From the IMG/VR virus record IMGVR_UViG_2565956719_000013: a DNA stretch of 41,123 bases. One strand, written 5' to 3'. This DNA is from a virus (Duplodnaviria > Heunggongvirae > Uroviricota > Caudoviricetes). The notes beneath the pieces are model-generated. The model was not told where the DNA came from, did not search any database, and was given only the letters and a program-made list of their open reading frames with translations. Numbering within the stretch: position 1 is the stretch's first letter; every line of letters starts with the position of its first letter. Below, one piece after another: positions 1 to 41,123 of this stretch. The position numbers and the translations under genes are program-made.

Positions 1-516
1 ATGAAATTTAAAAAATGTCTTCTGCCTGTGGCAATGTTAGCGTCATTCACTCTGGCAGGATGCCAGTCAAATGCTGATGATCATGCCGCCGATGTTTATC
101 AAACCGATCAACTGAATACCAAACAAGAAACTAAAACCGTTAATATTATTTCCATTCTTCCCGCAAAAGTTGCCGTAGACAACGCCCAAAATAAACGGAA
201 CGCACAAGCCTTCGGCGCGCTTATTGGCGCTGTCGCTGGCGGTGTTATCGGCCACAACGTCGGGTCTGGCAGCAATTCCGGAACGACGGCAGGTGCAGTT
301 GGCGGCGGAGCTGTAGGCGCGGCAGCGGGTTCTATGGTGAATGATAAAACCTTAGTGGAAGGTGTTTCTTTAACATATAAGGAAGGCACCAAAGTGTATA
401 CCTCCACCCAGGTGGGTAAAGAGTGCCAGTTTACGACAGGTTTAGCCGTTGTTATTACCACGACGTATAACGAAACGCGTATTCAGCCAAATACCAAATG
501 TCCTGAAAAGAGCTAA
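1..516 (+). CDS. outer-membrane lipoprotein with glycine-zipper segment, function unknown
   Basis: ATG at position 1; signal peptide with lipobox LAGC; Gly/Ala-rich GxxxG run (GALIGAVAGGVIGH...AVGGGAVGAAAG); could be host flank or phage moron. Confidence 0.6.
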   Translation: MKFKKCLLPVAMLASFTLAGCQSNADDHAADVYQTDQLNTKQETKTVNIISILPAKVAVDNAQNKRNAQAFGALIGAVAGGVIGHNVGSGSNSGTTAGAVGGGAVGAAAGSMVNDKTLVEGVSLTYKEGTKVYTSTQVGKECQFTTGLAVVITTTYNETRIQPNTKCPEKS

Positions 517-531
517 TAATCAGGAGGAGTC

Positions 532-1071
532 ATGAAGAAAGTTTTTCTTTGCGCCATCTTAGCCTCCTTAAGCTATCCGGCTATCGCCTCATCATTGCAG
601 GATCAACTCTCGGCTGTCGCAGAAGCGGAACAGCAAGGTAAAAATGAAGAGCAAAGGCAGCATGACGAATGGGTCGCGGAGCGCAACAGGGAAATCCAGC
701 AAGAGAAGCAACGTCGCGCAAACGCCCAGGCCGCGGCTAATAAAAGAGCGGCAACGGCAGCAGCGAATAAGAAAGCTCGTCAGGATAAACTGGACGCCGA
801 AGCCACTGCGGACAAAAAACGCGATCAAAGTTATGAAGATGAGCTACGTAGCTTAGAGATTCAGAAACAAAAACTGGCGCTGGCGAAAGAAGAAGCCCGC
901 GTCAAGCGCGAAAACGAATTTATCGATCAGGAACTGAAGCACAAAGCTGCGCAAACCGATGTGGTGCAATCTGAAGCTGACGCAAACAGAAATATGACTG
1001 AAGGCGGTCGCGATCTGATGAAAAGCGTGGGTAAAGCAGAAGAGAATAAATCAGATAGCTGGTTTAACTAA
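532..1071 (+). CDS. secreted charged coiled-coil protein, function unknown
   Basis: AGGAGG RBS upstream of ATG 532; N-terminal signal peptide; remainder Lys/Glu/Ala/Gln-rich; stop TAA 1069-1071. Confidence 0.55.
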   Translation: MKKVFLCAILASLSYPAIASSLQDQLSAVAEAEQQGKNEEQRQHDEWVAERNREIQQEKQRRANAQAAANKRAATAAANKKARQDKLDAEATADKKRDQSYEDELRSLEIQKQKLALAKEEARVKRENEFIDQELKHKAAQTDVVQSEADANRNMTEGGRDLMKSVGKAEENKSDSWFN

Positions 1072-1110
1072 ACGATGTTAGTAACTTCAAACCTATAATT
1101 CTTTAGGATA

Positions 1111-1143
1111 AAAAAACCCTCTGTAGTAACAGAGGGTTTTGTT
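1111..1143. terminator. bidirectional intrinsic terminator between convergent genes
   Basis: stem CCCTCTGT (1117-1124) / ACAGAGGG (1129-1136), loop AGTA, A-tract upstream and T-tract downstream. Confidence 0.7.
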
Positions 1144-1289
1144 CATTCATAGTGCAGGGTCAAATCATTCCCACTCAATTATTTACGATAACCATAACCA
1201 ATTGAGTGATAACATTTTTCCAAATCTCAATTTTTCCCGTACCGTTTTATATACCGTCACCGGAAATCAGTACCATGAAAAATGCCATG

Positions 1290-1772
1290 CTATCTGGTCA
1301 AAGTGTCGTACTGTTTTTCGCAGACTCTTCCGGCTTCGGCTGCCCGGTCAGCATACTCTGCCAGTTGTCTGTTTCTCTCGAGAGATTTGCTGAGCACGTC
1401 GGCAAGCAAAACTCCGGTGTCTGCGGCTGACGACCCAGCGCCGACAATGGCGTTATACTGCCTGAGCTGCTCACGGATGGCAAAGAGTTGTTGCTGCAAC
1501 CGGCCAGCGCTAGCGGCAGCATCAAGAGCATCATTGCGCGCCTGGTCGATCCTCTGCTGAGCTTCACGTTCATTGGTCACTTTCTCCTGTTCGTAGTACT
1601 GACGAACTTTGTCTTCTTCGGCTTTGCGGTCTTCTTCCGCCTGAGCATACCCGGCATCGTACTGGCGACTGCCGTGTATATTCCAGGCAACCACTCCTGA
1701 TATGACCAGAACAGCAAGCACTGCCACGATAAGAAACTGTTTCCAGTATGCTTTTACGAATGCCCAGATCAT
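1290..1772 (-). CDS. Rz-like i-spanin (phage lysis protein)
   Basis: N-terminal TM helix then Glu/Arg/Gln-rich coiled coil; ATGA overlap with endolysin stop; contains an embedded out-of-frame lipoprotein ORF. Confidence 0.7.
1298..1534 (-). CDS. Rz1-like o-spanin lipoprotein embedded in Rz
   Basis: alternative frame inside Rz; [13 protein letters not shown] lipobox signal; Pro/Ser-rich; start chosen at ATGATG 1534-1529. Confidence 0.5.
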   Translation of the reverse strand: MMLLMLPLALAGCSNNSLPSVSSSGSITPLSALGRQPQTPEFCLPTCSANLSRETDNWQSMLTGQPKPEESAKNSTTL

Positions 1773-2398
1773 ACCGCCAGCACCTTACTGGCAGTGATGT
1801 ACCGCGCTCGCCGGTCGTCGATGCCGTTCCGGCCACCATTGATAATCAGAGTTACACGTGCAATATCGCCGGTATACTTCATGCATCCTTTGCTGGCGAA
1901 GAACCACGCCGCGCTACGAGCCGCATATCCGTCCTGCGCCAGCAGTTCAGGGCTCTCCAGCAGGTCAACCTTCAGACCGTTTCCGCAATCACGATAGTTA
2001 TTCAAACCGGTAATCTGGATAAGTCCGCGCCCTCGGTAATTCCAGCCATCACCAGGGGCATTGTTCCCCATGCGTTTGCTGTATACCAGATTTGCGATCG
2101 CGCGCTGGCGCTCAAGTGGCAATGGTGGTTCACCAGCACGGCGCCCCAGTGCATTAGCCTGCCCCTGAGTGAGACGCCCAGCCCGAACGAAGTTAGCCAG
2201 TCCGCTGACACTGTAGTTGAAATTCTCCTGCAACCTGGTGAAGCCCCCAGACTCATGCCCGACTTGAGCAATAAACATTGCCTGATCTTCTGCTTTGCTG
2301 ATACCAAACTCTTTCATCGCAGAAGTTATATGCGAGAACCAGCGTGCGGCCAGTGCCTCGCTGATACCAGCAGCTCGCTGGAATTGTTTAATCTCCAT
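1769..2398 (-). CDS. endolysin, glycoside hydrolase family 19 (chitinase-like) type
   Basis: ATG at 2398 with GAGG RBS; motifs [12 protein letters not shown] and GRGLIQITG recalled as GH19 lysozyme signatures; lies between holin and Rz. Confidence 0.75.
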
Positions 2399-2696
2399 GT
2401 TTAGACCTCGATACTTTAAAAATTTGAACGACGTTACCGCGCGTTTTAATAACCGCAGCCAGCATGACAGCGTTGATAATGACCTCAGATAAATCCACAG
2501 CCATTGGCGTACGTAACCAGATTGCATAGGCGACTCGAACAGGAATACTGGCCGCAGCAACAATCAGGAAATAAGCAAGCCATCCTCCCCACCTTCGATG
2601 TTGAGAGCCGTTACGCCGGAATGTGACAACGCGAATTGCTATGCCAGTGCAAATAACTGCATTAGTGATAAGCAAAAAAAACTCATGCGTTACCAT
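2388..2696 (-). CDS. small membrane protein of lysis cassette (holin/antiholin-like)
   Basis: GGGGAGA RBS; 2-3 predicted TM helices; overlaps holin end and endolysin start. Confidence 0.5.
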
Positions 2697-3087
2697 CGTC
2701 TTTTCTCCCCGGAATTAACTCGCGTGGATTATCGGAACGGTGATAGAGCCATATACCAATACGCACAGCGACAATTGCTGACACGAATGCGCCTGCAGAG
2801 AAAACAATCCCTTTTTCAAAAGAGTCCTGCGTGATGGTAGGGATCAGGCTGGCTATGCCGATAAGAATTGATGCTGCTGGTTTGTAAAAGAGAAGGCCGC
2901 AAAGAAAGCTGAGCATCGACAGGAGCACCCGGCGACGGATGGGGTACTCTACTGCAGAGGTAACAAAAATTACCGCCCCAGCCAAAGCCCCTAAAGCAAC
3001 CTCCGGAGGGACACCTGCAATAACTGCAGCAAGAGAACCAAAACTAAGCAACTGATTTAATTGCTCACTTGTTACTTGAGCAGACAT
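2683..3087 (-). CDS. putative holin
   Basis: AGGAGA RBS; several hydrophobic helices; charged C-terminus; first gene of lysis cassette. Confidence 0.55.
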   Translation of the reverse strand: MSAQVTSEQLNQLLSFGSLAAVIAGVPPEVALGALAGAVIFVTSAVEYPIRRRVLLSMLSFLCGLLFYKPAASILIGIASLIPTITQDSFEKGIVFSAGAFVSAIVAVRIGIWLYHRSDNPRELIPGRKDDGNA

Positions 3088-3370
3088 ACTTTCTCCTGTT
3101 TACTATCTATAAGCCAGTCAATTATTGATGACTAAACCCGCATAGTAAACCATATATGAATCATTATTGTTCCATATCATATATCTCAATAAAAGTACTA
3201 ATGATTTTACAGAACGAGCCAGCAGAGTGGGGGGGCAGTTGTACAGGAACCATAGACTTAATTTTGTATTTAATAATGCTATGGTGTAATAAACCTGAAC
3301 ATGTATTTAAAATACGTACTGATTCATGATAGAATTCAAAGATAACTTTTCACCAACTCCGTTTTTGATA

Positions 3371-3397
3371 CCCGCAATATTTTGCGGGCTTTTTTTT
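3371..3397 (+). terminator. intrinsic terminator oriented for + strand only
   Basis: stem CCCGCAA (3371-3377) / TTGCGGG (3382-3388), loop TATT, T8 tract 3390-3397 overlapping tailspike stop; no T-tract in the minus orientation. Confidence 0.5.
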
Positions 3398-6300
3398 AAC
3401 GTTCTTCCAGAGACTGAACCCGCTCTTTTATCTTATCCATTTCTCTGCGCTGCCATGCTGCCTCGATATAGAATAAGAGATCAGGTCTGACCCCCCATCT
3501 AGATCCTGCTGGCGTTATTTCAACGCGCTCAATGATGTCTTCTATTACCATCACTGGATTATCATCCTCATCAACAATGATGCTCCCGTCATTATCAGTC
3601 AGCGGCATTTCCCTTTGGCCAGTAATGACGTCATCATATACTGCGGGATAATCGTCATAGCAAAGAAAGGCATAGCGGCATGTTGTGCTTTCTTCTTCCA
3701 TGAGTCCGTGAGAAATAAGAACATCACGAAGTTGCTGCGCGATTACACCATGATGTATCCTCGCCCCTTCTTCCCCCTTTATAGCGACAGCGTTCAGCCA
3801 TTTATAAGCGATATACCTGACGTCACCCCAGGCATCCAGCAATGTTTCGTCAGGAGAGACCGGCTCTGTCTTTAATGTTCCGTCACTGGTAACCACAGGA
3901 TTGGAGCCAAGATAAACTATCGAGAACCTGTTTCCCGGACCACCAAGAGCATTTACATTATCAAGATAAGGTTTAACATCTCCGTTCTCAAAAAGATGTT
4001 CGAGTGCGTTATATACCGCGCGACGTGGAGTACTGCTTCTGGAACCATGCAACGTTATCATTGCACCATCTGCTGAAGACGTTGTTTCACCGCCGCTAAC
4101 GATTAATCTCTGAGCGGTAACATCATCAGACGGTACTTTCTTCGCAATAATGGCGTAATTACCCTCAAGTTTGACTTCCGCGCGAACTTGTCCTGATGTA
4201 CCTGCATGGACAGTCAGTGACTGGACGGCAACATCATCTGTGAAATCAACGGGTACAGGAACCGTCCTCACGCCTGACGTCGACATAAAAGTAGGAAGCG
4301 TTCTGTTAGGAGTGGCTCCGTAGACAAAATCCCTTGAAACAAATTCTTCCTGTTTAATTTTCACCCTGAAACAATACAAATCAGCCGGGTGACCATCGTG
4401 AACATAAGGATATTTTCTGTTGTTATCCCCTATGCTCCATGGGTTTAGAAAGTCTTCCCCACCGAAAATGTAGTACAGCCAGTTGTCTTTGATACAAACT
4501 GAACCAACACCAACCGCAGAGTTAACTATTCCGCCCTGATAAATCTGATCAGTAACATTAACCCACTCTACATTATCCAGACTCCACTCATTGACGTTAA
4601 CTCTGGTCATAAATGTTCTTGGATAATTTCCTGCATAACGGTTATCAGGTTCTCCTCCTTCCCACTCACCAAATGCGCGCTCACTGCCAAAAATAATCAG
4701 CTCATCGCCAACTTTGGCAAAAGGAAGGTTTGAGTGATGAACATTATTTGGGAAGCGAAGAGAATTCCATGATGTACCTAAATCAGAGCTTCTGTGCAAT
4801 GAACTACCGGGTTGAGTACTTAATGTCCCCCTGGTCGTCAGATACAGAATGCCATCATAATATTTTACACATGGCTCAGATGCATTCGCCTCATATTCTG
4901 CAGGTATGCGTCTGCGAACAAAGCTACCAGGAGAACCGAAAGCATCAGAGAAATAGAGTATCCCAAGCTCGCGTGGACCAATATCACCATTATGGTAGCC
5001 AACAGCAAAACTGTTATCGCTAATCGTCGCAAAACTGTGAATCTCAGTAACAGGAGTGCTTCCGTCAACAAAAGAAGGAATAGTTCCAAGACTGGTTTTT
5101 CTCCATGGTGACGAGTGAAATGATGTACCAAAACTCCAGTATCTACCCTCGTTATTCTGATCCACATCCTGGGTATTTTGCGTCGTAACTGTAAAAGTAT
5201 TTTTATCAATAACAGTAGTCACCGTCATATTCCCGGTAACACCTGTAACACCAGAGTTTGAGAAGTTGACAAAATCACCAGCAAATAATCCGTGATCAGT
5301 AATGCGAATATAAGCGACTTGCTGATTTGCTGCTTTCGTTATACCACCATAAACGCGAAGGCTGCGACTCATTGGGCGATCCCACAACTCTGCAACCTGC
5401 AGTTTATTTCCGCTCACGGTCCGCGTCTCAATTACAGCAAAAAGGCGATTTCTGACAACCCCCATACTCATGCAGTGATAGTTAACTGTGGGATAGTTTT
5501 CATGTAAATCTGTAAGCCATTCCGGCGTTGTCCAGGTCTTCCCGTCATCTCCTGAGCGAACCCATGCAACATGGAGGTTATTTACACCATGGCGGTCTCC
5601 AGCCATAAAAGGCGCATAGATGACATTGTCATATACAAACGTTTTATCCTGCGTCCAGGCGTTGTACCACGGTGTATCTGTAATTTTAAATAACTCTCCC
5701 TGGATAAAATCTTCAGAAGCATAAAAAAGAGGCTGGCCCGGTATTCTCTCAAATAAAAAACGAGCATTTTTAAATCGACTGACATCCGGAAGAGTTGATA
5801 CTTTAAAAGTAAGCCCTAATCCGTCAATTTTATAACCTGGAGATGAGGCTTCAAGGCACGCGCTTATTGCAGTGGAATCGTCATTTATACCATCACCAAC
5901 AGCTCCAAAATCTTTGGGGCTAATAGCATCACGCATTTTATCCTGGAACGTTCGGTACACAGCCCCAGAACCATACTGAATAAACCAACCAAAACCACCA
6001 ACAACCCCGGCGATTGCAGCATCGACATAATTACGCATTGAGCGATTATTTACAGCGTCCTGCTCAAATGATGGATCTGCAAGGTTAGAAATTTTGTTTT
6101 GCTTTGCATCGTAATATTTTGCAAGCAAAGATGGTTTCATCAATGCACGTCTGAACCACCCAAAACATTGCTGGATCAGCATCGTCAGGTAGTCAAAGGC
6201 ATCTTCATGCACTTCGGGGAAAAATTTTCCCTGATTGCGAAGGTCTGTCTCCTGCACTACATCAAGCACACGATCTATCGTAATTCGCCATCCAGTAGCA

Positions 6301-6515
6301 AGCGGAGACGGAAGAACCACAGAACCGCCACTATAAGTGCCCGCCCCAGTTACCGTATAACCGGTATCCAGAACCAATTCTGTTACGTTCCCGTTCAGGT
6401 CAGACACCTGAACAACCAGGTCTGATTTTCTGAAAATTCGAAAAGTATACGGAAACGACGTCGTAACGCCGTTACCGGTGTATTCGTTGTGGTCAACTTC
6501 GGTTGAGACCGTCAT
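3396..6515 (-). CDS. tailspike: T7 gp17-like N-terminal anchor, Asp-box domain, C-terminal intramolecular-chaperone-type domain; candidate endosialidase
   Basis: 1039 aa; GGAG RBS; N-terminal pattern resembles T7 tail-fibre N-domain; two Asp-box motifs (SGDDGKTW, SSDLGTSW); C-terminal SDGTLK...IAQQ... region resembles S74-type autocleaving chaperone domains. Confidence 0.85.
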   Translation of the reverse strand: MTVSTEVDHNEYTGNGVTTSFPYTFRIFRKSDLVVQVSDLNGNVTELVLDTGYTVTGAGTYSGGSVVLPSPLATGWRITIDRVLDVVQETDLRNQGKFFPEVHEDAFDYLTMLIQQCFGWFRRALMKPSLLAKYYDAKQNKISNLADPSFEQDAVNNRSMRNYVDAAIAGVVGGFGWFIQYGSGAVYRTFQDKMRDAISPKDFGAVGDGINDDSTAISACLEASSPGYKIDGLGLTFKVSTLPDVSRFKNARFLFERIPGQPLFYASEDFIQGELFKITDTPWYNAWTQDKTFVYDNVIYAPFMAGDRHGVNNLHVAWVRSGDDGKTWTTPEWLTDLHENYPTVNYHCMSMGVVRNRLFAVIETRTVSGNKLQVAELWDRPMSRSLRVYGGITKAANQQVAYIRITDHGLFAGDFVNFSNSGVTGVTGNMTVTTVIDKNTFTVTTQNTQDVDQNNEGRYWSFGTSFHSSPWRKTSLGTIPSFVDGSTPVTEIHSFATISDNSFAVGYHNGDIGPRELGILYFSDAFGSPGSFVRRRIPAEYEANASEPCVKYYDGILYLTTRGTLSTQPGSSLHRSSDLGTSWNSLRFPNNVHHSNLPFAKVGDELIIFGSERAFGEWEGGEPDNRYAGNYPRTFMTRVNVNEWSLDNVEWVNVTDQIYQGGIVNSAVGVGSVCIKDNWLYYIFGGEDFLNPWSIGDNNRKYPYVHDGHPADLYCFRVKIKQEEFVSRDFVYGATPNRTLPTFMSTSGVRTVPVPVDFTDDVAVQSLTVHAGTSGQVRAEVKLEGNYAIIAKKVPSDDVTAQRLIVSGGETTSSADGAMITLHGSRSSTPRRAVYNALEHLFENGDVKPYLDNVNALGGPGNRFSIVYLGSNPVVTSDGTLKTEPVSPDETLLDAWGDVRYIAYKWLNAVAIKGEEGARIHHGVIAQQLRDVLISHGLMEEESTTCRYAFLCYDDYPAVYDDVITGQREMPLTDNDGSIIVDEDDNPVMVIEDIIERVEITPAGSRWGVRPDLLFYIEAAWQRREMDKIKERVQSLEER

Positions 6516-6619
6516 GTTAAATCTCCAGATAGTCGCAGCACCCGTTGCGCCGCATATCTGGTTATTCTATTACCTGAAAAACCACATATGGATAGAAAGA
6601 CTGTAAATACGAATAGATA

Positions 6620-6634
6620 TTACCTTTCAGGTAA
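6620..6634. promoter_or_regulatory. operator-like dyad TTACC-N5-GGTAA
   Basis: ATTACCtttcaGGTAAT, perfect dyad between tailspike start (6515) and SOS-box gene. Confidence 0.55.
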
Positions 6635-6671
6635 TTTGCAAAACGTGCTGGATAGCAAACAAATTATTTGC

Positions 6672-6691
6672 TACTGTATAAATATACAGTT
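6672..6691 (+). promoter_or_regulatory. LexA (SOS) box
   Basis: TACTGTATAAATATACAGTT; CTGT-N8-ACAG core at 6674-6689, ~20 bp upstream of ATG 6711. Confidence 0.7.
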
Positions 6692-6710
6692 ATTGCATGG
6701 AGAAGATAAG

Positions 6711-6968
6711 ATGCAGCAGTATCACTATCCACTGGAAGACGGATTTACCGAAAGGATTCACACGCCGGGAGGCGTCAGGTCACTGGTGGAGGGATCGCAC
6801 TTGATGAAATTACTCCGGGATCTCGATAAGGATGGATTTAATGTCGATGGCCCACTTGCCGAACTGACTGCACTGATTAACTACGTCACCAGCTCACAGA
6901 TGTCTATGCAGGATCTGCAAACACATCTCGACTATTGTGCCGAACAATTACGAAAACAAACCAGATAA
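6711..6968 (+). CDS. SOS-regulated small protein, paralog of antirepressor C-terminal domain (candidate antirepressor)
   Basis: GGAGAAG RBS; 85 aa; ~35-40% identical by eye to C-terminal ~80 aa of the 7284..7994 product (shared GV, LM-LL, DG, AELT, QTH positions). Confidence 0.6.
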   Translation: MQQYHYPLEDGFTERIHTPGGVRSLVEGSHLMKLLRDLDKDGFNVDGPLAELTALINYVTSSQMSMQDLQTHLDYCAEQLRKQTR

Positions 6969-6999
6969 GATTTGAAATTACCAATAGGAGTGCTTATAT

Positions 7000-7014
7000 T
7001 TACCTTTGCGGTAA
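7000..7014. promoter_or_regulatory. operator-like dyad TTACC-N5-GGTAA
   Basis: TTTACCtttgcGGTAAA, perfect dyad upstream of antirepressor leader. Confidence 0.55.
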
Positions 7015-7104
7015 ATTTACATCGCACTCCTCTTGTGCCATAGTAATCGGGCACTGGCAAAATCCAGTGCCGGGATTGGCGTCCCGGGTTACTAAGTGGC
7101 GCAT

Positions 7105-7127
7105 ACCACGCCAGACGTGGTTTTTTT
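7105..7127 (+). terminator. intrinsic terminator/attenuator in antirepressor leader
   Basis: stem ACCACG (7105-7110) / CGTGGT (7116-7121), loop CCAGA, T7 tract to 7127. Confidence 0.55.
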
Positions 7128-7283
7128 ATGCGTTAAGCACAGCTATATCCGAATTATGGTGGGCTGGGCAGGGGTCCGAAAGGACGCCGGTACCACTTAG
7201 GCCGGTACGCCAACCTTGTCCAGTTCACCACCAGTAATTGGCGTTGCGGTGGTGATTAAAATCACTAAGTGGAGATAACCACC

Positions 7284-7994
7284 ATGGCTAATGCTCAAAC
7301 TGCCATCTTCAAATTTGAATCTGTTAACCCTATCCGTTCCATCATTATCGATGGCCAACCATGGTTTGTAGCCCAAGACGTTTGTAGTGCGCTGCGTATC
7401 CAAAACGTCACCCAAGCACTTGAAAAACTGGATGATGATGAAAGGTCTATGTTCAACATAGGGCATGAACATCGTGCAATTTTTGACAGCCGAGTAAAAG
7501 AGATCAACATTATCTCCGAGTCAGGCCTCTACACACTGATCCTCCGCTGCCGCGACGCAGTGACACCAGGCACTATCCCCTACCGCTTTCGTAAATGGGT
7601 TACAGGTGAGGTTCTTCCTCAGATCCGCCGCACCGGAAGTTACATTAAAAACTCGCTCCCGCAGGAAGAACGCATAAAGATGGTTGCCGACCAGGTAGCC
7701 AACGCCACGGCGTCAGCAGTAATGCAGGCGATGAAGATAGAGAACAAAACCTACAGTGCCCCACTGAAGCCCGGCTACCGTAGCCTGATTCATTCGCCGT
7801 CTGGTGTTCTCGGCCTGACGGAGAACTCACTGCTGATGAATCTGCTGAACCAGTTACAGGACGACGGGCACGACGTATCGGGCGCGGCGGCGGAGCTGAC
7901 CACCATGTTCTGCTACATCGTCGGTGTGAGCAAATGCCTGCGTGATATCCAGACCCACGCGGAGTACATCAACGACAAGGCAGGGTTCTTCTGA
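7284..7994 (+). CDS. antirepressor with N-terminal Bro-N domain
   Basis: ATG 7284 with AAGTGGAG RBS; N-terminus FKFESVNPIRSIIIDGQPWFVAQDVCSAL matches Bro-N pattern; C-terminal domain paralogous to 6711..6968 product. Confidence 0.7.
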   Translation: MANAQTAIFKFESVNPIRSIIIDGQPWFVAQDVCSALRIQNVTQALEKLDDDERSMFNIGHEHRAIFDSRVKEINIISESGLYTLILRCRDAVTPGTIPYRFRKWVTGEVLPQIRRTGSYIKNSLPQEERIKMVADQVANATASAVMQAMKIENKTYSAPLKPGYRSLIHSPSGVLGLTENSLLMNLLNQLQDDGHDVSGAAAELTTMFCYIVGVSKCLRDIQTHAEYINDKAGFF

Positions 7995-8065
7995 CGGCGG
8001 CGGCACAGGGACGTGCCTTTAAATAATTCTGTACAGATTGCAGACTGGGGGTGAATAGCGTACTA

Positions 8066-8080
8066 TTACCTCAAGGGTAA
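8066..8080. promoter_or_regulatory. operator-like dyad TTACC-N5-GGTAA
   Basis: ATTACCtcaagGGTAAG, perfect dyad ~60 bp upstream of ATG 8140. Confidence 0.55.
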
Positions 8081-8139
8081 GAAAGCATTTTTAATCTTCC
8101 CTTCAAAACGCGTCCTGTAGCCAAACATGGGAGGACGAA

Positions 8140-8772
8140 ATGAGAACAAATACAACAAGAAAAGCGATGCCATACATTATCCCAGAAGCAGATTTCGATA
8201 GAAAACTGAACATGTCTGAGAAGAACACTAGTCACACCGAAAGCTACTTAGCGAAAGGTGTGGTTGATTTCGTTCTTCCGGGATTCACAACACCTTATGG
8301 TTATCGCCTTGTAAAATCTTGTAATGGCGATCATTACAGAATGATTACTACCAGCGATACTCCAGAAACGGTGTATGCGGTTAAGTTAATCTTTCGGGAA
8401 GATATCGTCGAAGCCAAAAGAACATGTACGCAGATCATGGTATGGCGTACGCCTAATGTTATTCATGACCGTGCTGTTCATGGTTTGCCTCAGATTTTTT
8501 TTCAGTTCTTCCTAGAGCAATATGCGATCGTTGTATCTGATGAGCAACAAACAATCGATGGGAGAAGATTCTGGGAAAGAATGATTTCTTGGGCTATAAA
8601 CACCCCGGGATATAATGTATACGTTTCAGATGGCTCTGAAGAAGATAGACCTCTTAGCTTCATGACATCATGGGATGATTTCTATAGCCAGTGGGCTGAT
8701 TTCTGTTGGGGCAGTGATAAAGATGTGCATACCCACAGACTACTGGTTATAAGCAAAGATAAACTGCATTAA
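8140..8772 (+). CDS. hypothetical protein, 210 aa, orphan accessory gene
   Basis: GGGAGGA RBS; own upstream dyad and downstream terminator; no motif recognised. Confidence 0.65.
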   Translation: MRTNTTRKAMPYIIPEADFDRKLNMSEKNTSHTESYLAKGVVDFVLPGFTTPYGYRLVKSCNGDHYRMITTSDTPETVYAVKLIFREDIVEAKRTCTQIMVWRTPNVIHDRAVHGLPQIFFQFFLEQYAIVVSDEQQTIDGRRFWERMISWAINTPGYNVYVSDGSEEDRPLSFMTSWDDFYSQWADFCWGSDKDVHTHRLLVISKDKLH

Positions 8773-8777
8773 TAGAA

Positions 8778-8798
8778 GCCCGCAGCGCGGGCTTTTTT
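8778..8798 (+). terminator. intrinsic terminator
   Basis: GCCCGC-AGC-GCGGGC hairpin followed by T6. Confidence 0.7.
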
Positions 8799-8870
8799 GT
8801 GGACGAAACAAAAGTCAGTGCTACACTCATTGACGCCACATTGAGGTGGCTTATAGATGGAAATGTCACA

Positions 8871-9032
8871 ATGAAAAAAGCATTTGCTGCACTGTTCGTT
8901 TTGTTGTCTCTGGTAGCTTCAACTCAGGCCTTTGCCGGTCGTTGTCAGCACGACAGCGATACCGCCGCTGACGGCTCCCGCTGCGGTGGGCGTTCTGCGG
9001 ATTCCCGCCCGGGCGGCGGTGGCATTCGTTAA
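8871..9032 (+). CDS. small secreted Cys/Gly-rich peptide, hypothetical
   Basis: ATG 8871; signal peptide MKKAFAALFVLLSLVASTQAFA; 53 aa; weak RBS. Confidence 0.3.
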   Translation: MKKAFAALFVLLSLVASTQAFAGRCQHDSDTAADGSRCGGRSADSRPGGGGIR

Positions 9033-9054
9033 AAACAAGGCCGCGAAAGCGGCC
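9031..9054 (-). terminator. intrinsic terminator ending the leftward late operon
   Basis: GGCCGC-GAAA-GCGGCC hairpin (9039-9054) with T-tract in minus orientation (A5 at 9031-9035 on + strand). Confidence 0.5.
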
Positions 9055-9055
9055 T

Positions 9056-9067
9056 GTGACATGTCAC
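9056..9067. repeat. 12-bp palindrome GTGACATGTCAC (copy 2)
   Basis: perfect palindrome overlapping TGA stop (9064-9066) of 9064..9360, 1 bp from terminator hairpin. Confidence 0.9.
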
Positions 9068-9360
9068 GTTCCTTTTCTGAATGATAGCCGTTCGAAAAAT
9101 GATGACATTCCACCGCAGACAATAGCAAAGATGATCCCACCAAAGAAGAGAAGGCCAGCCTGCCACCACTCCCACCGCCATACATCCACAGCACCAACCA
9201 TACCAACAATCGCTCCAACAAATGGAATATAGCTCACGATGAAAGCAATGGGGGCTGCAATTATCCAGTGCAATCCCCACCATGATTCAAGCCCAGCCAT
9301 AATTGCTGCCAACTGAAAAAGGCCAACGACGATATAAACAATGAATCCTATCGCTTGCAT
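9064..9360 (-). CDS. small multi-pass membrane protein, hypothetical
   Basis: AGGTGA RBS; 98 aa, 3-4 hydrophobic helices, Trp-rich; last gene of late operon. Confidence 0.55.
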   Translation of the reverse strand: MQAIGFIVYIVVGLFQLAAIMAGLESWWGLHWIIAAPIAFIVSYIPFVGAIVGMVGAVDVWRWEWWQAGLLFFGGIIFAIVCGGMSSFFERLSFRKGT

Positions 9361-9372
9361 GTAGTCACCTAT

Positions 9373-9546
9373 TTACCCAGTAAAAATCAGAGGCCTCCCC
9401 TCAATAAGGCTTGCAACAAGAACTATTCCCTGCACAACAAAGATGAACCAGCAAATAGCTTGAGTCTGAGGGTTAAGAAAATATTTGTAGCGGTCAATAA
9501 ATAACAACCCACCAGAAATTATCACACTCAAAATAATTAAAAACAC
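9373..9546 (-). CDS. small 2-TM membrane peptide, hypothetical (not in ORF track)
   Basis: GTG start 9546 after GGAAG; 57 aa hydrophobic; stop TAA 9375-9373. Confidence 0.3.
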   Translation of the reverse strand: MFLIILSVIISGGLLFIDRYKYFLNPQTQAICWFIFVVQGIVLVASLIEGRPLIFTG

Positions 9547-9555
9547 AACACTTCC

Positions 9556-12030
9556 TTATTGCGGAGTGACATCCTGAGGTCGCCACCAGTATGTCTGATT
9601 AAACTCTTTCTTCGAACGTTGCTCCATTTTACGCAAATAGCCTGGTGAAAAATACTCCTGCATCTGGTTCAAGATCATATGATCGAGAGCCGCCTTTAAG
9701 TACCAGAGATTCGCACCTGGCATCAAACCTTTCCCCAGCTTCACCAGATCACCACCAGTCTGCTCACTCTTCCCTTCCACAGCATTTAACGGTATGCCCT
9801 GAGCAATCTTCACTACGTCATCAACCAGACCAGCTACCGGGCCAAGCATCGACGCCAGCGCGCCGCTTCCGTACCTAGTGTGATCTGACAATAAAAAGTC
9901 ACCGTAAAGGCCAAGGCCACCACCTTTCAGTAGAGCACCAAGCCAGAATTTTGCGGCACCTTCTCCTGTCATCTCTCGAGGATTACGACCAGACGCAAGG
10001 TCGTTAAGTTGCTGCGACAAAGCGCCAAGAATGGTCGTACTGGCAATAAACGTCGCAATATATGCCGCACGCCCACCAGCAGACGGCATACCCATAGCGC
10101 GTGACCAGTGACGCATAACAACCGAGATAGGGAACGATTTAAACAGGAAAACACGTCTCGTTAATTCACCTTTCCATGTTCCACGCTGAATACCAGAACC
10201 GGTTATCAGTTGCTCACGTGCTCCCGGTGTAATAACAGCCATATCAACTTCTTCAGTTACGGCACCGAGCAGTTTACGCATTGCCTCAAATTTCACTCGT
10301 TCAGGCTCACCAAGATGTTTAACTGCTGAATCAGGGATACGCATAATGCTTTCCGGTGTCAGCATCGTATTATTACCGTTCCCCCAGTCCTCCTGTTGCG
10401 CCAGCTTCCATACGCTCCAGTCTGTGTCAGTAATCCCTTTGCTTTTCAGGATACGAAAATCAGAGTCATCGAGGCTACGAAGGTCTGGTGTCCGTGACAC
10501 TACTTCTCCCAGGCTTCCCATCATGGTTACGCCATAGGCGCGCTTGTGCGCATCTGACCATGCTGTAAGCCCACTGGCACGCATTACGGCCGTTGCCGCC
10601 CAACGAGACACTGACGGCCCCATATTATCCATCGCCCAGCGGTTAACGCTGCCAAGTAGAGATTCCATCGCCAGACCAGCGCGGCGCGCCCGCGCAAGTT
10701 CTGTACGGTTCGTTGGGTCCATAGCTTCAAGCTGGTTGCGGAATAACTGGTTCATTGGAAGGTTGGTAACCTTCGCAGACAGATACATGGTTCCAAGATC
10801 AGAGAACGATGACAGCAACGCGGATCCGAGTCTGCTGGCAACCAGCCAGTTGCGGATATTGTCAGACCATCGCGCGATGTGCGGATTCGCTACAGGCTGT
10901 GTCTTTCCGGAAATAAAGTTGTACAGATTCTCTGTGTTGTTCGCCAGCCGCTCGACTTTACCGGTTTTACTCGGGTTAGCTGTTGCCGTTTCTGCCTTCA
11001 CCTGATCAAGAAGAGAGCGGAAAACATGATCGGGGTTTGGGCCATATGTTTCCACCAGTGCAATATCTTTACTGATACCTTCAAGGTGACCGACCATGAT
11101 TTCCCATAGAGAGCGATCGCCATAAAGTTGCTGATATTGCAGATAGGAATCTGCATCTTTGAAATGTATCTGTCGTGATGCATTACCACGGTTAGCACGT
11201 GCGCCGGAAATTCGCATTCCGGTATCAGTAAGCTTATTCAGCCCACCAGTAGCGATCGTGTTATAAGCCTCTCCAAGAAATGCAGACAACTCGGCATCGT
11301 TCATCAGTTGTCCATCGGCTCGGGTATAATATTTGCGATCCAGCTTACCTATAACATCGCTAACCCATTTATCTTTTGATACCGCCCCAACCTTTTCCAT
11401 AGAATGATGTTGAGGGATCCCCCAGTTTTCGAGATAGCCAATGTCCCCACCAGCATCATTAAACCGGCGGCGCAGCAGCTCTGTAACTTCTCTCCACGCC
11501 TTAGCACCTTTTCTTGCTTTAGCATTGCCAGTATTTTGCCCTCGCATTTCATATACCAGATCACGCACGCCAGCTTCATCTTCAAACAGGCCAAAAAAGC
11601 GAGGATCAACTGCTTCAAATGCCTCCTGCAATTGACTCAATGCATAATCACGAGTGGCTTTTGTTCTGGACTCAACAGAGAGGAAATTCGATTTACCGTC
11701 TGCATTAAAAGCAATAGTACGGTTAAGAGCGCCAAGTTTCCCATCAGCCCCTTGATAGCTATTGATAAATTTATCCAATCTCTGACGTGCGGCTATAGTG
11801 AGGGCCACACGACGTTTCTTTAATGCCGCTTCTCGCTGTAATTCTTCAGATGCCAATTGTGCTGCTCGATATAGCCGCTCTGATTCGGAAAGTTGTCTCC
11901 ACGACATCGGGTCATCACGAGCAATGGAGCGCATATTTCGATAAATGCGGTCTTCAATGTTCTGTATTTCTCGCGCCGTTAACGTGCGCTGCGCCGCCTG
12001 CTGAACCGCTTGTATACATTCCTGTCTCAT
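9556..12030 (-). CDS. large internal virion / ejection protein
   Basis: 824 aa; GAGAGG RBS; position after two other large proteins matching T7 gp15/gp16-like core order; hydrophobic segments near C-terminus. Confidence 0.55.
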   Translation of the reverse strand: MRQECIQAVQQAAQRTLTAREIQNIEDRIYRNMRSIARDDPMSWRQLSESERLYRAAQLASEELQREAALKKRRVALTIAARQRLDKFINSYQGADGKLGALNRTIAFNADGKSNFLSVESRTKATRDYALSQLQEAFEAVDPRFFGLFEDEAGVRDLVYEMRGQNTGNAKARKGAKAWREVTELLRRRFNDAGGDIGYLENWGIPQHHSMEKVGAVSKDKWVSDVIGKLDRKYYTRADGQLMNDAELSAFLGEAYNTIATGGLNKLTDTGMRISGARANRGNASRQIHFKDADSYLQYQQLYGDRSLWEIMVGHLEGISKDIALVETYGPNPDHVFRSLLDQVKAETATANPSKTGKVERLANNTENLYNFISGKTQPVANPHIARWSDNIRNWLVASRLGSALLSSFSDLGTMYLSAKVTNLPMNQLFRNQLEAMDPTNRTELARARRAGLAMESLLGSVNRWAMDNMGPSVSRWAATAVMRASGLTAWSDAHKRAYGVTMMGSLGEVVSRTPDLRSLDDSDFRILKSKGITDTDWSVWKLAQQEDWGNGNNTMLTPESIMRIPDSAVKHLGEPERVKFEAMRKLLGAVTEEVDMAVITPGAREQLITGSGIQRGTWKGELTRRVFLFKSFPISVVMRHWSRAMGMPSAGGRAAYIATFIASTTILGALSQQLNDLASGRNPREMTGEGAAKFWLGALLKGGGLGLYGDFLLSDHTRYGSGALASMLGPVAGLVDDVVKIAQGIPLNAVEGKSEQTGGDLVKLGKGLMPGANLWYLKAALDHMILNQMQEYFSPGYLRKMEQRSKKEFNQTYWWRPQDVTPQ

Positions 12031-12035
12031 TTAAT

Positions 12036-13838
12036 TTAACCTCTCAAGAAACACGCCACAGCGACATCAAACAGGCTGGAATCCTGTATTGCCTGCTCAC
12101 TTTCCATGTTCGCTTCATCCAGTACTTCACGCGCACTGCGCGATTGTGGATTACCATCATCATCCAGCACGGTGATTATCATGTCAGGTGATTCAAGCAG
12201 CGAGTCTTCAGCTATGCGCAGATCAATATCTCCTGCCGGATCTGCCATCATCTTTTGTTCTGCCTGTTGCAATATCTTACCGGGCTCAAAAGGAGCTACT
12301 TCGTCTGGCGTCCTGACCTCTGCTGTTTTATAGAATGAAACAGCCTGAGCATTAAGTTCACTTTCTGCCTGCTGTCTCCGAGCCAGTTCTGCTCGAGCTT
12401 CAAAAAACTGACCGCCAGGCTCGTGCGGTGCCAACGCGTTACGGGAAAATTCCAGGCGTTCTTGTGCCTGCCGGATTCGTTGGTCAATATCGCGAAGTCT
12501 GACCTGTTTATCTGATCGAGCACGAGACAAAGCTTTACCGCTGCCGGTTGGCTCTTCTGCAAGAATTTGTGCGCGCTGTTCAGTGAGATTTTCAATAATT
12601 CGTTGGCTATTAGCGATTTCATACTGGTAAACCTGTCTATCGCCACGCGGCAAAAGCTGCGCGGCCTGTTCTTCAAGCAACCGATTTTCTATAGCGCGCG
12701 CCGTTACTCCATCATCTACAGATGACAGAGCCTCATTAACTGCCTGAGACAGCAGACTCTTACGCCCAGGAATTTCACTGAAAGATGCAGGCTCAACAAT
12801 GCTGGCAACGTCTACAGGTCTCCCTTGGCTAACATCAGACATAGCTTTTCGCAGAGCCTGAATGTGAGAATTGCGCGAAAGCACGTTGATCGGCACGCCG
12901 GGAGAAATATCAATTTCAGCATGATGAGCGGCATTCGCCGCCAGTGCAGCATCGATATCAACTGGTGAAAAATTTGGTGCGTTTGTAGACTCGCCGCGAG
13001 AGTTAATAAATCTGCCGACACCACCAAACGCCACCCCAAGAACAGCATCAATAGCAATTGCCTGTCGATCCAACACATCATACTGGTTAGCCATTTCGCT
13101 ATAGCCACCATCACGAAGTGTTTTTGCAGTAAGCCCACGCTGTGCCATACCGAACGCAATATTTGTACCTGCGGCATAGGCAATATCTGGCGTTGCACGT
13201 ACTGCTGTTGCTGCGGCGCGTCGCACTGAACTCTCACCCGTCCGCGCAAGCTGAGCCGCCACACCTTCCGCCAGCGCACCACCAGCACGTAACCCGAGGC
13301 TCATAGGGATCAGTGTTCCGGCACCAGCAGTAATGCCCTGCACTAATCCCGCTTCCTGCGCCGTCCTGAAATCAACACCCTGTGCTGTCAGCCGTTCAAA
13401 CTCAGAAAAACCCTGTAGCGAAGTTACCGCCGCCGCACCTCCGACAGGACCACCGAGCGTTGTACCGACAACAGCCTGCCCGCCCATATCGAACAACCCA
13501 TAAAGAACCTGCCCGGCGGTTCCGGTTGTCGCGGCATCAGGCGTCAGCCGCTTAACCTGCTGCTCTGCTAGTTTTCTCTGCTCGGCAATGTATGAAACTG
13601 AAGTATCATTGAGCGAGGTGTTTTCGTTAATAAACTGAGCAATCGGGGATACGATTTTATCCATCCCTGCCCATAGCAACTGATCTGGCTTTGCCACCAG
13701 CCCGGAGTACAAACCAGACAATGCCGCTCCTACAGCATTGTCGAAAAAACCAACATCGCTGTTAAAGCCCGCTGGATTTGATGCTGCTTCGTCAAGTTGC
13801 TGATTCTGGTTTACTGGATTAAGGCCAAAGTAACTCAT
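12036..13838 (-). CDS. internal virion protein (Gly/Ala-rich)
   Basis: 600 aa; GGAG RBS; ATGA overlap with upstream gene; Gly/Ala-rich N-terminal half. Confidence 0.5.
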   Translation of the reverse strand: MSYFGLNPVNQNQQLDEAASNPAGFNSDVGFFDNAVGAALSGLYSGLVAKPDQLLWAGMDKIVSPIAQFINENTSLNDTSVSYIAEQRKLAEQQVKRLTPDAATTGTAGQVLYGLFDMGGQAVVGTTLGGPVGGAAAVTSLQGFSEFERLTAQGVDFRTAQEAGLVQGITAGAGTLIPMSLGLRAGGALAEGVAAQLARTGESSVRRAAATAVRATPDIAYAAGTNIAFGMAQRGLTAKTLRDGGYSEMANQYDVLDRQAIAIDAVLGVAFGGVGRFINSRGESTNAPNFSPVDIDAALAANAAHHAEIDISPGVPINVLSRNSHIQALRKAMSDVSQGRPVDVASIVEPASFSEIPGRKSLLSQAVNEALSSVDDGVTARAIENRLLEEQAAQLLPRGDRQVYQYEIANSQRIIENLTEQRAQILAEEPTGSGKALSRARSDKQVRLRDIDQRIRQAQERLEFSRNALAPHEPGGQFFEARAELARRQQAESELNAQAVSFYKTAEVRTPDEVAPFEPGKILQQAEQKMMADPAGDIDLRIAEDSLLESPDMIITVLDDDGNPQSRSAREVLDEANMESEQAIQDSSLFDVAVACFLRG

Positions 13839-16348
13839 TGCGGAATATCTCCGGAGAATCTCTGACGCTTCTGTGTCAGATCAAGAACAACAGGAGAACC
13901 ATCATCTTTCAGCAGATAACCAGTACCAAGTTTCACCAGGTACTGACTATCGCCGTAACTTTGCAAACCATACTGACTAGGCGGTGTTTTTATCCCGGTG
14001 CCGACCACTTGTTCATTCCAAGCCTGATTAACCTGCTTATCGAATTGCTCTGCAGACATTCCCCACGGCAAAAGGACATTCCCCATTCCGTTATAGTCAT
14101 GCACGCCACCTGTAGCTACGTTAACAGCCTGCTTCCAGATATCAGTGTCAATTTCGCCTGATATCACGCCTTTTTTCGCCATCACACCAGCGTAATAGTC
14201 CTTTGCGATCTCGTATGCCATTGATGCCCCCTGAGCATCACCAGCAAATGCATCCTTCACCATGTCAGAAAACTCAAGGCGAAGATCAGCATCTTTAGGC
14301 ATCGGAATACCTTTCGCATCATCAGTACCTTTACGAGCCGCCGCGCCAGTAAGAATTGTCTGCGCAGCGGTTTCAGGAGACACGGAAACATCCGGATTAA
14401 ACCAGTTTTTTTCTGCCAAAATACCACCAGGCTTGTCCATCAGTATCCCGGCAACGGCAGCAGATGGAGCGTTGGCACTGATCTGCTGTAGTGCTGACAT
14501 ATACACCTGCCCACCACCAGTGCTCTGCCTGATGGTATCGAGATATGCTGCCTGTAGGGAAACTGGAGCATCACGAAAGAAAACACCGATCTGATTGGCC
14601 TCGTCTTTGGAAAAGAACGTCAGTGGAGTGCCATATGACTTAGCAAGGTCACTGACCTGAGCGGAACGCAAGGCAACGCTCTGTCCAAAGTTATCCTTAT
14701 TGCTCATGTCGATAGGCTTTGTCTGTCCGGAGGCAAGAGAGAACTGCACAGGATCCGACTGCCGCTGCTTTATCACCTGATTTGCAGCCGAAACAACGTT
14801 GTCATAAAGAGCTGCGCGTGCCGCATACCCCTCCCCTGTTTCACCAGTATCCGGGCGTAATTGCTCAACATATGCTGTAATGCTGCTTGTCGGCATGTTG
14901 CGGAAAGAGCCTATATACTGTCCGGCGATCTGCGTATTCTTAAACTCGGTATATCGCAGGTTTCCTTCTCTGACTCCATAAGCTGCAATAAAATCATCCT
15001 CACCAGGTGGGTTAGGAAATTCAACGCCCCGCATATACGCAGCTGTCGCATCGCGAACCTGGCTGTCAATCATCGTTTTATATTCAGCCTGCTGCTGCCG
15101 ACGCAGTTGATCCGCCTGTCGCATAAAACTTGCCTGCGCCTCAGGAGATGCCGCATCGAATGCTGCATTACCGGTATAGCGTTTGGTGTTGGTTGGAATT
15201 GTTGATAAACCAAGTGCTGCACTGACACCAGCAGTTAACTGCTGATCACTGTATGGCTGGCTACCGTTCTCATGATGAATAATGGCTGCACAAAGCGCCT
15301 TCAGGGTATCAGGATTTGATGCATCGAGAGGCTCATCAGCAGAAACGCCAAGTTGTTCGCACACTGATTTGATATACGACATAGTGTCATTTTTATCAGT
15401 GGGCGGTGCCCAGCGATTAATTATCTCGCTGACGGTATCGATACCCTGCCGCTGATACGACATCAGGTTCCGCCCTAATGCACGAATCCCGTGTTCAGGT
15501 GTTTCGAATTTAGCAAATCGACCATCATCACCGGTCTGGCCTACCCACGGATTAGTTTTGCTGTATTCGAGATTTCCTGGGTTATTGTTGCGTATGCCAC
15601 GGGCACGATCGGAATAGCTACTATCTGCTACAGCACGGCGAGCTCCAGCAGCAGTATCACTTAACTCGCCATTACTTTGGATGAATGCGGTCGCATTGTT
15701 TGCCGACCACTGGGACAATGCAGCATCAGCAACCTTCTCTTTAAACTCGATTTTCTTGGCCTGGATTTGCTCGTCACTCCAGCCATGTGCAATGCCGTAA
15801 TCCTCAATTTGCTGGAAAGTTTGCTTATTAGCCAATACGTATGCGGCGTTGTCGCCATACAATGCTGCGGCATTTTTACCATTGTTCAGCAGCGTAGCCT
15901 GAAACTGGCCTTCTTCGTAGGCATTTATTTGCCCTATCTCGTGCCGCCCTGCCTGCGTAGTGAACTGAATGCGCTGCTGCTGCGCCTGCTGCATGAAAGC
16001 ATTACGAGCCTGTTCATCCGGCAGCGACATAGCCAGTTGTTCGACCTGAGCATCAAACTGCTGCGTATACTCCTGACCTTTTCCAATAGCATTTTTCCCT
16101 TTCAGGTTAAGCAATCCTGTTTCAGGATTATTCAGCAGATCACTGCTTATCTGACTGAGGTTAAGAGATGCCTCCTGAGCCAGAGCGATATTGGCACGCT
16201 GTTTTGCCTGACCAAAAACATCAATTGCCTCTGTCCCTGCCCGAACAAAAGCATCACCAATACCTGGCTGAGAAAACGTCTGCAAGCCTGCTGACTGAAC
16301 TCCACGGCTCTGAACCTGACGGCCGGATACTGTTGGTACGACTGGCAT
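13835..16348 (-). CDS. large internal virion protein
   Basis: start moved to ATG 16348 (GGAGG RBS, TAATG overlap with upstream stop); contains GIRNNNPGNL motif of unverified significance. Confidence 0.55.
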   Translation of the reverse strand: MPVVPTVSGRQVQSRGVQSAGLQTFSQPGIGDAFVRAGTEAIDVFGQAKQRANIALAQEASLNLSQISSDLLNNPETGLLNLKGKNAIGKGQEYTQQFDAQVEQLAMSLPDEQARNAFMQQAQQQRIQFTTQAGRHEIGQINAYEEGQFQATLLNNGKNAAALYGDNAAYVLANKQTFQQIEDYGIAHGWSDEQIQAKKIEFKEKVADAALSQWSANNATAFIQSNGELSDTAAGARRAVADSSYSDRARGIRNNNPGNLEYSKTNPWVGQTGDDGRFAKFETPEHGIRALGRNLMSYQRQGIDTVSEIINRWAPPTDKNDTMSYIKSVCEQLGVSADEPLDASNPDTLKALCAAIIHHENGSQPYSDQQLTAGVSAALGLSTIPTNTKRYTGNAAFDAASPEAQASFMRQADQLRRQQQAEYKTMIDSQVRDATAAYMRGVEFPNPPGEDDFIAAYGVREGNLRYTEFKNTQIAGQYIGSFRNMPTSSITAYVEQLRPDTGETGEGYAARAALYDNVVSAANQVIKQRQSDPVQFSLASGQTKPIDMSNKDNFGQSVALRSAQVSDLAKSYGTPLTFFSKDEANQIGVFFRDAPVSLQAAYLDTIRQSTGGGQVYMSALQQISANAPSAAVAGILMDKPGGILAEKNWFNPDVSVSPETAAQTILTGAAARKGTDDAKGIPMPKDADLRLEFSDMVKDAFAGDAQGASMAYEIAKDYYAGVMAKKGVISGEIDTDIWKQAVNVATGGVHDYNGMGNVLLPWGMSAEQFDKQVNQAWNEQVVGTGIKTPPSQYGLQSYGDSQYLVKLGTGYLLKDDGSPVVLDLTQKRQRFSGDIPQ

Positions 16349-16893
16349 TATAATCCTCCGGGTAATCTGGTTCCTGCTGCTGCCCCGATTGGCGCAGGGG
16401 TGCTTTGAGTAAACGGACTCCACGTCCCACCAAACATCTGGTACGCACCGTATGCCTTCAGAGGCGCAGTGAGCAATGTTGTTGCTGCTCCCACATTCCC
16501 CTGTTTACGGGCTGAACTGGCTTCTGCTTTATAGTTGGCAGCCTGAACCTGATAACCGTAAGCCTCGCGTTGCGCGTTATTCACCGTCGTCAGAGAATCA
16601 AGAGCGCCAAACTGGGCAGTGTCGCCAAATATATCCAGCGCGTTACCTGTAGATAAATCAGCGCCGGTAGCCCCCATTGTCGCCGCCTGTGTACCAAGCC
16701 GCTGTCGGGTCTCTCTGCGCCGTTGCTCAGCTTCAGCGTTACCTCTGTTTATTGCATCATTTGCCTGAGCTGTGGCTATATCTGTGTTCGCTTCTGCAAC
16801 CTTCGAGACATACTTTCCCTGTTGGTACTGGGTGTATGCCTGAATGCCACTCATGGCGAGCATTGCGCCACCAGCAATAACCGGATCGCACAT
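16348..16893 (-). CDS. small virion protein, hypothetical
   Basis: GGAGAG RBS; 181 aa Ala/Gly/Gln-rich; TAATG coupling both sides. Confidence 0.5.
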   Translation of the reverse strand: MCDPVIAGGAMLAMSGIQAYTQYQQGKYVSKVAEANTDIATAQANDAINRGNAEAEQRRRETRQRLGTQAATMGATGADLSTGNALDIFGDTAQFGALDSLTTVNNAQREAYGYQVQAANYKAEASSARKQGNVGAATTLLTAPLKAYGAYQMFGGTWSPFTQSTPAPIGAAAGTRLPGGL

Positions 16894-17357
16894 TATTTTC
16901 TCTCCATGTGAAATCTGTGGAAATTAAGACCAAGAGCACCATAAGGCGCGGCTTCTTCAAGCCTGAATCCAAGCCAGTGCAGCCATGCTTTGGCAACATG
17001 GTTTCGCTCGTCGACGTAGTTTTCCAGGCGCGGATAAACTGCCAGCATCTGCTGCAATACAGGGCGGCAGTGGCGAAGAAATGTCTTCTGATATTTTTCA
17101 ATACGGCTGGTTCCTACCAGCCAGGGCGTACCATTGCCACCGATCATTGACGCCGGAGATACGCCAAACATGGTTACCAGTTCTCCGTTCGCAAATCCTG
17201 ACCAGGCCATAGTCGCAGTGCGAAGACCAACACGCAGCGCATCTTCGGTAGTCATCAGCGATACCGCATACAGTTCGTCAATATCAGCCTGACGAACATC
17301 CGGCAAAATCATCTGAAGATGCTCTTCGGTAGCGGGAATAATTTGAACGTCAATCAT
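16893..17357 (-). CDS. hypothetical virion/assembly protein
   Basis: GGGGGA RBS; 154 aa; position equivalent to T7 gp13/gp14. Confidence 0.45.
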   Translation of the reverse strand: MIDVQIIPATEEHLQMILPDVRQADIDELYAVSLMTTEDALRVGLRTATMAWSGFANGELVTMFGVSPASMIGGNGTPWLVGTSRIEKYQKTFLRHCRPVLQQMLAVYPRLENYVDERNHVAKAWLHWLGFRLEEAAPYGALGLNFHRFHMERK

Positions 17358-19828
17358 CAGAATCCCCCAACAGTAAGGCGAGGAATAACGGCAAGAACAG
17401 ACAGCGGCAACGGGTCAAGCTGACGGATTTTTACACGTCCGTTTTTGCCCCAGTTACTGTCCAGTTTCACTTCTACTTTTCCGGTAGCATCATCAACAGG
17501 ATCATCGTAGAACTCGAATTCACGCTGTGGATATTCGTACCATTTACCGCCGGGCGTAGTCGCCCAGATGCCGCGACTGGCATTCACAACCAGAGTAACG
17601 GACGGGATCACCTGTTTTTTGTCCAGCAGCGTTTCCTGTCCGTTAATGTTGATATCCAGTGTTTCGAATTCAGCAGTTATTGGCAGGCCGATGTGCACTA
17701 CAGCCCCCGGTGATTCCAGCGTGACGGCACCTCCGGAAACCACTTTCTGTGGTTCCACGTTCGCATCAGAGAGAATGTTTACGGTCTGGCCTTCAAGATG
17801 AGACAAGCCGCCAAATGTCCGGCGCGCCATCTGCCAGTTCGTGGTGGCCACATTCCTGAGGGATGGCGGGACGTTCCTGTTAGCACGAACCACTACAGCG
17901 GTATTGCTGGTTACAGAAATAATGTCGCAACGTAATTCTTTTGACACCTCATCGCCAGTATCAGGATCAGTTCCGGTATAAGGGAACTGTAGTTGCGCGC
18001 CGACATCACTACTGGTGAAGTACGCACCACCAGAAACACTGATTGTATATTCCGCGCGGTAATCCCATTCGCCAGAACCACCAGTGATAATCATCGTTCT
18101 GTCAGACGTATTTCTTCCATCATAGCTAAGGCCAGAATCAACAAAGAAAGCATCTTCATCGCTGGTAAATAAACGGCTGGACAGTCGCTCGATGTATCTC
18201 ACTGTTTGCCCGTTAACGGTTCGGTTAACGACGAAATACACCGCATCTTCATTGCCTTCGCTGATACTGCATGTGCTTTCATATTTTCCGGTACTGGATT
18301 GTGGTGCCCATGCAAAAACCTGCTGATCACGCAAATAGGTCATCACCAGTAATTTACCGTCATCACGGATGCAGAAGGCGCTGGAGTAAGGGACTATTGA
18401 GAAGCACCAGTCAACAATGCTGTGCTTCTGAAAAAGATGATTGGCAAGGATAGTAAGGTCGTTCCCCTGATAGCCGTCAACATCGAATGAGTAGGCCAGA
18501 TCACGGACAACACTGCCTTTCTCCTGGACGAACAGAGCAATATTCGCCACGGCAATTGGTGGGACATTGCTCGAGCCATTTGATCCCTGAGAGCTGAATG
18601 CAAATGATGATGGGGTAAGCACTTTGTTCTGGTCGCCAGTGATGACGTACTCACCTCCGGAAGTCAGCGCCACCAGCGAACCAACATCAATCAGGTGACG
18701 GATCTCATTAACCTGACGCCCGGCATAGGTGTAGATAATTCTGTCGTCATCCTGCGTAGGATTGCTTTTGCCAAAATCCTTATAATCCCCGGTACGGCTG
18801 GCCCAGATAGTCTGAGGAAACGCAGTCGATGCGGCGAAGTAAAGACGTTGTTGATAATAAACAACAGTGCCAGGATAACCATTAACACTGTTCCAGGCAT
18901 ATTTAGCCCATTTATAGCTGGCATTATCCTCGCCAACTACCTGCGAAGGGATATAGGAAATCACCTCGGCAGTTGCAGTAGTTCCATTTGCAGCAGTGAT
19001 ACGGGCAATGCCAAAACCACTGTGCAGATATTCCCACTCAATGCCAGTATCATCATCACCGGATCCGCCCCAGCCATCCCATGATGTGCCTTCTGTATGC
19101 GAAGGGCGCAAAGTACCTGTTTTGCCTGCTGTAACGGCGCGATAGTAGTTACTGTCTGCACGGCGAATATCGCCAATCGACGTACTCTTACTGGTTTCCC
19201 ATACCGGCACAGAATCCACTGCAGGCTGTTCCAGATAGAACAATTTGCCTACCTGCTCCGCGCCAAAAATAGAGGCGCTTGCCGTTAGCGTAATTGTCCC
19301 GGTGCTGGCGCTGGCATAAACCGTCACTGACTCGTCAATATTGATATCTTCAAATGGCCCGTTCTTCGTTACCACATCAACCAGTTGCCAGTTGTCATGC
19401 GCATAGCGGCGCAACTCTTTCGGCGGGTATGCCGGATGAACCAGCGTAAGCACGTCTGCGCTTTGCGTGAATTTAATTCGGAACAGATCGGCTTCAGTAT
19501 ATGGCGTGGAAATTTCATAAATAACATTGCTGCTGTTCAGCACCAACGCACCATCTTTGATAACGCGCATGTACTGGTGTCCGAACTCCAGAGCATAAGT
19601 CTGAACCGTCGAGAACTGGAACGGGATCAGGCGGCATTTCCGATTTGGGTATTTGGCGGCACCGACAAAACGCGTACCAGGTCGATTCTCAACTCCGCCA
19701 TACTGCCGCACGATAAAGTTATCGCACTTGCGCAATGCCACCTGGTACTTCGCCATGTCAATACGACCGTACAACGACGGTCCAATCTCACCACCGGCAA
19801 AGCTGGGCTGGATCCAACTGATAGCCAT
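17357..19828 (-). CDS. tail tubular protein B-like (nozzle)
   Basis: 823 aa; GAGGT RBS; N-terminal FAGGEIGPSLYGR resembles T7 gp12 N-terminus; follows adaptor-like gene. Confidence 0.55.
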   Translation of the reverse strand: MAISWIQPSFAGGEIGPSLYGRIDMAKYQVALRKCDNFIVRQYGGVENRPGTRFVGAAKYPNRKCRLIPFQFSTVQTYALEFGHQYMRVIKDGALVLNSSNVIYEISTPYTEADLFRIKFTQSADVLTLVHPAYPPKELRRYAHDNWQLVDVVTKNGPFEDINIDESVTVYASASTGTITLTASASIFGAEQVGKLFYLEQPAVDSVPVWETSKSTSIGDIRRADSNYYRAVTAGKTGTLRPSHTEGTSWDGWGGSGDDDTGIEWEYLHSGFGIARITAANGTTATAEVISYIPSQVVGEDNASYKWAKYAWNSVNGYPGTVVYYQQRLYFAASTAFPQTIWASRTGDYKDFGKSNPTQDDDRIIYTYAGRQVNEIRHLIDVGSLVALTSGGEYVITGDQNKVLTPSSFAFSSQGSNGSSNVPPIAVANIALFVQEKGSVVRDLAYSFDVDGYQGNDLTILANHLFQKHSIVDWCFSIVPYSSAFCIRDDGKLLVMTYLRDQQVFAWAPQSSTGKYESTCSISEGNEDAVYFVVNRTVNGQTVRYIERLSSRLFTSDEDAFFVDSGLSYDGRNTSDRTMIITGGSGEWDYRAEYTISVSGGAYFTSSDVGAQLQFPYTGTDPDTGDEVSKELRCDIISVTSNTAVVVRANRNVPPSLRNVATTNWQMARRTFGGLSHLEGQTVNILSDANVEPQKVVSGGAVTLESPGAVVHIGLPITAEFETLDININGQETLLDKKQVIPSVTLVVNASRGIWATTPGGKWYEYPQREFEFYDDPVDDATGKVEVKLDSNWGKNGRVKIRQLDPLPLSVLAVIPRLTVGGF

Positions 19829-20433
19829 CAGGACAACCTCGCAATGGTAAACTCGTCAACCGGTGGCAGTGGTTCCTGTGATTCATTCTGGCTATGCGAG
19901 CCAGCACTAAGAATCACGCGATTGTACATATTGAGGGCAAACGTACCGAGGTCTGCATTCCCAGTCAGCGCCATGTTAATAGCTGCCGCAAGACGCCAGG
20001 CCAACGCCTCCATAAAAATGGCATCAAACATGTTCACATCTGAAACGCGAGAGACATACTTGAGCCATGCCTGCGGCTGGTCTGTGTAGATCAACTTTCC
20101 TGTTCCGTTGGTGTCTGCACCAACTTCGTACTGAACGCGCATTGCTGCTGTTGGATTGCGTACACCAGGAAGCATAATTTCAGTAATGCGCAGACAATCG
20201 GACGGGTACTGATACGCATATTCCCAGTCAGGCGGTGGATTGCTCGTATCTGCAAGCGCCACGCGTTTGGTAGCAAAGTTCCAGTCAAAATCAGAAAGCA
20301 CAGCATCACGGCAGGCCTCAAAGTGCAGCGAACATTCCCCCGCTTCCTTGCTGGCTTCCGTCAGGCTGTTAATGCTGCGGCTATTGCCAATATTGGACAG
20401 CGCACGATTGCAGATCTCTACTACAGAGGCCAT
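19828..20433 (-). CDS. tail tubular protein A-like (adaptor)
   Basis: 201 aa, size and position of T7 gp11; GGGGGTGA RBS; ATGA overlap with next gene. Confidence 0.5.
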   Translation of the reverse strand: MASVVEICNRALSNIGNSRSINSLTEASKEAGECSLHFEACRDAVLSDFDWNFATKRVALADTSNPPPDWEYAYQYPSDCLRITEIMLPGVRNPTAAMRVQYEVGADTNGTGKLIYTDQPQAWLKYVSRVSDVNMFDAIFMEALAWRLAAAINMALTGNADLGTFALNMYNRVILSAGSHSQNESQEPLPPVDEFTIARLS

Positions 20434-20756
20434 TACTCACCCCCATTGCCGTACAGGGTTTCAGCCGCTGATTTTTCTACATCCCCGGAAACAGGAGCGA
20501 TCGCCATATCAGTGATCTGCAGATCGGCGCTGCGATTAACACCATCGTCAGTTTCTCTGGCAGACAGGCCTCGAATAACAGCTTTTGCAGTTATCATCAC
20601 TTCTGTTCCGACGCCCTGAGGTTGCGCCTTCAGCTTATTCAATGTGTCGTTATTAAGAGTGATGCACAGCCCCCACGGGTATTCATCGCGAGTTCTGGTT
20701 TCTCCGCTCTCATCCTGGTAGCTGTCAGTGCCGGTTTTGAGGTTTACGAGTTCCAT
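20433..20756 (-). CDS. hypothetical protein
   Basis: start moved to ATG 20756 (AGGAG RBS 5 nt upstream); 107 aa. Confidence 0.45.
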   Translation of the reverse strand: MELVNLKTGTDSYQDESGETRTRDEYPWGLCITLNNDTLNKLKAQPQGVGTEVMITAKAVIRGLSARETDDGVNRSADLQITDMAIAPVSGDVEKSAAETLYGNGGE

Positions 20757-20772
20757 ATACACTCCTGCAATA

Positions 20773-20790
20773 AAGGGGCCGAAGCCCCTT
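20773..20790 (-). terminator. intercistronic hairpin with UUCG tetraloop, possible attenuator
   Basis: minus strand AAGGGGC-UUCG-GCCCCUU followed by UUUAUUG, immediately before RBS of 20433..20756. Confidence 0.4.
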
Positions 20791-20806
20791 GTCGGATTCG
20801 CGAGGC

Positions 20807-21142
20807 TTACACGCCTAGTTCTTTACGCTTATCTGCGATCTTCTCGCGGAGCGTTTCGGCTTTAGCGTTATGGTGTGGCTTCTCGTTAAAGAGCAATTCG
20901 TACTCTTCACGGAGCTTATCCAGTTCACCATCATCTGACACATCGTTGATGATTTTGGTGCTGGTTGCTGCCATTGACACCTTTCCTGCAACTTTTGCTT
21001 TTGCCTGTCTGGCTGCATCGTTAACAGGTTCCAGTGCGCTACCAGGCTCACCTTCGTATTCGATTTCTGCCCCCTCCGGCCACAGTGTGTTATGGATATG
21101 AGAGAGGCGCAGAACGCGGTATCTTGGTTTCTCACCTGACAT
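20807..21142 (-). CDS. hypothetical protein
   Basis: start moved to ATG 21142 (AAGGTGA RBS); 111 aa, Lys/Glu-rich C-terminus. Confidence 0.45.
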   Translation of the reverse strand: MSGEKPRYRVLRLSHIHNTLWPEGAEIEYEGEPGSALEPVNDAARQAKAKVAGKVSMAATSTKIINDVSDDGELDKLREEYELLFNEKPHHNAKAETLREKIADKRKELGV

Positions 21143-21152
21143 CGATATCACC

Positions 21153-21590
21153 TTAACCAGTTACTTTTGAGCGGATCGGATACGGCGTATTGGCATCAAC
21201 ATCAAGACTGATACCAGCAGTGAATTCGCCAGCCGTTAGCGGGCCAGTTGCGACGGAGTAGTTAACACGCAGATATCGCTGAACACCGGCAGGCACCTTT
21301 GCAGAAACAACTCGTTTACCTGCTGTCAGGGCGGTCTTTGCCAGTGCACCACTATCATAAATAGTGGTCCATGAGCTGTTATCCTCACTCGTCTGCAACT
21401 GGATGTTTACAGTTGCATCACCGCTTGCTGCGGCGGCTGTGTTAACCAGCGCCCAAAACTCAAGCGGGTAACCCACGCCGATATCACGACGTTTTCCGTC
21501 AATTGGACCGAGATCGATTACGTCAGTAGAAGCCGCGGTATCAGTTACCGCCTGTGCTTCGGAGAACATCAACAGTTTGTCGGTGATCAT
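21153..21590 (-). CDS. hypothetical head-associated protein
   Basis: GGAGAAAG RBS; 145 aa; directly after capsid gene. Confidence 0.5.
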   Translation of the reverse strand: MITDKLLMFSEAQAVTDTAASTDVIDLGPIDGKRRDIGVGYPLEFWALVNTAAAASGDATVNIQLQTSEDNSSWTTIYDSGALAKTALTAGKRVVSAKVPAGVQRYLRVNYSVATGPLTAGEFTAGISLDVDANTPYPIRSKVTG

Positions 21591-21641
21591 CTTCTTTCTC
21601 CATTAGTGGGTCTGTTACGACCCACAGGTTAATAACAGGCG

Positions 21642-22634
21642 TTACACCACGCGGGCTTCTGTTTCCAGAAGCGCATCAGTTTCACGGATTGGTACACCAC
21701 GGAATGAAGTCCACCACTCGCCTTCTGTCTCTTTTACGCTGATAGCCAGAGATGTTTTCTCCAGAGACTGCAGATCAAGAGCCTGGCCTACAGTGCGGTT
21801 CATGTAGAACACCGGGCGGCCCATGCCACGGTTTGGAATGCGATGCAGTGCTTTAACCATCAACTTCGCAATATTTGCGGCAGAGGATGGTTCTGAAAGA
21901 TTGCTGACATCGATGTTTGCAATGCGAACAACATAACGCCAGTCACGCAGAGCAAGTCCGTTATCCCATTTGTAATGGGTGCGATAGCCTTCGTACTTGC
22001 CGCCATTAGCATCTTCCAGTGTCACCTGGCCTTTATCTTCCATCTGGATGCCAGCCTTCTGCCCTTTCGGGAAGATGCCATGCACGGTGTTTTCGCCCCA
22101 CACCACTAACCAGATTGAGGTGTTATCTGTACCCGTGCCACCAGCATCAATGATGTTCTGAGCATTACCCGCAGACAGGCTGGAATAGCGGGAGGACAGT
22201 CCCATAAACTGCTGAGGATTAACGCTGGAATCACCATAAAACAGCGTCTGCGCCATCTGCTGATTCATCGCTTCAATAAATGCGCGGTCTTCAGAAAGGC
22301 GGAATTCGGCGGTATTGCCGTTCAGATCAGCCAGTGACTTATCGACTTCCGCATAGGTTTCCAGCATGCCAACGGAATCGGTTACCTGCACTGTGGTTGA
22401 TTTGCTTGGCTGTACGCCATAGTTCAGCAAACGCCAGGTAGCTGAAGGTAAACCAGAACGAATGGTGGTTCGGTGTCCGGTAGGAAGGTTCCCTTCGACA
22501 AAAGGCATATCCTGAAGGATCGGGTTAGTTTGACCGAGAAGCTCGATAATCTTATCGACTTTCCCGTTTGGATCGACGCGCTTACCCCAGTCAGCCAGCG
22601 TTAGCGCAGTTAAGCCTTTAACAGCCATTGTCAT
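21642..22634 (-). CDS. major capsid protein (by position and size)
   Basis: 330 aa; GAGAGGAA RBS; follows scaffold-like gene; stem-loop between it and next gene. Confidence 0.55.
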   Translation of the reverse strand: MTMAVKGLTALTLADWGKRVDPNGKVDKIIELLGQTNPILQDMPFVEGNLPTGHRTTIRSGLPSATWRLLNYGVQPSKSTTVQVTDSVGMLETYAEVDKSLADLNGNTAEFRLSEDRAFIEAMNQQMAQTLFYGDSSVNPQQFMGLSSRYSSLSAGNAQNIIDAGGTGTDNTSIWLVVWGENTVHGIFPKGQKAGIQMEDKGQVTLEDANGGKYEGYRTHYKWDNGLALRDWRYVVRIANIDVSNLSEPSSAANIAKLMVKALHRIPNRGMGRPVFYMNRTVGQALDLQSLEKTSLAISVKETEGEWWTSFRGVPIRETDALLETEARVV

Positions 22635-22642
22635 TTCCTCTC

Positions 22643-23338
22643 TTATTTGCCATAGAGCACTTCGGCCGCACTACGCTGGCCTTCATTACTACCGGTGACC
22701 ATGCCATCTTCAGACATCGCCTTTCCGATTTTCACGAACGTTTTGACCAGATCAGGGTGATTACCCAGCCCGGTGGTGTTCAGATATTCTTTGAGTTCAG
22801 GTGTCCCGAACTGGTCAAGCGCACGCTGTGCGGCGCTAAGGTTAGAAATCAACTTGTCGCCACCGATTTCTTTGTCAGCTTTTACATCAGCAGCCCACTG
22901 CTCGGTTGTTTTCTGCCAGGCTTCTGCCTGGCGCTGCTGCACACCTGCCAGAATCTTCGGATAAGCATCAACCAGCTTTTGCGCTTGCTCGTTGGTCAGG
23001 TTTAGTTCTCGCGCCACCGGCTCGAATTCCTTCAACGCTTCTGTATCCAGCTCTACGCCTTCGGCAGCCTGAAACTCGTACTTCTCAGGCGCACCCTCTG
23101 GTTTATCGCCGTCCTTTTTTTCATCCTGCTTATCGTTTTCAGGCTTTTTGTCATCAGCAGGTTTATCGCCATCAGCAACAGGTTGTGGCTTATCACCTTC
23201 CAGTTGTGATGGATCACCAACTGGAGCAGGGTTATCACCTGCAGGCGCTGACGGTTCTGACGCAGCCGGAGCTGCTCCACCATCGACTGGTTGCTCATTG
23301 CAAAGACGGCGATACAGCAAACGCTCAAATAAATTCAT
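22643..23338 (-). CDS. scaffolding protein
   Basis: start moved to ATG 23338 (AGGAG RBS); acidic, low-complexity Pro/Asp/Lys-rich N-terminus then helical region; between portal and capsid. Confidence 0.55.
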   Translation of the reverse strand: MNLFERLLYRRLCNEQPVDGGAAPAASEPSAPAGDNPAPVGDPSQLEGDKPQPVADGDKPADDKKPENDKQDEKKDGDKPEGAPEKYEFQAAEGVELDTEALKEFEPVARELNLTNEQAQKLVDAYPKILAGVQQRQAEAWQKTTEQWAADVKADKEIGGDKLISNLSAAQRALDQFGTPELKEYLNTTGLGNHPDLVKTFVKIGKAMSEDGMVTGSNEGQRSAAEVLYGK

Positions 23339-23340
23339 GA

Positions 23341-23637
23341 TCACTCCTGTTCACTGGCCTCTTTGGCCATCTTCAAATACTGTTCAGGGCAATGCGCCAT
23401 AACGCGCTGAAACAGTTCAAGCGCCAGATTGCGTTGCCCCTCATTAAATGCCATTGCCATAGCGTCCATCGGTGAGATAGCGGAAAACACACGGCCTTTC
23501 TCCAGCACAGACCAGACAACGCGACGCCCCTGTTCACTGCTCATGACAAAGCGAATGTCATCAATTTCACGCTGCTCCATGTCACGTTGCTTACGGGCGT
23601 TTTCTTCTTTCAGTTGATCGTCTTCGTAATCTGTCAT
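23341..23637 (-). CDS. hypothetical protein
   Basis: 98 aa; ATGA overlap with portal stop. Confidence 0.45.
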   Translation of the reverse strand: MTDYEDDQLKEENARKQRDMEQREIDDIRFVMSSEQGRRVVWSVLEKGRVFSAISPMDAMAMAFNEGQRNLALELFQRVMAHCPEQYLKMAKEASEQE

Positions 23638-25313
23638 TGTGATTGCCCACCCTGACCACTAACTGCATTCGCCATAGCTGACAAAACACTCGGATCCGAA
23701 GTTTTAGCTTCGCTTAGCGTCTTGGCGCCCTGTGCCGCCGCCATCCCCATCGCCATCATTTGTTGCTGCTGTTGCTGCTGTGCCCGTTGCTGGCGAGCCT
23801 GCTCAACCTGTTCCTGCGGAACAATGACGGTTGGAGACACTCCGGACATATCAGCGAATGCATCGATCGCCTGATCAACGTTGAGTTTGTCGAGAGCTTC
23901 TGGTTTCGCTTGCGCAAGTTGACCAATGAAGTTAACCGTGGACGCCAGACTGGACAGGCCGATAGACTTCTGCGCCTGAGCCATGACGGAAATGTATTCG
24001 ACCTTCAGGGGCATACCTTCCATCACGTCTGGCGGTGGCGGCAGCATGTTTTTACGCACCATCATCGAGAAAGAGCGGTCAATGAGAGGATTAAGACATT
24101 CGTCGTTCAGACGCTCCAGAACCGGCCCCAACATCAGAAGTTTTTCTTCTTTCATTTCGATCACCGCTTCAACAGGCATCGAGCGGGTATTGATGTTCTG
24201 CAACATCATGAACAGATCGACAAAGTAGGCGCTGTTAATGATTTGACGAGTGTCCTGAATGTCTGCCACCAAATCTGCTGTACTGGGGTTAACCAGATAA
24301 GCAGGCCTGAAACCATCCTGACCAGTAATCTGATCGATATACGTGATGTCGCCAGGAAGAAGGGAGGCACGCTGATTCTTGAGGGAAGTCGGAGCAACCA
24401 TCGGCGGATTGGTGGCTTTATCAATCAACTGCGACTTGCGCTTCTGGAGAAGCTGCAATGCCTTAACAGGTCCAAGCGCCAGCATACCCGGGCATGATGA
24501 TCCATAAACATCTTCGCCGTTAACTTCCCAGCGCGGAGCCATAATTGGAAACTCATCGAATCCGGACTCACGCAACAACTTGTCGTTATCGCCACCAACC
24601 TCGTAATAAACCGATTTGAATGGCTTGTTCTTGCTATCCAGCTTCGATGTATCGCGGTCAATGTTCGGGTAAACCGAATGCATCACTTCAATCCACTTCT
24701 CGTAGGTTCCGCTTTCCCACATGCTTTTTACGGATTCGCTGACGTTATTTAGCCCGAACTCCTGAACAAGCTGACGAACAGTCATAGAGAACTTGCGAAA
24801 ACAGGTGTCCACACTGCCACGAGGTGAGTTAGCCAGGTAGTAACTGCCTATCGGGAATGGCATTGTGCGAATGATGTCCTCGTCATCCTCCAGCACTGCC
24901 ATTGCACCAGTGCTGTATGTGCCGAGGCTTCCGTATAACTGCGGCAGCGACTGATAGAGATTCGACTTATTGAACATATCGTTCATGCGGTTCTGCACCG
25001 CCTCAAGCCACAACTTAACAGGGCCATAATCCATCATTTCAGGATCTGGCGTAGCCAGGCGAAACCACGGACGCGCGGGGCTTGTGATGCCTGACATCAT
25101 GCCGCTGGCGAGAGTGCGCGCCGCCATAGTCCCGGTCGAATCAATAATGCGTGTATTGCGTCGATCGTTACGGTTGGCCTCAGAAGTCAGAAAGCGGGAA
25201 CCACGCGGGTTGATGTAATCACTCAACTCGCGCCAGTGCGGCTCGAACGACTGACGCTCGCTTTCAAGTTGTGCGAACTGTTTGTTCAATCGCTCTTTAG
25301 TTGTTTCCGCCAT
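23634..25313 (-). CDS. portal (head-tail connector), T7 gp8-like
   Basis: 559 aa; GGAG RBS; C-terminal QQQQQMMAMGMAAAQGAKT resembles T7 gp8 C-terminus; follows terminase. Confidence 0.8.
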   Translation of the reverse strand: MAETTKERLNKQFAQLESERQSFEPHWRELSDYINPRGSRFLTSEANRNDRRNTRIIDSTGTMAARTLASGMMSGITSPARPWFRLATPDPEMMDYGPVKLWLEAVQNRMNDMFNKSNLYQSLPQLYGSLGTYSTGAMAVLEDDEDIIRTMPFPIGSYYLANSPRGSVDTCFRKFSMTVRQLVQEFGLNNVSESVKSMWESGTYEKWIEVMHSVYPNIDRDTSKLDSKNKPFKSVYYEVGGDNDKLLRESGFDEFPIMAPRWEVNGEDVYGSSCPGMLALGPVKALQLLQKRKSQLIDKATNPPMVAPTSLKNQRASLLPGDITYIDQITGQDGFRPAYLVNPSTADLVADIQDTRQIINSAYFVDLFMMLQNINTRSMPVEAVIEMKEEKLLMLGPVLERLNDECLNPLIDRSFSMMVRKNMLPPPPDVMEGMPLKVEYISVMAQAQKSIGLSSLASTVNFIGQLAQAKPEALDKLNVDQAIDAFADMSGVSPTVIVPQEQVEQARQQRAQQQQQQQMMAMGMAAAQGAKTLSEAKTSDPSVLSAMANAVSGQGGQSQ

Positions 25314-25327
25314 TTCAATGACTCCGG

Positions 25328-25534
25328 TTACTGACCAAGCAGCGTTTTACCGCTGGTATTAGCGGTTGATGTGTCACCCTGAGAACCGGTAAGCAGCGTA
25401 GAACTACGACCAGCAGCAGCGCGACGGCGACGAGTTTCTTCGTCGCGGGCATCAACAACGGCGGCATCCTGCTCCTGTGGTGCTGCCTGAACTTCTGGTG
25501 TTGCAGGCACTGACGGTGAGCTACCCATGCACAT
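25328..25534 (-). CDS. small hypothetical protein
   Basis: ATG 25534 with GGAG RBS in a 14-nt initiation region almost identical to the portal one (CGGAGTCATTGA(A/T)ATG). Confidence 0.4.
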   Translation of the reverse strand: MCMGSSPSVPATPEVQAAPQEQDAAVVDARDEETRRRRAAAGRSSTLLTGSQGDTSTANTSGKTLLGQ

Positions 25535-25624
25535 ATCAATGACTCCGTACGCAATTAAATTATTACCAATTTAACCACATATGATTTATTTATCGTAGAT
25601 AGTTGACATTTAACGCACGAATTA

Positions 25625-25639
25625 TTACCTTTCAGGTAA
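25625..25639. promoter_or_regulatory. operator-like dyad TTACC-N5-GGTAA
   Basis: ATTACCtttcaGGTAAG, ~90 bp upstream of the portal-operon first ORF. Confidence 0.55.
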
Positions 25640-25961
25640 GCAAATGGTTCATTCCGGTTATTAACCTGACTGGCTTGTCGTTAAATTGAACAGGTGGAGT
25701 GAGCTTTTATTTTGAGCAGTACGGCGTATGGCACATGCGCCGATAGCGGTCTGGATACGTTTAAGGGGCACCCTCCCTTGCTCGGGCAAACGAACCAGGT
25801 AGCCGGAATGTGCAAGTCGAGCGGTTTTATTCCGCGCACGGGGATTCACCATCCCGGCGATTCGGTGTGACGCCTCGGAAGAGACGAGGGTACAACGATG
25901 AGAGCATTTATGGAGCCGCGACAAAGTGTGGTGCCTTAACAGGCTAAGTGCTCTCAGCGTT

Positions 25962-26038
25962 GTGGCATTAGCTCAGTCGGACAGAGCAACCGCCTTCTAA
26001 GCGGTTGGTCGCAGGTTCGAATCCTGCATGCCACGCCA
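25962..26038 (+). tRNA. tRNA-Arg (anticodon UCU)
   Basis: 77 nt; acceptor stem GTGGCAT/ATGCCAC, anticodon stem ACCGC/GCGGT with loop CTTCTAA, T-arm GCAGG-TTCGAAT-CCTGC, discriminator G, CCA encoded. Confidence 0.85.
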
Positions 26039-26081
26039 GAATCACGCCTAAGGACCGTGATGCCAGAAGTTCCAGGTGCTT

Positions 26082-26123
26082 GGCGGTGATGGTTTCCCTT
26101 GAAGGACTATCACCGCCCTTTTT
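26082..26123 (+). terminator. intrinsic terminator after tRNA
   Basis: GGCGGTGAT (26082-26090) / ATCACCGCC (26109-26117) stem, T5 at 26119-26123. Confidence 0.7.
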
Positions 26124-26241
26124 ACAGCAGGACGCCATTGCGATGACTTCATGCTGTAAACCAGTACAGCCACGGAAGGCATAACTCATTGCTTCCAGTT
26201 CGCCCGGTTCGCAGGGCATTTTTTTAAGGTGAGATTAGACT

Positions 26242-26613
26242 ATGAGTGAAAAAGACATTGAATCTGAAATTCAGGCTAAAGGTTTAGCCGCGCCGCGCGT
26301 TACGCCAGACCATATCGAGAGCATTATTGCTCAGGAGGCATATTTCACAGCAGAAGATGGTGCCTTTGGCGTAGCCATAAAAGCGAAACATACTGGCGGA
26401 GAGGTAAACTACCAGCCGCACGAATCACTTTCTCTGCTGACGTTCTGCGTCCTGGTGCTGCGCAACGGCTTCACCGTCACCGGAGAGAGCGCCTGTGCAA
26501 GCCCGGAAAACTTTGATGCAGAAATTGGTCGGAAGATTGCCCGACAGAATGCTGTAAACAAAATCTGGATGCTTGAAGGTTACTTGCTGAAGCAGAAGTT
26601 AAGCGAGCAATAA
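26242..26613 (+). CDS. Gp49-like small phage protein (N4 Gp49 / Sf6 gp66 family, from memory)
   Basis: AAGGTGAG RBS; 123 aa; C-terminal pattern FDAEIGRKIARQNAVNKIWMLEGYLL recalled for this family. Confidence 0.45.
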   Translation: MSEKDIESEIQAKGLAAPRVTPDHIESIIAQEAYFTAEDGAFGVAIKAKHTGGEVNYQPHESLSLLTFCVLVLRNGFTVTGESACASPENFDAEIGRKIARQNAVNKIWMLEGYLLKQKLSEQ

Positions 26614-26617
26614 CACC

Positions 26618-26629
26618 GTGACATATCAC
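26618..26629. repeat. near-palindrome GTGACATATCAC (copy 3, one mismatch)
   Basis: 5 bp after Gp49-like stop and 4 bp before terminator hairpin. Confidence 0.8.
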
Positions 26630-26633
26630 AAAC

Positions 26634-26660
26634 AGCCAGCCTATGAGCTGGCTTTGTTTT
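26634..26660. terminator. terminator between convergent Gp49-like gene and large terminase
   Basis: AGCCAGC (26634-26640) / GCTGGCT (26647-26653), loop CTATGA, then TTTGTTTT. Confidence 0.55.
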
Positions 26661-26703
26661 ATCCTCATCAGAGGATATCAACAACATTATCCCCTCAAGC
26701 GGA

Positions 26704-28179
26704 TTAAGCATAGGGATCGTAATCTGTAATGGCCCTTCCCTGCTGGCTTTGCTGTCCTGGTATATTTATGCGTTTCGAGACCGGGAAAGCAAACGTCAGC
26801 AGTAGCGCATCGCCTTTACCCGGCGAACGCCCAAGCCGCTCCTTGATATCTTCCTTCGGTTCGATAACGATTTTACCGTCCACTCGAACTTTGTACTCTG
26901 CCGCCGACAGGTCGTCCGCTGTTTCCTGGTCATCCAGCATGCCGCCCAGCCTCAGCCATGTCTTGCATGAGTTGAACATCTCCCCACGCTTGTTGAGCAT
27001 CTGCGGGTCAGTAGACGCGCCACCGAACGGAACAAGTTGCCATGTACGACCCCAGCCGTCACCGATTGACTTCAAACCGGTTCCGTAACCGAAGTCGATG
27101 AACACCGCGTCAGCCTGATACTGGTCTTCAAAGTCAGCGATACGCTTCGCCATAATCAGATCGTCGGTAGTCTTGTTGCCAGTCCACAGCACCTTACTGT
27201 GTAGCCCCTGCCGCAGGTATATCACCGCGTCATCAACGCCTGAATATGCCGGGTCAACACCGATTATCACCGGAGCATGTGCCACCTGCGCAGCGGTTAC
27301 CACCCGTTTCATTGCCTCGTCAGTAAGACCGGTAGGGATAAACTGCAATTCAGATGCATCAGGGAATATGCCACGCACACGGATTTTAACGAAGTCGCTA
27401 TCTTCCCCGTAGTCATCAACCCATTTCTGCAACTGCTGTTTGTTGGTGCCTTCCACCGTCCTGCTGTCAATCTGCGCAGTTTTCCAGCGGTGTTTGTATT
27501 TGCGGAAACATTCACGGAAACGCCCGGTGTTACGTGTAGGGTTTCCGAAAGCCACCCAGATAATCTCAGTGTCTTCGTCCGTTAGCGCACCCTCGGCAAC
27601 TTCCCACACCAGATCCGCAATGTTCGACGCTTCATCAAATACCACGATGATGCGTTTACGCTCGTTGTGTAGTCCGGCGAATGCCTCAGTGTTGTGCTCA
27701 GACCAGGGGATTGCGTCAGCTCGCCACCGCTTGTCGTGCCCAGGGTCATTGCTGTACATCGCGGTAGCGGTACAGGTAAACCAGTCTTTCGTGATAGCAA
27801 GGTTTGACCACTTGATAATTTCCGGCCAGGTCTTCGTTCGTAGCTGGTTGTCGGTGTTGGCGGTCACCACGACCTTACAATCCTCGCAAGTGGACATGCC
27901 CCAGTTGATCAGCATTGAGATGAATGCGGATTTACCAATACCGTGACCAGAAGCACGTGCCAGCATAAGCGGCTGATATCGCGTCTCTGGATTCTGCAGG
28001 TGATCACGTATCTCTCGGAACGCATCAGCCTGCCACTGACGTGGGCCGGTGGCATGTGCCAGTTCAGTCCCCTCTTCCCCCCATGGGAACGCATAGAGGG
28101 CATAGCCAAGCGGATCGTGAGTGAACCCTGCAATATCCTCGATTAACTGCTCTTCAGGAGATAACGCTGTATCTGTCAC
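26704..28179 (-). CDS. terminase large subunit
   Basis: 491 aa; Walker A-like ARASGHGIGKS and Walker B-like IIVVFDEAS; ATGA overlap with small subunit. Confidence 0.85.
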   Translation of the reverse strand: MTDTALSPEEQLIEDIAGFTHDPLGYALYAFPWGEEGTELAHATGPRQWQADAFREIRDHLQNPETRYQPLMLARASGHGIGKSAFISMLINWGMSTCEDCKVVVTANTDNQLRTKTWPEIIKWSNLAITKDWFTCTATAMYSNDPGHDKRWRADAIPWSEHNTEAFAGLHNERKRIIVVFDEASNIADLVWEVAEGALTDEDTEIIWVAFGNPTRNTGRFRECFRKYKHRWKTAQIDSRTVEGTNKQQLQKWVDDYGEDSDFVKIRVRGIFPDASELQFIPTGLTDEAMKRVVTAAQVAHAPVIIGVDPAYSGVDDAVIYLRQGLHSKVLWTGNKTTDDLIMAKRIADFEDQYQADAVFIDFGYGTGLKSIGDGWGRTWQLVPFGGASTDPQMLNKRGEMFNSCKTWLRLGGMLDDQETADDLSAAEYKVRVDGKIVIEPKEDIKERLGRSPGKGDALLLTFAFPVSKRINIPGQQSQQGRAITDYDPYA

Positions 28180-28775
28180 TGATTGCCATCCTGACGTTCT
28201 TTCAGTCTCTTCCTGGCTGCCGCTATGCGATCAGCAATTGTCACATTCACATTAACATCCAGGCGTTCTTTGAATGCGTTGACGTCGACGTGCTTACCAA
28301 TCAGTTCGAGGTTCTTCACCTTGTCAGGCCATTTAATTTTTTTGAGGATGCCAACCAGCTCTTTCTCGTCTCCACGGCCTTCGAACATGTCGGCCAGTTC
28401 GAAACCTGTCAGGTACTGCCGCCAGACCTTAGGCCATTCCGAGACCGGCTTGATGCTCATATCGTCGTTGAGAATGTCAATCACGTCCATCTGGTCGATC
28501 TCCACCAGGCGCATGAGAACGTAATCAGCACTGACGCGCATTCGTTTGTTGCGCTCCTCCATCAACTCGGCAATCCGTTTTTGAATGCGTTCATCGCGCA
28601 TCATGACACTGGCTTTAACTGCCGCTGTATTTGGGGAGAATCCTGCGTTAATCGCTGCCTGAGTCTGGTTTTCAGGCGTTTTGATGTATGACTGGCAATA
28701 AGCCTCCTGCATTGCTGTTAGTGGCTTAAATTGCGTTGATTTGCGTTTATAGGTTTTAGGTTCAGCAGGCATCAT
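28176..28775 (-). CDS. terminase small subunit
   Basis: start moved to ATGATG 28775-28770 (MMPAEPK...); immediately upstream of large terminase. Confidence 0.65.
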   Translation of the reverse strand: MMPAEPKTYKRKSTQFKPLTAMQEAYCQSYIKTPENQTQAAINAGFSPNTAAVKASVMMRDERIQKRIAELMEERNKRMRVSADYVLMRLVEIDQMDVIDILNDDMSIKPVSEWPKVWRQYLTGFELADMFEGRGDEKELVGILKKIKWPDKVKNLELIGKHVDVNAFKERLDVNVNVTIADRIAAARKRLKERQDGNQ

Positions 28776-28782
28776 AACCACC

Positions 28783-28814
28783 GTGGTAATAGTTACCGTT
28801 GTGGTAATAGTACC
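28783..28814. repeat. two direct copies of GTGGTAATAGT(T)ACC upstream of terS
   Basis: 28783-28797 and 28801-28814; each is a GGTAA-N3/4-TACC inverted arrangement. Confidence 0.8.
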
Positions 28815-28818
28815 ATGC

Positions 28819-28844
28819 AAAATAAAGCCGCCATAGTTGGCGGC
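28819..28844 (-). terminator. intrinsic terminator immediately upstream of terS
   Basis: GCCGCC (28827-28832) / GGCGGC (28839-28844), loop ATAGTT; minus-strand T-tract UUUAUUUU (28826-28819). Confidence 0.6.
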
Positions 28845-28885
28845 AGTATTCAAAACCCATCAAATTCATCATGCATAATCTACTC

Positions 28886-28897
28886 GTGACATGTCAC
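28886..28897. repeat. 12-bp palindrome GTGACATGTCAC (copy 1)
   Basis: perfect palindrome overlapping TGA stop (28894-28896) of the Cys-rich gene, 41 bp before terminator. Confidence 0.9.
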
Positions 28898-29232
28898 ACT
28901 ATTAATTTCGTTTCATGCCAGCCTTTAGTCACCCAGCATTGCGAGTCACCATTACACGGGCATGAATTAACGGGAACTCTCTCGCCGCACTTACCGCAAA
29001 GTTTTCTGCTGATCGATTTTATACGCCCGCGCACACGTGCATCATCCTGGCGGATCAGCAGCGCGATGTACTCGGCCATTTCATAGGGATCGCGACCAGG
29101 GCGCCGGGCGGCGCAGTTCCGCTCAAGCATTTCAATTTCCTGAGCATCAAGCACAATCTCCAGCTTACGCACACCAGATGCAGCTTGTCTGGCTCTCTGA
29201 GCGGCTTTGCGCTCTGCTGCTGATTTAGCCAT
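28894..29232 (-). CDS. basic protein with C-terminal Cys cluster (zinc-finger-like); candidate regulator
   Basis: ATG 29232 (ORF-track start 29235 is TTG); Arg/Ala-rich N-terminus, CGKCGERVPVNSCPCNGDSQC; last gene before terS. Confidence 0.5.
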   Translation of the reverse strand: MAKSAAERKAAQRARQAASGVRKLEIVLDAQEIEMLERNCAARRPGRDPYEMAEYIALLIRQDDARVRGRIKSISRKLCGKCGERVPVNSCPCNGDSQCWVTKGWHETKLIV

Positions 29233-29506
29233 CAATATTTACCTTTATCGCGAACACCTTTACCGGTTTATCGCCGAAGTGCGGATGTGTGATTGTCTTG
29301 ATTTCATATCCGTCATACGGGACGTCAATTCTGCGGCTGGAATCGTCGCGCTTCGGATATCCCTTTGTGATAATCAGGCGGTCATACTCGCGGAACATAA
29401 TTCGCTTATTCCAGTAGTCATTACACAGGCGATACTCTTCCGTTTTCTCTCCGCGAATCATGGCATCGAAGTATTCACCTTTAACGGCAAGTTGCAGGTT
29501 AGCCAC
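29225..29506 (-). CDS. small protein, possibly ASCH/PUA-like fold
   Basis: GTG start 29506 with strong AAGGAGGAAGG RBS; 93 aa; family assignment tentative. Confidence 0.4.
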   Translation of the reverse strand: MANLQLAVKGEYFDAMIRGEKTEEYRLCNDYWNKRIMFREYDRLIITKGYPKRDDSSRRIDVPYDGYEIKTITHPHFGDKPVKVFAIKVNIDG

Positions 29507-29822
29507 GACCTTCCTCCTTTGGCTTGTGAATTTGTATCGTCATGCCGCTTTGAGTGGTGACTACAACGACAGAACCAGGCTGAAGACTGTTAAGATTGAA
29601 TGCTTCGTAAAACGAAGCCAAGGCCAGCGCTTTTTTATTCTTTCGGTTCCACCAACGCCATCCATTGCTACAGGCTACACTGACAATCCACTGCCCACTC
29701 CTGTAAGCCATATAAAACCAGATGAGCAAAACCTGAATGAATGCTATCCAGTCAATAATCGTATATTTCGCGAAGGAGTCCATCACTTCACCTCCTGTCG
29801 TATATTTCGCGAAGGAGTCCAT
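29499..29822 (-). CDS. small membrane protein; N-terminus spans a 39-bp tandem duplication
   Basis: ATG 29822 overlaps DUF551 stop (TGATG); identical RBS+ATG recurs 39 bp downstream at 29783; one TM helix. Confidence 0.45.
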   Translation of the reverse strand: MDSFAKYTTGGEVMDSFAKYTIIDWIAFIQVLLIWFYMAYRSGQWIVSVACSNGWRWWNRKNKKALALASFYEAFNLNSLQPGSVVVVTTQSGMTIQIHKPKEEGRG

Positions 29823-29836
29823 CACTTCACCTCCTG
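29759..29836. repeat. perfect 39-bp tandem duplication (2 copies)
   Basis: TCGTATATTTCGCGAAGGAGTCCATCACTTCACCTCCTG at 29759-29797 and 29798-29836. Confidence 0.9.
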
Positions 29837-30580
29837 CGGCGGTTCTGGTAGCGGCATCCAGAACAAGGCGTTCCCTAACCACGATAAAGTGCCGTCGCTC
29901 AACTCCACGTATTCCCCTTGTACCTGTCCTGCCATATACTCGCCGTGCTTTGAATAAATTAAAATCCAATCATCTTGAGGGGGCATTCGCTCACTACAGC
30001 TTATCCAACCATCCGGAGTTACCGGAGAGTTGCCAGCCAGTCTACGCAAAACAGCCTTAACAGCCTCAATACGGTCATCATCGCAATTTTCCAGCGTATC
30101 TATGCGGTCGAGCATGATGATGGCGTTATCAATATCAGGATTGCCAGTCCACTCATTACCGCGATTGGATTCGGCAGCCTGGTTGCCAGATGCTGGCTGA
30201 TTGTCGGCTTGGCTATAGCTAACAGCACGGCAGGCATCCTCTACGCCTTTAACTGCATCTGCACAGTAGTTATAGCGATTGCATTCCACTAACTTCTGCT
30301 TGAGATTTTCAATTGCTTGCGCGACATCAGCCTGTATTACGGGAACGGGGGGAGCGGCGTATACTTCAATTGTCCCATTATCAATAGGCCACTCTCCATC
30401 CTTGATGTAGTCACTTGTACCGTCAACTTGCTGTTCTGCAATGTGGAATGCACCTATTGGTTTTGTCTCAAGCGATGCCAGTGCAATTCGTGCCACTTCC
30501 ATTTGTTCGCCACGGGTAAGCCCGTTATCAAGCGGATTTTTAATGAATAATTCGATACGTTCTTTGGTAATAGTGGTCAT
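29822..30580 (-). CDS. DUF551-domain protein
   Basis: AAGGTGA RBS; C-terminal WISCSERMP...FWMPLPEPP matches DUF551 pattern from memory. Confidence 0.6.
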   Translation of the reverse strand: MTTITKERIELFIKNPLDNGLTRGEQMEVARIALASLETKPIGAFHIAEQQVDGTSDYIKDGEWPIDNGTIEVYAAPPVPVIQADVAQAIENLKQKLVECNRYNYCADAVKGVEDACRAVSYSQADNQPASGNQAAESNRGNEWTGNPDIDNAIIMLDRIDTLENCDDDRIEAVKAVLRRLAGNSPVTPDGWISCSERMPPQDDWILIYSKHGEYMAGQVQGEYVELSDGTLSWLGNALFWMPLPEPPQEVK

Positions 30581-30582
30581 AG

Positions 30583-30774
30583 CTATTTCACCTTAATCTC
30601 AACATTTCGCAGCTTTAGCTCTACTGGCAGGTCTGACTTTCCGGTTAATGCTAATGCGAGATTTTCTGGAGTAATGAGAGCCGTTATTGTTTTCCCCATC
30701 GCCAGACGAATAATCATTCGTATCTCGCGATCGTCACATGCTCCCGGCCGAACAATTGAGATTTGTCCGTTCAT
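30583..30774 (-). CDS. small hypothetical protein
   Basis: ATG 30774 two nt after upstream stop; 63 aa. Confidence 0.4.
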   Translation of the reverse strand: MNGQISIVRPGACDDREIRMIIRLAMGKTITALITPENLALALTGKSDLPVELKLRNVEIKVK

Positions 30775-30775
30775 C

Positions 30776-31585
30776 TCACTCTCCTTTGATGCGAATGCCA
30801 GGGGCGCGTGGCACATTAACTTCCACGATGCGCACTGTTGGTTTGTACATCTCAATCGCTGTCAGCCAGTCAGCTCCTGTCATGCGCTTTTCCACATCGC
30901 CATTAGTCCACTGAACCGGTACACCAATAGCCTTCATCGCGATTTCTATTTCCCCGGCGATGGCGCTTTTTCCGCAACCAGTAAAACCAGAAACAACGAC
31001 AAGAACTTCGCCTTTGGCTGGTTTTATTTCCCGTGCTTCCAGTTCTGCAATGCGCTTCTCTGCGGCTTCCAGCTTCTCGCGCATATCGTCAACGTACTCG
31101 ACCAGAGATCCGCCAGCAGGAATTTCGCATTCCTCGACCAGTTGGAAGTAGATATCAGCTGCGGCCCGTGTGTTGCTATGCCTAGCGTCGCCCATCTCAC
31201 CTTCACGAAGAGCATCGCGTTCGGCGGTAAGATTGGCTATTTTGCTGTCTTTGCCTTCCAGCTCAACACGCAGTTTCCCTACCGTTAGCGCAATATCCTC
31301 GTTCTCCTGATCGCGGGATTTGATGTATTGCTGGTTCCTTTCCCGTTCATCCAGCAGCGCCAAGACGGTAGCCGGATTGGCTGCGGCGATGAATTCAGCA
31401 TCACGAGATTCGTTTTCACTGAACACCATAGCTATTTGCTCATGGTTTATGCCGTCAGTGGAGTAAATCTCATCGTCGAATTCAACAGCCCACTTACCTT
31501 TCGTAGCCTTCTCCGCCGCCTCACGCAGTGCCTGATAGTCAATCTTGCTCACTGGTTGCCTCCTTTGCGAATCTGTTCCGCCCAT
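30776..31585 (-). CDS. Ead/Ea22-like protein with C-terminal P-loop-like motif
   Basis: N-terminal IDYQALREAAEKATKGKW, central coiled coil, GFTGCGKS Walker-A-like near C-terminus; start uncertain (no clear RBS, 37-nt overlap upstream). Confidence 0.45.
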   Translation of the reverse strand: MGGTDSQRRQPVSKIDYQALREAAEKATKGKWAVEFDDEIYSTDGINHEQIAMVFSENESRDAEFIAAANPATVLALLDERERNQQYIKSRDQENEDIALTVGKLRVELEGKDSKIANLTAERDALREGEMGDARHSNTRAAADIYFQLVEECEIPAGGSLVEYVDDMREKLEAAEKRIAELEAREIKPAKGEVLVVVSGFTGCGKSAIAGEIEIAMKAIGVPVQWTNGDVEKRMTGADWLTAIEMYKPTVRIVEVNVPRAPGIRIKGE

Positions 31586-32097
31586 TCTTCAAGGGATTTC
31601 TCCGCATATTCACCGGACAGGCCATCAATCGGGTGCGGTTCATTAGCCAACTCTTCTTTCGCTGACAGAATCATGCGTGTAACGTCGAAAACTTCACGTA
31701 AAGACTTATTGATAAATCCGTGGTTGAAAGCAGCAGCAAGACGGCTTGCGGTATAGTTAATCCCCTCGTTGCGAGCCTCCGCACGAATTTCAGCCAGAAA
31801 AGCATCGGTGGCTGGAGTTTCGCTGTGGTGCAGGGCATCGTTGATAATCATTGCAGCAACTCCGGCCTGCCCTGCATCCGTGACCGACACATGCTCAAGA
31901 GTTACAGCCATTGCATGTTTCAGCCCAGCATTCTCCGCCGCCAGCGCATTAGCACGCACCAGTTGCACTTCCAGTTGCGTTGCCAAATCGCTGATCAGCT
32001 TTGCCACACTGCGCATATCAACGGCACCACATTCTGCTTTCAGTTCCGAAGCCATCTCATGCCCGGCGGCAACTAACCCTTTGATATTACTTTCCAT
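31549..32097 (-). CDS. hypothetical protein
   Basis: GAGGGT RBS; 182 aa, Ala-rich helical. Confidence 0.5.
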   Translation of the reverse strand: MESNIKGLVAAGHEMASELKAECGAVDMRSVAKLISDLATQLEVQLVRANALAAENAGLKHAMAVTLEHVSVTDAGQAGVAAMIINDALHHSETPATDAFLAEIRAEARNEGINYTASRLAAAFNHGFINKSLREVFDVTRMILSAKEELANEPHPIDGLSGEYAEKSLEEWAEQIRKGGNQ

Positions 32098-32158
32098 CTT
32101 TACCCTCGCTTATCCACATAACTTATTGATTACATTGATAACTAAAAAGATCGTCGAT

Positions 32159-32503
32159 TCAGAACTCTTCGATGTTCCAGCCACCACCTGCTTTCTTTGG
32201 CTTAACCGTTACCCCGATGATTCGGAACGGATACTGATCTGCGGCGACTTTGGTTTTCACCCTGGCGTCGTCGGTCCAGAAACCTTTCACTTCGTGCAGT
32301 TCCATCTCGCCGGTGGCGAGCATCACAGCGAAATCTGGCGTATAGAACGTGTTGTCAGCTAACCGCAGCTTGATACCCTCGAATCGATACCAGGCGATTT
32401 CCCCTGCACGTTTACGCAGCTCAAGGTGCTGGCAATACGCAGATTCAGTTTTGTTCATCTGGCCTGTTTTGAGTCGACCAAGAGCCTGTATCTGTTTTCT
32501 CAT
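32159..32503 (-). CDS. DUF1064-like phage protein
   Basis: 114 aa; pattern QHLELRKRAGEIAWYRFEGIKL recalled for DUF1064; RBS lies inside the dyad at 32507. Confidence 0.5.
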   Translation of the reverse strand: MRKQIQALGRLKTGQMNKTESAYCQHLELRKRAGEIAWYRFEGIKLRLADNTFYTPDFAVMLATGEMELHEVKGFWTDDARVKTKVAADQYPFRIIGVTVKPKKAGGGWNIEEF

Positions 32504-32506
32504 GAT

Positions 32507-32521
32507 TTACCTCTTAGGTAA
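32507..32521. promoter_or_regulatory. operator-like dyad TTACC-N5-GGTAA overlapping RBS
   Basis: TTTACCtcttaGGTAAT, 4 nt upstream of ATG 32503. Confidence 0.5.
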
Positions 32522-32568
32522 TTAAAAACCACATAAGACACGAAATCAATAGATTTTAGAACATTTTA

Positions 32569-32583
32569 TTACCTAACAGGTAA
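32569..32583. promoter_or_regulatory. operator-like dyad TTACC-N5-GGTAA
   Basis: ATTACCtaacaGGTAAT between P-like gene stop and DUF1064 gene. Confidence 0.55.
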
Positions 32584-32620
32584 TTATCGAGACGTAAAAA
32601 AATGCGCTATCGCGCTGGTA

Positions 32621-33421
32621 TTACTTGATAAATCCTGCCGCCTTTCCCCGCCTGTACTCCTCCATCAGCCACTGCGCCGGTGTTATTCCACCAAGGGTGG
32701 CGGCGTTAGGCATGCACCCGAAACTTCGCCCTGGTGGATGGTAAACGTCTCTCCCTGTGTCCGGAGGTGTACTCATGGGCTCTGGCTTTGCCTGTATGCT
32801 GATCACCGGATCGGGTATCTGCTGTCCCGAAGCCACCTTTTTCGCCCAATCATCGAGCAGCCTGCGCGCGTGTTTCTCAACCTCAATCTCGCTAAGCTGG
32901 CGCTGATACATTGCACGGCGGGTATCACATACGACCCAGTACATAACCGGATGCCGCCACGGGAATCTTTCGGGACCACCAGGATATAAACTTTTTTCCT
33001 TGCTGTACCGGTGAAACTCCGCCATCACATCGTCAATGGTGACGCCAAGAACCATCTTGCTGTCTTTGCACCACTTGATAAATTGCCCTGGAGACGGCCA
33101 GAACGGAGATTCACTGGCGCGGGCGTGGCGCATACCAGCAGAAACCTGTTCACGGGTTCGGATCCCCCCTTCGGCAAACGCAGCAATCCACTGCTGTTTT
33201 GCAGCAACTTCCTGCTCTGGCGTCTTCAGGTTGGTTACCACTGCCGCCGGAAACAGTTGTTTCAGCTGTTTAAAAAGGGCATCAACAAGCCTCTCTGCTG
33301 ACATGTTCACCACATTGTCATTGTTGACGTACTGATGCTCATAACCTGACATGCGAGAAAGGGCTTCTCCGTCACGGTTTTGTATCGCGGTAAAAACGTT
33401 GTTCACAAGAAATCCTCCCAT
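32621..33421 (-). CDS. replication protein P-like (helicase loader)
   Basis: QEVAAKQQWIAAFAEGGIRTREQVSAGMRHARASESPFWPSPGQFIKWCKD closely parallels lambda P as recalled; true start may be an internal ATG (33352). Confidence 0.7.
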   Translation of the reverse strand: MGGFLVNNVFTAIQNRDGEALSRMSGYEHQYVNNDNVVNMSAERLVDALFKQLKQLFPAAVVTNLKTPEQEVAAKQQWIAAFAEGGIRTREQVSAGMRHARASESPFWPSPGQFIKWCKDSKMVLGVTIDDVMAEFHRYSKEKSLYPGGPERFPWRHPVMYWVVCDTRRAMYQRQLSEIEVEKHARRLLDDWAKKVASGQQIPDPVISIQAKPEPMSTPPDTGRDVYHPPGRSFGCMPNAATLGGITPAQWLMEEYRRGKAAGFIK

Positions 33422-34218
33422 GCTTCAGGGCTGTTCCAGTGCGGAACGTTGTTATCAGGTAATGTTGATTGCTTCTGTCTGCTAATCTGCAGCCGCCTTG
33501 CCAGCTTCTGCTCCCACTGTGCCTGATGGTATGCCTTACCCTCAGCCATCCAGTAAATTCTGAACTCTGCAAGTTCCTGTGCCGTTGGCAGACTGTCCAG
33601 GTAGATCCCCTGCAATGAGCTTTTCCGAAGAAAGTCATCTGATGGCTGCCATTGTTCATGCATGACAAATTTGCCTAATTGCCCTGGCCCACCAGGAGGA
33701 ACAAAGTTATTCATCACGGCGTTGTTTGCGCCGGGGTCATGAGGCACAGAATCCCCGCTTTTTGTCCTGCTCTCCCTCTCTTGGTTAAATGACTGGTTAT
33801 ATGACTGGTTCTGGATCCCGTTTTTGGGATCATTCAACATCCCGTTTTTGGGATCATTCAACATCCCGTTTTTGGGTATATTCCCATTTTCGGTAACATT
33901 ACCGTTTTCGGGTTCATTACCCCCTTCCCGGTTGCCTTTAATGTTCCCGTTTTTGGTTATATTAAGAGAGAAAACCCGCACTCTTTTCGTCGCTCCCTTT
34001 CTCTCTCCGGTATCTGAAATAAGCCCCATTTTCATGAGCGATATAAGCCCGGCCTGCACGGTTTTTTTATTCAGGCAAGTGTCTTTAACGAGGCGTTCTA
34101 TGCTGGGGTAGCAGAGGTTATATTCATCGGCTCTGTCAGCCATCGAGAGCAGTATGAGCTTTAATGACGAGCTACCTGGATCTGTCTCCCAGGCCCAATC
34201 TGTTGCATGTCTGCTCAT
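33403..34218 (-). CDS. replication initiator, O-like, with origin iterons inside the gene
   Basis: GGAGAT RBS; N-terminal HTH-like region; central NG(N/M)-repeat peptide encoded by DNA iterons. Confidence 0.6.
   Translation of the reverse strand: MSRHATDWAWETDPGSSSLKLILLSMADRADEYNLCYPSIERLVKDTCLNKKTVQAGLISLMKMGLISDTGERKGATKRVRVFSLNITKNGNIKGNREGGNEPENGNVTENGNIPKNGMLNDPKNGMLNDPKNGIQNQSYNQSFNQERESRTKSGDSVPHDPGANNAVMNNFVPPGGPGQLGKFVMHEQWQPSDDFLRKSSLQGIYLDSLPTAQELAEFRIYWMAEGKAYHQAQWEQKLARRLQISRQKQSTLPDNNVPHWNSPEAWEDFL
33815..33959. repeat. origin-like iteron array
   Basis: ATCCCGTTTTTGGGAT at 33815, 33839, 33863 (24-bp spacing) plus degenerate copies at 33881, ~33899, 33944; adjacent ATGACTGGTT x2 at 33789-33810. 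Confidence 0.6.
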
Positions 34219-34233
34219 GATTAATCTCCGCTA

Positions 34234-34434
34234 TCAGCTTGAATGTTGTGGGGAGGAATTAATCATGATCTGCTTAATCTCTGCCCTGATGCGACGGTTT
34301 GATTCCATGGTGCACTCAACACAGTGTCCGTTGTAAACCCAGCGTTCACTGTCATGTCCGTGCTTACATGGTTTTCCGGTGTAGTAGCGTTTAAGTCCGC
34401 GCTTTGCGGCATCAATACGTGTAATGATTTCCAT
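34234..34434 (-). CDS. small Cys-rich (zinc-ribbon-like) protein
   Basis: ATG 34434; 66 aa with CKHGH...CVEC; first gene after cro-like terminator. Confidence 0.4.
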   Translation of the reverse strand: MEIITRIDAAKRGLKRYYTGKPCKHGHDSERWVYNGHCVECTMESNRRIRAEIKQIMINSSPQHSS

Positions 34435-34514
34435 GGTAAGCCCTGTTATTAGTATTGGGATTACGGTCATTTTGTGCTGACACAAAAAAAAGATCAACCA
34501 GATTTGGTTATTTA

Positions 34515-34529
34515 TTACCTTTGAGGTAC
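34515..34529. promoter_or_regulatory. operator-like dyad, imperfect (TTACC-N5-GGTAC)
   Basis: ATTACCtttgaGGTACG just downstream of cro-like terminator. Confidence 0.4.
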
Positions 34530-34537
34530 GAATAGAT

Positions 34538-34562
34538 ATGAAAAGACCGCCGGGTGGCGGTC
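34538..34562 (-). terminator. intrinsic terminator after cro-like gene
   Basis: GACCGCC (34545-34551) / GGCGGTC (34556-34562), loop GGGT; minus-strand UUUUCAU. Confidence 0.55.
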
Positions 34563-34584
34563 TACAGAGGGTTGTAGCTGGATA

Positions 34585-34815
34585 TCATGAGTAGAAGAAG
34601 TATGCCAGTTCTGCTTTTGAGCGCAGCCATTGTCTTGTTTTACAGGCTTTAAAAAGCCCATTCATCAATACTTTACCTGGCATTTTGCGCTTACCTGTTA
34701 AGTGAGTCTGGATATAGTGACTCGTCGTTCCGGCTTCCTGTGCGAAGGCTTCACGCTCATCCGGAGTAAGTGCAAGCCAGTGCTTTTTGAAATCGAAATG
34801 TCCGTTATCGCTCAT
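34585..34815 (-). CDS. Cro-like small DNA-binding regulator
   Basis: 76 aa; HTH-like EREAFAQEAGTTSHYIQTHL; divergent from CI-like gene; transcribed toward replication genes. Confidence 0.55.
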   Translation of the reverse strand: MSDNGHFDFKKHWLALTPDEREAFAQEAGTTSHYIQTHLTGKRKMPGKVLMNGLFKACKTRQWLRSKAELAYFFYS

Positions 34816-34882
34816 AGCTATTGCCTGATATTTATTTCAGATAATAAATATTCACCCATAAGGTAACAAAAATCAAGGATAG

Positions 34883-34897
34883 TTACCTATGAGGTGC
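34883..34897. promoter_or_regulatory. operator-like dyad, imperfect (TTACC-N5-GGTGC), in switch region
   Basis: AGTTACCtatgaGGTGC; 16 bp centre-to-centre from the next dyad. Confidence 0.45.
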
Positions 34898-34898
34898 A

Positions 34899-34913
34899 TT
34901 TACCTGTTGGGTA
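34899..34913. promoter_or_regulatory. operator-like dyad TTACC-N5-GGTAA in switch region
   Basis: TTTACCtgttgGGTAAT between cro-like and CI-like genes. Confidence 0.6.
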
Positions 34914-34969
34914 ATATTGCTTTAAATTGAATCATCTACTGATTCATATATGAGGCGATTTTCCAGAAA

Positions 34970-35554
34970 ATGAAAAGTATCCAGGACGTCCGCAGGCAAA
35001 ATCTCAACGACTTGATCGACCGTGAATTCAATGGTGTTCAGACGCGGATGGCAGAAAAACTTGGAACTCAGGCAAATCTGGTAAACCGCTGGGCTCTTGG
35101 CAAGAAGGTTATCGGCGACCAGGTTGCGCGAAAAATTGAAGCTGCCGCCAATAAACCCCGTAACTGGCTTGATATTGATCGCTCGCTTTCTCAGGAGGGT
35201 TTTCAGCCTGTCGGCCCGAGCGATATAGGTCAGCTGGCGGCTCACAACCTGGAACGCTGGATGAGCGAAAGCCGCGACCTTTCAACGCAGGGAAAACTAC
35301 ACCGCGCATCCGGCGTCGCCCAGGTGACAATCAGCCGCCTGTTAAACAATGAGGTCAGCGTTTCCATTTCCACCCTGGAGAATGTTGCATCCGCATTCGG
35401 GCGTCACGGCTATGAACTACTGATTCACCCGCACGACCCTGCGACTATCAACTATGACCGCTCACGCTACGCATTGTTACCCGAAACCGAGAAAGCAAAG
35501 ATCGAAAGTTACATTGAATTTGTCATCAACCAGAACGAAAAAAACAAACAATAA
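34970..35554 (+). CDS. CI-like repressor with two HTH domains, no S24 peptidase domain
   Basis: 194 aa; HTH-like segments QTRMAEKLGTQANLVNRW and SGVAQVTISRLLNNEVSVSISTLENVASAF; no Ser-Lys protease region; poor RBS; 7-codon upstream mini-ORF ends in ATGA at the start. Confidence 0.65.
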   Translation: MKSIQDVRRQNLNDLIDREFNGVQTRMAEKLGTQANLVNRWALGKKVIGDQVARKIEAAANKPRNWLDIDRSLSQEGFQPVGPSDIGQLAAHNLERWMSESRDLSTQGKLHRASGVAQVTISRLLNNEVSVSISTLENVASAFGRHGYELLIHPHDPATINYDRSRYALLPETEKAKIESYIEFVINQNEKNKQ

Positions 35555-35574
35555 AATCATACTTTTCAGTAAGT

Positions 35575-35598
35575 AAGCCGCCTTCTGGCGGCTTTTTT
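35575..35598 (+). terminator. intrinsic terminator after CI-like gene
   Basis: GCCGCC-TTCT-GGCGGC hairpin followed by T6. Confidence 0.7.
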
Positions 35599-35611
35599 AT
35601 TGCCTATACTA

Positions 35612-35626
35612 TTACCTAATGGGTAA
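35612..35626. promoter_or_regulatory. operator-like dyad TTACC-N5-GGTAA
   Basis: ATTACCtaatgGGTAAT downstream of CI-like terminator. Confidence 0.55.
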
Positions 35627-35673
35627 TTTTTTTAACTCATATCTATTGACATCAAACCAAATACGCATAATTA

Positions 35674-35688
35674 TTACCTCAACGGTAA
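35674..35688. promoter_or_regulatory. operator-like dyad TTACC-N5-GGTAA at early rightward promoter
   Basis: ATTACCtcaacGGTAAC; TTGACA at 35646-35651 upstream; ~20 bp before ATG 35708. Confidence 0.55.
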
Positions 35689-35707
35689 CAGACCGAGGTA
35701 ACAAGTT

Positions 35708-35860
35708 ATGCAGTGGAAAATCATCAACGGTTGGTACTGCGTTACTGCATGCGGATTCATGAGCTGGAAGTTCCGCACCTTACAGGAAGGCATTAAGTGG
35801 GCTTTCGTCAGCAAAGAAGCTCGCGATGTGGCCAACGATAACGAGATATGGGAGGGCTGA
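35708..35860 (+). CDS. small hypothetical protein, 50 aa (not in ORF track)
   Basis: GAGGT RBS; ATG 35708; stop TGA 35858-35860. Confidence 0.3.
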   Translation: MQWKIINGWYCVTACGFMSWKFRTLQEGIKWAFVSKEARDVANDNEIWEG

Positions 35861-35862
35861 TA

Positions 35863-36162
35863 ATGAACGTTAATCAGCAGAAAAATCTTCAAAAAATCAT
35901 GCTGGCATTCGACAAGGACTACCGCCTGTCAGAACAGCTATATGACCGACAAGTTGAACTGATCGAGAGCATCCGGCTTCATCAACTGGCCTCAACTTTT
36001 GACGCTGTAACAGGCAAAGGAGTTCGCCATGAAGTGCTGGAGGCAGCTAAAGACAGCCCTGAGTTCGAAGAACTTATGGATGCCTACCGGCGCGAGGCAA
36101 TGGCAATTATCGCCCGCTGGGATCTGGCGGATCAGCTTGATGGACAGAGGGACGCGGCATGA
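35863..36162 (+). CDS. hypothetical protein
   Basis: start moved to ATG 35863 (GGGAGGG RBS); ATGA overlap with nuclease gene. Confidence 0.5.
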   Translation: MNVNQQKNLQKIMLAFDKDYRLSEQLYDRQVELIESIRLHQLASTFDAVTGKGVRHEVLEAAKDSPEFEELMDAYRREAMAIIARWDLADQLDGQRDAA

Positions 36163-36980
36163 AACCGGGAATTTATTTCGACATCAGCAACGAAGACTAC
36201 CACGCCGGTGACGGCGTGAGTAAGTCGCAACTGGACATGGTTGCCAAGAATCCGGCGCTTCTTAAATGGGTTCAGGCAGCACCAGAAGACGAAGAGAAAA
36301 AGTCTGCACTGGATATGGGAACCGCATTGCACTGTCTGCTTCTGGAGCCTGGAGAGTTCGACAAACGCTTCATTGTTTCACCGAAATTCGATCGTCGGAC
36401 GAAACAAGGTAAAGCTGACGAAGAGGCATTTCTTCGTGATATTGCGGATATGGGGATTTCGGTACTTGATGCAGAGCAGTGGCGGAAACTGGAGCTGATG
36501 CGTGATAGCGCAATGGCTCACCCGGCGGCACGCTGGATGCTGGAAGCACCTGGTTACTGCGAAGCATCAATGTACTGGAACGATGAAGATACTGGTGAGT
36601 TGTGCCGCATTCGTCCAGACAAATGGCTGAACGAGCACAACGTGATCGTCGACGTGAAAAAGGTTGCAGATATGGACCGTTTTGCACGCCACATCGAGGA
36701 ATTCCGCTACCACGTGCAGGACGCAATGTACCGCGAAGGCGCAATGAGGGTTACTGGTCAGCCGCATGGTTTTTTCTTTCTTGCCGTGAGCGAAAGCATT
36801 GATTGTGGTCGATATCCGGTACGCGTGTTCGAGCTGGATGCGCCGGATGTCGATGCCGGGCACGCTCTGTTCCGCCGGGATCTGAATACCTATCACGAAT
36901 GCCGCATCAACGATGAGTGGGGCGGAGTGGAAATTATTAAACGCCCTGACTGGGCACGTAAACAGGATATGTACGTATGA
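36159..36980 (+). CDS. PD-(D/E)xK-type exonuclease (RecE C-terminal-domain-like)
   Basis: 273 aa; N-terminal GIYFDISNEDYHAGDGVSKSQL recalled for this family; coupled to annealase gene. Confidence 0.55.
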   Translation: MKPGIYFDISNEDYHAGDGVSKSQLDMVAKNPALLKWVQAAPEDEEKKSALDMGTALHCLLLEPGEFDKRFIVSPKFDRRTKQGKADEEAFLRDIADMGISVLDAEQWRKLELMRDSAMAHPAARWMLEAPGYCEASMYWNDEDTGELCRIRPDKWLNEHNVIVDVKKVADMDRFARHIEEFRYHVQDAMYREGAMRVTGQPHGFFFLAVSESIDCGRYPVRVFELDAPDVDAGHALFRRDLNTYHECRINDEWGGVEIIKRPDWARKQDMYV

Positions 36981-37858
36981 GCAATGATATCGCAATCACA
37001 TCACAACCAGGCGCAACTGTAGGTACTGCTGCGGCAATCTTCAGCCCGGAGGGCATGAATCAACTGGTGCGTTTCGCGGAGTTGATGTCACAAAGCAAAG
37101 CGACTGTACCGAAACATCTTGAAGGCAAACCTGCCGATTGTCTGGCGGTGACCATGCAGGCGGCACAGTGGGGAATGAACCCTTTCGCCGTGGCGCAGAA
37201 AACGCATGTGGTAAACGGAACGTTAGGCTACGAAGCACAGTTGGTAAACGCGGTCGTATCCTCTTCCAGCCTGCTGGCGACACGCCTTAATTATCGCTGG
37301 AGCGGTGACTGGTCGAATGTTAACGGCAAAACAGATAAATCACCGAATCTGACGGTAACTGTGTCAGCAGTTCTTAAAGGTGAAACAGAACCCCGTGAGC
37401 TTACCATCAGTATGGCGCAAGCCGGAGTGCGTAACTCTCCATTGTGGGAACAGGATCCGCGCCAGCAGCTTGCCTATCTTTGCACGAAACGATGGGCTCG
37501 CCTGCACGCTCCTGATGTGCTTCTCGGTGTTTACACCCCTGACGAATTACAGGAAACGGCACCGCGCGTTGAGCGAGACATTACTCCGCAAACAACTACT
37601 GCTGCGGGAATGAACAGTCTGATCAACGCTAAACCAGTGAAAAAGCCTGATGAGCAAACTCGTAAAGCGGATAGCCGTGATCCAGAAGAAATGCTGATGG
37701 CCTTTACCAGCGCAGCGATGAATTACAGCACTGTCTCCGAACTGGATAAGGCTTACAAATACATTGCACAAAAACTTTCAGATGATGACGAACTGCTGGC
37801 AAAAGCCACCGACGTTTACAGCGTTCGTCGGGAAGAATTAAACGAAACATCTATGTAA
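36977..37858 (+). CDS. single-strand annealing protein, Bet/RecT family
   Basis: 293 aa; ERDITP and NPFAVAQ segments parallel lambda Bet as recalled. Confidence 0.6.
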   Translation: MSNDIAITSQPGATVGTAAAIFSPEGMNQLVRFAELMSQSKATVPKHLEGKPADCLAVTMQAAQWGMNPFAVAQKTHVVNGTLGYEAQLVNAVVSSSSLLATRLNYRWSGDWSNVNGKTDKSPNLTVTVSAVLKGETEPRELTISMAQAGVRNSPLWEQDPRQQLAYLCTKRWARLHAPDVLLGVYTPDELQETAPRVERDITPQTTTAAGMNSLINAKPVKKPDEQTRKADSRDPEEMLMAFTSAAMNYSTVSELDKAYKYIAQKLSDDDELLAKATDVYSVRREELNETSM

Positions 37859-37907
37859 CCACCACCGCGGCGCCACGCGCGCCGCACTGCAACCAAGAGA
37901 GGTATTT

Positions 37908-38156
37908 ATGAAAGGTGCATTAGGTAAGAAGGAACTCCTGGCGGTGGTGCCACTGTCATGGAGCACTATCGACCGTATGGAGCGCGCAGGGGAATTTCCT
38001 AAACGCTGGTATATCACCGATAAACGCTGCGCATGGAACCGTGACGAAGTTGAGCGTTGGCTTGATGAACGTCAGGCAGCAAGCCCGGCAGAGTTCCAGG
38101 GTAAAAAACCTCCTGTTCAGCAACGTGTATATCGTCCCGTGAGCAACGCTGCATGA
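37908..38156 (+). CDS. AlpA-family DNA-binding protein (excisionase/regulator-like)
   Basis: GAGAGG RBS; 82 aa; LLAVVPLSWSTIDRMERAGEFPKRWYITDKRCAWNRDEVERWL fits AlpA HTH pattern. Confidence 0.6.
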   Translation: MKGALGKKELLAVVPLSWSTIDRMERAGEFPKRWYITDKRCAWNRDEVERWLDERQAASPAEFQGKKPPVQQRVYRPVSNAA

Positions 38157-38265
38157 GTGCGCTGCTAAGGCACTGGATCAAATGGTCAGGATGGTACTTA
38201 TTCCTGGCCTCTGTTTCAGCATGGCTTTATCTGCTGGCATTAATTTTCAGAGAGGGTTGGATTAA

Positions 38266-38565
38266 GTGAGAAAGTTAAGCCGACTTGAAAAATATAACAT
38301 GAACAAGGTTTCAATGCGCAGCCATTCAAAGATTGTCGCCGTTACTCCTGCGGCGATAGAGATCGAAAAACGCGCGATTGAAAGAGAGAAAAAAGGGCAG
38401 TTCCGCATTGCCGCTCACCTTTGGCTTCAGTGTATGGATGTTGCTTCTGGTGATGTTGAGCGTGCAAGGATCGCGGTTCGCAGGGACCAATGTATCACAA
38501 AAGGTAACGGCCTTCGCCGTGGAGACTATAGCGGTATAGGATGTTGCGGGGTGGTTTATGACTAA
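38266..38565 (+). CDS. small hypothetical protein, possible regulator
   Basis: GTG start with GAGAGGG RBS or internal ATG 38314; start uncertain. Confidence 0.35.
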   Translation: MRKLSRLEKYNMNKVSMRSHSKIVAVTPAAIEIEKRAIEREKKGQFRIAAHLWLQCMDVASGDVERARIAVRRDQCITKGNGLRRGDYSGIGCCGVVYD

Positions 38566-39208
38566 GAAATACACACTAATCTATGCAGATCCACCCTGGG
38601 TATACCGGGACAAAGCCGCAGATGGTAATCGCGGTGCCGGTTTTAAATATCCGGTTATGAGTGTGCTGGATATCTGCCGCCTTCCTGTGTGGGATTTGGC
38701 CGATGAAAACTGTCTGTTGGCCATGTGGTGGGTGCCAACACAACCACTCGAAGCACTAAAAGTTGTTGAAGCCTGGGGATTCCGTCTGATGACGATGAAG
38801 GGCTTCACGTGGATAAAATGTGGTAGTCGACAACCAGATAAACTGGTTATGGGTATGGGACACATGACTCGCGCCAATAGTGAAGATTGCCTGTTTGCGG
38901 TAAAGGGAAAACTACCTACGCGCATTAATGCAGGGATCGTTCAGTCATTTACCGCACCGCGGCTTGAGCATTCAAGAAAACCAGATATCGTTCGTGAAAA
39001 ACTTGTGCAATTGTTAGGCGATGTTTCTCGCATTGAACTGTTCGCCCGCCAGACGTCTCATGGCTTTGATGTTTGGGGTAATCAGTGCGAAGACCCGGCA
39101 GTGCAACTACATCCTGGATACGCGTTGGATATTGGCGGATTAACAAATGCATTCAGCAATGCTCCGCTGTCACCAACAGACAACCAGGGGCGGGAGCGTG
39201 CAGCATGA
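38558..39208 (+). CDS. MT-A70-family DNA N6-adenine methyltransferase
   Basis: 216 aa; IYADPPWVY (DPPW) motif near N-terminus; no adjacent restriction gene. Confidence 0.8.
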
Positions 39209-39864
39209 ACCTATATCAACGCATCAATGGCGCTGACTGGTGCAATATCTTCGTCGTCGGCGATCTGCATGGGTGCTACACACTGCTGATGAACGAACTC
39301 GACAAAGTTTCATTCGACCCGGCGCGCGATTTGCTTATTTCCGTTGGTGACCTTGTTGACCGCGGCGCTGAAAACGTCGAATGCCTGGATTTGATTACTA
39401 TGCCGTGGTTCCGAGCTGTTCGTGGCAACCATGAGCAGATGATGCTGGATGCACTGGTCAACGGCGGAAGTTTCGGACATTGGATGTCAAACGGCGGTGG
39501 ATGGTGGCACCAACTTGATTCTGAGCAGGATGTGCAACTCAAATACCTTCTGCCAAAGGTTACCAACCTCCCGATGATTATCGAACTGGTTACCGGCAAT
39601 AAGAAGGTCGTCATCTGCCACGCAGACTACCCGCACAACGAATACGCATTCGATAAGCCAGTACCGGAAGAAATGGTGATATGGAATCGTGAGCGGGTTA
39701 GCGACGCGCAGGACGGTATTGTCTCGGAGATAACCGGTGCCGATTTGTTCATCTTCGGTCATACGCCAGCACATCACCCACTGGTGTATGCAAACCAAAT
39801 GTACATCGACACCGGCGCAGTGTTCTGCGGAAATCTGACGCTTACCAAAGTCCAGGAAGGATAG
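39205..39864 (+). CDS. Ser/Thr protein phosphatase (metallophosphoesterase)
   Basis: GDLHG, GDLVDRG and GNHE motifs; ATGA overlap with methyltransferase stop. Confidence 0.85.
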
Positions 39865-39866
39865 AA

Positions 39867-41123
39867 TTATTTATTACTGTCTTCCATCCACCTCTCAAAC
39901 TTCGACGGGGAGAACGGAATCAGATCTGTATGCTCCCCGTTAATCCAGGAATCAATCATATCGGCCCACTGCTGCAACATGTAGGCGCGCTGTCTGGCGT
40001 ATTCCGCTTTGTTATATACGGCGCGCACACCTTTCTGCTCATGTGCCAGAGCCTTTTCAATCCAGTCTGAAGGATAACCAGCCTCATGCAACAACGTACT
40101 GGCTGTACGGCGCATATCGTGTACGGTGAAGCCCTGAATATGCTCACCATCTTCATTTATTATTTTCACCGTTCTGTCGATCAGAGAGTTCAGCGCGGCA
40201 TTAGATAATGGCTTCCGGAAATTGTAACGACCAGGAACCAGATATTCACTTCCACCAGCGCACATCTGCAACCCGACCAATATATCCTGAGCCTGTTTAG
40301 GCAGGTAAATAACATGCGCCCGGCTTCCCTTCATGCGGTCTGAAGGAATTGTCCATGTCCATTTTTTAAAATCTATTTCATCCCACGTTGCATTGGTGAA
40401 TTCGCCCTTACGAACCATAGTGATAAGCACCAGTTTTAAAGCCATTTTCATAGTGCCCATAGCACCAATGGCATCCAGCGTGCGGAAGAACAGGCCAATT
40501 TCTTCTGGTGTCAGTGTTCGCTCTCGTGGTTTAAATATGGCGATAGACGAAGGTTTAATGTCAGCCGCAGGATTAAACAAACCATGACCACGGTCATTGG
40601 CGTGACGGTATACGCTGCTGATGATCTCCCTGGCCTGTACTGCTGTTGCCCGACCACCGCGTTCGACAATCCGGTCACACAAATCACGAACCATCGATGT
40701 GGTAATTTCAGCCATCATTTTGTTACCAAGAACAGGAAGTATGTCACGGTCGATCACCGCCTGCTTCATTGCGCGGGTACTGTCAGCCAGGATGACGTGT
40801 TTCATATAACTGTCGGTATGTACCGCAAACGTCTCGGCACCACGAATCTTTTTGATACCGTCACGTTTAGCCGCAGCCGGTGACTGGCCTGCTTTAAGCA
40901 GCTTCTTTGCAGCAATCAGTTCTTCTCGCGCTTCTGCCAGGCTGATACCGTCACGCCCATACTGCCCGATTACCAGTGTTTCGCGGCGACCGTTGATACG
41001 GTAGTCATAGCGAAACGAGACCGTGCCTGACGTAAGCACAGCTACATACAGCCCGTCACGATCGGAGACCTTGTACAGTTTGTCCTGCGGCTTGAGGTTT
41101 TTTAATTTTGTATCGGTAAGCAC
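39867..41123 (-). CDS. tyrosine integrase (P4-like family); 5' end at or just beyond window edge
   Basis: 418 aa in window; N-terminal LTDTKLKNLKP...DRDGLYVAV pattern; C-terminal catalytic region with HDMRRT and final Tyr-containing segment; first in-window codon is GTG. Confidence 0.85.
   Translation of the reverse strand: MLTDTKLKNLKPQDKLYKVSDRDGLYVAVLTSGTVSFRYDYRINGRRETLVIGQYGRDGISLAEAREELIAAKKLLKAGQSPAAAKRDGIKKIRGAETFAVHTDSYMKHVILADSTRAMKQAVIDRDILPVLGNKMMAEITTSMVRDLCDRIVERGGRATAVQAREIISSVYRHANDRGHGLFNPAADIKPSSIAIFKPRERTLTPEEIGLFFRTLDAIGAMGTMKMALKLVLITMVRKGEFTNATWDEIDFKKWTWTIPSDRMKGSRAHVIYLPKQAQDILVGLQMCAGGSEYLVPGRYNFRKPLSNAALNSLIDRTVKIINEDGEHIQGFTVHDMRRTASTLLHEAGYPSDWIEKALAHEQKGVRAVYNKAEYARQRAYMLQQWADMIDSWINGEHTDLIPFSPSKFERWMEDSNK

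Follow-up and report, generated by a model that had tools for sequence, protein, structure and literature searches.

Ribbon-helix-helix (RHH) repressors such as Arc, Mnt, CopG and the ParD/TacA-type antitoxins are small proteins in which a basic N-terminal segment precedes a strand-helix-helix core, and they bind short dyad-symmetric targets that adjoin the gene; their classical operators are tandem or extended. MatP, which organises the Ter macrodomain in E. coli and combines a four-helix bundle with a coiled coil, is found in Enterobacterales, Vibrionales, Aeromonadales, and Alteromonadales. SlmA recognizes GTGAGTACTCAC, and the CRP site is TGTGA-N6-TCACA. The consensus of the E. coli MatP site, matS, is GTGACATTGTCAC (PMC8669397), which is 13 bp long and has a 3-bp centre (GTGAC-RNY-GTCAC). 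The locus described here lies in a window of 41,123 nt, that is, the whole stretch of viral DNA analysed (IMG/VR record IMGVR_UViG_2565956719_000013), which is an epsilon15/phiV10-like prophage (Uetakevirus) carrying three copies of a 12-bp palindrome. Its candidate regulator resembles the RHH repressors in being small, in its predicted strand-helix-helix core after a basic N-terminal segment, and in adjoining a short dyad-symmetric site. It differs from them in an additional Cys-rich C-terminal module and in lacking a match to a curated RHH family, and its site is a single 12-bp element located at the 3' end of the gene, in the stop codon, rather than at the promoter, with more copies at operon ends beside terminators.

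An earlier note on this DNA had described two perfect copies of the palindrome and one copy with a single mismatch, and scanning the window bore this out: three matches with at most one mismatch are present against 0.10 expected, and 0 of 100 dinucleotide shuffles reached three. The terminators placed 41 bp and 1 bp from the exact copies, and next to the mismatched copy near a tRNA gene, correspond to the hairpins that we located (Table 1), the second of which abuts its palindrome. Each exact copy overlaps a TGA on the minus strand, and the register is ..G-TGA-CATGTCAC in both (open reading frames 28894-29235 and 9064-9360); the identical GTG-TGA context claimed for the two is right with respect to the TGA but not to the codon preceding it, which is ACG at 9067.

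Table 1. Coordinates of the palindrome copies (PAL A to C, sites A to C in the text) and of neighbouring features in the window
Feature	Coordinates	Strand	Remarks
PAL A	28886..28897		exact GTGACATGTCAC; over TGA stop (28896-28894) of regulator gene
PAL B	9056..9067		exact GTGACATGTCAC; over TGA of 9064..9360 (-)
PAL C	26618..26629		degenerate GTGACATATCAC, one arm mismatch; 4 nt from hairpin C
Terminator A, intrinsic	28818..28844	-	stem 28844-28827, then TTTATTTTG; 41 nt downstream of PAL A
Terminator B, intrinsic	9029..9055	-	stem 9055-9038, then TTGTTTTTAAC; abuts PAL B
Hairpin C	26634..26653		between convergent terL (-) and gp03-like gene (+); scored on both strands
Regulator gene, 112 aa, phrog_536	28894..29232	-	phiV10 gp55/epsilon15 gp49 homologue
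terS-terL operon	26704..28775	-	between PAL A and PAL C
gp03-like accessory gene, phrog_322	26242..26613	+	transcript crosses PAL C into terminator C
Last gene of structural (late) operon, 98 aa, phrog_3075	9064..9360	-	TGA overlaps PAL B
tRNA-Arg gene	25962-26038
Two tandem epsilon15-type 'repressor' operator-like sites	28774..28808		ATTACC-N5-GGTAAT, one mismatch each

The copies do not bracket a late operon of ~19.8 kb, as had been proposed, but instead mark the 3' ends of three separate transcription units, namely the early-right operon, the terS-terL operon where it converges with gp03, and the structural operon where it converges with ant. Terminator B is located at the convergent junction with plus-strand accessory genes that include ant (7269-9032), and the T-tract of hairpin C is good on the plus strand (26654-26664) and weaker on the minus strand. 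The palindrome is not itself an intrinsic terminator, because the terminator stems are separate from it (0-41 nt away) and the AT-centred 12-mer has no T-tract of its own. Nor does it represent the annotated epsilon15 'repressor' operators, whose motif is a different one (ATTACC-N5-GGTAAT). The latter is enriched in the window too, and two copies of it cover the terS start (ATG 28775) and the DNA directly upstream.

The search of related phages for the 12-mer that the earlier note had proposed was carried out with a positive result. The motif is present at the same three syntenic junctions in every Uetakevirus examined, phiV10, epsilon15, Tyrion, and SPN1S among them, and the palindrome and its terminator form invariant islands amid non-homologous flanks. 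A chance repeat is rejected as the origin of the copies, because the three syntenic positions keep the motif although their flanks cannot be aligned; the shuffles and the spacer control given below rule it out as well. Site C is exact in most relatives but has acquired independent arm mutations in several close ones, including the window, and is therefore dispensable at least in those. The gene that occupies the 9064..9360 position varies among relatives, and the stop-codon overlap at 9056 is not conserved, the motif lying 1-7 nt past a TAA or TAG in phiV10, Tyrion, and SPN1S; the overlap with a stop codon matters only at the regulator gene. All nine complete genomes with the regulator gene that we fetched (9/9) carry one to three copies of the motif, and lambda and P22, both without the gene, carry none. 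A pac or cos site was rejected on the grounds that copies are far from the terminase genes in N15 and ZF40 and that there are three per genome.

Across the fetched loci the general form of the motif is GTGAC-NN-GTCAC, and its 2-bp spacer is strict, with 252 copies in 2.56 Mb against ~2.4 expected, compared with 0-3 copies for each of the other spacers (0, 1, and 3-8). All variation is in the centre and none in the arms, which is the pattern expected for the half-sites of a dimer. Of the 88 loci that have more than one copy, 83 have a uniform central dinucleotide, and this differs between lineages: N15 has TG/CA three times and Uetakeviruses have AT. We also scanned IMG/VR with the 14-mer TGTGACATGTCACG, rather than the 12-mer, so that 14 specified bases were needed for a match, and obtained at least 120 stretches. 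Among the matches listed, 72 represent regulator or Uetakevirus contexts, and the remainder are unrelated coding contexts, iteron arrays, and short flanks at roughly the level expected by chance for a collection of this size. A GC hairpin is observed within 6 nt of the motif in 62 of 80 distinct contexts that do not adjoin the regulator gene. Extra copies in other phages, however, are within coding regions or just upstream of the ribosome-binding site of the next gene and not at terminators; the link to terminators may thus simply reflect how compact the intergenic regions are.

The regulator gene, which closes the early-right operon, is annotated as "transcriptional regulator" but uncharacterised. 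The motif occurs within 60 nt past the stop codon in 107 of 122 distinct homologous genes and overlaps the TGA in a single register in 99 of these 122 contexts; ~12% of the homologues have no adjacent site. The last sense codon before the stop specifies V, L, M, P, A, T, or S, showing that the terminal residue is free to change while the site is retained. Homologues with a linked motif extend down to ~34% identity, and the gene-site pair is found in such unrelated backgrounds as the ZF40 myovirus, the lambda-like Chlobot, and N15, as well as in IMG/VR homologues at 34-48% identity, in Paraglaciecola and Tolumonas prophages, and in Vibrio. Judged from this distribution, the palindrome belongs to the small regulator gene and moves with it into unrelated phages. 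The earlier suggestion of a site for a termination factor or a module-junction sequence captured the conserved junctions beside terminators but missed this tie.

A search of a 1.84-billion-protein library (one sequence per 50%-identity cluster) recovered 157 representatives of the regulator family at E ≤ 0.001, and the family is present in temperate phages that infect Escherichia, Salmonella, Klebsiella, Yersinia, Vibrio, Aeromonas, and marine gamma-proteobacteria. The window protein matches no Pfam family at E ≤ 1, and marginal matches among 39 family members are confined to RHH_5 in two (best E 0.013), RepB-RCR_reg in two, and RHH_1 in one. In structural comparison the best matches are RHH proteins. 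In the prediction, a basic N-terminal helix is followed by an RHH-like core and, at the C-terminus, by a Cys-rich region. A literature search, with the epsilon15 genome paper outside its scope, did not find the proposed regulator/operator pair described.

Binding by a protein is the best reading of the palindrome on the sequence evidence. We give an even chance to the proposal that GTGAC-NN-GTCAC is the operator of the 28894-29232 protein and that, at the 3' ends of the three units, it probably limits read-through. A dimer of the protein would read the two invariant 5-bp half-sites. One site forms part of the 3' end of the regulator's own gene, and two others lie at the 3' ends of the remaining lytic transcription units; each is 5' of an intrinsic terminator when the latter is read towards its T-tract. 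As the regulator builds up in lytic growth, occupied sites would become barriers or insulators that limit read-through over operon boundaries as well as convergent or antisense transcription where terL meets gp03 and the late operon meets ant, and the bound protein may also bridge sites. The data establish that the motif is conserved, strictly spaced, linked to the regulator gene, and adjacent to terminators; both the binding by this protein and its effect are what we infer here. The layout recalls DNA-bound roadblocks that help termination, such as those of the LacI or CodY type, and bidirectional terminators at convergent genes, in that a palindrome of the protein-binding type is 0-6 bp from a hairpin at convergent junctions, on the side of the hairpin without the T-tract. 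The likeness is purely one of analogy, by which polymerase stalling or altered termination would be conceivable effects.

Other explanations for the conserved sites fit parts of these data. All three sites are exactly where homology between relatives breaks, and different cassettes follow them, gp03/tRNA after site C, ant/Bro after site B and, in L103-type phages, a umuD-like gene whose LexA box is 6 nt past site A, as would be expected if the palindrome were a short conserved boundary for exchange of accessory cassettes that is kept by history rather than by binding. This is unlikely, given that 12 bp is very short for homologous exchange, that a boundary would have no reason for a strict dyad, an exact 2-bp spacer, and invariant arms around a varying centre, nor for overlapping the stop codon of a single family of genes (in N15, ZF40, Vibrio, and marine prophages), and that any conserved functional intergenic element between variable cassettes would look like a junction. 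The gene order regulator-terminator-terS, with the Uetakevirus gene directly upstream of terS, recalls lambda Q-pR'-tR' and the RinA-terS arrangement of Gram-positive phages, and the motif could on this basis be a qut-like loading site or a -35-like element, with GTGACA present on both strands, at which the regulator, acting as a Q-like antiterminator or a RinA/Ogr-like activator, would let RNA polymerase read past terminator A into terS; weak promoter-like matches (GTGACA-N18-CATGAT) and a copy 19 nt upstream of terS in Vibrio phage K233 agree with it. We nevertheless regard such a late-gene switch as quite improbable. The promoter-like matches are no more numerous than in shuffles, a conserved -10 element at constant spacing is lacking (information falls to ~0.1-0.5 bit right past the motif), and, unlike in the lambda Q/qut and RinA-type systems, with which there is no homology, no promoter or pause element is conserved beside the site. 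The terS start region is flanked by operators of its own downstream of terminator A, sites B and C are at operon ends, and the position upstream of terS is seen in Uetakeviruses but not in N15, ZF40, Chlobot, or a Yersinia P2-like phage, the first three of which hold gene and site far from terS and have their own Q-like antiterminators. Family searches with the regulator protein gave no match pointing to RinA/ArpU or Ogr/Delta activators. An RNA-level role, in which a hairpin or a protein-bound RNA (RAT/nut-like) 5' of the terminators modulates hairpin formation or mRNA stability, would account for the motif preceding the terminator hairpin by 0-41 nt in a transcript at each site, but is extremely improbable because GUGACAUGUCAC folds at only -1.2 kcal/mol (z ~0, no better than shuffles) and the arms never covary, with no compensatory change in more than 250 copies and a would-be loop that varies. 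Many copies have no nearby terminator and the motif is clear of the terminator stems, and RAT, nut, and put targets were rejected for the same lack of stem overlap, covariation, and stable folding.

The arms of the motif are identical to those of matS (PMC8669397) and show no variation among hosts that range from Enterobacterales to Vibrionales, Aeromonadales, and Alteromonadales. That they are identical across regulator proteins only ~34% identical is unusual for a co-evolving operator, and a conserved host factor would fit this observation equally well; MatP or another reader of GTGA...TCAC might then bind the palindrome, the phage gene being a mere neighbour. We consider this doubtful, to about the same degree as the late-gene switch. 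The phage motif is strictly 12 bp, and the 3-bp spacing of matS was seen once in 2.56 Mb against 252 copies with a 2-bp centre; the motif, absent from lambda and P22, tracks one phage gene into unrelated phages; and a central dinucleotide that is constant per genome and changes by lineage is better explained by a phage-specific reader than by one host factor. SlmA and CRP sites resemble the motif in their outer bases but differ from it in centre or spacing, and were set aside. Still less probable, and indeed very unlikely, is that protein and sites constitute a phage-borne, miniaturised MatP/matS analogue, in which an RHH protein that reads matS-type half-sites would bridge or mark a handful of genomic sites, and thereby organise or insulate the phage genome, rather than act as an ordinary transcription factor; such a system could perhaps also disturb SMC (MukBEF)-type processes or Ter-linked ones in the host. 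The phage protein has neither the four-helix bundle nor the coiled coil of MatP and instead has its Cys-rich C-terminal region. Comparison of the family profile with E. coli MatP in hhalign returned a probability of 0.2, and Pfam searches of the regulator family gave no match to PF06303 or PF17414, both of which are carried by real MatP proteins. Local alignments of the regulator with MatP had a median z-score of ~0 relative to shuffles, and a search with MatP as the query retrieved near-identical MatPs only.

If the proposed pairing of regulator and operator is real, it would provide a DNA target and a probable role for a widespread phage family that has no assigned function and no Pfam coverage. 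It would also represent an unusual layout, with an operator inside the stop codon of the regulator's own gene that is repeated at operon 3' ends beside terminators, and would suggest that in compact phage genomes convergent transcription units are insulated with the help of a protein. Among the Uetakevirus-type prophages are O157-typing phages, and at least one member of the group, TL-2011b, is Stx-associated. In prophages of this type the 12-bp motif is a simple marker for operon boundaries and points of cassette insertion, and its likeness to matS raises the question of whether phages use the recognition codes by which the host chromosome is organised.

The window belongs to a temperate podovirus of the epsilon15/phiV10 type (genus Uetakevirus) whose minus strand carries the late genes, and by megablast phiv142-3, HEMP4, phiV10, and the O157 typing phages match its interval 8000-12000 at 98-99% identity. 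According to the phiV10 and epsilon15 records, from which the gene map was taken, the early-right operon comes first in phage orientation and ends with the gene for a small "transcriptional regulator" (phiV10 gp55, epsilon15 gp49); it is followed by a terminator and terS-terL, an accessory region on the opposite strand, the structural operon from portal to tail, a second accessory region (ant/Bro-N) that is also on the opposite strand, and the tail fibre gene.

A scan of the window combined with a hairpin search bore out the earlier note, which had described a palindrome overlapping TGA stops in one register beside terminators at operon boundaries. The three copies (sites A, B, and C) found at one mismatch or less compare with 0.10 expected, and none of 100 shuffled sequences reached three. 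Each exact copy runs into a TGA stop of the minus strand, the register being G-TGA-CATGTCAC, and the palindromes mark the 3' end of a unit, 5' of the terminator in the T-tract direction. Read from the convergent direction, sites B and C have a hairpin and then the palindrome within 0-5 nt, with a T-tract that is weak at most. By our own estimate, chance alone would give 41 kb dozens of repeated 12-mers but only ~0.01 repeated perfect palindromes; because a repeated 12-mer by itself means little in 41 kb, the comparative evidence is decisive.

Coordinates of the palindrome copies and associated features in the window and in fetched loci (L-numbers)
Feature	Position	Context
Site A, GTGACATGTCAC	window 28886-28897	after early-right operon; terminator-like hairpin at 41 nt
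Site B, GTGACATGTCAC	window 9056-9067	after structural operon; hairpin at 0-1 nt
Site C, GTGACATATCAC	window 26618-26629	after gp03-like gene; hairpin at 4 nt
Regulator gene	window 28894-29232 (-)	112 aa, phrog_536
tRNA-Arg (TCT) gene	window 25962-26038	accessory region between terL and portal operon, beside site C
Repressor-operator-like matches	window 28774-28808, 25624-25640, 6619-6635, 32568-32584, 35611-35627, and others	
Split site A, phiV10	L001 39101-39104 / 1-8	record ends
Split site A, Tyrion	L003 41755-41760	record end
gp08-like copy, phiV10	L001 5306	coding sequence
Fourth near-copy, SPN1S	L087 26722	Rz stop codon
N15 copies	L086 551, 5238, 11270 (N15 28550, 33237, 39269)	
Yersinia P2-like phage	L162 11670-11720, 8073-8318	exact copy and near-copy; regulator homologue without adjoining site
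matS-type site, Vibrio phage K233	L163 19491	
matS-type sites, Photobacterium prophage	L288 +590, -6095	from regulator stop
LexA/UmuD-like insertion	L103 6340-6745	between regulator and terS

The search of relatives that the earlier note had proposed found the 12-mer, exact or with one mismatch, at the same three syntenic module junctions in phiV10, epsilon15, the Enterobacter phage Tyrion, and SPN1S. The GenBank records of phiV10 and Tyrion are linearised inside the palindrome, so that site A is divided between the two ends of each record and therefore escapes a linear scan. In alignments, the invariant island at site B comprises the 12-mer and a GGCCGC/GCGGCC stem within non-homologous flanks, the upstream gene differing from phage to phage, and invariance at site C is confined to the 12-mer, the terminator stem differing among phages. 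Among 80 close relatives in IMG/VR, essentially all have site A and most have site C. Several independent arm mutations have arisen at site C, at least three of them different single-base changes among close E. coli relatives (L010, L013, L017, L018, L030, L044, L053, and the window, whose variant is that of L013 and L018), and constraint is therefore weaker there than at site A. A one-mismatch copy, GTGACATGGCAC, within the gp08-like coding sequence ~5.3 kb downstream of the regulator in phiV10 and 44 other loci is kept along with its coding context, is absent from the window, and is probably not functional. SPN1S has a fourth near-copy, GTGACATGTCAT, that overlaps the stop codon of Rz near the attachment-site region. 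In a group of IMG/VR relatives (L103 and many other loci), an insertion 6 nt past the palindrome brings in a UmuD-like gene (phrog_3469) and a promoter that has a canonical LexA box, CTGTTTAAATATACAG.

Across all fetched DNA (2.56 Mb), the general motif GTGAC-NN-GTCAC occurs in 252 copies compared with ~2.4 expected; when these arms stand 0, 1, or 3-8 bp apart there are 0-3 copies, and control palindromes (swapped or other) give 0-4. The arms are invariant and the centre is lineage-dependent (AT, TG/CA, GC, AC, AG, GG, CG, TT), with one centre per genome in 83 of the 88 loci that have two or more copies, and the single base flanking either arm shows a bias (Y...R). The RNA fold of the element, -1.2 kcal/mol, is no better than that of shuffles. 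Invariant arms, strict spacing, and a negligible RNA fold would together be the hallmark of a site in DNA that a symmetric dimer recognizes.

The regulator gene has its stop codon within site A; its protein has no sequence match in Pfam, NCBIfam, or PDB, and a full-library search gave 157 representative proteins. The motif directly follows a regulator homologue in the unrelated phages ZF40 (a Pectobacterium myovirus), Chlobot (lambda-like), and N15 (gene 46, site GTGACTGGTCAC), and it lies at or overlaps the stop in Paraglaciecola and Tolumonas prophages and in loci found with the distant homologues P0137 and P0213 (~44% and ~34% identity to the window protein). Among 122 non-identical regulator 3' contexts, the motif lies no more than 60 nt after the stop in 107 and overlaps the TGA in one register in 99, and the residue encoded just before the stop is variable (V, L, M, P, A, T, S). 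All nine fetched complete genomes with the regulator gene have one to three copies, and lambda and P22, both without the gene, have none. A 14-mer scan of IMG/VR returned at least 120 stretches; 72 among the matches listed are regulator or Uetakevirus contexts, and the others listed look like background (the first codons of a Q-like gene, conserved coding context, iteron arrays).

Three IMG/VR contigs (L186, L191, L197) carry three different ORFs, unrelated to the regulator family, that end in ..G-TGA-CATGTCAC and that, judged from their sequences by eye, look Cro/YdaS-like (helix-turn-helix); this overlap could be due to chance or to use of the site by another gene family. In five high-GC phage contigs (L182, L201, L211, L230, L268) the 12-mer stands within arrays of GTCACGC/GCGTGAC half-site repeats inside an ORF, and these arrays resemble origin iterons from an unrelated system. 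The three N15 copies, all with a TG/CA centre, lie after gene 46, between gene 33 and the terminator upstream of gene 32, and inside repA. In the Yersinia P2-like phage, a large SMC-like accessory gene is followed downstream by an exact copy and a near-copy, GTGACATGGCAC, with starts ~33 bp apart. Vibrio phage K233 and the Photobacterium prophage contain sites of the 13-bp matS type, GTGACACCGTCAC; in the prophage a regulator homologue is present and the 12-bp copy absent.

An AF2 model of the regulator built with a diverse alignment (pLDDT 91) predicts a basic helix at the N-terminus, a segment in extended conformation, two helices of which the second is long, and a Cys-rich C-terminal region. 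Across 39 aligned family sequences, R8, C79, and C82 alone are invariant, and R13, L59, P87, and C99 are nearly so. A reasonable reading is that the regulator is a predicted DNA-binding, RHH-like protein, and we lean toward the palindrome as its candidate cognate binding site.

A host factor could bind the palindrome instead, given that its arms are identical to the ones in E. coli matS, GTGACATTGTCAC (PMC8669397), which MatP contacts through an RHH; however, the phage spacer is strictly one base shorter, the regulator has no detectable MatP homology, and the motif travels with the phage gene. A pure recombination junction would suit the mosaic breakpoints and the insertion of cassettes immediately past the sites, and it leaves the dyad geometry and the stop-codon linkage unexplained. 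The gene order fits a Q/RinA-like late switch in Uetakeviruses only, but a conserved promoter is absent, and at a shuffle-level fold a role as an RNA element is unlikely.

Of 80 distinct contexts that are not next to the regulator, 62 have a perfect GC hairpin no more than 6 nt from the motif. The terminator link is weakened because N15, Chlobot, and K233 have copies shortly before the RBS of the following gene (in K233 including that of terS) and some in ZF40 and N15 lie in coding sequence. The motif ATTACC-N5-GGTAAT, whose occurrences the epsilon15 record labels as "repressor" binding sites, has 14 window matches at two or fewer mismatches versus 0.96 expected, including a tandem pair just before or over the terS start region and one before the portal operon. 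Given these positions, the late genes seem to be separate repressor-controlled units, and the sequence suggests that the late operons are under direct prophage-repressor control.

Under the likeliest mechanism, the regulator, a product of the early-right operon, would bind the copies as a dimer and act as a barrier at operon boundaries. Such a barrier may make termination more efficient or hold back convergent and antisense transcription, an effect that we consider possible but less likely than not. On its own stop codon, the regulator might also exert feedback on its own mRNA or on transcription running through into terS.

In the literature that we searched, neither the palindrome sequence nor the regulator family is described, and the GenBank records of phiV10 and epsilon15 mark terminators and other operators but leave this site unannotated. 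Small DNA-binding proteins that act as dimers on palindromic operators are already known, and the regulator and palindrome would be a candidate pairing of this type; its unusual feature is the location of the operator.

Follow-up and report, generated by a model that had tools for sequence, protein, structure and literature searches.

What are two very small membrane proteins doing at the very end of the late operon of a temperate phage, after the last ejection protein and in front of the operon terminator? We examined this question in a stretch of tailed-phage DNA of 41,123 nucleotides (the whole stretch is here referred to as the window), which is a Uetakevirus prophage (epsilon15/phiV10-like) of E. 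coli. The chromosome of E. coli SF-468 is 100% identical to positions 9030..9560, while Escherichia phages phiv142-3, HEMP4 and Phi05_2388 show 97-99% identity to positions 8700..9700. A first-pass annotation had described here a 57-aa protein with two transmembrane (TM) segments and a 98-aa Trp-rich protein, designated p57 and p98 below, and had proposed three candidate functions, namely superinfection exclusion, a late holin-like function, or a part of the ejection channel. That description is partly supported. Both ORFs were found on the minus strand at the expected positions, they follow the last ejection protein and precede a strong operon terminator (9055..9038), and hydropathy analysis recovered hydrophobic segments, of which p57 has two and p98 three to four; among the functions, a place in the ejection channel is disfavoured. 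The features of the locus are as follows.

9556..12030, minus strand: gp17-like ejection protein, 824 aa, phrog_684, the final large gene in the late operon, listed as context and not part of the cargo.
9551..9557, minus strand: ribosome-binding (SD) site AAGGAAG for p57, common to the cassette types; it starts within the gp17 stop codon (9558..9556) and forms the 5' cassette boundary.
9373..9546, minus strand: p57, 57 aa, a hairpin of two TM segments, with a GTG start at 9546; recognized from the ORF, hydropathy and homologues.
9365..9370, minus strand: SD site AGGTGA for p98, from direct reading of the sequence.
9064..9360, minus strand: p98, 98 aa, a Trp/Gly-rich membrane protein of phrog_3075, with an ATG start at 9360.
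9056..9067, no strand: palindrome GTGACATGTCAC, exact over 12 bp, overlapping the p98 stop codon; the conserved 3' cassette boundary.
9028..9055, minus strand: Rho-independent terminator of the late operon, AGGCCGC-TTTC-GCGGCCT followed by TGTTTTTAAC.

The 824-aa ORF matches phrog_684 "virion structural protein" (E = 0) and is the counterpart of epsilon15 gp17 and phiV10 p20, and a T7_gp14-family protein is encoded upstream of it. Epsilon15 gp17 is a homologue of T7 IVP-D (gp16), according to Hardies et al. (PMC4819975). At the other end of the locus, the terminator scan placed at 9055..9038 a 7-bp stem, 6 of whose pairs are GC, followed by TGTTTTTAAC, and the fold has an energy of -19.7 kcal/mol (z = -2.3). 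A convergent gene for a 56-aa signal-peptide protein (8862..9032, plus strand) ends 6 nt short of this stem; the protein belongs to phrog_14503 "membrane associated protein" in the moron category and is elsewhere named "transmembrane anchored protein". The terminator and the 56-aa gene are also present in about 250 further E. coli genomes without p57 and p98.

Several other features of the window were recorded. The tailspike gene (3396..6515, minus strand) encodes a complete K1 endosialidase with the End_N_terminal, End_beta_propel, End_beta_barrel and End_tail_spike domains and a Peptidase_S74 chaperone, which indicates that the prophage of the blood isolate SF-468 is a Uetakevirus specific for the K1 capsule. 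The isrK Hfq-binding sRNA and the C4 antisense RNA (Rfam; 7051..7127 and 7152..7235, both plus strand) lie directly upstream of a Bro-N antirepressor gene (7269..7994, plus strand), and this set looks like a secondary immunity module of the P1 c4/ant-like or P22 immI-like kind, placed between the ejection genes and the tailspike. A 126-aa ORF (6588..6968, plus strand) and the C-terminus of the Bro-N protein have a common domain (phrog_450 / phrog_15539), suggesting partial duplication of the C-terminal module of the antirepressor. Moreover, a tRNA-Arg(TCT) (25962..26038, plus strand) and a 123-aa phrog_322 ORF (26242..26613, plus strand) are inserted on the opposite strand between terL (28179..26704) and the portal gene (25313..23634).

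We analyzed the selection on p57 and p98 with distinct nucleotide sequences from related loci, 49 for p98 and 28 for p57. The median dN/dS was 0.034 for p98 and 0.235 for p57, and in p98 dS is often above 1, yet the protein keeps an identity of about 90%. Purifying selection acts on both genes. In a set of 5.8 billion proteins, p98 has 52 homologues and p57 has 13, and the full pair is present in 205 of 5426 complete E. coli genomes (about 4%), including K1 ExPEC. Low dN/dS, these homologues and the recurrence of the pair together establish that p57 and p98 are genes and not chance ORFs. Prophages of Klebsiella, Salmonella, Citrobacter and Enterobacter also harbour p57/p98 genes. The RefSeq annotation of SF-468 (NZ_CP012625.1; locus positions 4332..4526) contains p98 and omits p57, while p57 is annotated in other genomes.

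As for expression, a consensus promoter scan upstream of p57/p98, in the 3' end of gp17, found none. In the PWM scan the best site, with a score of 8, fell inside p57, and this score was reached 64 times in 82 kb, equal to the background frequency. The two genes, which are tightly spaced and provided with SD sites, leave no space for a promoter between them, the p98 gene beginning 12 nt after the p57 stop codon; in addition, all cassette types begin at the same SD on the late mRNA. Since no promoter is seen and the SD on the late mRNA is the same, the default reading of the sequence is that p57 and p98 are probably co-expressed late with the ejection proteins, and little of either product would be expected in a repressed lysogen.

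We then surveyed what occupies this position in 80 viral contigs, which were picked solely for a gp17 C-terminus 93-99% identical to that of the window, and read the content from the gp17 stop to the terminator. The terminator was found in 76 loci. About 38 of these have p57 and p98, and about 30 have a lone 46-aa protein with two TM segments, similar to phiV10 p21. A small TM ORF with a lipoprotein of about 126 aa (138 aa from the first in-frame start) occupies 8 loci, and the remaining type, a 137-aa lipoprotein, was found in 1. Alignment of the four cassette types showed that they are identical through the sequence that ends in CGCAATAAGGA, which comprises the gp17 stop and the SD, and diverge immediately after it; they are identical again from CGTGACATGTCAC-AGGCCGCTTTCGCGGCCTTGTTTTT, i.e., the 12-bp palindrome and the terminator. 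The sequence between these shared flanks is unrelated, the palindrome GTGACATGTCAC at the 3' edge is invariant in all four types, and the terminator is identical at the end of every type. The cargo is swapped among near-identical phages via recombination in the conserved flanks, and all of its versions are small envelope-targeted proteins, including TM hairpins, polytopic proteins, lipoproteins and signal-peptide proteins.

Some further observations concern the edges of the cassette. A 7-bp repeat, ATGTCAC, occurs at both edges and may be due to chance. The palindrome has a second exact copy at 28886..28897 and a copy with 1 mismatch at 26618..26629, both at module boundaries of the late region: one separates a phrog_536 regulator-like gene from terS where the late operon begins, and one is found just past a terminator-like hairpin downstream of terL. 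The palindrome may act as a site for a regulator or mark a boundary of recombination.

Loci selected by p98 instead of gp17 revealed more variation. The gene preceding p98 may encode a 54-aa or a 103-aa protein with two TM segments, as alternatives to p57, or a signal-peptide protein of 102, 123 or 175 aa, and in Cronobacter the slot upstream of p98 is empty. Downstream of p58 there is a lipoprotein, or a 93-aa TM protein together with p98, or a protein like epsilon15 gp18. In prophages of Salmonella and Citrobacter, p58 is separated from three different downstream cargo genes by a conserved non-coding spacer of about 97 nt (loci L008-L010, 6178..6275); this spacer is missing from the window. 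In epsilon15 itself the 64-aa gp18, with two TM segments, overlaps the gp17 stop and is followed by a terminator, and the viable phage phiV10 has neither p57 nor p98. In short, p57 and p98 are separable from each other and dispensable for a working virion. Because phages with near-identical gp17 hold at least four alternative cargos, the two genes are dispensable cargo and very probably not parts of the ejection channel.

The locus was also compared with the marks of a moron. Presence is patchy with sharp boundaries, since at least four cargos sit between invariant flanks. A terminator is present but belongs to the operon, and a promoter was not found. The GC content is 0.374 for p57, 0.468 for p98, 0.495 for gp17 and 0.493 for the window, so that the deviation in base composition is clear for p57 and marginal for p98. 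In kind, p57 and p98 are ordinary: accessory, moron-like envelope cargo that ends the late operon.

The p57 family is narrow, with 13 homologues at 74-98% identity. The protein is a hairpin of two TM segments joined by the basic loop DRYKYF, and the loop pattern D-x-Y-K-Y-F-L is invariant in the family; we infer that the loop is cytoplasmic. Epsilon15 gp18 and phiV10 p21 resemble p57 in slot, orientation, coupling to gp17, terminator and basic-loop hairpin topology. They are placed in PHROGs 29212 and 7892, while p57 weakly matches PHROG 17645. Homology of p57 to gp18 or p21 was rejected, with an hhalign probability of 0.3%. Sequence searches of p57 and the alternative cargo proteins against Pfam, NCBIfam, PADLOC and PDB gave nothing usable, and literature searches on the accessions, the PHROG and the function of gp18 found nothing.

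The p98 family is far wider. p98 has 7 Trp and 13 Gly in its 98 residues and matches the uncharacterised family phrog_3075 over its full length, with residues 1-98 aligned to all 98 profile positions (E = 5.4e-54). When 1.84 billion representatives were searched with a profile, 745 clusters (50% identity) passed an E-value limit of 1e-3 and 318 passed 1e-10; the 745 come from Proteobacteria, Desulfovibrionales and others. Members are mostly about 95-110 aa long, and some are fused to other membrane domains. The family has no model in Pfam-A or NCBIfam. p98 and 49 representative homologues had no match in NCBIfam, PADLOC or PDB, and at E ≤ 0.01 their sole Pfam match was that of one member to DUF4112 (E = 5e-4).

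Residues Q16, A19, P46, G49, G53, G56, A57, W61, W63, A68 and F72 of p98 are conserved, and the motif reads YIPxxGxIxGxxGA and then WxWxW...A.LLFF. The AlphaFold2 model, based on 28 sequences, has a pLDDT of 89.4 and contains helices 2-28, 32-42, 46-59 and 65-97. Among 50 homologues the number of Lys and Arg per sequence is 0.64 in the N-tail and 2.48 in the C-tail; both Trp-rich loops are acidic and nearly free of Lys and Arg, and the turn at 43-46 is uncharged. From the charge distribution and the model, p98 is predicted to have its N-terminus inside, followed by TM1, a re-entrant helical hairpin on the periplasmic side, TM2 and a basic C-tail inside. The model thus suggests a TM–re-entrant hairpin–TM protein with a glycine zipper.

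Three very divergent podophage lineages have p98 immediately behind the IVP-D gene; besides Uetakevirus, they are a Cronobacter/E. coli type with an 849-aa IVP-D and a Salmonella type with an 833-aa one. Stand-alone genes of the family are found beside integrases, on a small plasmid, or beside umuDC. The family also occurs in ordinary chromosomal contexts, repeatedly adjoining a DUF805 gene, for example between purN and a DUF805 gene, and outside phages the DUF805 gene repeatedly follows the p98-family gene (L192, 6001..6666; L194, 6001..6656). One p98-like domain is fused to DUF805 (P0085), DUF6804 is sometimes a neighbour (L015, L017 and L109), and fusions with RDD or MORN domains occur. The fusion partners DUF805, RDD and MORN gave no functional clue. 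These associations with DUF805, DUF6804, RDD and MORN may reflect a functional link among uncharacterised small membrane proteins.

What, then, would such cargo do? The most likely reading, which we put forward tentatively, is that p57 and p98 are late-made cargo acting on the envelope or excluding DNA entry. Among the three functions first proposed, superinfection exclusion is the most plausible, by analogy only. The two would be independent, dispensable accessory genes at the 3' end of the late (virion) operon of Uetakevirus, in a slot limited by the gp17 stop and the common ribosome-binding site on one side and by the 12-bp palindrome and the operon terminator on the other. They would be translated off the late mRNA alongside the ejection proteins, and their products would enter the inner membrane, where p98 may oligomerise, its acidic Trp-rich loops and its re-entrant glycine-zipper hairpin being exposed to the periplasm. 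The inner membrane would be altered on its periplasmic side in such a way that the ejection proteins (IVP-D type) of an incoming podophage could not build their DNA channel. Protection from superinfection would extend to the infected cell and its debris, and to the lysogen if expression is leaky, and the progeny would be kept from wasting their genomes.

The analogy is with T4 Imm, T5 Llp, Cor, HK97 gp15 and P22 SieA. HK97 gp15, Cor of phi80/N15, T5 Llp and T4 Imm are envelope proteins, either TM proteins or lipoproteins, that are encoded beside genes for the virion or for entry; they prevent the use of receptors or the entry of DNA, and some relatives have them while others do not. Their genes have known promoters or early expression, whereas the cargo of the window has an SD at the end of gp17 and the terminator of the operon. 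No homology of these four proteins to p57 or p98 was found.

SieA of P22 is the closest precedent in position. It is a small inner-membrane protein that blocks injection via the ejection proteins gp16/gp20, and its gene is beside the last ejection gene (PMC10883804). In this temperate podophage the gene is located, as p57 and p98 are in the window, after the last ejection gene and before the antirepressor/tailspike region (PMC10883804); in the window the flanking genes are gp17 (12030..9556) and the tailspike gene (6515..3396). The layouts of the window and P22 are alike in having ejection genes, membrane proteins, a Bro-N antirepressor controlled by C4/isrK, and the tailspike. However, P22 sieA encodes 164 aa and is located on the strand opposite gene 16 with its own promoter, while p57 and p98 use the strand and the mRNA of the late operon and no promoter is seen. 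p98 was rejected as a SieA homologue (hhalign probability of 0.24% against P22 SieA), and the SieA motif FxRYPxEAxxFNK is absent from both p57 and p98.

Exclusion is favoured by the cassette structure, by the purifying selection, by the tight gene spacing with SD sites and no promoter in between, by the decoupling of p98 from the gp17 alleles together with its placement after IVP-D genes, by the SieA precedent, and by the Trp-rich loops, which are periplasmic according to positive-inside analysis. Counted against it, p57 and p98 have no homology to SieA, to PADLOC defence models, or to Pfam, NCBIfam or PDB entries, and at E up to 1 PADLOC gave no match for p57, p98 or the four alternative cargo proteins. 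There is also no convincing sigma-70 promoter for expression from the prophage, the best site occurring at background frequency. A dN/dS of 0.03 for p98 is very strong conservation, unusual for an arms-race protein, and the p98 homologues located among ordinary chromosomal genes suggest that the membrane function is a generic one.

In another reading, the cargo serves lysogenic conversion or host fitness and has nothing to do with phage exclusion, p98 being a phage copy of a widespread small bacterial membrane protein that partners DUF805 and has a physiological role in the membrane, and p57 being another moron. The 745 clusters at 50% identity, which span Proteobacteria, Desulfovibrionales and other groups, agree with this, as do the members that adjoin or fuse to DUF805, DUF6804, RDD and MORN proteins, the stand-alone copies beside integrases or on a small plasmid, the moron-like low GC of p57 (0.374) and the extreme purifying selection on p98. 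We nevertheless consider it unlikely, given that there is no visible promoter and the late mRNA is used, and that three divergent phage lineages repeatedly have p98 immediately behind an IVP-D gene.

Somewhat more doubtful is the proposal that p57 and p98 are late channel, holin-/antiholin-like or membrane-depolarising proteins, with p98 as a glycine-zipper pore that tunes lysis timing or the membrane potential. Class II holins and pinholins share with p57 and p98 a small size, multiple TM segments, a glycine-zipper-type motif and late expression, and the position in the late operon with apparently late-only expression is as this proposal would have it. The TM–re-entrant hairpin–TM model with its conserved PxxGxxxGxxGA motif also fits, and there is a weak similarity to Phage_holin_5_2 (E = 0.027). 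However, the latter reaches 15.1 bits against a cut-off of 29.2 bits, and none of 50 members of the p98 family matches any holin family. p57 and p98 differ from holins in that they are not beside the endolysin, and a complete lysis cassette with its own holin pair (Phage_holin_8, Phage_holin_3_7 and a GH19 endolysin) is located 6 kb away at 3087..1769. Close relatives such as phiV10 do without p98, and a lethal pore is unlikely for a family whose members also occur in non-phage, housekeeping chromosomal loci.

For a channel, the only recurring theme among the fold matches of p98, all of them non-significant, is the pore domain of K+ channels. The modules of KcsA and MthK (M1-P-M2) resemble the predicted p98 in the order of an N-in TM segment, a re-entrant hairpin at the outer face, a second TM segment and a C-in tail. 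Nevertheless, the matches have a TM-score below 0.4 and E above 3, and neither a significant fold match nor a TxGYG-type selectivity filter was found in p98. It may even be that p98 represents a new family of about 95-aa TM–re-entrant-hairpin–TM glycine-zipper proteins forming a channel-like oligomer, captured repeatedly by temperate podophages and expressed from the cargo platform, as a new means of excluding IVP-D-type DNA entry or of controlling late membrane energy; we regard this combination as rather improbable.

It is very unlikely that p57 and p98 are components of the ejection machinery, its chaperones or immunity partners, whether as virion proteins or as membrane proteins that handle gp17. 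Translational coupling to gp17 and the recurrent place after the IVP-D gene speak for such a role. On the other hand, gp17 at 93-99% identity works with wholly different cargo, even a lone lipoprotein, and phiV10 is viable with neither p57 nor p98; the pair is missing from about half of the loci that have the same gp17, unlike what conservation together with the other ejection proteins would predict. Furthermore, p98 alleles that are 93-99% identical adjoin gp17 alleles only 24-27% identical. p98 therefore does not co-evolve with the ejection protein, which is a strong argument against the first-pass suggestion of a part in the ejection channel, and the occurrence of p98 homologues outside phages argues in the same direction.

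Finally, that the two are non-functional or mis-called ORFs, as their shortness and the absence of p57 from the SF-468 RefSeq annotation might suggest, is scarcely credible with dN/dS of 0.03 and 0.24 and many synonymous changes, an SD site in front of each gene, and length and motifs kept across genera.

If exclusion by p57 and p98 holds true, they would add to the exclusion factors for epsilon15-like phages, as new members of very small size. This would have a bearing on host range in phage therapy, as such prophages are common in E. coli, Klebsiella and Salmonella. The sharply bounded cassette, with its ribosome-binding site, palindrome and terminator, is a natural site in which to find envelope-active phage proteins and to engineer cargo. 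Moreover, the p98 family is a sizeable portion of membrane-protein dark matter tied to DUF805, and a phenotype in the phage could be the first functional handle on it.

Follow-up and report, generated by a model that had tools for sequence, protein, structure and literature searches.

A T7-related tail module in the late operon of a probable phiV10/ZX5-type prophage of Escherichia coli

Gene content of the late region

The window, meaning here the whole analysed stretch of 41,123 nucleotides, carries an unbroken run of 14 minus-strand ORFs at positions 9556-25313, which begins with the portal gene and ends with that of the last internal virion protein. The gene order is portal, 98-aa protein, 233-aa protein, major capsid protein, three small capsid-associated proteins, adaptor, nozzle, two internal proteins of 154 and 181 aa and three of 837, 600 and 824 aa. 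Profile matches reaching E-values of 1e-187 to 1e-253 and near-identity to sequenced phages show that these genes are real. The following features were assigned to the run and its neighbourhood:

28176-28853, minus: terminase small subunit (Pfam PF03592, E 3e-29)
26704-28179, minus: terminase large subunit (phrog_2, E 1.1e-52)
25962-26038, plus: tRNA-Arg (TCT) in the terminase/portal interval (ARAGORN; Rfam 73.3 bits)
23634-25313, minus: portal, 559 aa, T7 gp8 family (Pfam PF12236, E 1.6e-187)
23341-23637, minus: Bbp19-like small protein, 98 aa, epsilon15 gp5 homologue (Pfam PF25181, E 3e-17)
22643-23344, minus: putative head-assembly protein, 233 aa (phrog_458 'protease', E 2.2e-110)
21642-22634, minus: major capsid protein, 330 aa, epsilon15 GP7/BPP-1 family (Pfam PF20911, E 2.1e-149)
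21153-21590, minus: Bbp16-like capsid cement protein (Pfam PF21190, E 7.3e-47)
20807-21151, minus: small protein, epsilon15 gp9/phiV10p12 homologue (phrog_590, E 3.9e-61)
20433-20762, minus: capsid staple protein, epsilon15 gp10-like (Pfam PF21628, E 1.2e-51)
19828-20433, minus: tail adaptor, 201 aa, predicted T7 gp11 (tubular tail A) fold (PDB Carin-1 connector 8ck1_E, E 1.5e-26)
17357-19828, minus: tail nozzle, 823 aa, T7 gp12 (tubular tail B)-related (PDB Carin-1 'Tail Nozzle' 8ck1_A, E 4.5e-217)
16893-17357, minus: internal virion protein A, 154 aa, T7 gp13 counterpart (phrog_308, E 9.2e-63)
16348-16893, minus: internal virion protein B, 181 aa, T7 gp14 family (Pfam PF24072 T7_gp14, E 2.6e-7)
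13835-16348, minus: internal/ejection protein, 837 aa, with a predicted central peptidoglycan-cleaving domain at aa 249-398
12036-13838, minus: virion protein, 600 aa, epsilon15 gp16 homologue (phrog_1145, E-value reported as 0)
9556-12030, minus: virion structural protein, 824 aa, epsilon15 gp17 homologue (phrog_684, E-value reported as 0)
9373-9546, minus: small membrane-protein ORF at the late operon end, in the phiV10p21 position (ORF list)

Over the span 9556-25313, nucleotide identity to phages vB_EcoP_ZX5, phiv142-3 and phiV10 was 98.0-98.6% at 100% coverage. The 17 virion and packaging proteins compared with ZX5 showed 88.9-100% aa identity (16 at 97.4-100%, the terminase small subunit at 88.9%), and the same set without the tailspike showed 89.3-99.7% to phiV10. 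The tRNA-Arg is likewise found in phiV10 and ZX5, and the counterpart of the ORF at 9373-9546 is annotated in phiV10 as 'putative integral membrane protein'. The terminase small subunit gene lies a little upstream of the run and is the first of the late operon; its product is 89% identical (aa) to those of phiV10 and ZX5.

Head, tail and internal proteins

A preliminary description made from the sequence alone had proposed a T7-like head and tail architecture carried by a temperate phage with lambda-like regulation, and had seen the C-terminus of a portal in the span; the portal is indeed there, as a whole gene. T7 gp8 also falls within PF12236 (E 2.8e-113), and the two portals give reciprocal PHROG matches. 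In the PDB the portal matched that of Carin-1 (8ck0, E 6e-179), and it shares 99% aa identity with its ZX5 and phiV10 counterparts.

The adaptor and nozzle pair bears out the description down to the sizes of exactly 201 and 823 aa. The AlphaFold model of the adaptor (pLDDT 87.4) was matched by Foldseek to Carin-1 (8ck1_E, 7.8e-17), LME-1 (2.4e-9) and T7 gp11 (7box_M, 1e-6, TM ~0.6). This confident model thus predicts a T7 gp11 fold that is nearer to Carin-1 and LME-1 than to T7 gp11, and a shallow adaptor profile gave no T7 gp11 match by sequence. The adaptor is 100% identical (aa) to that of ZX5. Residues 321-439 of the nozzle family profile aligned to residues 350-466 of T7 gp12, which is a modest match (hhalign E 8e-5, probability 61%), and it lies inside the common central domain published for epsilon15 gp12 and T7 gp12 (PMC4819975). 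The profile also matched the PDB entry 23sh_T 'nozzle gp13' (E 5.4e-5); the AlphaFold model of the nozzle reached a pLDDT of 39 only. The nearest solved structures are those of Carin-1 and LME-1, which have been called T7-like (PMC12407071). Assignment of the portal and tail-tube proteins to a non-T7 lineage had been set in advance as the refutation of a T7-like architecture, and profile searches made no such assignment.

Among the internal proteins, T7 gp13 matches phrog_308 as does the 154-aa protein (E 1.1e-42), and T7 gp14 is a member of PF24072, where the 181-aa protein passed the cut-off of 27 with 31.2 bits. The description's run of large internal proteins was recovered; their homology to T7 proteins was not demonstrated. 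The 837-aa protein matched residues 3-146 of Gp29 (9vvp_L, E 2.1e-38) and the endolysin 7q47 (E 2.1e-17) in the PDB, as well as transglycosylase and endolysin families in PHROG; its start at 16348 agrees with phiV10p18 (862/837 aa in the ORF listing). The 600-aa protein had no match in Pfam or PDB searches and no detectable similarity to T7 gp15, and its gene position suggests an ejection protein. For the 824-aa protein, a PDB search gave no match. Its homologue epsilon15 gp17 was placed in IVP-D, the extended T7 gp16 family (Hardies 2016, PMC4819975); a shallow profile did not recover this link to T7 gp16 here. Homology to T7 has been published for the tail and internal proteins of epsilon15 (PMC4819975), and a resemblance of its internal core to that of T7 has been noted (PMC8954989).

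The head proteins belong elsewhere. The major capsid protein matched BPP-1 (3j4u, E 9.5e-129), Carin-1 (8cjz) and epsilon15 gp7 (3j40, E 2e-85) in the PDB; T7 gp10A is of another family (PF21703). The 233-aa assembly protein lies outside the T7 gp9 family PF05396 and gave no family in Pfam or NCBIfam searches. It carries the database labels 'protease' or 'peptidase', and both a scaffold and a protease are candidate roles. RefSeq notes record HHpred matches of epsilon15 gp8 to the BPP-1 cementing protein and of epsilon15 gp2 to the Sf6 terminase; the terminase large subunit is 94% identical (aa) to epsilon15 gp2, and the Pfam domains of T7 gp19 were not found in it. The epsilon15 gp9 homologue shares 99% aa identity with phiV10, and the product of 20433-20762 is named 'capsid staple protein' by PGAP in E. 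coli genomes.

Tailspike, temperate functions and integration site

Outside the run, the window holds the following features:

39867-41123, minus: tyrosine integrase, P4-type architecture (Pfam PF13356, PF22022, PF00589)
32621-35554, both strands: immunity/replication region
34970-35554, plus: HTH repressor (Pfam HTH_3, E 1.2e-9)
34234-34497, minus: cro-position ORF, divergent from the repressor
33403-34218, minus: DnaT/HTH_36-type initiator in the 'O' position (DnaT E 1.2e-15; HTH_36 E 1.8e-10)
32621-33421, minus: lambda P homologue (Phage_lambda_P, E 1.5e-56)
7051-7994, plus: antirepressor block (isrK-like RNA 7051-7127; C4 antisense RNA 7152-7235; Bro-N ORF 7269-7994)
3396-6515, minus: tailspike, 1039 aa, K1 endosialidase (Pfam PF12217, PF12219, PF12195, PF12218, PF13884)
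1290-3087, minus: lysis cassette of membrane protein, holin, GH19 endolysin and Rz-like spanin (Pfam PF16931, PF05449, PF00182, PF10721)
1163-1179, minus: att core (attR) at the prophage end, exactly the ZX5 att core ATTGAGTGGGAATGATT
1-1071: host genes yfgH and yfgI, flanking the prophage

The tailspike comprises an N-terminal anchor of epsilon15/Carin-1/T7 gp17 type (aa 1 to ~200), the K1 endosialidase and a C-terminal chaperone, and 1033 of its 1039 aa are identical to ZX5 ORF7. Its N-terminus matched Carin-1 Dpo31 (E 5e-33) and has four PHROGs in common with that of T7 gp17, as the description had supposed, although the gene lies outside the span in which it had been placed. A gap of ~3 kb, mostly the plus-strand antirepressor and RNAs, separates it from the last internal protein; both RNAs exceed their Rfam gathering thresholds (67.7 and 66 bits), and the antirepressor ORF matches Bro-N (E 1e-19). 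This position of an immI-like antirepressor block, after the ejection-protein genes and before the tailspike gene, is also that seen in P22. This likeness, the 99.7% nt identity of tailspike nt 3425-5817 to the CUS-3 endosialidase and the Sf6/P22-type terminase could point to a P22-like (CUS-3-type) K1 prophage instead of an epsilon15-like one. That reading is extremely unlikely and is refuted by a CUS-3 match limited to the endosialidase body, a PF12236 portal, an adaptor and nozzle matching Carin-1, LME-1 and T7 counterparts, a structural span 98% identical to phiV10 throughout, and the protein identities to ZX5 and phiV10.

The lysis cassette lies directly downstream of the tailspike, as described, and is collinear with phiV10 p27-p30. 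The integrase, also foreseen, shows 98.7% nt identity to that of ZX5. A divergent repressor/cro-like pair is present; for the repressor, Pfam showed HTH domains only and no S24 (LexA/CI-type) cleavage domain. It would work with the antirepressor; that of ZX5 has been tested experimentally (PMC9782041). The proposed O/P replication pair holds for P and not for O.

Published work on ZX5 describes a temperate podophage that is viable, bears an endosialidase as a tail protein and integrates at guaA (PMC9782041). Both the att core and the flanking yfgH and yfgI, genes that 5422 of 5426 E. coli genomes contain, agree with this site. The prophage is known here from sequence alone, and the window ends at the integrase start codon with attL beyond view, so a defective or cryptic remnant with non-functional structural genes was considered. 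It is improbable: each of the 17 virion and packaging proteins aligns over its whole length to its counterpart in viable ZX5 without frameshifts or stops, the genes for integrase, repressor, antirepressor, replication and lysis are intact, and the att core is present. The whole prophage is collinear with ZX5, in keeping with membership of the epsilon15/phiV10 group (overall identity 85% to ZX5 and 80% to phiV10). The window is thus very probably an intact phiV10/ZX5-type Uetakevirus (epsilon15 group) prophage at the 3' end of E. coli guaA, and the span its late morphogenesis operon. Nothing contradictory to this assignment was encountered.

The genome is visibly mosaic, with a capsid-shell module exchanged relative to epsilon15 and a tailspike body shared with P22-like CUS-3. 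Structural genes in T7 order that share a genome with integrase, repressor and lambda P genes might superficially suggest that a lytic T7-like phage (Autographiviridae) had recently recombined with a lambdoid prophage. However, pairwise BLASTP and phmmer comparisons of the window proteins with T7 gp8-gp19 gave nothing significant, so the relationship must be ancient; neither the coat protein nor the assembly protein nor the terminase is of T7 type, and the layout is conserved across epsilon15, phiV10, ZX5, Tyrion and many others, the adaptor-nozzle module being carried by 536 of 5426 complete E. coli genomes (~10%). A recent novel hybrid is therefore effectively refuted, with hardly any probability left to it.

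Proposed working of the particle and comparison with T7 and lambda

A model of the particle can be built on the identities of the genes, the families and folds assigned to their products, the synteny and the close sequence match to viable phages, with stoichiometry, core formation, ejection pathway, packaging mode and a single late transcript taken from work on epsilon15, T7 and Carin-1. As described, a phage RNA polymerase gene is absent from the window, where every ORF of at least 400 aa (1039, 862/837, 824, 823, 600, 559, 491 and 418 aa) has another function; host RNA polymerase must therefore transcribe the span, probably as one leftward transcript from the terminase genes to the last internal protein. 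The gp8-type portal would nucleate a procapsid, whose shell of HK97-fold coat protein (epsilon15 GP7/BPP-1 type) would be built with the 233-aa assembly protein, reinforced by the Bbp16-like and gp10-like proteins and filled by the Sf6/P22-type terminase. The portal would be closed by 12 adaptors of gp11 fold and six nozzle subunits related to gp12, and six trimeric tailspikes would attach via their gp17-type N-terminal domain, their endosialidase bodies breaking down the K1 polysialic-acid capsule. The gp13-like, gp14-like, 837-, 600- and 824-aa proteins may form an internal core that is ejected at infection and spans the cell envelope, with the lytic domain of the 837-aa protein cutting peptidoglycan.

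The preliminary observation was partly confirmed, and its interpretation, partly supported, was correct in outline: the T7-like tail stands, and 'head' was overstated. That temperate phages of the epsilon15/phiV10 group, which this layout defines, bear a T7-related tail has been known for years; the combination is published (Hardies 2016; ZX5 2022), and the prophage type is common and ordinary. Judged from sequence and models, the T7 link holds for the tail machine and fails for coat protein, assembly protein and terminase. The prophage resembles T7 in the portal (gp8 Pfam family), adaptor (gp11 fold), nozzle central domain (gp12), gp13- and gp14-type small internal proteins and gp17-type tailspike N-terminus; unlike T7, it has a coat protein other than Gp10A, no gp9-type scaffold and a terminase of another type. 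With lambda it shares a P homologue and an integrase, whereas its initiator is of DnaT type rather than O and its repressor is without S24, so that 'lambda-like' regulation is only partly right.

Structural gene block and its relationship to T7

The region 9556-25313 (the span) contains 14 consecutive ORFs on the minus strand, whose proteins matched PHROG families with E-values from 4e-86 down to a reported 0; NCBIfam yielded no useful names for these proteins. The sizes of the adaptor (201 aa) and of the nozzle (823 aa) in the preliminary description were exact in the ORF list. The portal, for which only a C-terminus had been claimed, is present in the span as a whole gene, and the tailspike N-terminus that had been placed there belongs to a gene located outside, at 3396-6515.

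Genes of the span in order from the portal onwards
23634-25313, minus strand, portal, 559 aa (PF12236, E 1.6e-187)
in the span, minus strand, Bbp19-like protein, 98 aa
in the span, minus strand, assembly protein, 233 aa
21642-22634, minus strand, major capsid (coat) protein (PF20911, E 2.1e-149)
between coat and adaptor, minus strand, Bbp16-like cement protein, 114-aa protein and gp10-like staple protein
19828-20433, minus strand, adaptor, 201 aa
17357-19828, minus strand, nozzle, 823 aa
in the span, minus strand, two small internal proteins, 154 and 181 aa
in the span, minus strand, three large proteins: 837 aa with its start at 16348 (the phiV10 start), then 600 and 824 aa

For the comparison with T7, the T7 genome was fetched and the same profile libraries were run on its proteins. 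The family PF12236 is common to the portal and T7 gp8 (E 1.6e-187 and 2.8e-113, respectively), and both proteins reciprocally matched phrog_332 and phrog_449. The adaptor was not matched by Pfam Tube in the profile search, and a 36-sequence adaptor alignment was negative against T7 gp11 (hhalign E 0.59). Its AlphaFold model was confident (pLDDT 87.4), and Foldseek ranked the adaptors of Cobetia phage Carin-1 (7.8e-17), Legionella phage LME-1 (2.4e-9) and T7 gp11 (7box_M, 1e-6, TM 0.59/0.60) above a long series of T7-group adaptors. Judged from this predicted structure, the adaptor is of the gp11 type at fold level only.

The nozzle is one of a very large family, in which 18,307 cluster representatives had E-values of at most 0.001, and is about 45% identical to the solved nozzle of Carin-1 (E 4.5e-217). 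It was not matched by Pfam Phage_nozzle, and its AlphaFold model (pLDDT 39), built from a shallow alignment of sequences 82-90% identical among the matches listed, was left unused for fold searches. With a profile of 32 nozzle sequences, residues 321-439 were aligned to residues 350-466 of T7 gp12 over 113 columns (hhalign E 8e-5), and the PDB entry 'nozzle gp13' 23sh_T was matched at E 5.4e-5. The central domain of gp12 is also the region of strong HMM matching between epsilon15 and T7 (Hardies 2016, PMC4819975). This weak but consistent link suggests a gp12-type nozzle and agrees with the published match of epsilon15 gp12 to T7 gp12.

Directly 3′ of the nozzle gene, small internal proteins of the gp13 and gp14 types are encoded: the 154-aa protein and T7 gp13 fall into the same phrog_308, and the 181-aa protein matched Pfam T7_gp14 (PF24072) with 31.2 bits at a cut-off of 27. 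With the shared PF12236 portal, the gp11-fold adaptor and the gp12-related nozzle, the placement of portal and tail tube in the T7 lineage was upheld, and the claimed gp8-gp17 order was recovered as portal, assembly protein, coat, adaptor, nozzle, gp13-like, gp14-like and large internal proteins, and fibre or spike. Pairwise BLASTP and phmmer comparisons of the 17 virion proteins with T7 gp8-gp19 gave nothing significant; the syntenic T7 partner was top-ranked only for the 233-aa protein (gp9), the 154-aa protein (gp13) and the 181-aa protein (gp14), with E-values of 0.02-0.07 against a database of 12 sequences, no stronger than a hint. Since all pairwise comparisons were insignificant, the relationship is ancient and not the product of a recent graft; a recent hybrid of T7 and lambda was considered and rejected on the same evidence.

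The run of large internal proteins noticed earlier is present as ORFs of 837, 600 and 824 aa, the first with a lytic domain at residues 249-398. For the families of the 824- and 600-aa proteins, no similarity to T7 gp16 and gp15 was detected by hhalign with shallow profiles (the relatives of the 824-aa protein were all at least 87% identical among the matches listed), and PDB searches with these two proteins returned no match; none of the three large proteins was linked to gp15 or gp16 in this analysis. In epsilon15, gp17 has been linked to T7 gp16 via joined HMMs, a gp15 homologue being unconfirmed (Hardies 2016, PMC4819975). Three large proteins, a lytic domain in the middle of the first, and 600- and 824-aa proteins without detectable T7 or solved relatives would be compatible with a different trans-envelope channel. 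It is a tentative and rather doubtful reading that the ejection apparatus of the phiV10 lineage is no simple copy of T7 gp14-gp15-gp16 and that its channel is differently organised; if true, this would hold for the whole phiV10 lineage and not for the window specifically.

The shell and packaging proteins are of other families. The coat protein belongs to the epsilon15 GP7/BPP-1 family (best PDB match 3j4u of BPP-1, E 9.5e-129) and differs in family from that of T7 (PF20911 vs PF21703, PHROG 212 vs 267). The T7-type scaffold and terminase families PF05396 and PF22530 matched none of the window proteins, and no gp9-type family was found for the 233-aa assembly protein in profile searches. The terminase is 94% identical to epsilon15 gp2, which is Sf6-like according to a RefSeq note, and three additional small capsid-associated proteins are missing in T7. 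The description of head and tail as T7-like thus applies to the tail machine but is too broad for the head, whose coat, assembly protein and terminase are of non-T7 families.

The shell module (20433-22634, minus strand) encodes coat, Bbp16-like, 114-aa and gp10-like proteins which are only 36-43% identical to those of epsilon15, the best solved relative of the coat being that of Bordetella phage BPP-1. Around this module, identity to epsilon15 is 81-88% in the portal, adaptor and nozzle, and this difference indicates that the shell genes were exchanged as a block within the genus. Between the terminase and portal genes, a tRNA-Arg gene (anticodon TCT, 25962-26038, plus strand) runs on the strand opposite to theirs and is overlapped on the other strand by an 83-aa ORF (25968-26219, the equivalent of phiV10p04), which may be spurious.

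Identity, boundaries and integration site of the prophage

By Megablast, the span was aligned with 100% coverage to Escherichia phage vB_EcoP_ZX5 (ZX5; 98.6% nt identity), phiv142-3 (98.3%) and phiV10 (98.0%), with further matches to PAS61, HEMP4 and the O157 typing phages 9 and 10, and over part of its length to Tyrion (82%) and epsilon15 (75%). The 17 virion and packaging proteins compared were all 88.9-100% identical to those of ZX5 (16 at 97.4-100%, terS at 88.9%); the same proteins without the tailspike were 89.3-99.7% identical to those of phiV10. A P22-like identity was considered and rejected, the structural span being 98% identical to phiV10. Identical bases divided by prophage length amounted to 0.853 for ZX5, 0.795 for phiV10 and 0.369 for epsilon15. 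As a rule of thumb of the ICTV, members of a genus have about 70% or more nt similarity across the genome, and this threshold for Uetakevirus was reached against ZX5 and phiV10; under the 95% species rule of ICTV practice, 85% identity to ZX5 would indicate a different species of the same genus. The Uetakevirus gene order (terS-terL, portal to internal proteins, tailspike, lysis, att, integrase, early-left genes, repressor, replication) is kept, as determined from a BLASTN synteny map against ZX5, phiV10 and epsilon15 and from their annotation tables.

Homology to ZX5 stops at 1163, and the published ZX5 att core ATTGAGTGGGAATGATT is located at 1163-1179. The opposite end of the window coincides with the start codon of the integrase gene, so that the window extends over the prophage between the att core and this codon, about 190 bp towards attL lying outside as judged from ZX5. 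The integrase named in the preliminary description carries the tyrosine integrase domains PF13356, PF22022 and PF00589. Next to the prophage lie the host genes yfgH (1-516) and yfgI (532-1071), which 5422 of 5426 complete E. coli genomes contain; the adaptor-nozzle module occurs in 536 of the 5426. Collinearity with ZX5, the att core and the yfgH/yfgI flank together point to a complete Uetakevirus prophage at the 3′ end of guaA, the integration site of ZX5 (PMC9782041). The match to the phage record TL-2011b likewise begins at window position 1, which suggests that this record probably includes host flank. A defective remnant was considered and rejected because the 17 virion and packaging proteins are full-length in comparison with viable ZX5. 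From the 97-100% protein identity to ZX5, which was reported as short-tailed (PMC9782041), the particle is predicted to be that of a short-tailed podovirus.

Regulation, variable segments and tailspike

The repressor gene (34970-35554, plus strand) faces an ORF in the cro position (34234-34497, minus strand) in a divergent layout. Only HTH domains were found in the repressor (PF01381, E 1.2e-9, and a weak N-terminal HTH), with no Peptidase_S24 self-cleavage domain in Pfam, and the protein in the cro position had no recognisable Cro/HTH family and matched only phrog_1081, of unknown function. The replication genes comprise a lambda P homologue (PF06992, E 1.5e-56) and an initiator with DnaT and HTH_36 domains, in which Phage_rep_O was not found by Pfam. 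From the proposed CI/cro switch and O/P replication, the repressor/small-ORF layout and P were retained, but not the CI type and not O. The absence of a phage RNA polymerase was confirmed from the att core to the integrase start, every ORF of at least 400 aa being assigned elsewhere. RecE/RecT-like genes, an AlpA-type regulator and an MT-A70 methylase are also present.

A Bro-N antirepressor ORF (7269-7994, plus strand) is located between the internal-protein genes and the tailspike, a position that is occupied by immI in P22. Directly upstream, an isrK-like Hfq-binding RNA (7051-7127, plus strand, 67.7 bits) and a C4 antisense RNA (7152-7235, plus strand, 66 bits) were detected, and by analogy the region 7051-7994 looks like an RNA-gated antirepressor module of the P1 immI / Gifsy-1 IsrK type. 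Both RNAs are also present in phiV10 and ZX5, whose records lack annotations for them, and neither was matched in epsilon15 at the gathering threshold. In experiments with ZX5, the repressor blocks and the antirepressor promotes lytic growth (PMC9782041).

Segments non-homologous to ZX5 were found at 8036-8775, 8932-9500, 29233-30451, 30798-31559, 33152-34491 (a differing allele of the replication initiator) and 39212-39883. An ORF for a calcineurin-like metallophosphatase (39085-39864, plus strand, PF00149, E 2.2e-15) adjoins the integrase gene, replaces the small DUF1382 gene of phiV10 and ZX5, and had no match to a PADLOC defence family. The variable segment 8036-9500, missing from ZX5 and phiV10, contains a 210-aa ORF (8140-8772, plus strand; phrog_1349, a family of unknown function). 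On the minus strand it has a 98-aa ORF for a multi-pass membrane protein (9064-9360), after which comes a strong terminator-like hairpin (9038-9055). The position of the segment corresponds to that of sieA in P22, and by this analogy it may act in superinfection exclusion. In the set of variable small genes, PADLOC detected no defence genes except the known MT-A70 methyltransferase.

Residues 1-210 of the tailspike and the N-terminus of T7 gp17 both matched phrog_1640, 27277, 2710 and 8460, and the same residues matched the spike anchor of Carin-1 (E 5e-33); Pfam PF03906 was not reported for the tailspike at E 0.01 or better. By the shared PHROGs, the tailspike has a particle-binding domain of the gp17 type at its N-terminus. 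The tailspike (3396-6515, minus strand) is a mosaic of an N-terminal anchor of the epsilon15/Carin-1 type (residue 1 to about 200), a K1 endosialidase and a C-terminal chaperone. Anchor residues 1-165 have 71.5% aa identity to epsilon15, and the endosialidase body (nt 3425-5817) has 99.7% DNA identity to the P22-like phage CUS-3; the tailspike is a cross-lineage exchange of a receptor-binding module. The same spike is carried by ZX5 (99% aa, 1033 of 1039 residues identical). The prophage is a K1-capsule-targeting variant that is present in extraintestinal pathogenic strains, and the genomes with near-identical copies include a cerebrospinal-fluid isolate. One such copy is found in E. coli SF-468, with the same flank and 99.6% identity in the tail genes. 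The lysis cassette lies downstream of the tailspike, as had been described, and follows it immediately at 1290-3087. No O-antigen modification gene is present in the gap at 3088-3395, where phiV10 has oac and epsilon15 its conversion genes, and this absence fits a capsule (K1) receptor and not an O-antigen receptor.

Comparison with published work and named phages

The epsilon15 group and T7 have been united in a 'transient tail' homology group, gp12 being assigned as tubular tail B and gp17 as IVP-D, and the terminase and capsid proteins of the epsilon15 group were noted to cluster with siphovirus proteins (Hardies 2016, PMC4819975). In the RefSeq record of epsilon15, gp11 is annotated as matching T7 tail tubular protein A by HHpred; the epsilon15 core stack is described in a review of ejection proteins as resembling that of T7 (PMC8954989), and the endosialidase tail protein, guaA att site and repressor/antirepressor pair were reported for ZX5 (PMC9782041). 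A T7-related portal, tail and ejection module on a temperate genome is the already known epsilon15/phiV10 layout, and nothing was found beyond the literature. The original observation is largely right: the T7 reading holds for the tail machine, and 'head' and 'lambda-like' are too broad. Its value is limited to annotation, with little weight as a discovery; most span proteins still carry the label 'hypothetical' in E. coli genomes, and names can be assigned to the portal, adaptor, nozzle, gp13-like and gp14-like proteins.

Within Uetakevirus, ZX5 (MW722083) has the same isrK/C4/antirepressor block, att core and guaA site as the window prophage and differs by the DUF1382 gene, instead of which the metallophosphatase gene is found (39212-39883). 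The structural-span proteins of phiV10 (NC_007804) are 96.6-99.7% identical to those of the window, and the gene order from terS to the lysis genes, integrase, repressor and lambda P is shared. In contrast, the tailspike body of phiV10 is directed at the O157 antigen (alignment is confined to the first 165 aa, with 68% identity), an O-acetyltransferase gene missing in the window lies between tailspike and lysis genes, and RecE and RecT form a fusion in phiV10 but are separate in the window. Epsilon15 (NC_004775), the type of the group with a cryo-EM structure, has the same gene order and high aa identity in portal (81%), adaptor (84%), nozzle (88%) and terL (94%), but a divergent shell (coat 43%, cement and staple proteins 36-42%), last two large internal proteins only 28-31% identical, O-antigen conversion genes and a different tailspike body. 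An internal core and a transient tube have been described for epsilon15 (PMC4819975, PMC8954989).

The closest solved structures for the window proteins are those of Carin-1 (8ck0/8ck1/8cjz) and LME-1 (9efk), with matches for portal (E 6e-179), adaptor (E 1.5e-26), nozzle (E 4.5e-217), coat (E 1.2e-87) and spike anchor (E 5e-33); these phages have other hosts, about 32-50% identity and receptor-binding spike bodies unrelated to that of the window. BPP-1 (PDB 3j4u), a phage with a Bordetella host and a tropism-switching retroelement, gave the best PDB coat match and shares Bbp16- and Bbp19-family proteins with the window, a comparison that rests on individual proteins. BPP-1 is listed in the epsilon15 tail homology group (Hardies 2016, PMC4819975). 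Both Carin-1 and LME-1 were described with T7-like morphology, LME-1 being a temperate element with proteins closest to Carin-1 (PMC12407071).

T7 also has its lysis genes after the fibre gene, as the window has them after the tailspike. Unlike T7, a member of the Autographiviridae, the window prophage has no RNA polymerase, carries genes on both strands and is temperate with integrase and repressor; with no single-subunit RNA polymerase and no T7-type coat, scaffold or terminase, it falls outside that family. The terminase genes precede the portal in the window, and its large internal proteins number three with the lytic domain in the first, whereas T7 has two with the lytic domain in the last.

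Follow-up and report, generated by a model that had tools for sequence, protein, structure and literature searches.

The window analysed here, the whole 41,123-nt stretch of Caudoviricetes DNA held as IMG/VR record IMGVR_UViG_2565956719_000013, carries its late genes on the minus strand. From the portal gene to gp17 these form a tightly packed block of 16 kb in which the spacing between genes runs from -76 to +10 nt except in two places, where gaps measuring 51 and 50 nt house one hairpin apiece (hairpin 1 at the gp9/gp10 junction and hairpin 2 after the major capsid gene; Table 1). In megablast comparisons the region 19800-22700 is 98–99% identical to the Escherichia phages phiV10, TL-2011b, ZX5 and PAS61 and 77–84% identical to Enterobacter phage Tyrion, Salmonella phage PAT1 and one Klebsiella prophage, which identifies the window as an E. 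coli prophage of the epsilon15/phiV10 type (podophage, genus Uetakevirus). The phage is temperate. Of 5,426 complete E. coli genomes, 515 (about 9.5%) contain the junction, and the prophage of E. coli SF-468 matches the window across it with 100% identity. The gp10 homologue, named "gp10: capsid staple protein" by PGAP, is 43% identical to gp10 of epsilon15, and the record note of epsilon15 gp11 cites the tail tubular protein A of T7. Four further ORFs of 820–1040 aa appear to match epsilon15 gp12, gp15, gp17 and the tailspike by position and size, an assignment by annotation and synteny. Both gp8 and gp9 sit between hairpin 2 and hairpin 1.

Table 1. Late-region features of the window, with their positions and the basis on which they were assigned
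Feature	Coordinates	Strand	Basis or remark
Regulator gene, 113 aa	28894-29235, before terS		phrog_536 "transcriptional regulator" only
Candidate terminator before terS	28844-28827
Portal gene	25313-23634	-	gene order
Bbp19-like gene, then scaffold gene annotated "protease"	between portal and major capsid genes	-
Major capsid protein gene	21642..22634	-	"major head protein" in phiV10 and Tyrion, "major capsid protein" by PGAP; adjoins hairpin 2 on the 5' side
Hairpin 2, GUGGGUC-GUAACA-GACCCAC	21606..21625	-	-12.4 kcal/mol; without U-tract
gp8, Bbp16-family capsid cement protein	21153..21590	-	Pfam PF21190 Bbp16, E = 7.3e-47; PGAP name
Promoter-like site inside gp8	21382-21354
gp9 homologue, 111 aa	20807..21142	-	ORF list; synteny with phiV10p12 / epsilon15 gp9; phrog_590; last gene before hairpin 1
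gp9 stop codon UAA	20809-20807	-
Hairpin 1, AAGGGGC-UUCG-GCCCCUU	20773..20790	-	sequence; MFE and centroid folds
Hairpin 1, left arm AAGGGGC	20790-20784	-
Hairpin 1, loop UUCG	20783-20780	-
Hairpin 1, right arm GCCCCUU	20779-20773	-
U-rich tail UUUAUUG	20768..20774	-	starts where the G-C stem ends; U at 5 of its first 6 positions
Shine-Dalgarno AGGAG of gp10	20762..20766	-	5 nt 5' of the ATG (20756-20754); conserved in alignments
gp10 homologue, 107 aa, capsid staple/decoration protein	20433..20756	-	Pfam PF21628 Gp10-like, E = 1.1e-51; first gene 3' of hairpin 1
gp11 homologue, tail tubular protein A-like	19828..20433	-	phrog_394 tail protein and phrog_9239 tail tubular protein
gp12, then other tail and ejection genes	3' of gp11	-

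Anatomy of the hairpin at the gp9/gp10 junction

A first-pass annotation of this DNA had pointed to a GGGGC-UUCG-GCCCC hairpin with a short U-rich tail, placed between two small genes near the capsid gene and directly before the next ribosome-binding site; the sequence is as described, on the minus (coding) strand and in both the MFE and the centroid fold, and the two genes are gp9 and gp10. The core consists of five G-C pairs closing a cUUCGg tetraloop, and two outer A-U pairs are optional, the first two U of the tail being also able to pair with the upstream AA. Stability amounts to -12.1 kcal/mol for the stem of 7 bp and to -9.6 kcal/mol for the 5-bp G-C core, and the 86-nt context is not unusually structured (z = -0.56), so that the signal is that of a local hairpin. 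Sixteen nucleotides separate the gp9 UAA from the stem, on the same strand as the late genes; starting in sense orientation 17 nt past that codon, the hairpin is clear of the terminating ribosome. From its end there are 6 nt to the AGGAG and 16 nt to the ATG of gp10.

This anatomy, with a G+C-rich stem and short loop, an immediate U-rich tract and a sense orientation past a stop codon, is that of an intrinsic terminator, and it is confined to one direction, the plus-strand tail GTCGGATT not being T-rich. In a d'Aubenton-Carafa-type scoring, all values of which are approximate, the 5-bp reading gives d = +7.4 with a tail score T = 3.20, within the range of the other terminator-like sites of the window (d = 6.6 to 25), and the 7-bp reading gives a negative d of -18.5. 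A generic terminator scan of the window does not list the site, which is likely a technical false negative since the 7-bp extension uses up two of the tail Ts. The short stem, the interrupted U-tract (UUUAUUG), the missed scan and the negative 7-bp score all count against a terminator that leaks; on the other hand, the short stem and interrupted tract are themselves features that suggest a moderate termination efficiency. Rfam covariance models gave no match at hairpin 1 at gathering thresholds, nor at E up to 1 within 20300-21900. A dispersed repeat of the REP/BIME kind was also considered and rejected, the element being single-copy in the window even with two mismatches allowed.

From the structure, the position and the conservation of the hairpin together with its U-tract (see below) we infer termination of partial efficiency: hairpin 1 is probably an intrinsic (Rho-independent) terminator of the leaky kind, acting on the host RNA polymerase. 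The leak is required by the arrangement of the operon, for a scan of the 16 nt between the hairpin and the gp10 ATG revealed no promoter-like site, so gp10 and the tail genes need read-through and termination would have to be partial or conditionally suppressed. The polymerase must be that of the host because the complete epsilon15 record lists no gene for a phage RNA polymerase; the four large ORFs of the window, too, appear to correspond to structural genes of epsilon15.

Conservation and recurrence at the head/tail boundary

The conservation of hairpin 1 was measured over 14 non-redundant lineages, namely the window, Tyrion, Klebsiella phage ST11-OXA245phi3.2, PAT1, BUCT554 and nine prophages (of Scandinavium, Kluyvera, Pseudocitrobacter, Buttiauxella, Erwinia dacicola, Superficieibacter, Pseudescherichia, Pseudomonas lundensis and Pantoea). 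Mean identity to the window is 0.96 in the 14-nt hairpin core, 0.84 in the U-rich tail, 0.74 in the Shine-Dalgarno region and 0.64 in the spacer from the gp9 stop to the hairpin, compared with 0.77–0.87 at codon positions 1 and 2 and 0.49–0.50 at codon position 3; the core is the most conserved segment within 300 nt. To judge from these alignments, it is under purifying selection. The hairpin is also identical in 80 of 80 prophage loci of IMG/VR, a scan that returned near-identical E. coli prophages only. The stem shows little covariation, with four of its seven pairs invariant and compensatory change confined to the outermost pair (AU, CG, GC), and hence the case for the hairpin rests on conservation together with positional recurrence. 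The variants seen are a G-U pair in Buttiauxella (GGGGU/GCCCC), an extra G-C pair in Superficieibacter (GGGGGC/GCCCCC), GGGGCC-GGAU-GGCCCC followed by UUUCUUUUC in Pantoea and, in the epsilon15 group, CGGGGCC-AUUC/UUUC-GGCCCCG followed by CUUUUCU. A U-rich tail is found in every lineage (UUUAUUG, UUUCUUG, UUUUUUG, UUCUUG, UUUCUUUUC or CUUUUCU), and all the Uetakevirus-type lineages compared retain a hairpin with an immediate U-tract at this boundary.

The closest known system is the Salmonella phage epsilon15, whose RefSeq record (NC_004775.2) annotates a stem_loop at 7664..7686, at the gp9/gp10 junction, as a rho-independent terminator. It belongs to the same genus-level group and shares with the window the junction itself (gp9 stop, hairpin, gp10 ribosome-binding site), the GGGGC...GCCCC core and the U-rich tail. 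It differs in its longer stem (CGGGGCC/GGCCCCG with A/U extensions) and AUUC loop, and its upstream A-tract has led to its being annotated as a terminator on the opposite strand too, whereas hairpin 1 has a UUCG loop, acts in one direction by its sequence and carries a shorter, interrupted U-tract. The annotation of the epsilon15 terminator is itself a prediction. Hairpin 1 looks like a real, conserved and ordinary member of a well-known class, orthologous to the predicted terminator of epsilon15 and previously unannotated in this phage.

The same boundary carries hairpins of other sequence in more distant phages, where they stand directly before the tubular-A gene: GGGGGC UUCGU GCCCCC GCUUUUUCUUG in BPP-1 (bbp15 to bbp14), AAAGGGGC GAAA GCCCCUUUUUA in Klebsiella ST512-KPC3phi13.3 (core GGGGC-GAAA-GCCCC, then UUUUUA), GGGCCC UUCG GGGCCC UUUUCUAUUU with a U-run in Pseudomonas phage Ab31, GGGCCC UUCG GGGCC UUUUUCUUUUU, again with a U-run, in Pseudomonas phage UFJF_PfDIW6, and GGGGUCGGC GUAUU GCCGGCCCC UCUUUUUA in Xanthomonas phage CP2. 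Stems and loops differ among these relatives and the U-tract starts at the foot of the stem in all of them, which is the hallmark of a terminator. No such element precedes the tubular-A gene in BcepC6B, Ralstonia phage RpY1 and Vibrio phage VP5, where the gap measures 6–23 nt.

Could such a hairpin be a chance palindrome or a non-functional remnant? This explanation is already disfavoured and scarcely credible. The invariance of four of the stem pairs, which leaves strict covariation support weak, speaks for it, as does the appearance of the 14-mer with up to two mismatches in 21 of 100 shuffles of the window (the exact 14-mer core occurs once in the window). Against it, the core is more conserved than non-synonymous codon positions and tops its surroundings, and hairpins of other sequence occupy the corresponding boundary in distant phages. 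Additionally, the full pattern of five G/C pairs, a tetraloop and at least five T in the next 8 nt was observed four times in the window, compared with an expectation of only 0.07 per window, both strands counted, in 300 first-order Markov simulations.

A regulatory partner for the hairpin was sought upstream and rejected as unsupported. The conserved AAGCCUC just after the gp9 stop could pair, as an anti-terminator, with GGGGCUU (the left arm less its two A, followed by the UU of the loop), and in Pantoea the two seemed to co-vary; shuffled upstream sequences, however, pair about as often (fraction at least as paired 0.33–0.48, and 0.10 in Pantoea), and the pairing is missing in epsilon15, ST512 and Ab31.

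The comparison also separates the hairpin from the gene that follows it in the window. In Escherichia phage EC.W1-9 and in the prophage of E. coli strain 500010 gp10 is cleanly missing, and the same hairpin, the AGGAG and a 10-nt spacer lead directly to the ATG of gp11. Where a gp10 homologue is instead placed after the portal gene (BPP-1 bbp20, BcepC6B gp06, MW202640, zth2-2 and Limnohabitans DC33), no hairpin was found before it. On this comparative evidence the hairpin is tied to the head/tail boundary and not to gp10. Since the relatives lacking gp10 keep the hairpin directly before the tubular-A gene, gp10 has the character of a cassette placed between the predicted boundary terminator, which would be the older element, and the tail tubular-A gene gp11. 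The proposal of the first-pass annotation that the hairpin sets the ratio of head to tail gene expression needs a qualification for the window itself, where the next gene encodes a capsid staple protein (Pfam Gp10-like) and not a tail protein.

The constancy of hairpin, U-rich stretch and Shine-Dalgarno sequence as one unit when the downstream gene switches from gp10 to gp11, together with the distance of only 6 nt to the AGGAG, could also be read in terms of translation. U-rich sequence 5' of a Shine-Dalgarno can act as a translation enhancer, and the hairpin might isolate the gp10/gp11 ribosome-binding site from upstream structure, with the U-rich stretch serving as an S1-binding enhancer and transcription unaffected. 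Such a translation-context element is very unlikely: the distance from the U-tract to the Shine-Dalgarno sequence varies in Ab31, UFJF_PfDIW6 and CP2 while the junction of stem and U-tract is fixed, and most genes of the operon are translated without anything of the kind.

A boundary terminator invites comparison with Tphi of phage T7, a partial late terminator between the capsid gene 10 and the tail tubular gene 11 through which more head than tail message is made. The likeness lies in the position after capsid-proximal genes and, in BPP-1, ST512-KPC3phi13.3, Ab31, UFJF_PfDIW6, CP2, EC.W1-9 and E. coli 500010, directly before the tubular-A homologue. In the window, by contrast, the gp10 staple gene intervenes before the tubular-A gene. 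Tphi moreover acts on the phage's own single-subunit RNA polymerase, a defining feature for which hairpin 1, with no such polymerase annotated in epsilon15, has no counterpart. By analogy, hairpin 1 may work like Tphi, yet it is not a member of the Tphi class.

The stem-loop after the major capsid gene

The second stem-loop without a U-tract, which the first-pass annotation had placed right after the capsid gene, was found there (hairpin 2), 16 nt past the major capsid stop codon and 4 nt before the GGAG of gp8. Its terminator score is d = -35 by the same approximate formula. In all 14 Enterobacterales junctions examined (window included) a hairpin of -12 to -18 kcal/mol lies 4–5 nt before the gp8 GGAG. 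Eight distinct stem sequences occur in the Enterobacterales, all of them paired, with several pair types at all seven positions; they include GUGGGUC/GACCCAC, GUGGGCC/GGCCCAC, AUGGGCC/GGCCCAU, GCGGCCCG/CGGGCUGC, GCGGGGC/GCCCCGC and ACGGGCUGG/CCAGUCCGU. The loops are GUAACA, UUAACC, GUAA, GUGA, UUCU, UGCU and GAAA, and the tails are UAAUGGAG-like, with a U-tract in none of the lineages. These pairings come from a stem-anchored table built sequence by sequence, MAFFT and RNAalifold having mis-registered the element; the best hairpin was picked in each sequence and the table is in that respect partly circular. BPP-1 and BcepC6B likewise carry a strong G-C hairpin behind the capsid gene, and epsilon15 has no counterpart of hairpin 2 at that place.

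Judged by these comparisons, hairpin 2 is conserved in structure rather than in sequence and is without terminator features. The best explanation is a stabiliser between cistrons that does not terminate transcription and would favour the capsid cistron. Stem-loops that stabilise mRNA between cistrons are familiar from the malE-malF REP sequence and from the hairpins of the Rhodobacter puf operon. Hairpin 2, and possibly hairpin 1 in a second role, resembles them as a stable stem-loop just 3' of the most-needed cistron in a polycistronic message, with no U-tract in the case of hairpin 2; it differs in being single-copy and not a dispersed repeat, and its stabilising role is putative.

Hairpin 2 bears in two ways on the explanation under which hairpin 1 would be purely an mRNA stability or processing element with little or no termination. 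In that case the hairpin would block 3'-to-5' exonucleases after a downstream endonucleolytic cut, or shield the 5' end of the gp10-tail segment, and would thereby set half-lives that differ along one long late transcript. A stable cUUCGg hairpin between cistrons is the expected anatomy, hairpin 2 offers an example of it in which pairing is kept despite sequence changes and with no U-tract, and hairpin 1 itself has a short U-tract broken by other bases. This explanation, one of the two main rivals, is unlikely because hairpin 1 has its U-tract at the exact foot of the stem in every lineage though stems and loops differ, and an exonuclease barrier needs none, as hairpin 2 illustrates. The presence of the tract in the one hairpin and its absence from the other speaks for selection on the U-tract in hairpin 1. 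The two roles are, besides, not exclusive, for terminator hairpins also stabilise the transcripts that they end. The first-pass annotation had offered precisely these two roles, a partial terminator like Tphi or an mRNA stability element, and the proposal is supported as far as comparison can support it.

Late transcription and the role of the two hairpins

As a leaky terminator, hairpin 1 would act as follows. The polymerase transcribing the late operon would pass the gp9 stop codon, and the nascent RNA would fold into GGGGC-UUCG-GCCCC while a weak rU:dA hybrid (UUUAUU) occupies the active site. A fraction of the complexes would let the RNA go and the remaining ones would continue into gp10 and gp11, then into gp12 and the rest of the tail and ejection genes, so that transcript dosage would step down at the boundary of the head and tail modules. 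The terminated head-gene transcripts would end in a 3' hairpin, which should also slow 3'-to-5' exonucleases. A simple dosage model of high head and low tail expression fits poorly with gp10, which, going by the reported capsid structure of epsilon15, has to be supplied at roughly one copy for each capsid subunit and yet lies downstream of the hairpin. No transcriptome or 3'-end mapping for epsilon15, phiV10, SPC32H or BPP-1 was found in the literature searched.

How the late polymerase behaves at terminators may depend on the start of the operon. Before terS the order is the stop codon of the regulator gene, a promoter-like site (GTGACA, 18 nt, CATGAT), a leader of about 24 nt, a terminator, two GGTA(A)CTATTACCAC repeats and terS itself; the terminator is a good to strong candidate, with d = 21 by the approximate formula, and the epsilon15 record annotates a terminator together with a repressor site at the same place. 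In phage lambda, tR' with Q antitermination stands at the start of the late operon. The layout of the window recalls PR'-tR' in that a small regulator gene and terS enclose a promoter-like site, from which a short leader runs to a strong terminator. On the other hand, the 113-aa regulator is unlike Q proteins or solved structures, showing no detectable similarity to Q and no significant Pfam, NCBIfam or PDB match, so that the analogy is one of layout and a Q-like antiterminator function for it is a conjecture. Under antitermination of the lambda kind, late transcription would pass hairpin 1 in lytic growth; with a terminator-resistant late polymerase it would be mainly a stability element, a point in favour of the stability explanation above, or an insulator in the lysogen.

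According to the latter explanation hairpin 1 is a terminator that matters mainly in the prophage state, where it would insulate the tail and ejection genes from stray transcription, the lytic polymerase being resistant. The layout from regulator to terS, the annotation of a terminator with a repressor site in epsilon15 and the temperate lifestyle of a phage this common as a prophage are all consistent with it. It is nevertheless improbable: antitermination by a regulator that resembles neither Q nor any solved structure is conjectural, the element is also kept in apparently lytic relatives isolated from plates (EC.W1-9, from sewage), and no promoter-like site is evident just upstream of hairpin 1, the sole one found lying inside gp8. 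The reading of hairpin 1 as a leaky terminator thus stands as the probable one.

Taken together, the two hairpins may form a conserved two-step dosage device of the host-polymerase late operons of epsilon15/BPP-1/AF-type podophages, made up of a stabiliser after the capsid gene, a leaky head/tail terminator that would be the counterpart of Tphi (kept while the flanking proteins diverged to 30–45% identity) and an insertion slot for gp10; this combined picture is a tentative one, somewhat less probable than an even chance. What the comparison adds to existing knowledge is modest and consists of two points, the apparent persistence of the predicted boundary terminator across epsilon15, BPP-1 and AF-type podophages and the optional gp10 cassette just downstream of it. 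It opens no new question, as late operons are well known to contain intrinsic terminators and the epsilon15 record already annotates the orthologous site. The slot 3' of the terminator, which tolerates the gain or loss of a gene (gp10), is also of use for engineering. If confirmed, the arrangement would provide a simple annotation rule for this phage group, in which a terminator is to be looked for ahead of the tubular-A gene and a stabilising hairpin behind the capsid gene. It would then also reveal the means by which a temperate podophage dependent on the host polymerase balances head against tail message within one long operon, a task for which T7 has Tphi.

A capsid-staple gene missing from near-identical phages

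The capsid-staple gene gp10 (20433-20756 in the window) is cleanly missing in some phages and prophages that are otherwise 97-99% identical, and on these sequence comparisons it looks like a dispensable cassette. At the junctions without gp10, found in Escherichia phage EC.W1-9 (L006) and in the prophage of Escherichia coli strain 500010 (L114), the hairpin and AGGAG are followed by a 10-nt spacer and then by the gp11 ATG, and the Bbp16-family cement gene gp8 is retained. EC.W1-9 was not found among the 60 records matched in the gp10 tblastn search, and in 79 of the 518 matching records from complete E. coli genomes, coverage of the junction query was below 80%.

The position of the gp10-family gene also differs between lineages, as seen when the loci L009, L010 (BPP-1), L011 (BcepC6B), L012 and L013 are compared with the window. 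BPP-1, BcepC6B and several uncultured phages carry it after the portal gene, and in the Uetakevirus lineages it is flanked by gp9 and gp11; searching the gp9-gp11 junction in Klebsiella ST512-KPC3phi13.3, Ab31 and UFJF_PfDIW6 revealed no such gene.

Elements elsewhere in the window

The stretch that separates the 113-aa regulator gene from terS has a layout resembling that of lambda PR'-tR'/Q: a promoter-like site is separated by about 24 nt from a strong terminator-like hairpin (GCCGCC-AACUAU-GGCGGC, then UUUAUUUUG), after which GGTA(A)CTATTACCAC occurs twice as a direct repeat. The regulator itself gave no match to any Q family or solved structure. Matches to isrK and C4 RNA (7051-7235, +) lie a short way upstream of a 241-aa ORF, a pairing that resembles the P1/P7-type C4 immunity arrangement, here in a podophage. 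An opposite-strand insert (25962-26653), made up of a tRNA-Arg gene, an ORF and two terminator-like hairpins, separates terL from the portal block, and epsilon15 carries a comparable reverse-strand gene and terminator at the corresponding place (epsilon15p50).

Coordinates of features in the window and at junctions lacking gp10
Feature	Sequence	Coordinates	Strand	Remark
gp10-less junction	L006	2394-2451
gp10-less junction	L114	1044-1101
isrK Hfq-binding sRNA match	window	7051-7127	+	Rfam, above gathering score
C4 antisense RNA match	window	7152-7235	+	Rfam, above gathering score
241-aa ORF	window	7269-7994	+
GCCUC and gp9 stop region	window	20801-20816	-	equivalents in loci L002-L005 and L095-L101
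tRNA-Arg	window	25962-26038	+	anticodon TCT
Terminator-like hairpin	window	26082-26117	+
ORF	window	26242-26613	+	N4 gp49 / Sf6 gene 66 family
Terminator-like hairpin	window	26634-26653		two-directional
Regulator-terS interval	window	28812-28900	-
Terminator-like hairpin	window	28844-28827	-	strong
Promoter-like site	window	28897-28868	-

Stop codons and intercistronic hairpins

Directly 3' of the gp9 stop codon, GCCUC is conserved in 13 of the 14 lineages despite being non-coding. Pairing with GGC of the last gp9 codons would give a weak 4-bp hairpin with the stop codon in its loop. In epsilon15 the hairpin there is stronger, with UAA in its loop. A role of GCCUC as an anti-terminator was unsupported when tested. 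The two intercistronic hairpins, at 20790 and 21625, both start exactly 17 nt past the end of the stop codon before them (last bases at 20807 and 21642 respectively), leaving 16 nt between stop and stem; this common distance may be coincidental, or both hairpins may have to lie clear of the terminating ribosome.

Follow-up and report, generated by a model that had tools for sequence, protein, structure and literature searches.

The interval 25603-26653 of the window (the whole 41,123-nucleotide stretch of phage DNA analyzed here) on balance probably represents a conserved accessory unit with divergent transcription in a temperate podophage of the phiV10 type, and not a recent insertion. The unit holds a structured RNA of approximately 245 nt, which is supported by covariation and belongs to no described family. 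Its RNA content is constant among relatives, and its protein cargo varies.

The window belongs to a phiV10/epsilon15-like (Uetakevirus) prophage, and the region is 97% identical to that of phiV10. Between terL and the gp3-portal operon, the + strand carries a tRNA-Arg(UCU), the terminators T1 and T2, a Gp49 gene, and the terminator T3. An earlier note on this DNA had described a block on the strand opposite to the late operon, comprising a tRNA-Arg(UCU), a strong terminator, a Gp49-like gene, and a second terminator; the block is real, and every one of these features was found again at the same coordinates, the strong terminator being T1 (26082-26117) and the second one T3 (26634-26653). The description was nevertheless incomplete: T2, the structured RNA in the supposedly empty interval 25719-25961, and the repetition of the palindrome at 25625 had been overlooked, and the fact that the Gp49-like gene belongs to the Acb4 family of anti-CBASS sponges (PF13876 match, 9e4w fold) had not been recognized. 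The tRNA and Gp49 of the cassette are already annotated in relatives: at the equivalent site in E. coli genomes, the PGAP labels are "tRNA-Arg" and "Gp49 family protein". The features of the region are as follows.

23634-25313, - strand: portal
25328-25534, - strand: gp3-like gene
25535-25640, unstranded: divergent control region separating the gp3-portal operon (-) from the accessory unit (+) (alignment, box counts)
25603-25631, + strand: putative sigma-70 promoter, TTGACA-17 nt-TACCTT (conservation and layout)
25625-25639, unstranded: operator-like perfect palindrome TTACCTTTCAGGTAA (TTACC-N5-GGTAA repeats)
25640-25718, + strand: 5' leader, GTCGTTAAAT...GGTGGAGTG, partly conserved within Uetakevirus (alignment)
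25719-25896, + strand: core of the structured RNA (covariance model, covariation)
25892-25963, + strand: closing helix P5 (RNAalifold, compensatory pairs)
25962-26038, + strand: tRNA-Arg(UCU), anticodon tct (ARAGORN, Rfam, argU alignment)
26082-26117, + strand only: terminator T1, a 14-bp stem followed by CUUUUUAC (terminator scan, -22.8 kcal/mol)
26202-26225, + strand: terminator-like hairpin T2, GCCC...GGGC (stem 26202-26217) followed by U7 (fold energy, relatives)
26226-26232, + strand: ribosome-binding site AAGGTGA, common to different cargo ORFs
26242-26613, + strand: gp49, Acb4-family gene, PF13876 (Pfam, phmmer, AlphaFold2, Foldseek)
26617-26629, unstranded: right-hand cargo boundary CGTGACATATCAC, kept directly 3' of the stop codons of various cargos
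26634-26653, both strands: bidirectional terminator T3 (-13.5 and -15.4 kcal/mol)
26704-28179, - strand: TerL

Control Region

The divergent control region contains two ATTATTACC boxes (25559 and 25621), the -35 sequence TTGACA, and the operator-like palindrome, and is near-invariant in the alignment of the window with epsilon15, SPN9TCW, and the Klebsiella phage BUCT711. The ATTATTACC box occurs 23 times with at most one mismatch, as against seven expected occurrences. Repressor and IHF sites are annotated in the equivalent region of the epsilon15 record, where "repressor" is the label chosen by the annotator. The -35 box of the putative promoter and the ATTACCTTT box are conserved across four genera of hosts in the alignment, the spacer sequence being variable, and the same TTGACA-then-operator layout recurs at 35650-35688. 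No promoter was reported in a consensus scan of 25200-27000; this candidate escaped it because its weak -10 sequence matches only three of the six consensus positions. In the window, TTGACA lies approximately 115 nt upstream of the structured RNA.

The earlier note had placed a "restart module" at 25625. An element is indeed present there, but it is a perfect TTACC-N5-GGTAA palindrome, of which the window contains 12 perfect sites. When up to two mismatches are allowed, 38 sites are found versus 11.9 expected, a number reached in none of 100 shuffles, and the sites cluster in the cro/cI intergenic region, upstream of terS, and upstream of the immI RNAs. The copy overlapping the accessory promoter is probably an operator of the prophage repressor, the homolog of ZX5 ORF21; alternatively, it could control the leftward portal promoter. 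Since the promoter overlaps a palindrome also found at cro/cI, the unit would be expressed upon induction and not in the lysogen, which suggests early lytic rather than lysogenic expression.

Structured RNA

The RNA is pseudoknotted, and its 3' end coincides with the start of the tRNA. Its core consists of a hairpin P1, a helix P2 around a variable arm, the invariant sequence GGUAGCCGGAAUGUGCAAG, P3/P3b, a pseudoknot CACC:GGUG, and a hairpin P4 with the loop GAAGAGA; an invariant single-stranded block is 19 nt long. In the closing helix P5, ACAACGAUGAGAGCA (25892-25906) pairs with UGCUCUCAGCGUUGU (25949-25963) around a variable insert, the last two pairs being formed with G1 and U2 of the tRNA.

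The covariance model gave a single match in the window (142 bits, E 5e-42), and RNAalifold showed compensatory changes in 15 of the 41 pairs. P5 was also recovered by RNAalifold with several compensatory pairs, and compensated variants are visible in the alignments. In the structure tested, 98.3% of the cells were paired, versus 30-45% in slid controls, and compensatory changes affected 11 pairs, which none of the 500 shuffles equaled. Many of the G-U pairs correspond to A-C mismatches on the opposite strand, and the fold is therefore specific to the + strand. Only the tRNA passed in an Rfam 15 search of 25500-26700, and 25640-25961 gave no match even at E<=10. Literature searches for the invariant RNA boxes yielded nothing relevant, and the RNA is not covered in the Minerva preprint, the "50 bacterial genomes" ncRNA paper, or the Pas sRNA preprint.

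The RNA is present in 1840 of the 5426 complete E. coli genomes and is annotated in none of them. It was identified in phiV10-like, SPN1S-like, Klebsiella BUCT711, Tyrion, and PAT1 phages; further copies are carried by lambdoid phages and by P1, where the RNA precedes ban. The invariant blocks and compensatory stems are common to Uetakevirus, P1, lambdoid, and Lastavirus phages. A match to Acidovorax in the genome scan, scoring 11 bits, was discarded as due to chance.

In the lambdoid copies, a promoter follows the repressor gene, and the RNA lies just 3' of this promoter. This position is that of PL, where lambda has nutL and HK022 has putL. The upstream ORF is a same-strand repressor-like gene at 60 of the 122 loci where an upstream ORF was found. 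Most of the 58 distinct spacers between the upstream ORF and the RNA contain a sigma-70-like promoter, usually located 4-137 nt before the RNA, and only 4-5 nt before it in L038, L118, and SopranoGao. Cotranscription of the RNA with cI, as in a rex-like lysogenic position, was rejected in view of the terminator (mEp460) or promoter (mEp390 and most spacers) located between the two. P1 carries the RNA 2.3 kb from Pban, with no terminator detected downstream of it, and mEp390 and mEp460 likewise yielded no + strand terminator 3' of the RNA. Approximately 40% of the RNA copies fetched adjoin a tRNA, all of them in a Uetakevirus or P1 context, so that a universal linkage between RNA and tRNA was rejected.

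tRNA and AGA Codons

The tRNA-Arg(UCU) was accepted by ARAGORN and by Rfam (RF00005, 73.3 bits versus a gathering score of 29), and its CCA is encoded in the gene. The anticodon loop CUUCUAA and the T arm match those of the K-12 argU exactly, whereas the acceptor and anticodon stems differ from it, the stem differences being compensated. The possibility that this tRNA might be an anticodon-loop escape variant was rejected, given the identity of the loop. The paper on vB_EcoP_ZX5 counts one tRNA only. Extra tRNA genes for rare codons are also carried by the Stx phages (argN/argO/ileZ) and P1, and in P1 the tRNA (Ile2) is likewise paired with the same structured RNA. Here, the tRNA is a tRNA-Arg(UCU) in a temperate coliphage over-using AGA, and unlike the Stx phage and P1 genes, it is fused head-to-tail to the structured RNA and followed by a two-terminator gate.

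The ORFs of the window use AGA and AGG at rates of 7.1 and 4.9 per 1000 codons, respectively. In E. coli K-12, the usage of AGA is roughly 2 per 1000. In the codon count proposed in the earlier note, AGA was about three times commoner in the ORFs of the window than in K-12, but the neighboring head genes contain no AGA codons at all. These codons are concentrated in the tailspike gene (17 AGA) and a few others, among them gp8140 (10 AGA), and the tRNA would support AGA-rich phage genes such as that of the tailspike.

Terminators

T1 is kept after the tRNA in relatives. T2 lies directly upstream of the ribosome-binding site of the cargo gene (gp49 in the window), and is weakened in the window by a C-to-A change at 26213, its energy being -8.3 kcal/mol versus -12.7 kcal/mol in the common form GCCCGG-UUCG-CCGGGC; the scan also found T2 in Tyrion and PAT1, with covarying stems. 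T3 is terminator-like on both strands, and the phiV10 record lists it on the terL strand as a rho-independent terminator. T3 would close the unit on the + strand and, in the leftward direction, the terS-terL transcript as well. The terminators had been expected to block leftward read-through from the terminase gene: T3, which is bidirectional, can do this, but T1 and T2 cannot because they are terminators on the + strand only.

Gp49 and the Cargo Slot

Gp49 matches PF13876 over its whole length (profile positions 1-82 of 82; E 2.3e-35, 121.4 bits, cut-off 27), and this domain is present in all the homologs listed. PF13876 has been equated with the Acb4 family, in which eight of the eight homologs tested bound 3'3'-cGAMP (Chang et al., bioRxiv 10.1101/2024.12.30.630793). 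A phmmer match was obtained with Acb4 (PDB 9e4w_A, E 0.0068). The AlphaFold2 model of Gp49 (pLDDT 81.9) matches the fold of SPO1 Acb4, with its helical N-terminus, three-stranded sheet, and long C-terminal helices; the top 13 Foldseek hits in the PDB were all 9e4w chains (probability 1.00, target-normalised TM 0.60-0.67).

The ligand pocket of SPO1 Acb4 is formed by K36, F48, E49, V56, Y57, F62, N63, I66, T70, and K81 (Chang et al., bioRxiv 10.1101/2024.12.30.630793). In the alignment, F48, F62, and I66 are kept in Gp49 as F77, F91, and I95, while other contact residues are replaced (E49 by T78, Y57 by A86, T70 by I99, and K36 by L65). As far as the aligned residues go, the stacking core is conserved and the base-specific contacts are not. 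Gp49 should be regarded as a predicted tetrameric sponge for CBASS cyclic dinucleotides, with a ligand range that is likewise predicted. The two proteins, one from a coliphage and the other from a Bacillus phage and the founding member of the family (PF13876, "N4 Gp49 / Sf6 gene 66"), are both small phage accessory proteins sharing the full profile, the fold, and the F/ENF..EIGR core. They differ in length (123 aa in Gp49, 96 aa in SPO1 Acb4), show approximately 20% identity, and only Gp49 has a hypervariable insert (residues ~41-63), which varies among near-identical phages. None of the PADLOC defense models was matched by Gp49 or the alternative cargos, apart from weak matches to coiled-coil (SMC-like) models in the case of the 263-aa cargo of BUCT711, and PHROGs placed every cargo in a family of unknown function.

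Different protein cargos replace one another 3' of the conserved T2, and the flanks on either side stay fixed. The same T2, U-run, and AAGGTGA precede the ATG of Gp49 variants and of 140-aa, 113-aa, and 64-aa cargos, and the right-hand boundary takes the form of the perfect palindrome GTGACATGTCAC in relatives. Of 77 close relatives, 75 have the RNA motif and 76 the tRNA, and the cargo is variable. Tyrion and PAT1 have retained the RNA as well as T2, but have no tRNA. In epsilon15, the tRNA was lost through a deletion between short repeats. The earlier note had taken the cassette to be inserted, which does not agree with the fact that, within the genus, both the slot and its RNA content represent the ancestral state: the RNA is found across Uetakevirus and the tRNA in nearly all the close relatives. 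In the comparison of the junction with relatives, the tRNA-less state of epsilon15 turned out to be a secondary deletion, and only the protein cargo proved to be exchangeable.

Like the lambdoid morons, the unit is an independent one with terminators, located between two late blocks, and its cargo varies among relatives. Lambdoid morons consist of a promoter, a gene, and a terminator between late genes, and are absent from otherwise collinear relatives; this absence applies here to the protein cargo alone, and not to the RNA and tRNA, which are ancestral and constant. The terminators of the unit are present, and its promoter is a putative one which, unlike that of lambdoid morons, looks repressor-controlled and not lysogenically active; no separate promoter serves the cargo, which is located 3' of both T1 and T2.

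Possible Roles of the Unit and its RNA

The promoter at 25603, with the putative operator overlapping it, would be switched on when repression is lifted. The transcript would start with the ~245-nt RNA and run straight into the tRNA-Arg(UCU), and cleavage by RNase P at the 5' end of the tRNA would free both RNAs. Expression of the cargo would require read-through of T1 and T2; the Gp49 produced would sequester CBASS cyclic dinucleotides, and T3 would close the unit and stop terS-terL transcription.

As to the role of the RNA, we tentatively favor, by analogy with the put RNAs of HK022, the possibility that it is a cis-acting leader making RNA polymerase resistant to terminators, thus allowing read-through of T1 and T2. 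The put RNAs act in cis in processive antitermination, and are approximately 70 nt long with two hairpins (PMC9378689). Like putL and putR, the present RNA lies just 3' of an early repressor-controlled promoter (at the PL position in lambdoids), and in Uetakevirus it is located 5' of intrinsic terminators that the downstream genes must pass. Unlike them, it is approximately 245 nt long, with five helices and a pseudoknot, and its antitermination activity is hypothetical. HK022 contains no copy of the RNA detectable by BLAST or with the covariance model, and nothing similar to put was found; homology with put was rejected, as neither the sequence nor the structure is similar. It is possible, though rather doubtful, that the RNA represents an undescribed class of phage leaders, common to lambdoid phages, P1, and Uetakevirus, which mediate terminator read-through without any phage protein. 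GOLLD and ROOL are also unexplained, highly structured phage RNAs often found beside tRNA genes, but they are far larger (approximately 500-800 nt), are found in other bacterial phyla, and have their own Rfam families.

Other explanations were weighed against the cis-acting leader. The RNA might instead be a trans-acting product (a decoy, sponge, or regulator) made from an early promoter, with a 3' end trimmed by RNase P, directed against a host defense sensor or nuclease, an RNA-binding protein, or the host RNA polymerase, in which case the unit would be a counter-defense island; this is a possibility to which we give limited credence. Its complex, pseudoknotted, and deeply conserved fold with the 19-nt block is more reminiscent of RNAs that bind proteins or ligands than of a simple leader, the short promoter spacing in L038, L118, and SopranoGao is that of a stand-alone RNA gene, the P1 copy is far from the operon promoter, and the unit of the window also carries an anti-defense protein. 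The lack of downstream terminators in the lambdoid copies examined can be read in two ways: antitermination is therefore not needed in every context (mEp390, mEp460), but these copies then have no terminator defining a discrete 3' end either. Moreover, the partner and target are postulated, and in Uetakevirus the presence of T2 as a conserved gate in front of the cargo speaks for a role in cis. T1 and T2 could also be simply leaky. That a gene for a small protein, or a site acting at the DNA level, underlies the conservation of 25719-25961 is highly improbable. Hypothetical ORFs are annotated across the RNA in some records (mEp460 gp37, mEp390 gp36, and Tyrion gp54), and the - strand has a stop-free frame in 27 of 36 sequences; but no frame is open in all the sequences, their lengths fall into all three classes modulo 3, no 3-nt periodicity was detected, and + strand specificity is seen in both the compensatory changes and the G-U pairs. 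The coding reading was rejected on the grounds that the frames are not shared and codon periodicity is lacking.

The tRNA and the cargo have given rise to two further readings of the unit, both of which we consider unlikely. A recently inserted antisense moron, expressed in the prophage and supplementing the decoding of rare AGA codons, would account for the opposite orientation, the flanking terminators, the enrichment in AGA and AGG, and the exchange of cargo among near-identical phages. It is difficult to reconcile with the near-universal presence of the RNA and tRNA in close relatives and their sharing with Salmonella and Klebsiella members of the genus, with the secondary deletion in epsilon15, with a promoter bearing an operator-like palindrome found at the immunity region, and with the absence of AGA in the adjoining late head genes. 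Phage tRNAs are known to rescue the phage from tRNA-targeting defenses, and the tRNA might serve mainly as a counter-defense spare, taking the place of a host tRNA-Arg after cleavage by an anticodon nuclease or a colicin D-like toxin, and not as a supplement to codon usage, as its location in one unit with an anti-CBASS gene and the differences from argU in its acceptor and anticodon stems could indicate. A nuclease recognizing the loop would however also cleave the phage tRNA, in which CUUCUAA is the same as in argU; the AGA enrichment of the phage genes provides a simpler reason, and Tyrion, PAT1, and epsilon15 do without the tRNA.

Implications

The cassette as first described is ordinary, and the function of Gp49 has now been published as that of the Acb4 anti-CBASS sponge. 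The design of the unit is that of a constant RNA/tRNA head followed by a terminator gate and a swap slot for anti-defense or other small genes. Since most of the differences among the Acb4 variants fall within a single hypervariable insert, they provide a natural system for the diversification of sponges. If the RNA controls transcription elongation or counters host defense, some of the most thoroughly studied phages would carry a regulatory element that is new; and if the RNA does turn out to be an antitermination leader, it would constitute a second, structurally unrelated RNA route to processive antitermination, present in about one third of the complete E. coli genomes.

Organization of the interval between terL and the gp3-like gene

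The region 25300-26900 shows 97% identity to Escherichia phage phiV10 and 100% identity to two E. coli phage fragments (megablast). The whole of this stretch is present in more than 200 complete E. coli genomes, where PGAP annotates, in order, a portal protein, a hypothetical protein, a tRNA-Arg, a Gp49 family protein and a terminase. Because of the identity to phiV10, the matches in E. coli genomes and this annotation order, the window is assigned by its sequence to a Uetakevirus (phiV10/epsilon15-like) prophage.

Features of the interval and its neighbors
23634-25313, - strand, portal gene (PF12236)
25328-25534, - strand, gp3-like gene
25962-26038, + strand, tRNA-Arg(tct) (ARAGORN; Rfam, 73.3 bits)
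26082-26117, + strand only, T1, a 14-bp hairpin with a U-run (terminator scan)
26242-26613, + strand, ORF encoding Gp49 (PF13876, Phage_gp49_66; E 2.3e-35)
26634-26653, both strands, T3, a terminator-like hairpin (terminator scan)
26704-28179, - strand, TerL
28176-28853, - strand, TerS (PF03592)

The + strand unit consists, in order, of a putative promoter/operator, a leader, a structured RNA, the tRNA, T1, a further hairpin (T2), a ribosome-binding site with an exchangeable protein gene (the cargo, here that of Gp49), a palindrome and T3. An earlier note had described an antisense tRNA/Gp49 cassette with terminators, inserted as a moron or decoding supplement into the late operon. The features it listed were all recovered by ARAGORN, Rfam, Pfam and the terminator scan; the observation therefore stands, while the interpretation proved right in part. 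The most interesting content of the interval was absent from that list: the tRNA and Gp49 are already known and annotated, whereas the structured RNA, of about 245 nt (25719-25961), has no Rfam family. In the phiV10 record (NC_007804.2; fetched locus L001, 3669-3920, - strand, equivalent to 25968-26219 here), a hypothetical CDS, PhiV10p04, lies antisense over tRNA-Arg and T1, and the tRNA is unannotated; this CDS is probably spurious.

A conserved structured RNA upstream of the tRNA

In every record, the 427 nt separating gp3 from the tRNA are unannotated. BLAST detected 25721-25883 at about 80% identity in P1, P7, D6, SJ46 and RCS47, as well as in the lambdoid phages mEp460, cdtI, mEp390 and Stx2c phages, in Klebsiella phages and in a phage listed under Stenotrophomonas. 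The alignments consist of invariant blocks (AUGGCACAUG, AGCGGUC, GGUAGCCGGAAUGUGCAAG, UCACCAUC..GGCGAU.CGGUGUGAC and GGAAGAG) separated by variable hairpins, the stem changes of which are compensated. At least 120 loci, among which 45 clusters at 90% identity, were obtained by an exact 19-mer scan of viral contigs. Of the 41 pairs predicted by RNAalifold, 15 show compensatory changes. When a seven-helix structure including a pseudoknot was written out and tested on 36 distinct sequences, 98.3% of the cells were paired, vs 30-45% with the 3' partners slid by 1-3 columns; double changes occurred in 11 pairs (73 cells), and the observed covariation was reached by none of 500 shuffles. Since G-U pairs are frequent, the fold belongs to the + strand. 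No coding signal was found in the core, the lengths of which fall into all three mod 3 classes without any 3-nt periodicity in the variable columns, and no reading frame is open across all the sequences.

The window contains a single match to a covariance model of the core (25719-25896, 142 bits, E 5e-42). This model confirmed 22 loci from the genome scan, all but the one in Acidovorax, which was rejected as a chance match; the window and three close relatives (L190, L202, and L213) bring the matches to 26. All of them are in Enterobacterales except one MAG labelled Bacillota, which is probably mis-binned. The RNA is present in 1840 of the 5426 complete E. coli genomes, and the feature annotated under the match is always "none". 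No Rfam family matches it, even at E<=10, and no description of it was found in the open-access literature, although it may have been described under another name. It differs from GOLLD and ROOL in size and phylogeny.

The closing helix P5 (25892-25906 paired with 25949-25963) ends exactly at the tRNA, the first two nucleotides of which it uses, and cleavage by RNase P would therefore generate the 3' end of the RNA. In three loci (L003, 3540-3650; L101; and L105), the variable P5 insert contains hairpins resembling a tRNA T arm (GGTTCGATTCC and CTGGTTCAATTCCAG), which could be tRNA remnants or T-loop modules.

Genomic settings of the RNA

Upstream ORFs were identified at 122 fetched viral loci. 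A CI/LexA-like repressor ORF lies upstream on the same strand at 60 of them; 35 show the Uetakevirus context and about 20 that of P1, where the RNA starts about 15 nt beyond tRNA-Ile2 and is followed by ban. In P1 itself (NC_005856, 71018-71204; L004 2996-3182), the same RNA lies between trnI (tRNA-Ile2) and ban, where the record has no annotation, and scores 131 bits. Between the RNA and the ORF preceding it on the same strand (in most cases the repressor gene), 58 distinct spacers were compared, and a good sigma-70 promoter is present in most of them, usually at 4-137 nt upstream of the RNA (for example, TTGACA-16-CATAAT at 50 nt or TTGACC-17-GATACT at 47 nt). In mEp390, the promoter TTGACA-18-TACATT between cI and the RNA has operator-like repeats on both sides. 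Co-transcription of the RNA with cI was ruled out by the terminator after cI in mEp460 and by the promoter preceding the RNA in mEp390 and most spacers. The cI-adjacent setting corresponds, as far as the sequences indicate, to the PL position, where the RNA would be the first element transcribed from the leftward early promoter. At this position lambda carries nutL and HK022 carries putL (for the location of the put elements, see PMC9378689); put RNA is unrelated to the present one, and the covariance model has no match in HK022.

The tRNA-Arg(UCU) and AGA codons

The tRNA-Arg(tct), also accepted by Rfam, is the only tRNA detected by ARAGORN in the window. Its anticodon loop (CUUCUAA) and T arm are identical to those of K-12 argU and its D arm nearly so; where the acceptor and anticodon stems deviate from argU, the changes are compensated, and the CCA is encoded. 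It therefore looks like a working tRNA-Arg(UCU). Since the loop is that of argU, an anticodon-loop variant escaping loop-specific nucleases was ruled out. The query is also matched (megablast) by 65 Synechococcus phage records, presumably through the tRNA-Arg(UCU) sequence alone.

AGA and AGG are used at roughly 2 and 1.2 per 1000 codons in E. coli K-12. Among the 12,567 codons of the non-overlapping ORFs picked by script in the window, AGA occurs at 7.1 (89 codons) and AGG at 4.9 per 1000 (61 codons), which agrees with the decoding role proposed in the earlier note; the AGA codons are spread unevenly, however, and the head genes at 19.8-28.2 kb, TerL and portal included, have none. The endosialidase tailspike gene (3396-6515, - strand) carries 17 of the 89, two large ORFs at 9556-13838 carry 15, and a DnaT-like gene 6. 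The ORF at 8140-8772 (+ strand; 210 codons, no Pfam match) carries 10 (48 per 1000) and may be a horizontally acquired accessory gene dependent on the phage tRNA; it sits just 3' of an operator-like palindrome at 8066. Codon supplementation is thus plausible from these counts, though not for the neighboring genes. The tailspike is a full endosialidase (PF12217, PF12219, PF12195, and PF12218, with a Peptidase_S74 chaperone) of the K1-capsule type, here on a phiV10-like prophage.

Gp49 belongs to the Acb4 anti-CBASS family

The sole match of Gp49 among PDB sequences is 9e4w_A, "anti-CBASS 4 (Acb4)" (phmmer, E 0.0068), aligned over residues 67-108 with the common motif T.CV...N.F.V.G.S....ENF..EIGR. 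The Acb4 of SPO1, a tetrameric sponge for 3'3'-cGAMP, belongs to PF13876, which was analyzed as 1,331 homologs; all eight homologs tested bound cGAMP, and those of Gram-negative phages accepted 3'3'-cAA as well, though not cGG (Chang et al., bioRxiv 10.1101/2024.12.30.630793). With the AlphaFold2 model of Gp49 (mean pLDDT 81.9), the top 13 Foldseek matches in the PDB are all 9e4w chains (probability 1.00, target-normalised TM 0.60-0.67, 20-22% identity), those below having probabilities of at most 0.72. When the published SPO1 contact residues were transferred via the phmmer alignment, F48, F62, and I66 were found to be kept (F77, F91, and I95 in Gp49), and E49, Y57, T70, and K36 to be substituted. 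Sequence and predicted structure together establish the Acb4 family membership and fold of Gp49, though not its ligand spectrum, and its function is known at this family level.

An alignment of 39 homologs shows conserved residues 1-40 and 64-123 around a hypervariable insert at about 41-63 (26364-26430). Among phages with TerL at least 98% identical, Gp49 differs almost only in this insert of 12-25 residues, a pattern which suggests diversifying selection or cassette-like exchange within the gene.

Control region and dispersed palindromes

The 100 bp at 25535-25640 hardly vary among the Uetakevirus phages of E. coli, Salmonella, and Klebsiella. The conserved TTGACA (25603-25608) and ATTACCTTT are separated by a varying spacer, as expected for a promoter. 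The palindrome TTACCTTTCAGGTAA (25625-25639) fits TTACC-N5-GGTAA, which has 12 perfect sites in the window; with up to two mismatches there are 38 sites vs 11.9 expected, and none of 100 shuffles reaches 38.

Further sites of the palindrome
34900, with near-matches at 34852 and 34515, cro/cI intergenic region
35612 and 35674, after the repressor gene
28793, with a near-match at 28775, before terS
6620 and 7000, before the isrK/C4 immunity RNAs
8066, 32507, and 32569, other sites

The segment 35650-35688 is arranged alike, TTGACA being followed by the palindrome, and the equivalent site is labelled "repressor" in the epsilon15 record. The palindromes are scattered over the genome at likely promoters, an arrangement similar to the multiple operators of the P1 C1 repressor. 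We infer putative operators of the C1 type, through which either or both of the + strand unit and the leftward portal promoter would be repressed in the lysogen. The sole point shown in the ZX5 paper is that the over-expressed repressor shuts down the lysis genes. Just downstream of the palindromes at 6620 and 7000 lies a block (7051-7235 and 7269-7994, + strand) with an isrK-like RNA (67.7 bits), a C4 antisense RNA (66 bits; both Rfam) and, after these, a Bro-N domain ORF; by its sequence it represents an antirepressor control module of the P1/P7 immI type.

An ancestral slot with exchangeable cargo

Among 80 viral contigs fetched with TerL at least 98% identical, the terL-gp3 gap is complete in 77. 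The tRNA-Arg(tct) is present in 76 of these and the RNA motif, by exact match, in 75; the covariance model found the RNA in the two lacking the exact motif (L202 and L213) and in the sole locus without a detected tRNA (L190). The cargos of these close relatives are Gp49 variants of 112-126 aa, proteins of 140 aa (phrog_4846), 115 aa (phrog_3163), 113 aa (phrog_27507), or 99 aa, combinations with a 246-aa ORF, or only an 11-codon stub. Their flanks are constant: on the left, the T2 hairpin GCCCGG-UUCG-CCGGGC, followed by U7, AAGGTGA and ATG, and on the right, the palindrome CGTGACATGTCAC, followed by T3. The T2 copy of the window (26202-26217) differs from that of most relatives by a C-to-A change at 26213 (GCAGGGC vs GCCGGGC). 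The hairpin is thereby weakened, from -12.7 to -8.3 kcal/mol, and Gp49 might be expressed more strongly in this prophage as a result.

Both the RNA and the tRNA are retained, with different cargos, in SPN1S/SPN9TCW and Klebsiella BUCT711; Tyrion and PAT1 lack the tRNA but have the RNA and T2, and since their T2 stems differ (GCCCGG/CCGGGC and GCCCAC/GTGGGC, respectively), these stems covary. Epsilon15 (L006 2811-2976) has Gp49, no tRNA and a 74-nt RNA remnant (38.8 bits). Its sequence is the product expected of a deletion between two TTCCCTTGATGCT repeats in an SPN1S-like arrangement, and its junction looks like such a deletion. As in SPN9TCW, the two repeats of this arrangement are located in the T1 loop and in the first variable arm of the RNA. 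As the RNA and tRNA are nearly constant in close relatives, the RNA is kept across the genus and epsilon15 fits a deletion, these comparisons indicate that the slot is ancestral, with constancy decreasing from the RNA to the tRNA, the protein gene being exchangeable. The proposed insertion of the cassette is thus not supported: only the cargo is exchangeable. The term moron is used for independent units that lie between blocks of late genes and are absent in relatives; this unit, apart from its cargo, is not absent there.

Possible role of the RNA

Every cargo lies behind two terminators with no promoter space between T2 and its ribosome-binding site, and the structured RNA is the only universally retained element upstream of it. 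For these reasons we tentatively favor a cis-acting anti-termination or leader element, a possibility about which considerable doubt remains. The main rival, which we consider only slightly less likely, is that the RNA acts in trans, for example as a decoy, sponge or regulator. This would fit the complex fold, the promoters that some phages have only 4-5 nt before the RNA, the location of the RNA inside the ban operon of P1, and the fact that no terminators were detected downstream in the lambdoid copies scanned.

The unit would most likely work as follows. Upon derepression, RNA polymerase would transcribe the structured RNA and the tRNA, which RNase P would separate, and T1 or T2 would stop most transcripts. 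T3 would insulate the unit and terminate terS-terL transcription, and the portal operon would therefore need its own start in the control region. The fraction of transcripts reading through would yield the Acb4 sponge, which would shield the phage from CBASS.

Follow-up and report, generated by a model that had tools for sequence, protein, structure and literature searches.

The + strand of positions 25720-25962 encodes one copy of a conserved pseudoknotted RNA, made up of a core of ~170 nt and a closing stem, P6. The copy lies in an epsilon15/phiV10-like (Uetakevirus) prophage of E. coli, a 41,123-nucleotide stretch of viral DNA (IMG/VR record IMGVR_UViG_2565956719_000013) that is called the window here. 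The RNA belongs to a new structured-RNA family, undescribed in Rfam 15, in the RefSeq/GenBank rows sampled and in the searchable literature, and the element moves as a discrete cassette between unrelated temperate enterobacterial phages. The structured RNA is probably co-transcribed with the tRNA that adjoins it. The reading preferred here, with a probability of roughly 45%, is that it serves as a free-acting accessory early RNA made in one transcript with that tRNA.

Covariation and fold of the RNA

The 701 bp around 25640-25961 are 98.9% identical to phage phiV10 (BLAST). On one side of 25640-25961 lie a gp3-like small ORF and the portal gene (- strand, ending at 25534), and on the other lies tRNA-Arg(TCT) (+ strand). 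A preliminary description, made from the sequence of the window, had set 25640-25961 apart as a GC-rich non-coding stretch. Its non-coding character stands, but its limits do not, as the real unit runs on through the tRNA, a small hairpin and a terminator to ~26123. The stretch itself is bipartite, with a decayed leader hairpin at 25640-25719 followed by the structured RNA. The description as GC-rich holds only against the adjoining AT-rich promoter region and not against the flanking genes; GC content is 0.385 at 25500-25699, 0.555-0.565 at 25700-25999, and 0.50-0.57 in the flanking genes.

The absence of a credible ORF, also claimed in the preliminary description, is borne out. The longest ORF, of 87 aa (25661..25924, - strand), has only its first ~24 aa in common with a 74-aa ORF that phage cdtI has at the corresponding place; past that point the frames diverge, and the remainder of the cdtI ORF corresponds to another frame of the window. 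The variable alignment columns revealed no 3-base periodicity (27/47, 31/49 and 28/45), and the length differences among copies of the element are not multiples of 3. Neither a conserved frame nor third-position variation, the marks of a protein-coding gene or pseudogene, was found over 25640-25961. Hypothetical proteins are annotated over the element in some phage records (mEp460_037, Tyrion gp54 and phiV10). The suggestion that the stretch is a gene remnant is ruled out for the main element by the lack of a conserved frame and of codon periodicity. The word remnant suits the first ~80 nt (25640-25719) alone, and what has decayed there is a hairpin module of RNA, not a protein gene.

The fold is supported by alignment A1, which comprises 37 sequences that are pairwise at most ~93% identical and were aligned with MAFFT with no fitting to structure. 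Standard pairs fill 97.2% of the cells, and double changes occur in 12 of the 25 pairs. None of 500 column shuffles matched the observed percentage paired, the number of double-change pairs, or the covariation score, and controls in which the structure was slid by 1-3 columns gave at most 6 double-change pairs and at most 55% paired. Covariation is seen in P1, P2, P4, P5 and the pseudoknot, of which one pair switches from C:G to A:U in lambdoid copies. The covariation analysis that the preliminary description had called for finds helices that covary among homologues. The two hairpins named there are real, conserved and covarying among the 37 diverse homologues, and correspond to stems P4 and P5. 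A structured non-coding RNA, one of the options it had listed, is supported by this covariation and by conservation across unrelated phages. Covariance model R1 of the core scores 149.5 bits on the window copy, its one match in the window.

Several conserved G-U pairs of alignment A1 (the invariant U35-G93, together with U12-G22, G9-U25 and G138-U152) fit the + strand only, and the element is therefore read on that strand. The single-sequence fold of 25720-25962 reaches -94.6 kcal/mol on the + strand (z = -2.19) and -83.8 kcal/mol on the - strand, a difference of ~11 kcal/mol in favour of the former. About 50 positions are invariant in alignment A1, and most of them are unpaired. Modelling points to a possible 4-bp tertiary contact between the P1 loop (GCAC) and an invariant GUGC, which does not covary because both sides are invariant. 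An alternative long-range pairing proposed by RNAalifold, GCACAU:AUGUGC, was rejected, as it clashes with the covarying local P1 stem. Taken together, it is highly probable that the + strand encodes a genuine structured RNA.

A search of Rfam 15 over 25640-25961 returned no match at gathering thresholds, nor at E <= 10 with permissive filters, and the element in 16 relatives likewise had no match in Rfam 15. The Rfam matches elsewhere were to tRNA, isrK, C4 and int-alpA only; C4 and isrK co-occur with the element, at 7051-7235 in the window and also in lambdoid carriers. A full-text search of the literature for the invariant blocks and for a non-coding RNA between ban and tRNA in P1, incomplete in its coverage, found no description.

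The unit from leader to terminator

The features of the locus are collected in Table 1.

Table 1. Features of the structured RNA and its surroundings in the window.
Feature	Position	Strand	Basis or remark
Candidate early promoter: -35 TTGACA (25603-25608), 17-nt spacer, weak -10 TACCTT	25603..25639	+	Sequence
Palindromic operator TTACCTTTCAGGTAA	25625-25639	+	Overlaps -10
Leader: decayed long modular hairpin, ACAAC..AAAGCGCGC..GUCGUUAAAU..GCGCGCUUUCAGGUGUG	25640..25719	+	Alignment A2
Conserved core of structured RNA, ~170 nt	25720..25890	+	Alignment A1, covariation counts, covariance model R1
P1 hairpin	25722-25742	+	Alignment A1, covariation
P2 long-range stem	25750-25754 with 25795-25799	+	Encloses variable sub-domain
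Invariant 19-mer GGUAGCCGGAAUGUGCAAG	25798-25816	+	Alignment A1
P3 variable hairpin	~25821-25835	+	Alignment A1
P4 hairpin, GGGAU/AUCCC	25841-25855	+	Loop carries CACC; covariation
Pseudoknot CACC:GGUG	25847-25850 with 25864-25867	+	Covariation
P5 hairpin, CCUCG/CGAGG	25873-25889	+	Covariation
P6 closing stem, CAACGAUGAGAGCAUUU with AAGUGCUCUCAGCGUUG	25893-25909 with 25946-25962 (domain 25893..25962)	+	Encloses variable insert
tRNA-Arg, anticodon UCU, encoded CCA	25962..26038	+	ARAGORN; Rfam tRNA 73.3 bits
Small hairpin AUCACG-CCUAAGGAC-CGUGAU	26041..26061	+	Sequence; cassette 3' end
Intrinsic terminator, 14-bp stem GGCGGUGAUGG..CUAUCACCGCC and U run	26082..26123	+	Terminator scan; unit end
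Cargo gene, Gp49 family, 123 aa	26242..26613	+	PF13876, E = 2e-35; context, outside the RNA

From its sequence, the window unit is predicted to span ~490 nt and to comprise leader, structured RNA, tRNA-Arg, hairpin and terminator. Stem P6 closes the 3' part of the RNA. The relatives contain 31 distinct P6 stem sequences, all of which pair, with inserts of 44-350 nt, and compensatory pairs such as GAGAGUAUU/AAGUACUCUC, GGAAAAGGCG/CGCCGUUUCC and CAAUCAAAGAGCG/CGCUCUUUUUGAUUG are found among them. P6 is also present in the minimum-free-energy fold, and its final G is G1 of tRNA-Arg. Comparison of flanks revealed that the tRNA slot of tRNA-less relatives often holds a stem-closed domain that opens with the same GUGG. 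Before a tRNA and before a stem-closed domain alike, the junction is preserved as GUU/GUGG, which places U at -1 and G at +1. Relaxed ARAGORN runs called about equally many of these loci on the wrong as on the right strand, so the label tRNA-like for the second domain stays an observation by eye. Strict T-arm hairpins occur on the + strand only, and most belong to real tRNAs. In many relatives the AUCACG/CGUGAU hairpin comes after the tRNA or the domain-2 slot, and an equivalent GGCGG..CCGCC element with a U run ends the unit in lambdoid and other relatives.

At the 5' end, the TTGACA-N17-TACCTT arrangement and an ATTACC-N5/6-GGTAAT palindrome are kept in epsilon15, SPN1S, Tyrion and ST512-KPC3phi13.3. 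In the GenBank record of epsilon15 the homologous palindrome is labelled as bound by a repressor, and an IHF site adjoins it. A consensus promoter scan did not call the promoter at 25603-25639, which is for this reason treated as a candidate. The leader module is intact in Tyrion, PAT1, epsilon15 and the Klebsiella phage ST512-KPC3phi13.3 and is absent from SPN1S (alignment A2); the annotators of epsilon15 labelled it a predicted RNase III site. In the window, 25640-25719 folds no better than shuffled sequence (z = -0.9). A promoter scan detected none for the gp49 cargo gene behind the terminator.

Distribution and early-transcript context

The main element is common to phages that are otherwise unrelated, and its flanks are unrelated (BLAST). 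Lambdoid phages (cdtI, mEp460, 2H10, Ayreon, and Stx2c- and some Stx2a-converting phages) match 25721-25961/5 at ~83% identity. P1, P7, D6, SJ46 and RCS47 match 25721-25883 at ~80%, as do 590 plasmid records, of which the sampled rows are mostly non-mobilizable and ~90-100 kb, i.e. P1-like. Epsilon15-like phages of Klebsiella, Salmonella and Enterobacter carry copies of ~70-73% identity. The invariant 19-mer, scanned against IMG/VR, added at least 120 further loci; such exact-pattern scans saturate with near-identical enterobacterial copies. The core is present in 1836 of 5426 complete E. coli genomes (~34%), at 2467 places. Among 40 sampled rows, 39 had no annotation over the core and one had a hypothetical protein. 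The exact 19-mer occurs in the genomes of 24 species, 22 of them Enterobacterales. The other two are metagenome-assembled genomes with a Bacillota/Oscillospiraceae label; one of them obtains a full R1 score and is probably a binning error. All loci of the element are in phages, prophages or phage-plasmids. The element is not universal among close relatives. Epsilon15 has lost most of the core, of which an ~80-nt remnant is left (42.7 bits with R1), and keeps the terminator and the downstream gene. No core was found in SfV or ST64B. In ST64B another non-coding block, at the 5' end, precedes the same hairpin modules and terminator, and this comparison suggests that the early-left leaders of N-less lambdoids are long non-coding RNAs built of modules, with a 5' core that can be exchanged.

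In three unrelated phage groups the core sits behind repressor-controlled early promoters, the epsilon15-type promoter of the window being a candidate. The lambdoid element starts ~45 nt after a near-consensus PL (TTGACA-16-CATAAT), which lies directly after the cI terminator and is overlapped by operator palindromes. The P1 element lies between tRNA-Ile and ban, 3' of the tRNA and within the C1-controlled ban operon; it is without P6 and runs directly into the ban 5' UTR. In epsilon15-like phages, the window included, the element is upstream of tRNA-Arg and downstream of the epsilon15-type operator. A flanking tRNA on the same strand was found at 49 of 136 loci. It is tRNA-Arg(UCU), placed 3' of the element, at 28 loci and tRNA-Ile2(CAU), placed 5' of it, at 21, which leaves 87 loci with no adjacent tRNA. 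The preliminary description had also raised a tRNA leader. That fits the position, directly 5' of the tRNA, but the 87 tRNA-less loci and the order of genes in P1 indicate that the element is not just a tRNA 5' leader.

The genes downstream are heterogeneous and elsewhere include ban, DUF2303/yfdQ-like, xis-int and ParB-like genes and small ORFs. Of 80 contexts, 59 have their first long downstream ORF in the same orientation as the element. In two epsilon15-like loci, L074 and L110, no + strand gene separates the unit from the terminase gene, which converges on it. In general, the slot just downstream of the unit is hypervariable; it holds the Gp49-family gene in the window, Tad2-like genes or genes for other small or membrane proteins elsewhere, or nothing. 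Tad2-like anti-Thoeris genes (PF11195, E = 3e-24 and 6e-26) occupy the slot of loci L100 and L089; Tad2 is DUF2829 (bioRxiv 10.1101/2023.05.01.538930). With its flanking tRNAs and hypervariable cargo slot the locus looks like an accessory or anti-defence island, on circumstantial grounds.

The first early-left ORFs of the lambdoid carriers have no N-like Pfam match. Related phages with yfdP/Q/R-type left operons have been reported to lack N (PMC3851460), and the use of put-like RNA in such phages has been speculated (PMC12315714). An exact rrn-type boxA, TGCTCTTTAACAA, follows right after the core in a few variants only. As a general feature boxA was rejected, since the enrichment obtained with a strict pattern came only from a coding-region coincidence at -507.

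Proposed role, alternatives and known systems

As a free-acting RNA, the element would be transcribed together with tRNA-Arg from the repressor-controlled candidate promoter, and the anatomy of the locus suggests that this transcript would end at the terminator. RNase P may then cut at U25961/G25962, the 5' end of the tRNA, and release an RNA whose 3' end is buried in P6. Such a release is suggested by the conserved GUU/GUGG junction and would resemble the excision of the P1 C4 and P4 CI RNAs. That so many unpaired nucleotides are invariant implies that a host factor recognises them, and the freed and folded RNA may bind one that is conserved across Enterobacterales hosts. Its role would be an accessory early function, in host take-over or counter-defence, rather than the control of a particular downstream gene. 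The RNA itself is taken to be the product because the unit has its own terminator, has no + strand gene after it in L074 and L110, and is followed by heterogeneous genes elsewhere. Its accessory nature is argued from the epsilon15 remnant and from the lack of a core in SfV and ST64B. Counter-defence is the favoured form of such a role, and in itself an unlikely one, to which early timing, patchy distribution and neighbourhood point. It is guilt by association, and the cargo of the window is a Gp49-family protein, not Tad2. It is conceivable, if doubtful, that the element represents an undescribed class of pseudoknotted phage RNA that is made at once on infection or induction and acts alone on a core host machine, disarming an immune system or reprogramming RNA polymerase without a phage protein. 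Several observations stand against a free-acting RNA. The consensus scan missed the promoter; the P1 copy, which has no P6 and continues directly as the ban 5' UTR, bears more resemblance to a leader that acts in cis; the lambdoid order, first from PL and then a terminator, is the classical antiterminator arrangement; and no conserved neighbouring gene points to a protein partner.

The element could instead be a processive antiterminator acting in cis, like HK022 put in function. Once folded, the nascent core would bind the transcribing RNA polymerase and take it past the terminators that follow, so that early-left genes, ban or gp49 could be expressed. The place of the lambdoid copies shortly after PL, with an intrinsic terminator before the first early-left ORF, is what would be expected of such an RNA, and the missing N, the frequent co-orientation of the first downstream ORF, the boxA of some variants and the position of the window gp49, behind a terminator and with no promoter detected, are consistent with it. 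However, neither R1, applied to HK022 and HK639, nor a shuffle test supports homology to put, and each phage record has one copy, with the PR side lacking any. The core is missing from SfV and ST64B, two lambdoids that lack N and have the same early-left genes, although ST64B keeps the hairpin modules and terminator; likewise, epsilon15 retains its terminator and downstream gene despite the loss of most of the core. Behind the unit of the window lies a single small gene; L074 and L110 have nothing co-oriented behind theirs, so that read-through in these two loci would go antisense into the terminase gene. Antitermination is therefore an unlikely general function, whereas an RNA that is itself the product fits every context. 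A role confined to processing or stability, in which the element would direct cleavage by RNase P, RNase E or RNase III or stabilise a 5' end and have no function once released, agrees with the tRNAs that abut it at 28 loci (3') and 21 loci (5'), with the base that P6 and the tRNA share, with the RNase III site predicted in the adjoining module of epsilon15, and with the P1 element forming the 5' end of the ban message. Most loci have no adjacent tRNA, though, tRNAs of phages and hosts need no such element to mature normally, and ~50 invariant, mostly unpaired positions and a pseudoknot go far beyond the needs of a cleavage signal, which makes a mere scaffold quite improbable.

The conserved junctions, variable peripheral hairpins, supported pseudoknot and possible GCAC:GUGC contact form an architecture of the aptamer or ribozyme type; on this view the core would serve as the receptor of a small molecule or as a catalyst, for instance of its own cleavage. 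A riboswitch-like sensor would be expected to have coherent downstream genes and an expression platform; here the genes are functionally unrelated or absent, and no consistent platform was found. Nor does the element match any Rfam riboswitch or ribozyme, even at E <= 10, and no conserved signature of a cleavage site was found, so that a sensor or catalytic RNA is very improbable. That the element is not an RNA, but a degraded protein gene or a DNA-level site for recombination or protein binding, could be argued from the hypothetical proteins annotated over it and from the sharply mosaic boundaries of the cassette. This is already largely refuted and is now hardly credible: no frame is kept between copies, codon periodicity is lacking, compensatory changes preserve the helices, the G-U pairs work on the + strand only, and the + strand folds better.

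The element matters beyond the window. A covariation-supported RNA has been left unannotated in much-studied systems, including P1 (trnI-ban), many lambda-like and Stx phages (after cI/PL) and ~34% of the complete genomes of E. coli. With its strict confinement to early transcripts under repressor control, its mobility as a cassette, and tRNAs and Tad2-like genes for neighbours, the element is a concrete candidate, open to testing, for an early function carried out by RNA alone, whether in the conflict between phage and host or in the control of transcription. The element also bears on the question of how N-less lambdoids pass the terminators in their early-left leaders. A covariance model of the family would improve the annotation of thousands of genomes and remove spurious hypothetical proteins over the element.

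Known systems provide partial parallels. Put acts in cis on RNA polymerase, through the beta' zinc-binding domain, and suppresses termination. It was compared because the element occupies the PL position in lambdoids. Like HK022 and HK639 put, the lambdoid copies are the first structured RNA from PL, lie upstream of terminators and are accompanied by no recognisable N. The element also has a compact fold with a pseudoknot-type tertiary interaction and a short stem, CGGCG/CG(U/C)CG, with CAUG before it. A pattern made from the CGGCG..CAUGCGUCG stem matches only putL in both the HK022 and HK639 genomes. The shared stem was nevertheless rejected as homology, as 21-430 of 500 shuffles matched it in local alignment; the pattern match was dropped as evidence because the pattern was designed after the match had been seen and the shuffle test was not significant. 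R1 had no match in HK022 or HK639 with default filters, and with filters off, in the PL/PR region of HK022, putL was not among 17 weak matches. Unlike put, which has two stems in ~70 nt and occurs as a putL/putR pair, the element spans ~245 nt and is present once per phage record (cdtI, mEp460 and others), with none on the PR side. Copies are also carried by P1-like and epsilon15-like phages, in which an antiterminator would have little or nothing to act on, and the element is dispensable in close relatives.

GOLLD and ROOL are large prophage-borne non-coding RNAs, often next to tRNAs, that have modular variable domains and no associated protein gene; they are found mainly in Firmicutes and other groups. 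The element shares with them prophage encoding, a complex fold, frequent tRNA adjacency (49/136), variable domains and the lack of a protein partner gene. It has no Rfam match to either, however, is smaller (~245 nt, with a 170-nt core and a ~490-nt unit, as compared to >500 nt), and is restricted to Enterobacterales phages. The C4 RNAs of P1 and P7 and the CI RNA of P4 are cut from longer transcripts by RNase P. Like them, the element is a phage RNA inside a polycistronic early or immunity transcript for which release by the tRNA-processing enzyme is proposed. C4 and CI, of ~80 nt, work as antisense RNAs on known targets, whereas the element is pseudoknotted, unrelated in sequence and has no detectable antisense target. 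DicF-type sRNAs also lie within a repressor-controlled early operon and are processed out of it, as is proposed for the element, and the ban operon of P1 holds both a dicF-like region and the element. DicF is short, Hfq-dependent and base-pairing, in contrast to the element, whose covarying helices and invariant junctions form the pattern of a folded RNA that is recognised by its shape.

Leader modules and possible antitermination signals

ST64B is a lambdoid phage without N, and the 815-bp gap between its cI and the first early-left gene is wholly non-coding. In this gap PL and its operators are followed by a different 5' block of ~330 nt and then by modules found in the leaders of cdtI and mEp460, two lambdoid carriers of the structured RNA. 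The modules common to these leaders are a P6-type hairpin (P6 being the closing stem of the structured RNA), a GUGGUG..CACCAC domain, a terminator and a post-terminator hairpin. The 5' block contains GUAGCCAGUGCAAGC, which is reminiscent of the invariant block of the structured RNA. The PL leaders of ST64B and cdtI/mEp460 have the appearance of modular non-coding RNAs whose 5' cores can be exchanged. In some prophages the structured RNA is adjoined by a small hairpin followed by an exact match to the rrn-type boxA consensus, the NusB/S10 site. The presence of boxA beside the element suggests that such early leaders contain Nus-factor antitermination signals.

A second RNA-like module, unannotated, recurs in tandem around the structured-RNA loci. 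It is a long hairpin with closing strands ACAAC.. and ..GUUGUG(G); AAAGCGCGC is an example of its arm, and GUCGUUAAAU is conserved in its interior. No Rfam match was found for this module; one copy was labelled an RNase III site by the annotators of epsilon15.

Features at and around the structured-RNA loci (L-numbers denote loci of relatives)
Feature	Location	Strand	Remarks
isrK and C4 antisense RNA	window 7051-7235	+	adjoining; isrK 67.7 bits, C4 66 bits
Second hairpin module, copies	window 25640-25719; L007 (Tyrion) about 1450-1540; L008; L003 1710-1809
Second hairpin module, repeated copies	L021, L016, L044, others
Hairpin ACAGCA..UGCUGU	window 26124-26157		3' of terminator; conserved, kept in Klebsiella and Salmonella relatives
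Second terminator-like hairpin	window 26202-26225		weak; GCCC-GGUUCGCA-GGGC and T run; just 5' of gp49 ribosome-binding site
Hypervariable gene slot	window 26242-26613
Hairpin and boxA	L095 about +129 from core anchor; L150 about -743; also L039, L052		boxA TGCTCTTTAACAA
Variable inserts/domains with T-arm hairpins	L005, L010; L106, L147, L139, L149		P6 inserts (L005, L010); downstream domains (others)
int-alpA RNA (Rfam RF02996)	L007 (Enterobacter phage Tyrion) 2708-2772		44 bits; between gp53 and DUF551 gene
ST64B leader	L186 27240-28000	-

tRNA-like fragments and other annotations

Canonical T-arm hairpins such as GUCCGUUCGAUUCGGAC and GCUGGUUCGACUCCAGC occur in some of the variable inserts, where they adjoin the 3' strand of a closing stem and so make tRNA-like fragments. 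Strict T-arm matches were confined to the + strand (56 loci versus 0), and real tRNAs account for 47 of the 56. The int-alpA RNA of Tyrion lies downstream of the region of the element. In several phage records, short hypothetical proteins have been annotated across the structured RNA on either strand, including mEp460_037, Tyrion gp54, mEp390 gp36 and a phiV10 "hypothetical protein"; such annotations are very likely artefacts of gene prediction.

The cargo slot and the C4 module

A hypervariable gene slot separates the RNA-tRNA unit from the convergent large-terminase gene; it was compared in the window and at L100, L089, L121, L017, L036, L041, L148, L087 and L074. It holds alleles of the Gp49 family, Tad2-like (PF11195) anti-Thoeris candidates, a ~140-aa family, a 146-aa protein or proteins of 200-290 aa, or is empty. 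By eye, the 200-290-aa proteins seem to combine a hydrophobic N-terminal part with a coiled-coil tail; their Pfam hits were all sub-threshold. In the window, gp49 is preceded by both the terminator and the second terminator-like hairpin, and therefore needs read-through or an undetected promoter.

The adjoining isrK and C4 RNAs form a P1-type immI-like module (c4/ant) inside an epsilon15-like prophage. The same pair precedes the antirepressor gene in the lambdoid carriers cdtI, mEp460 and Stx2a_1447, and c4 is also present in P1. The C4 module and the structured RNA therefore co-occur in all three phage groups (epsilon15-like, lambdoid and P1).
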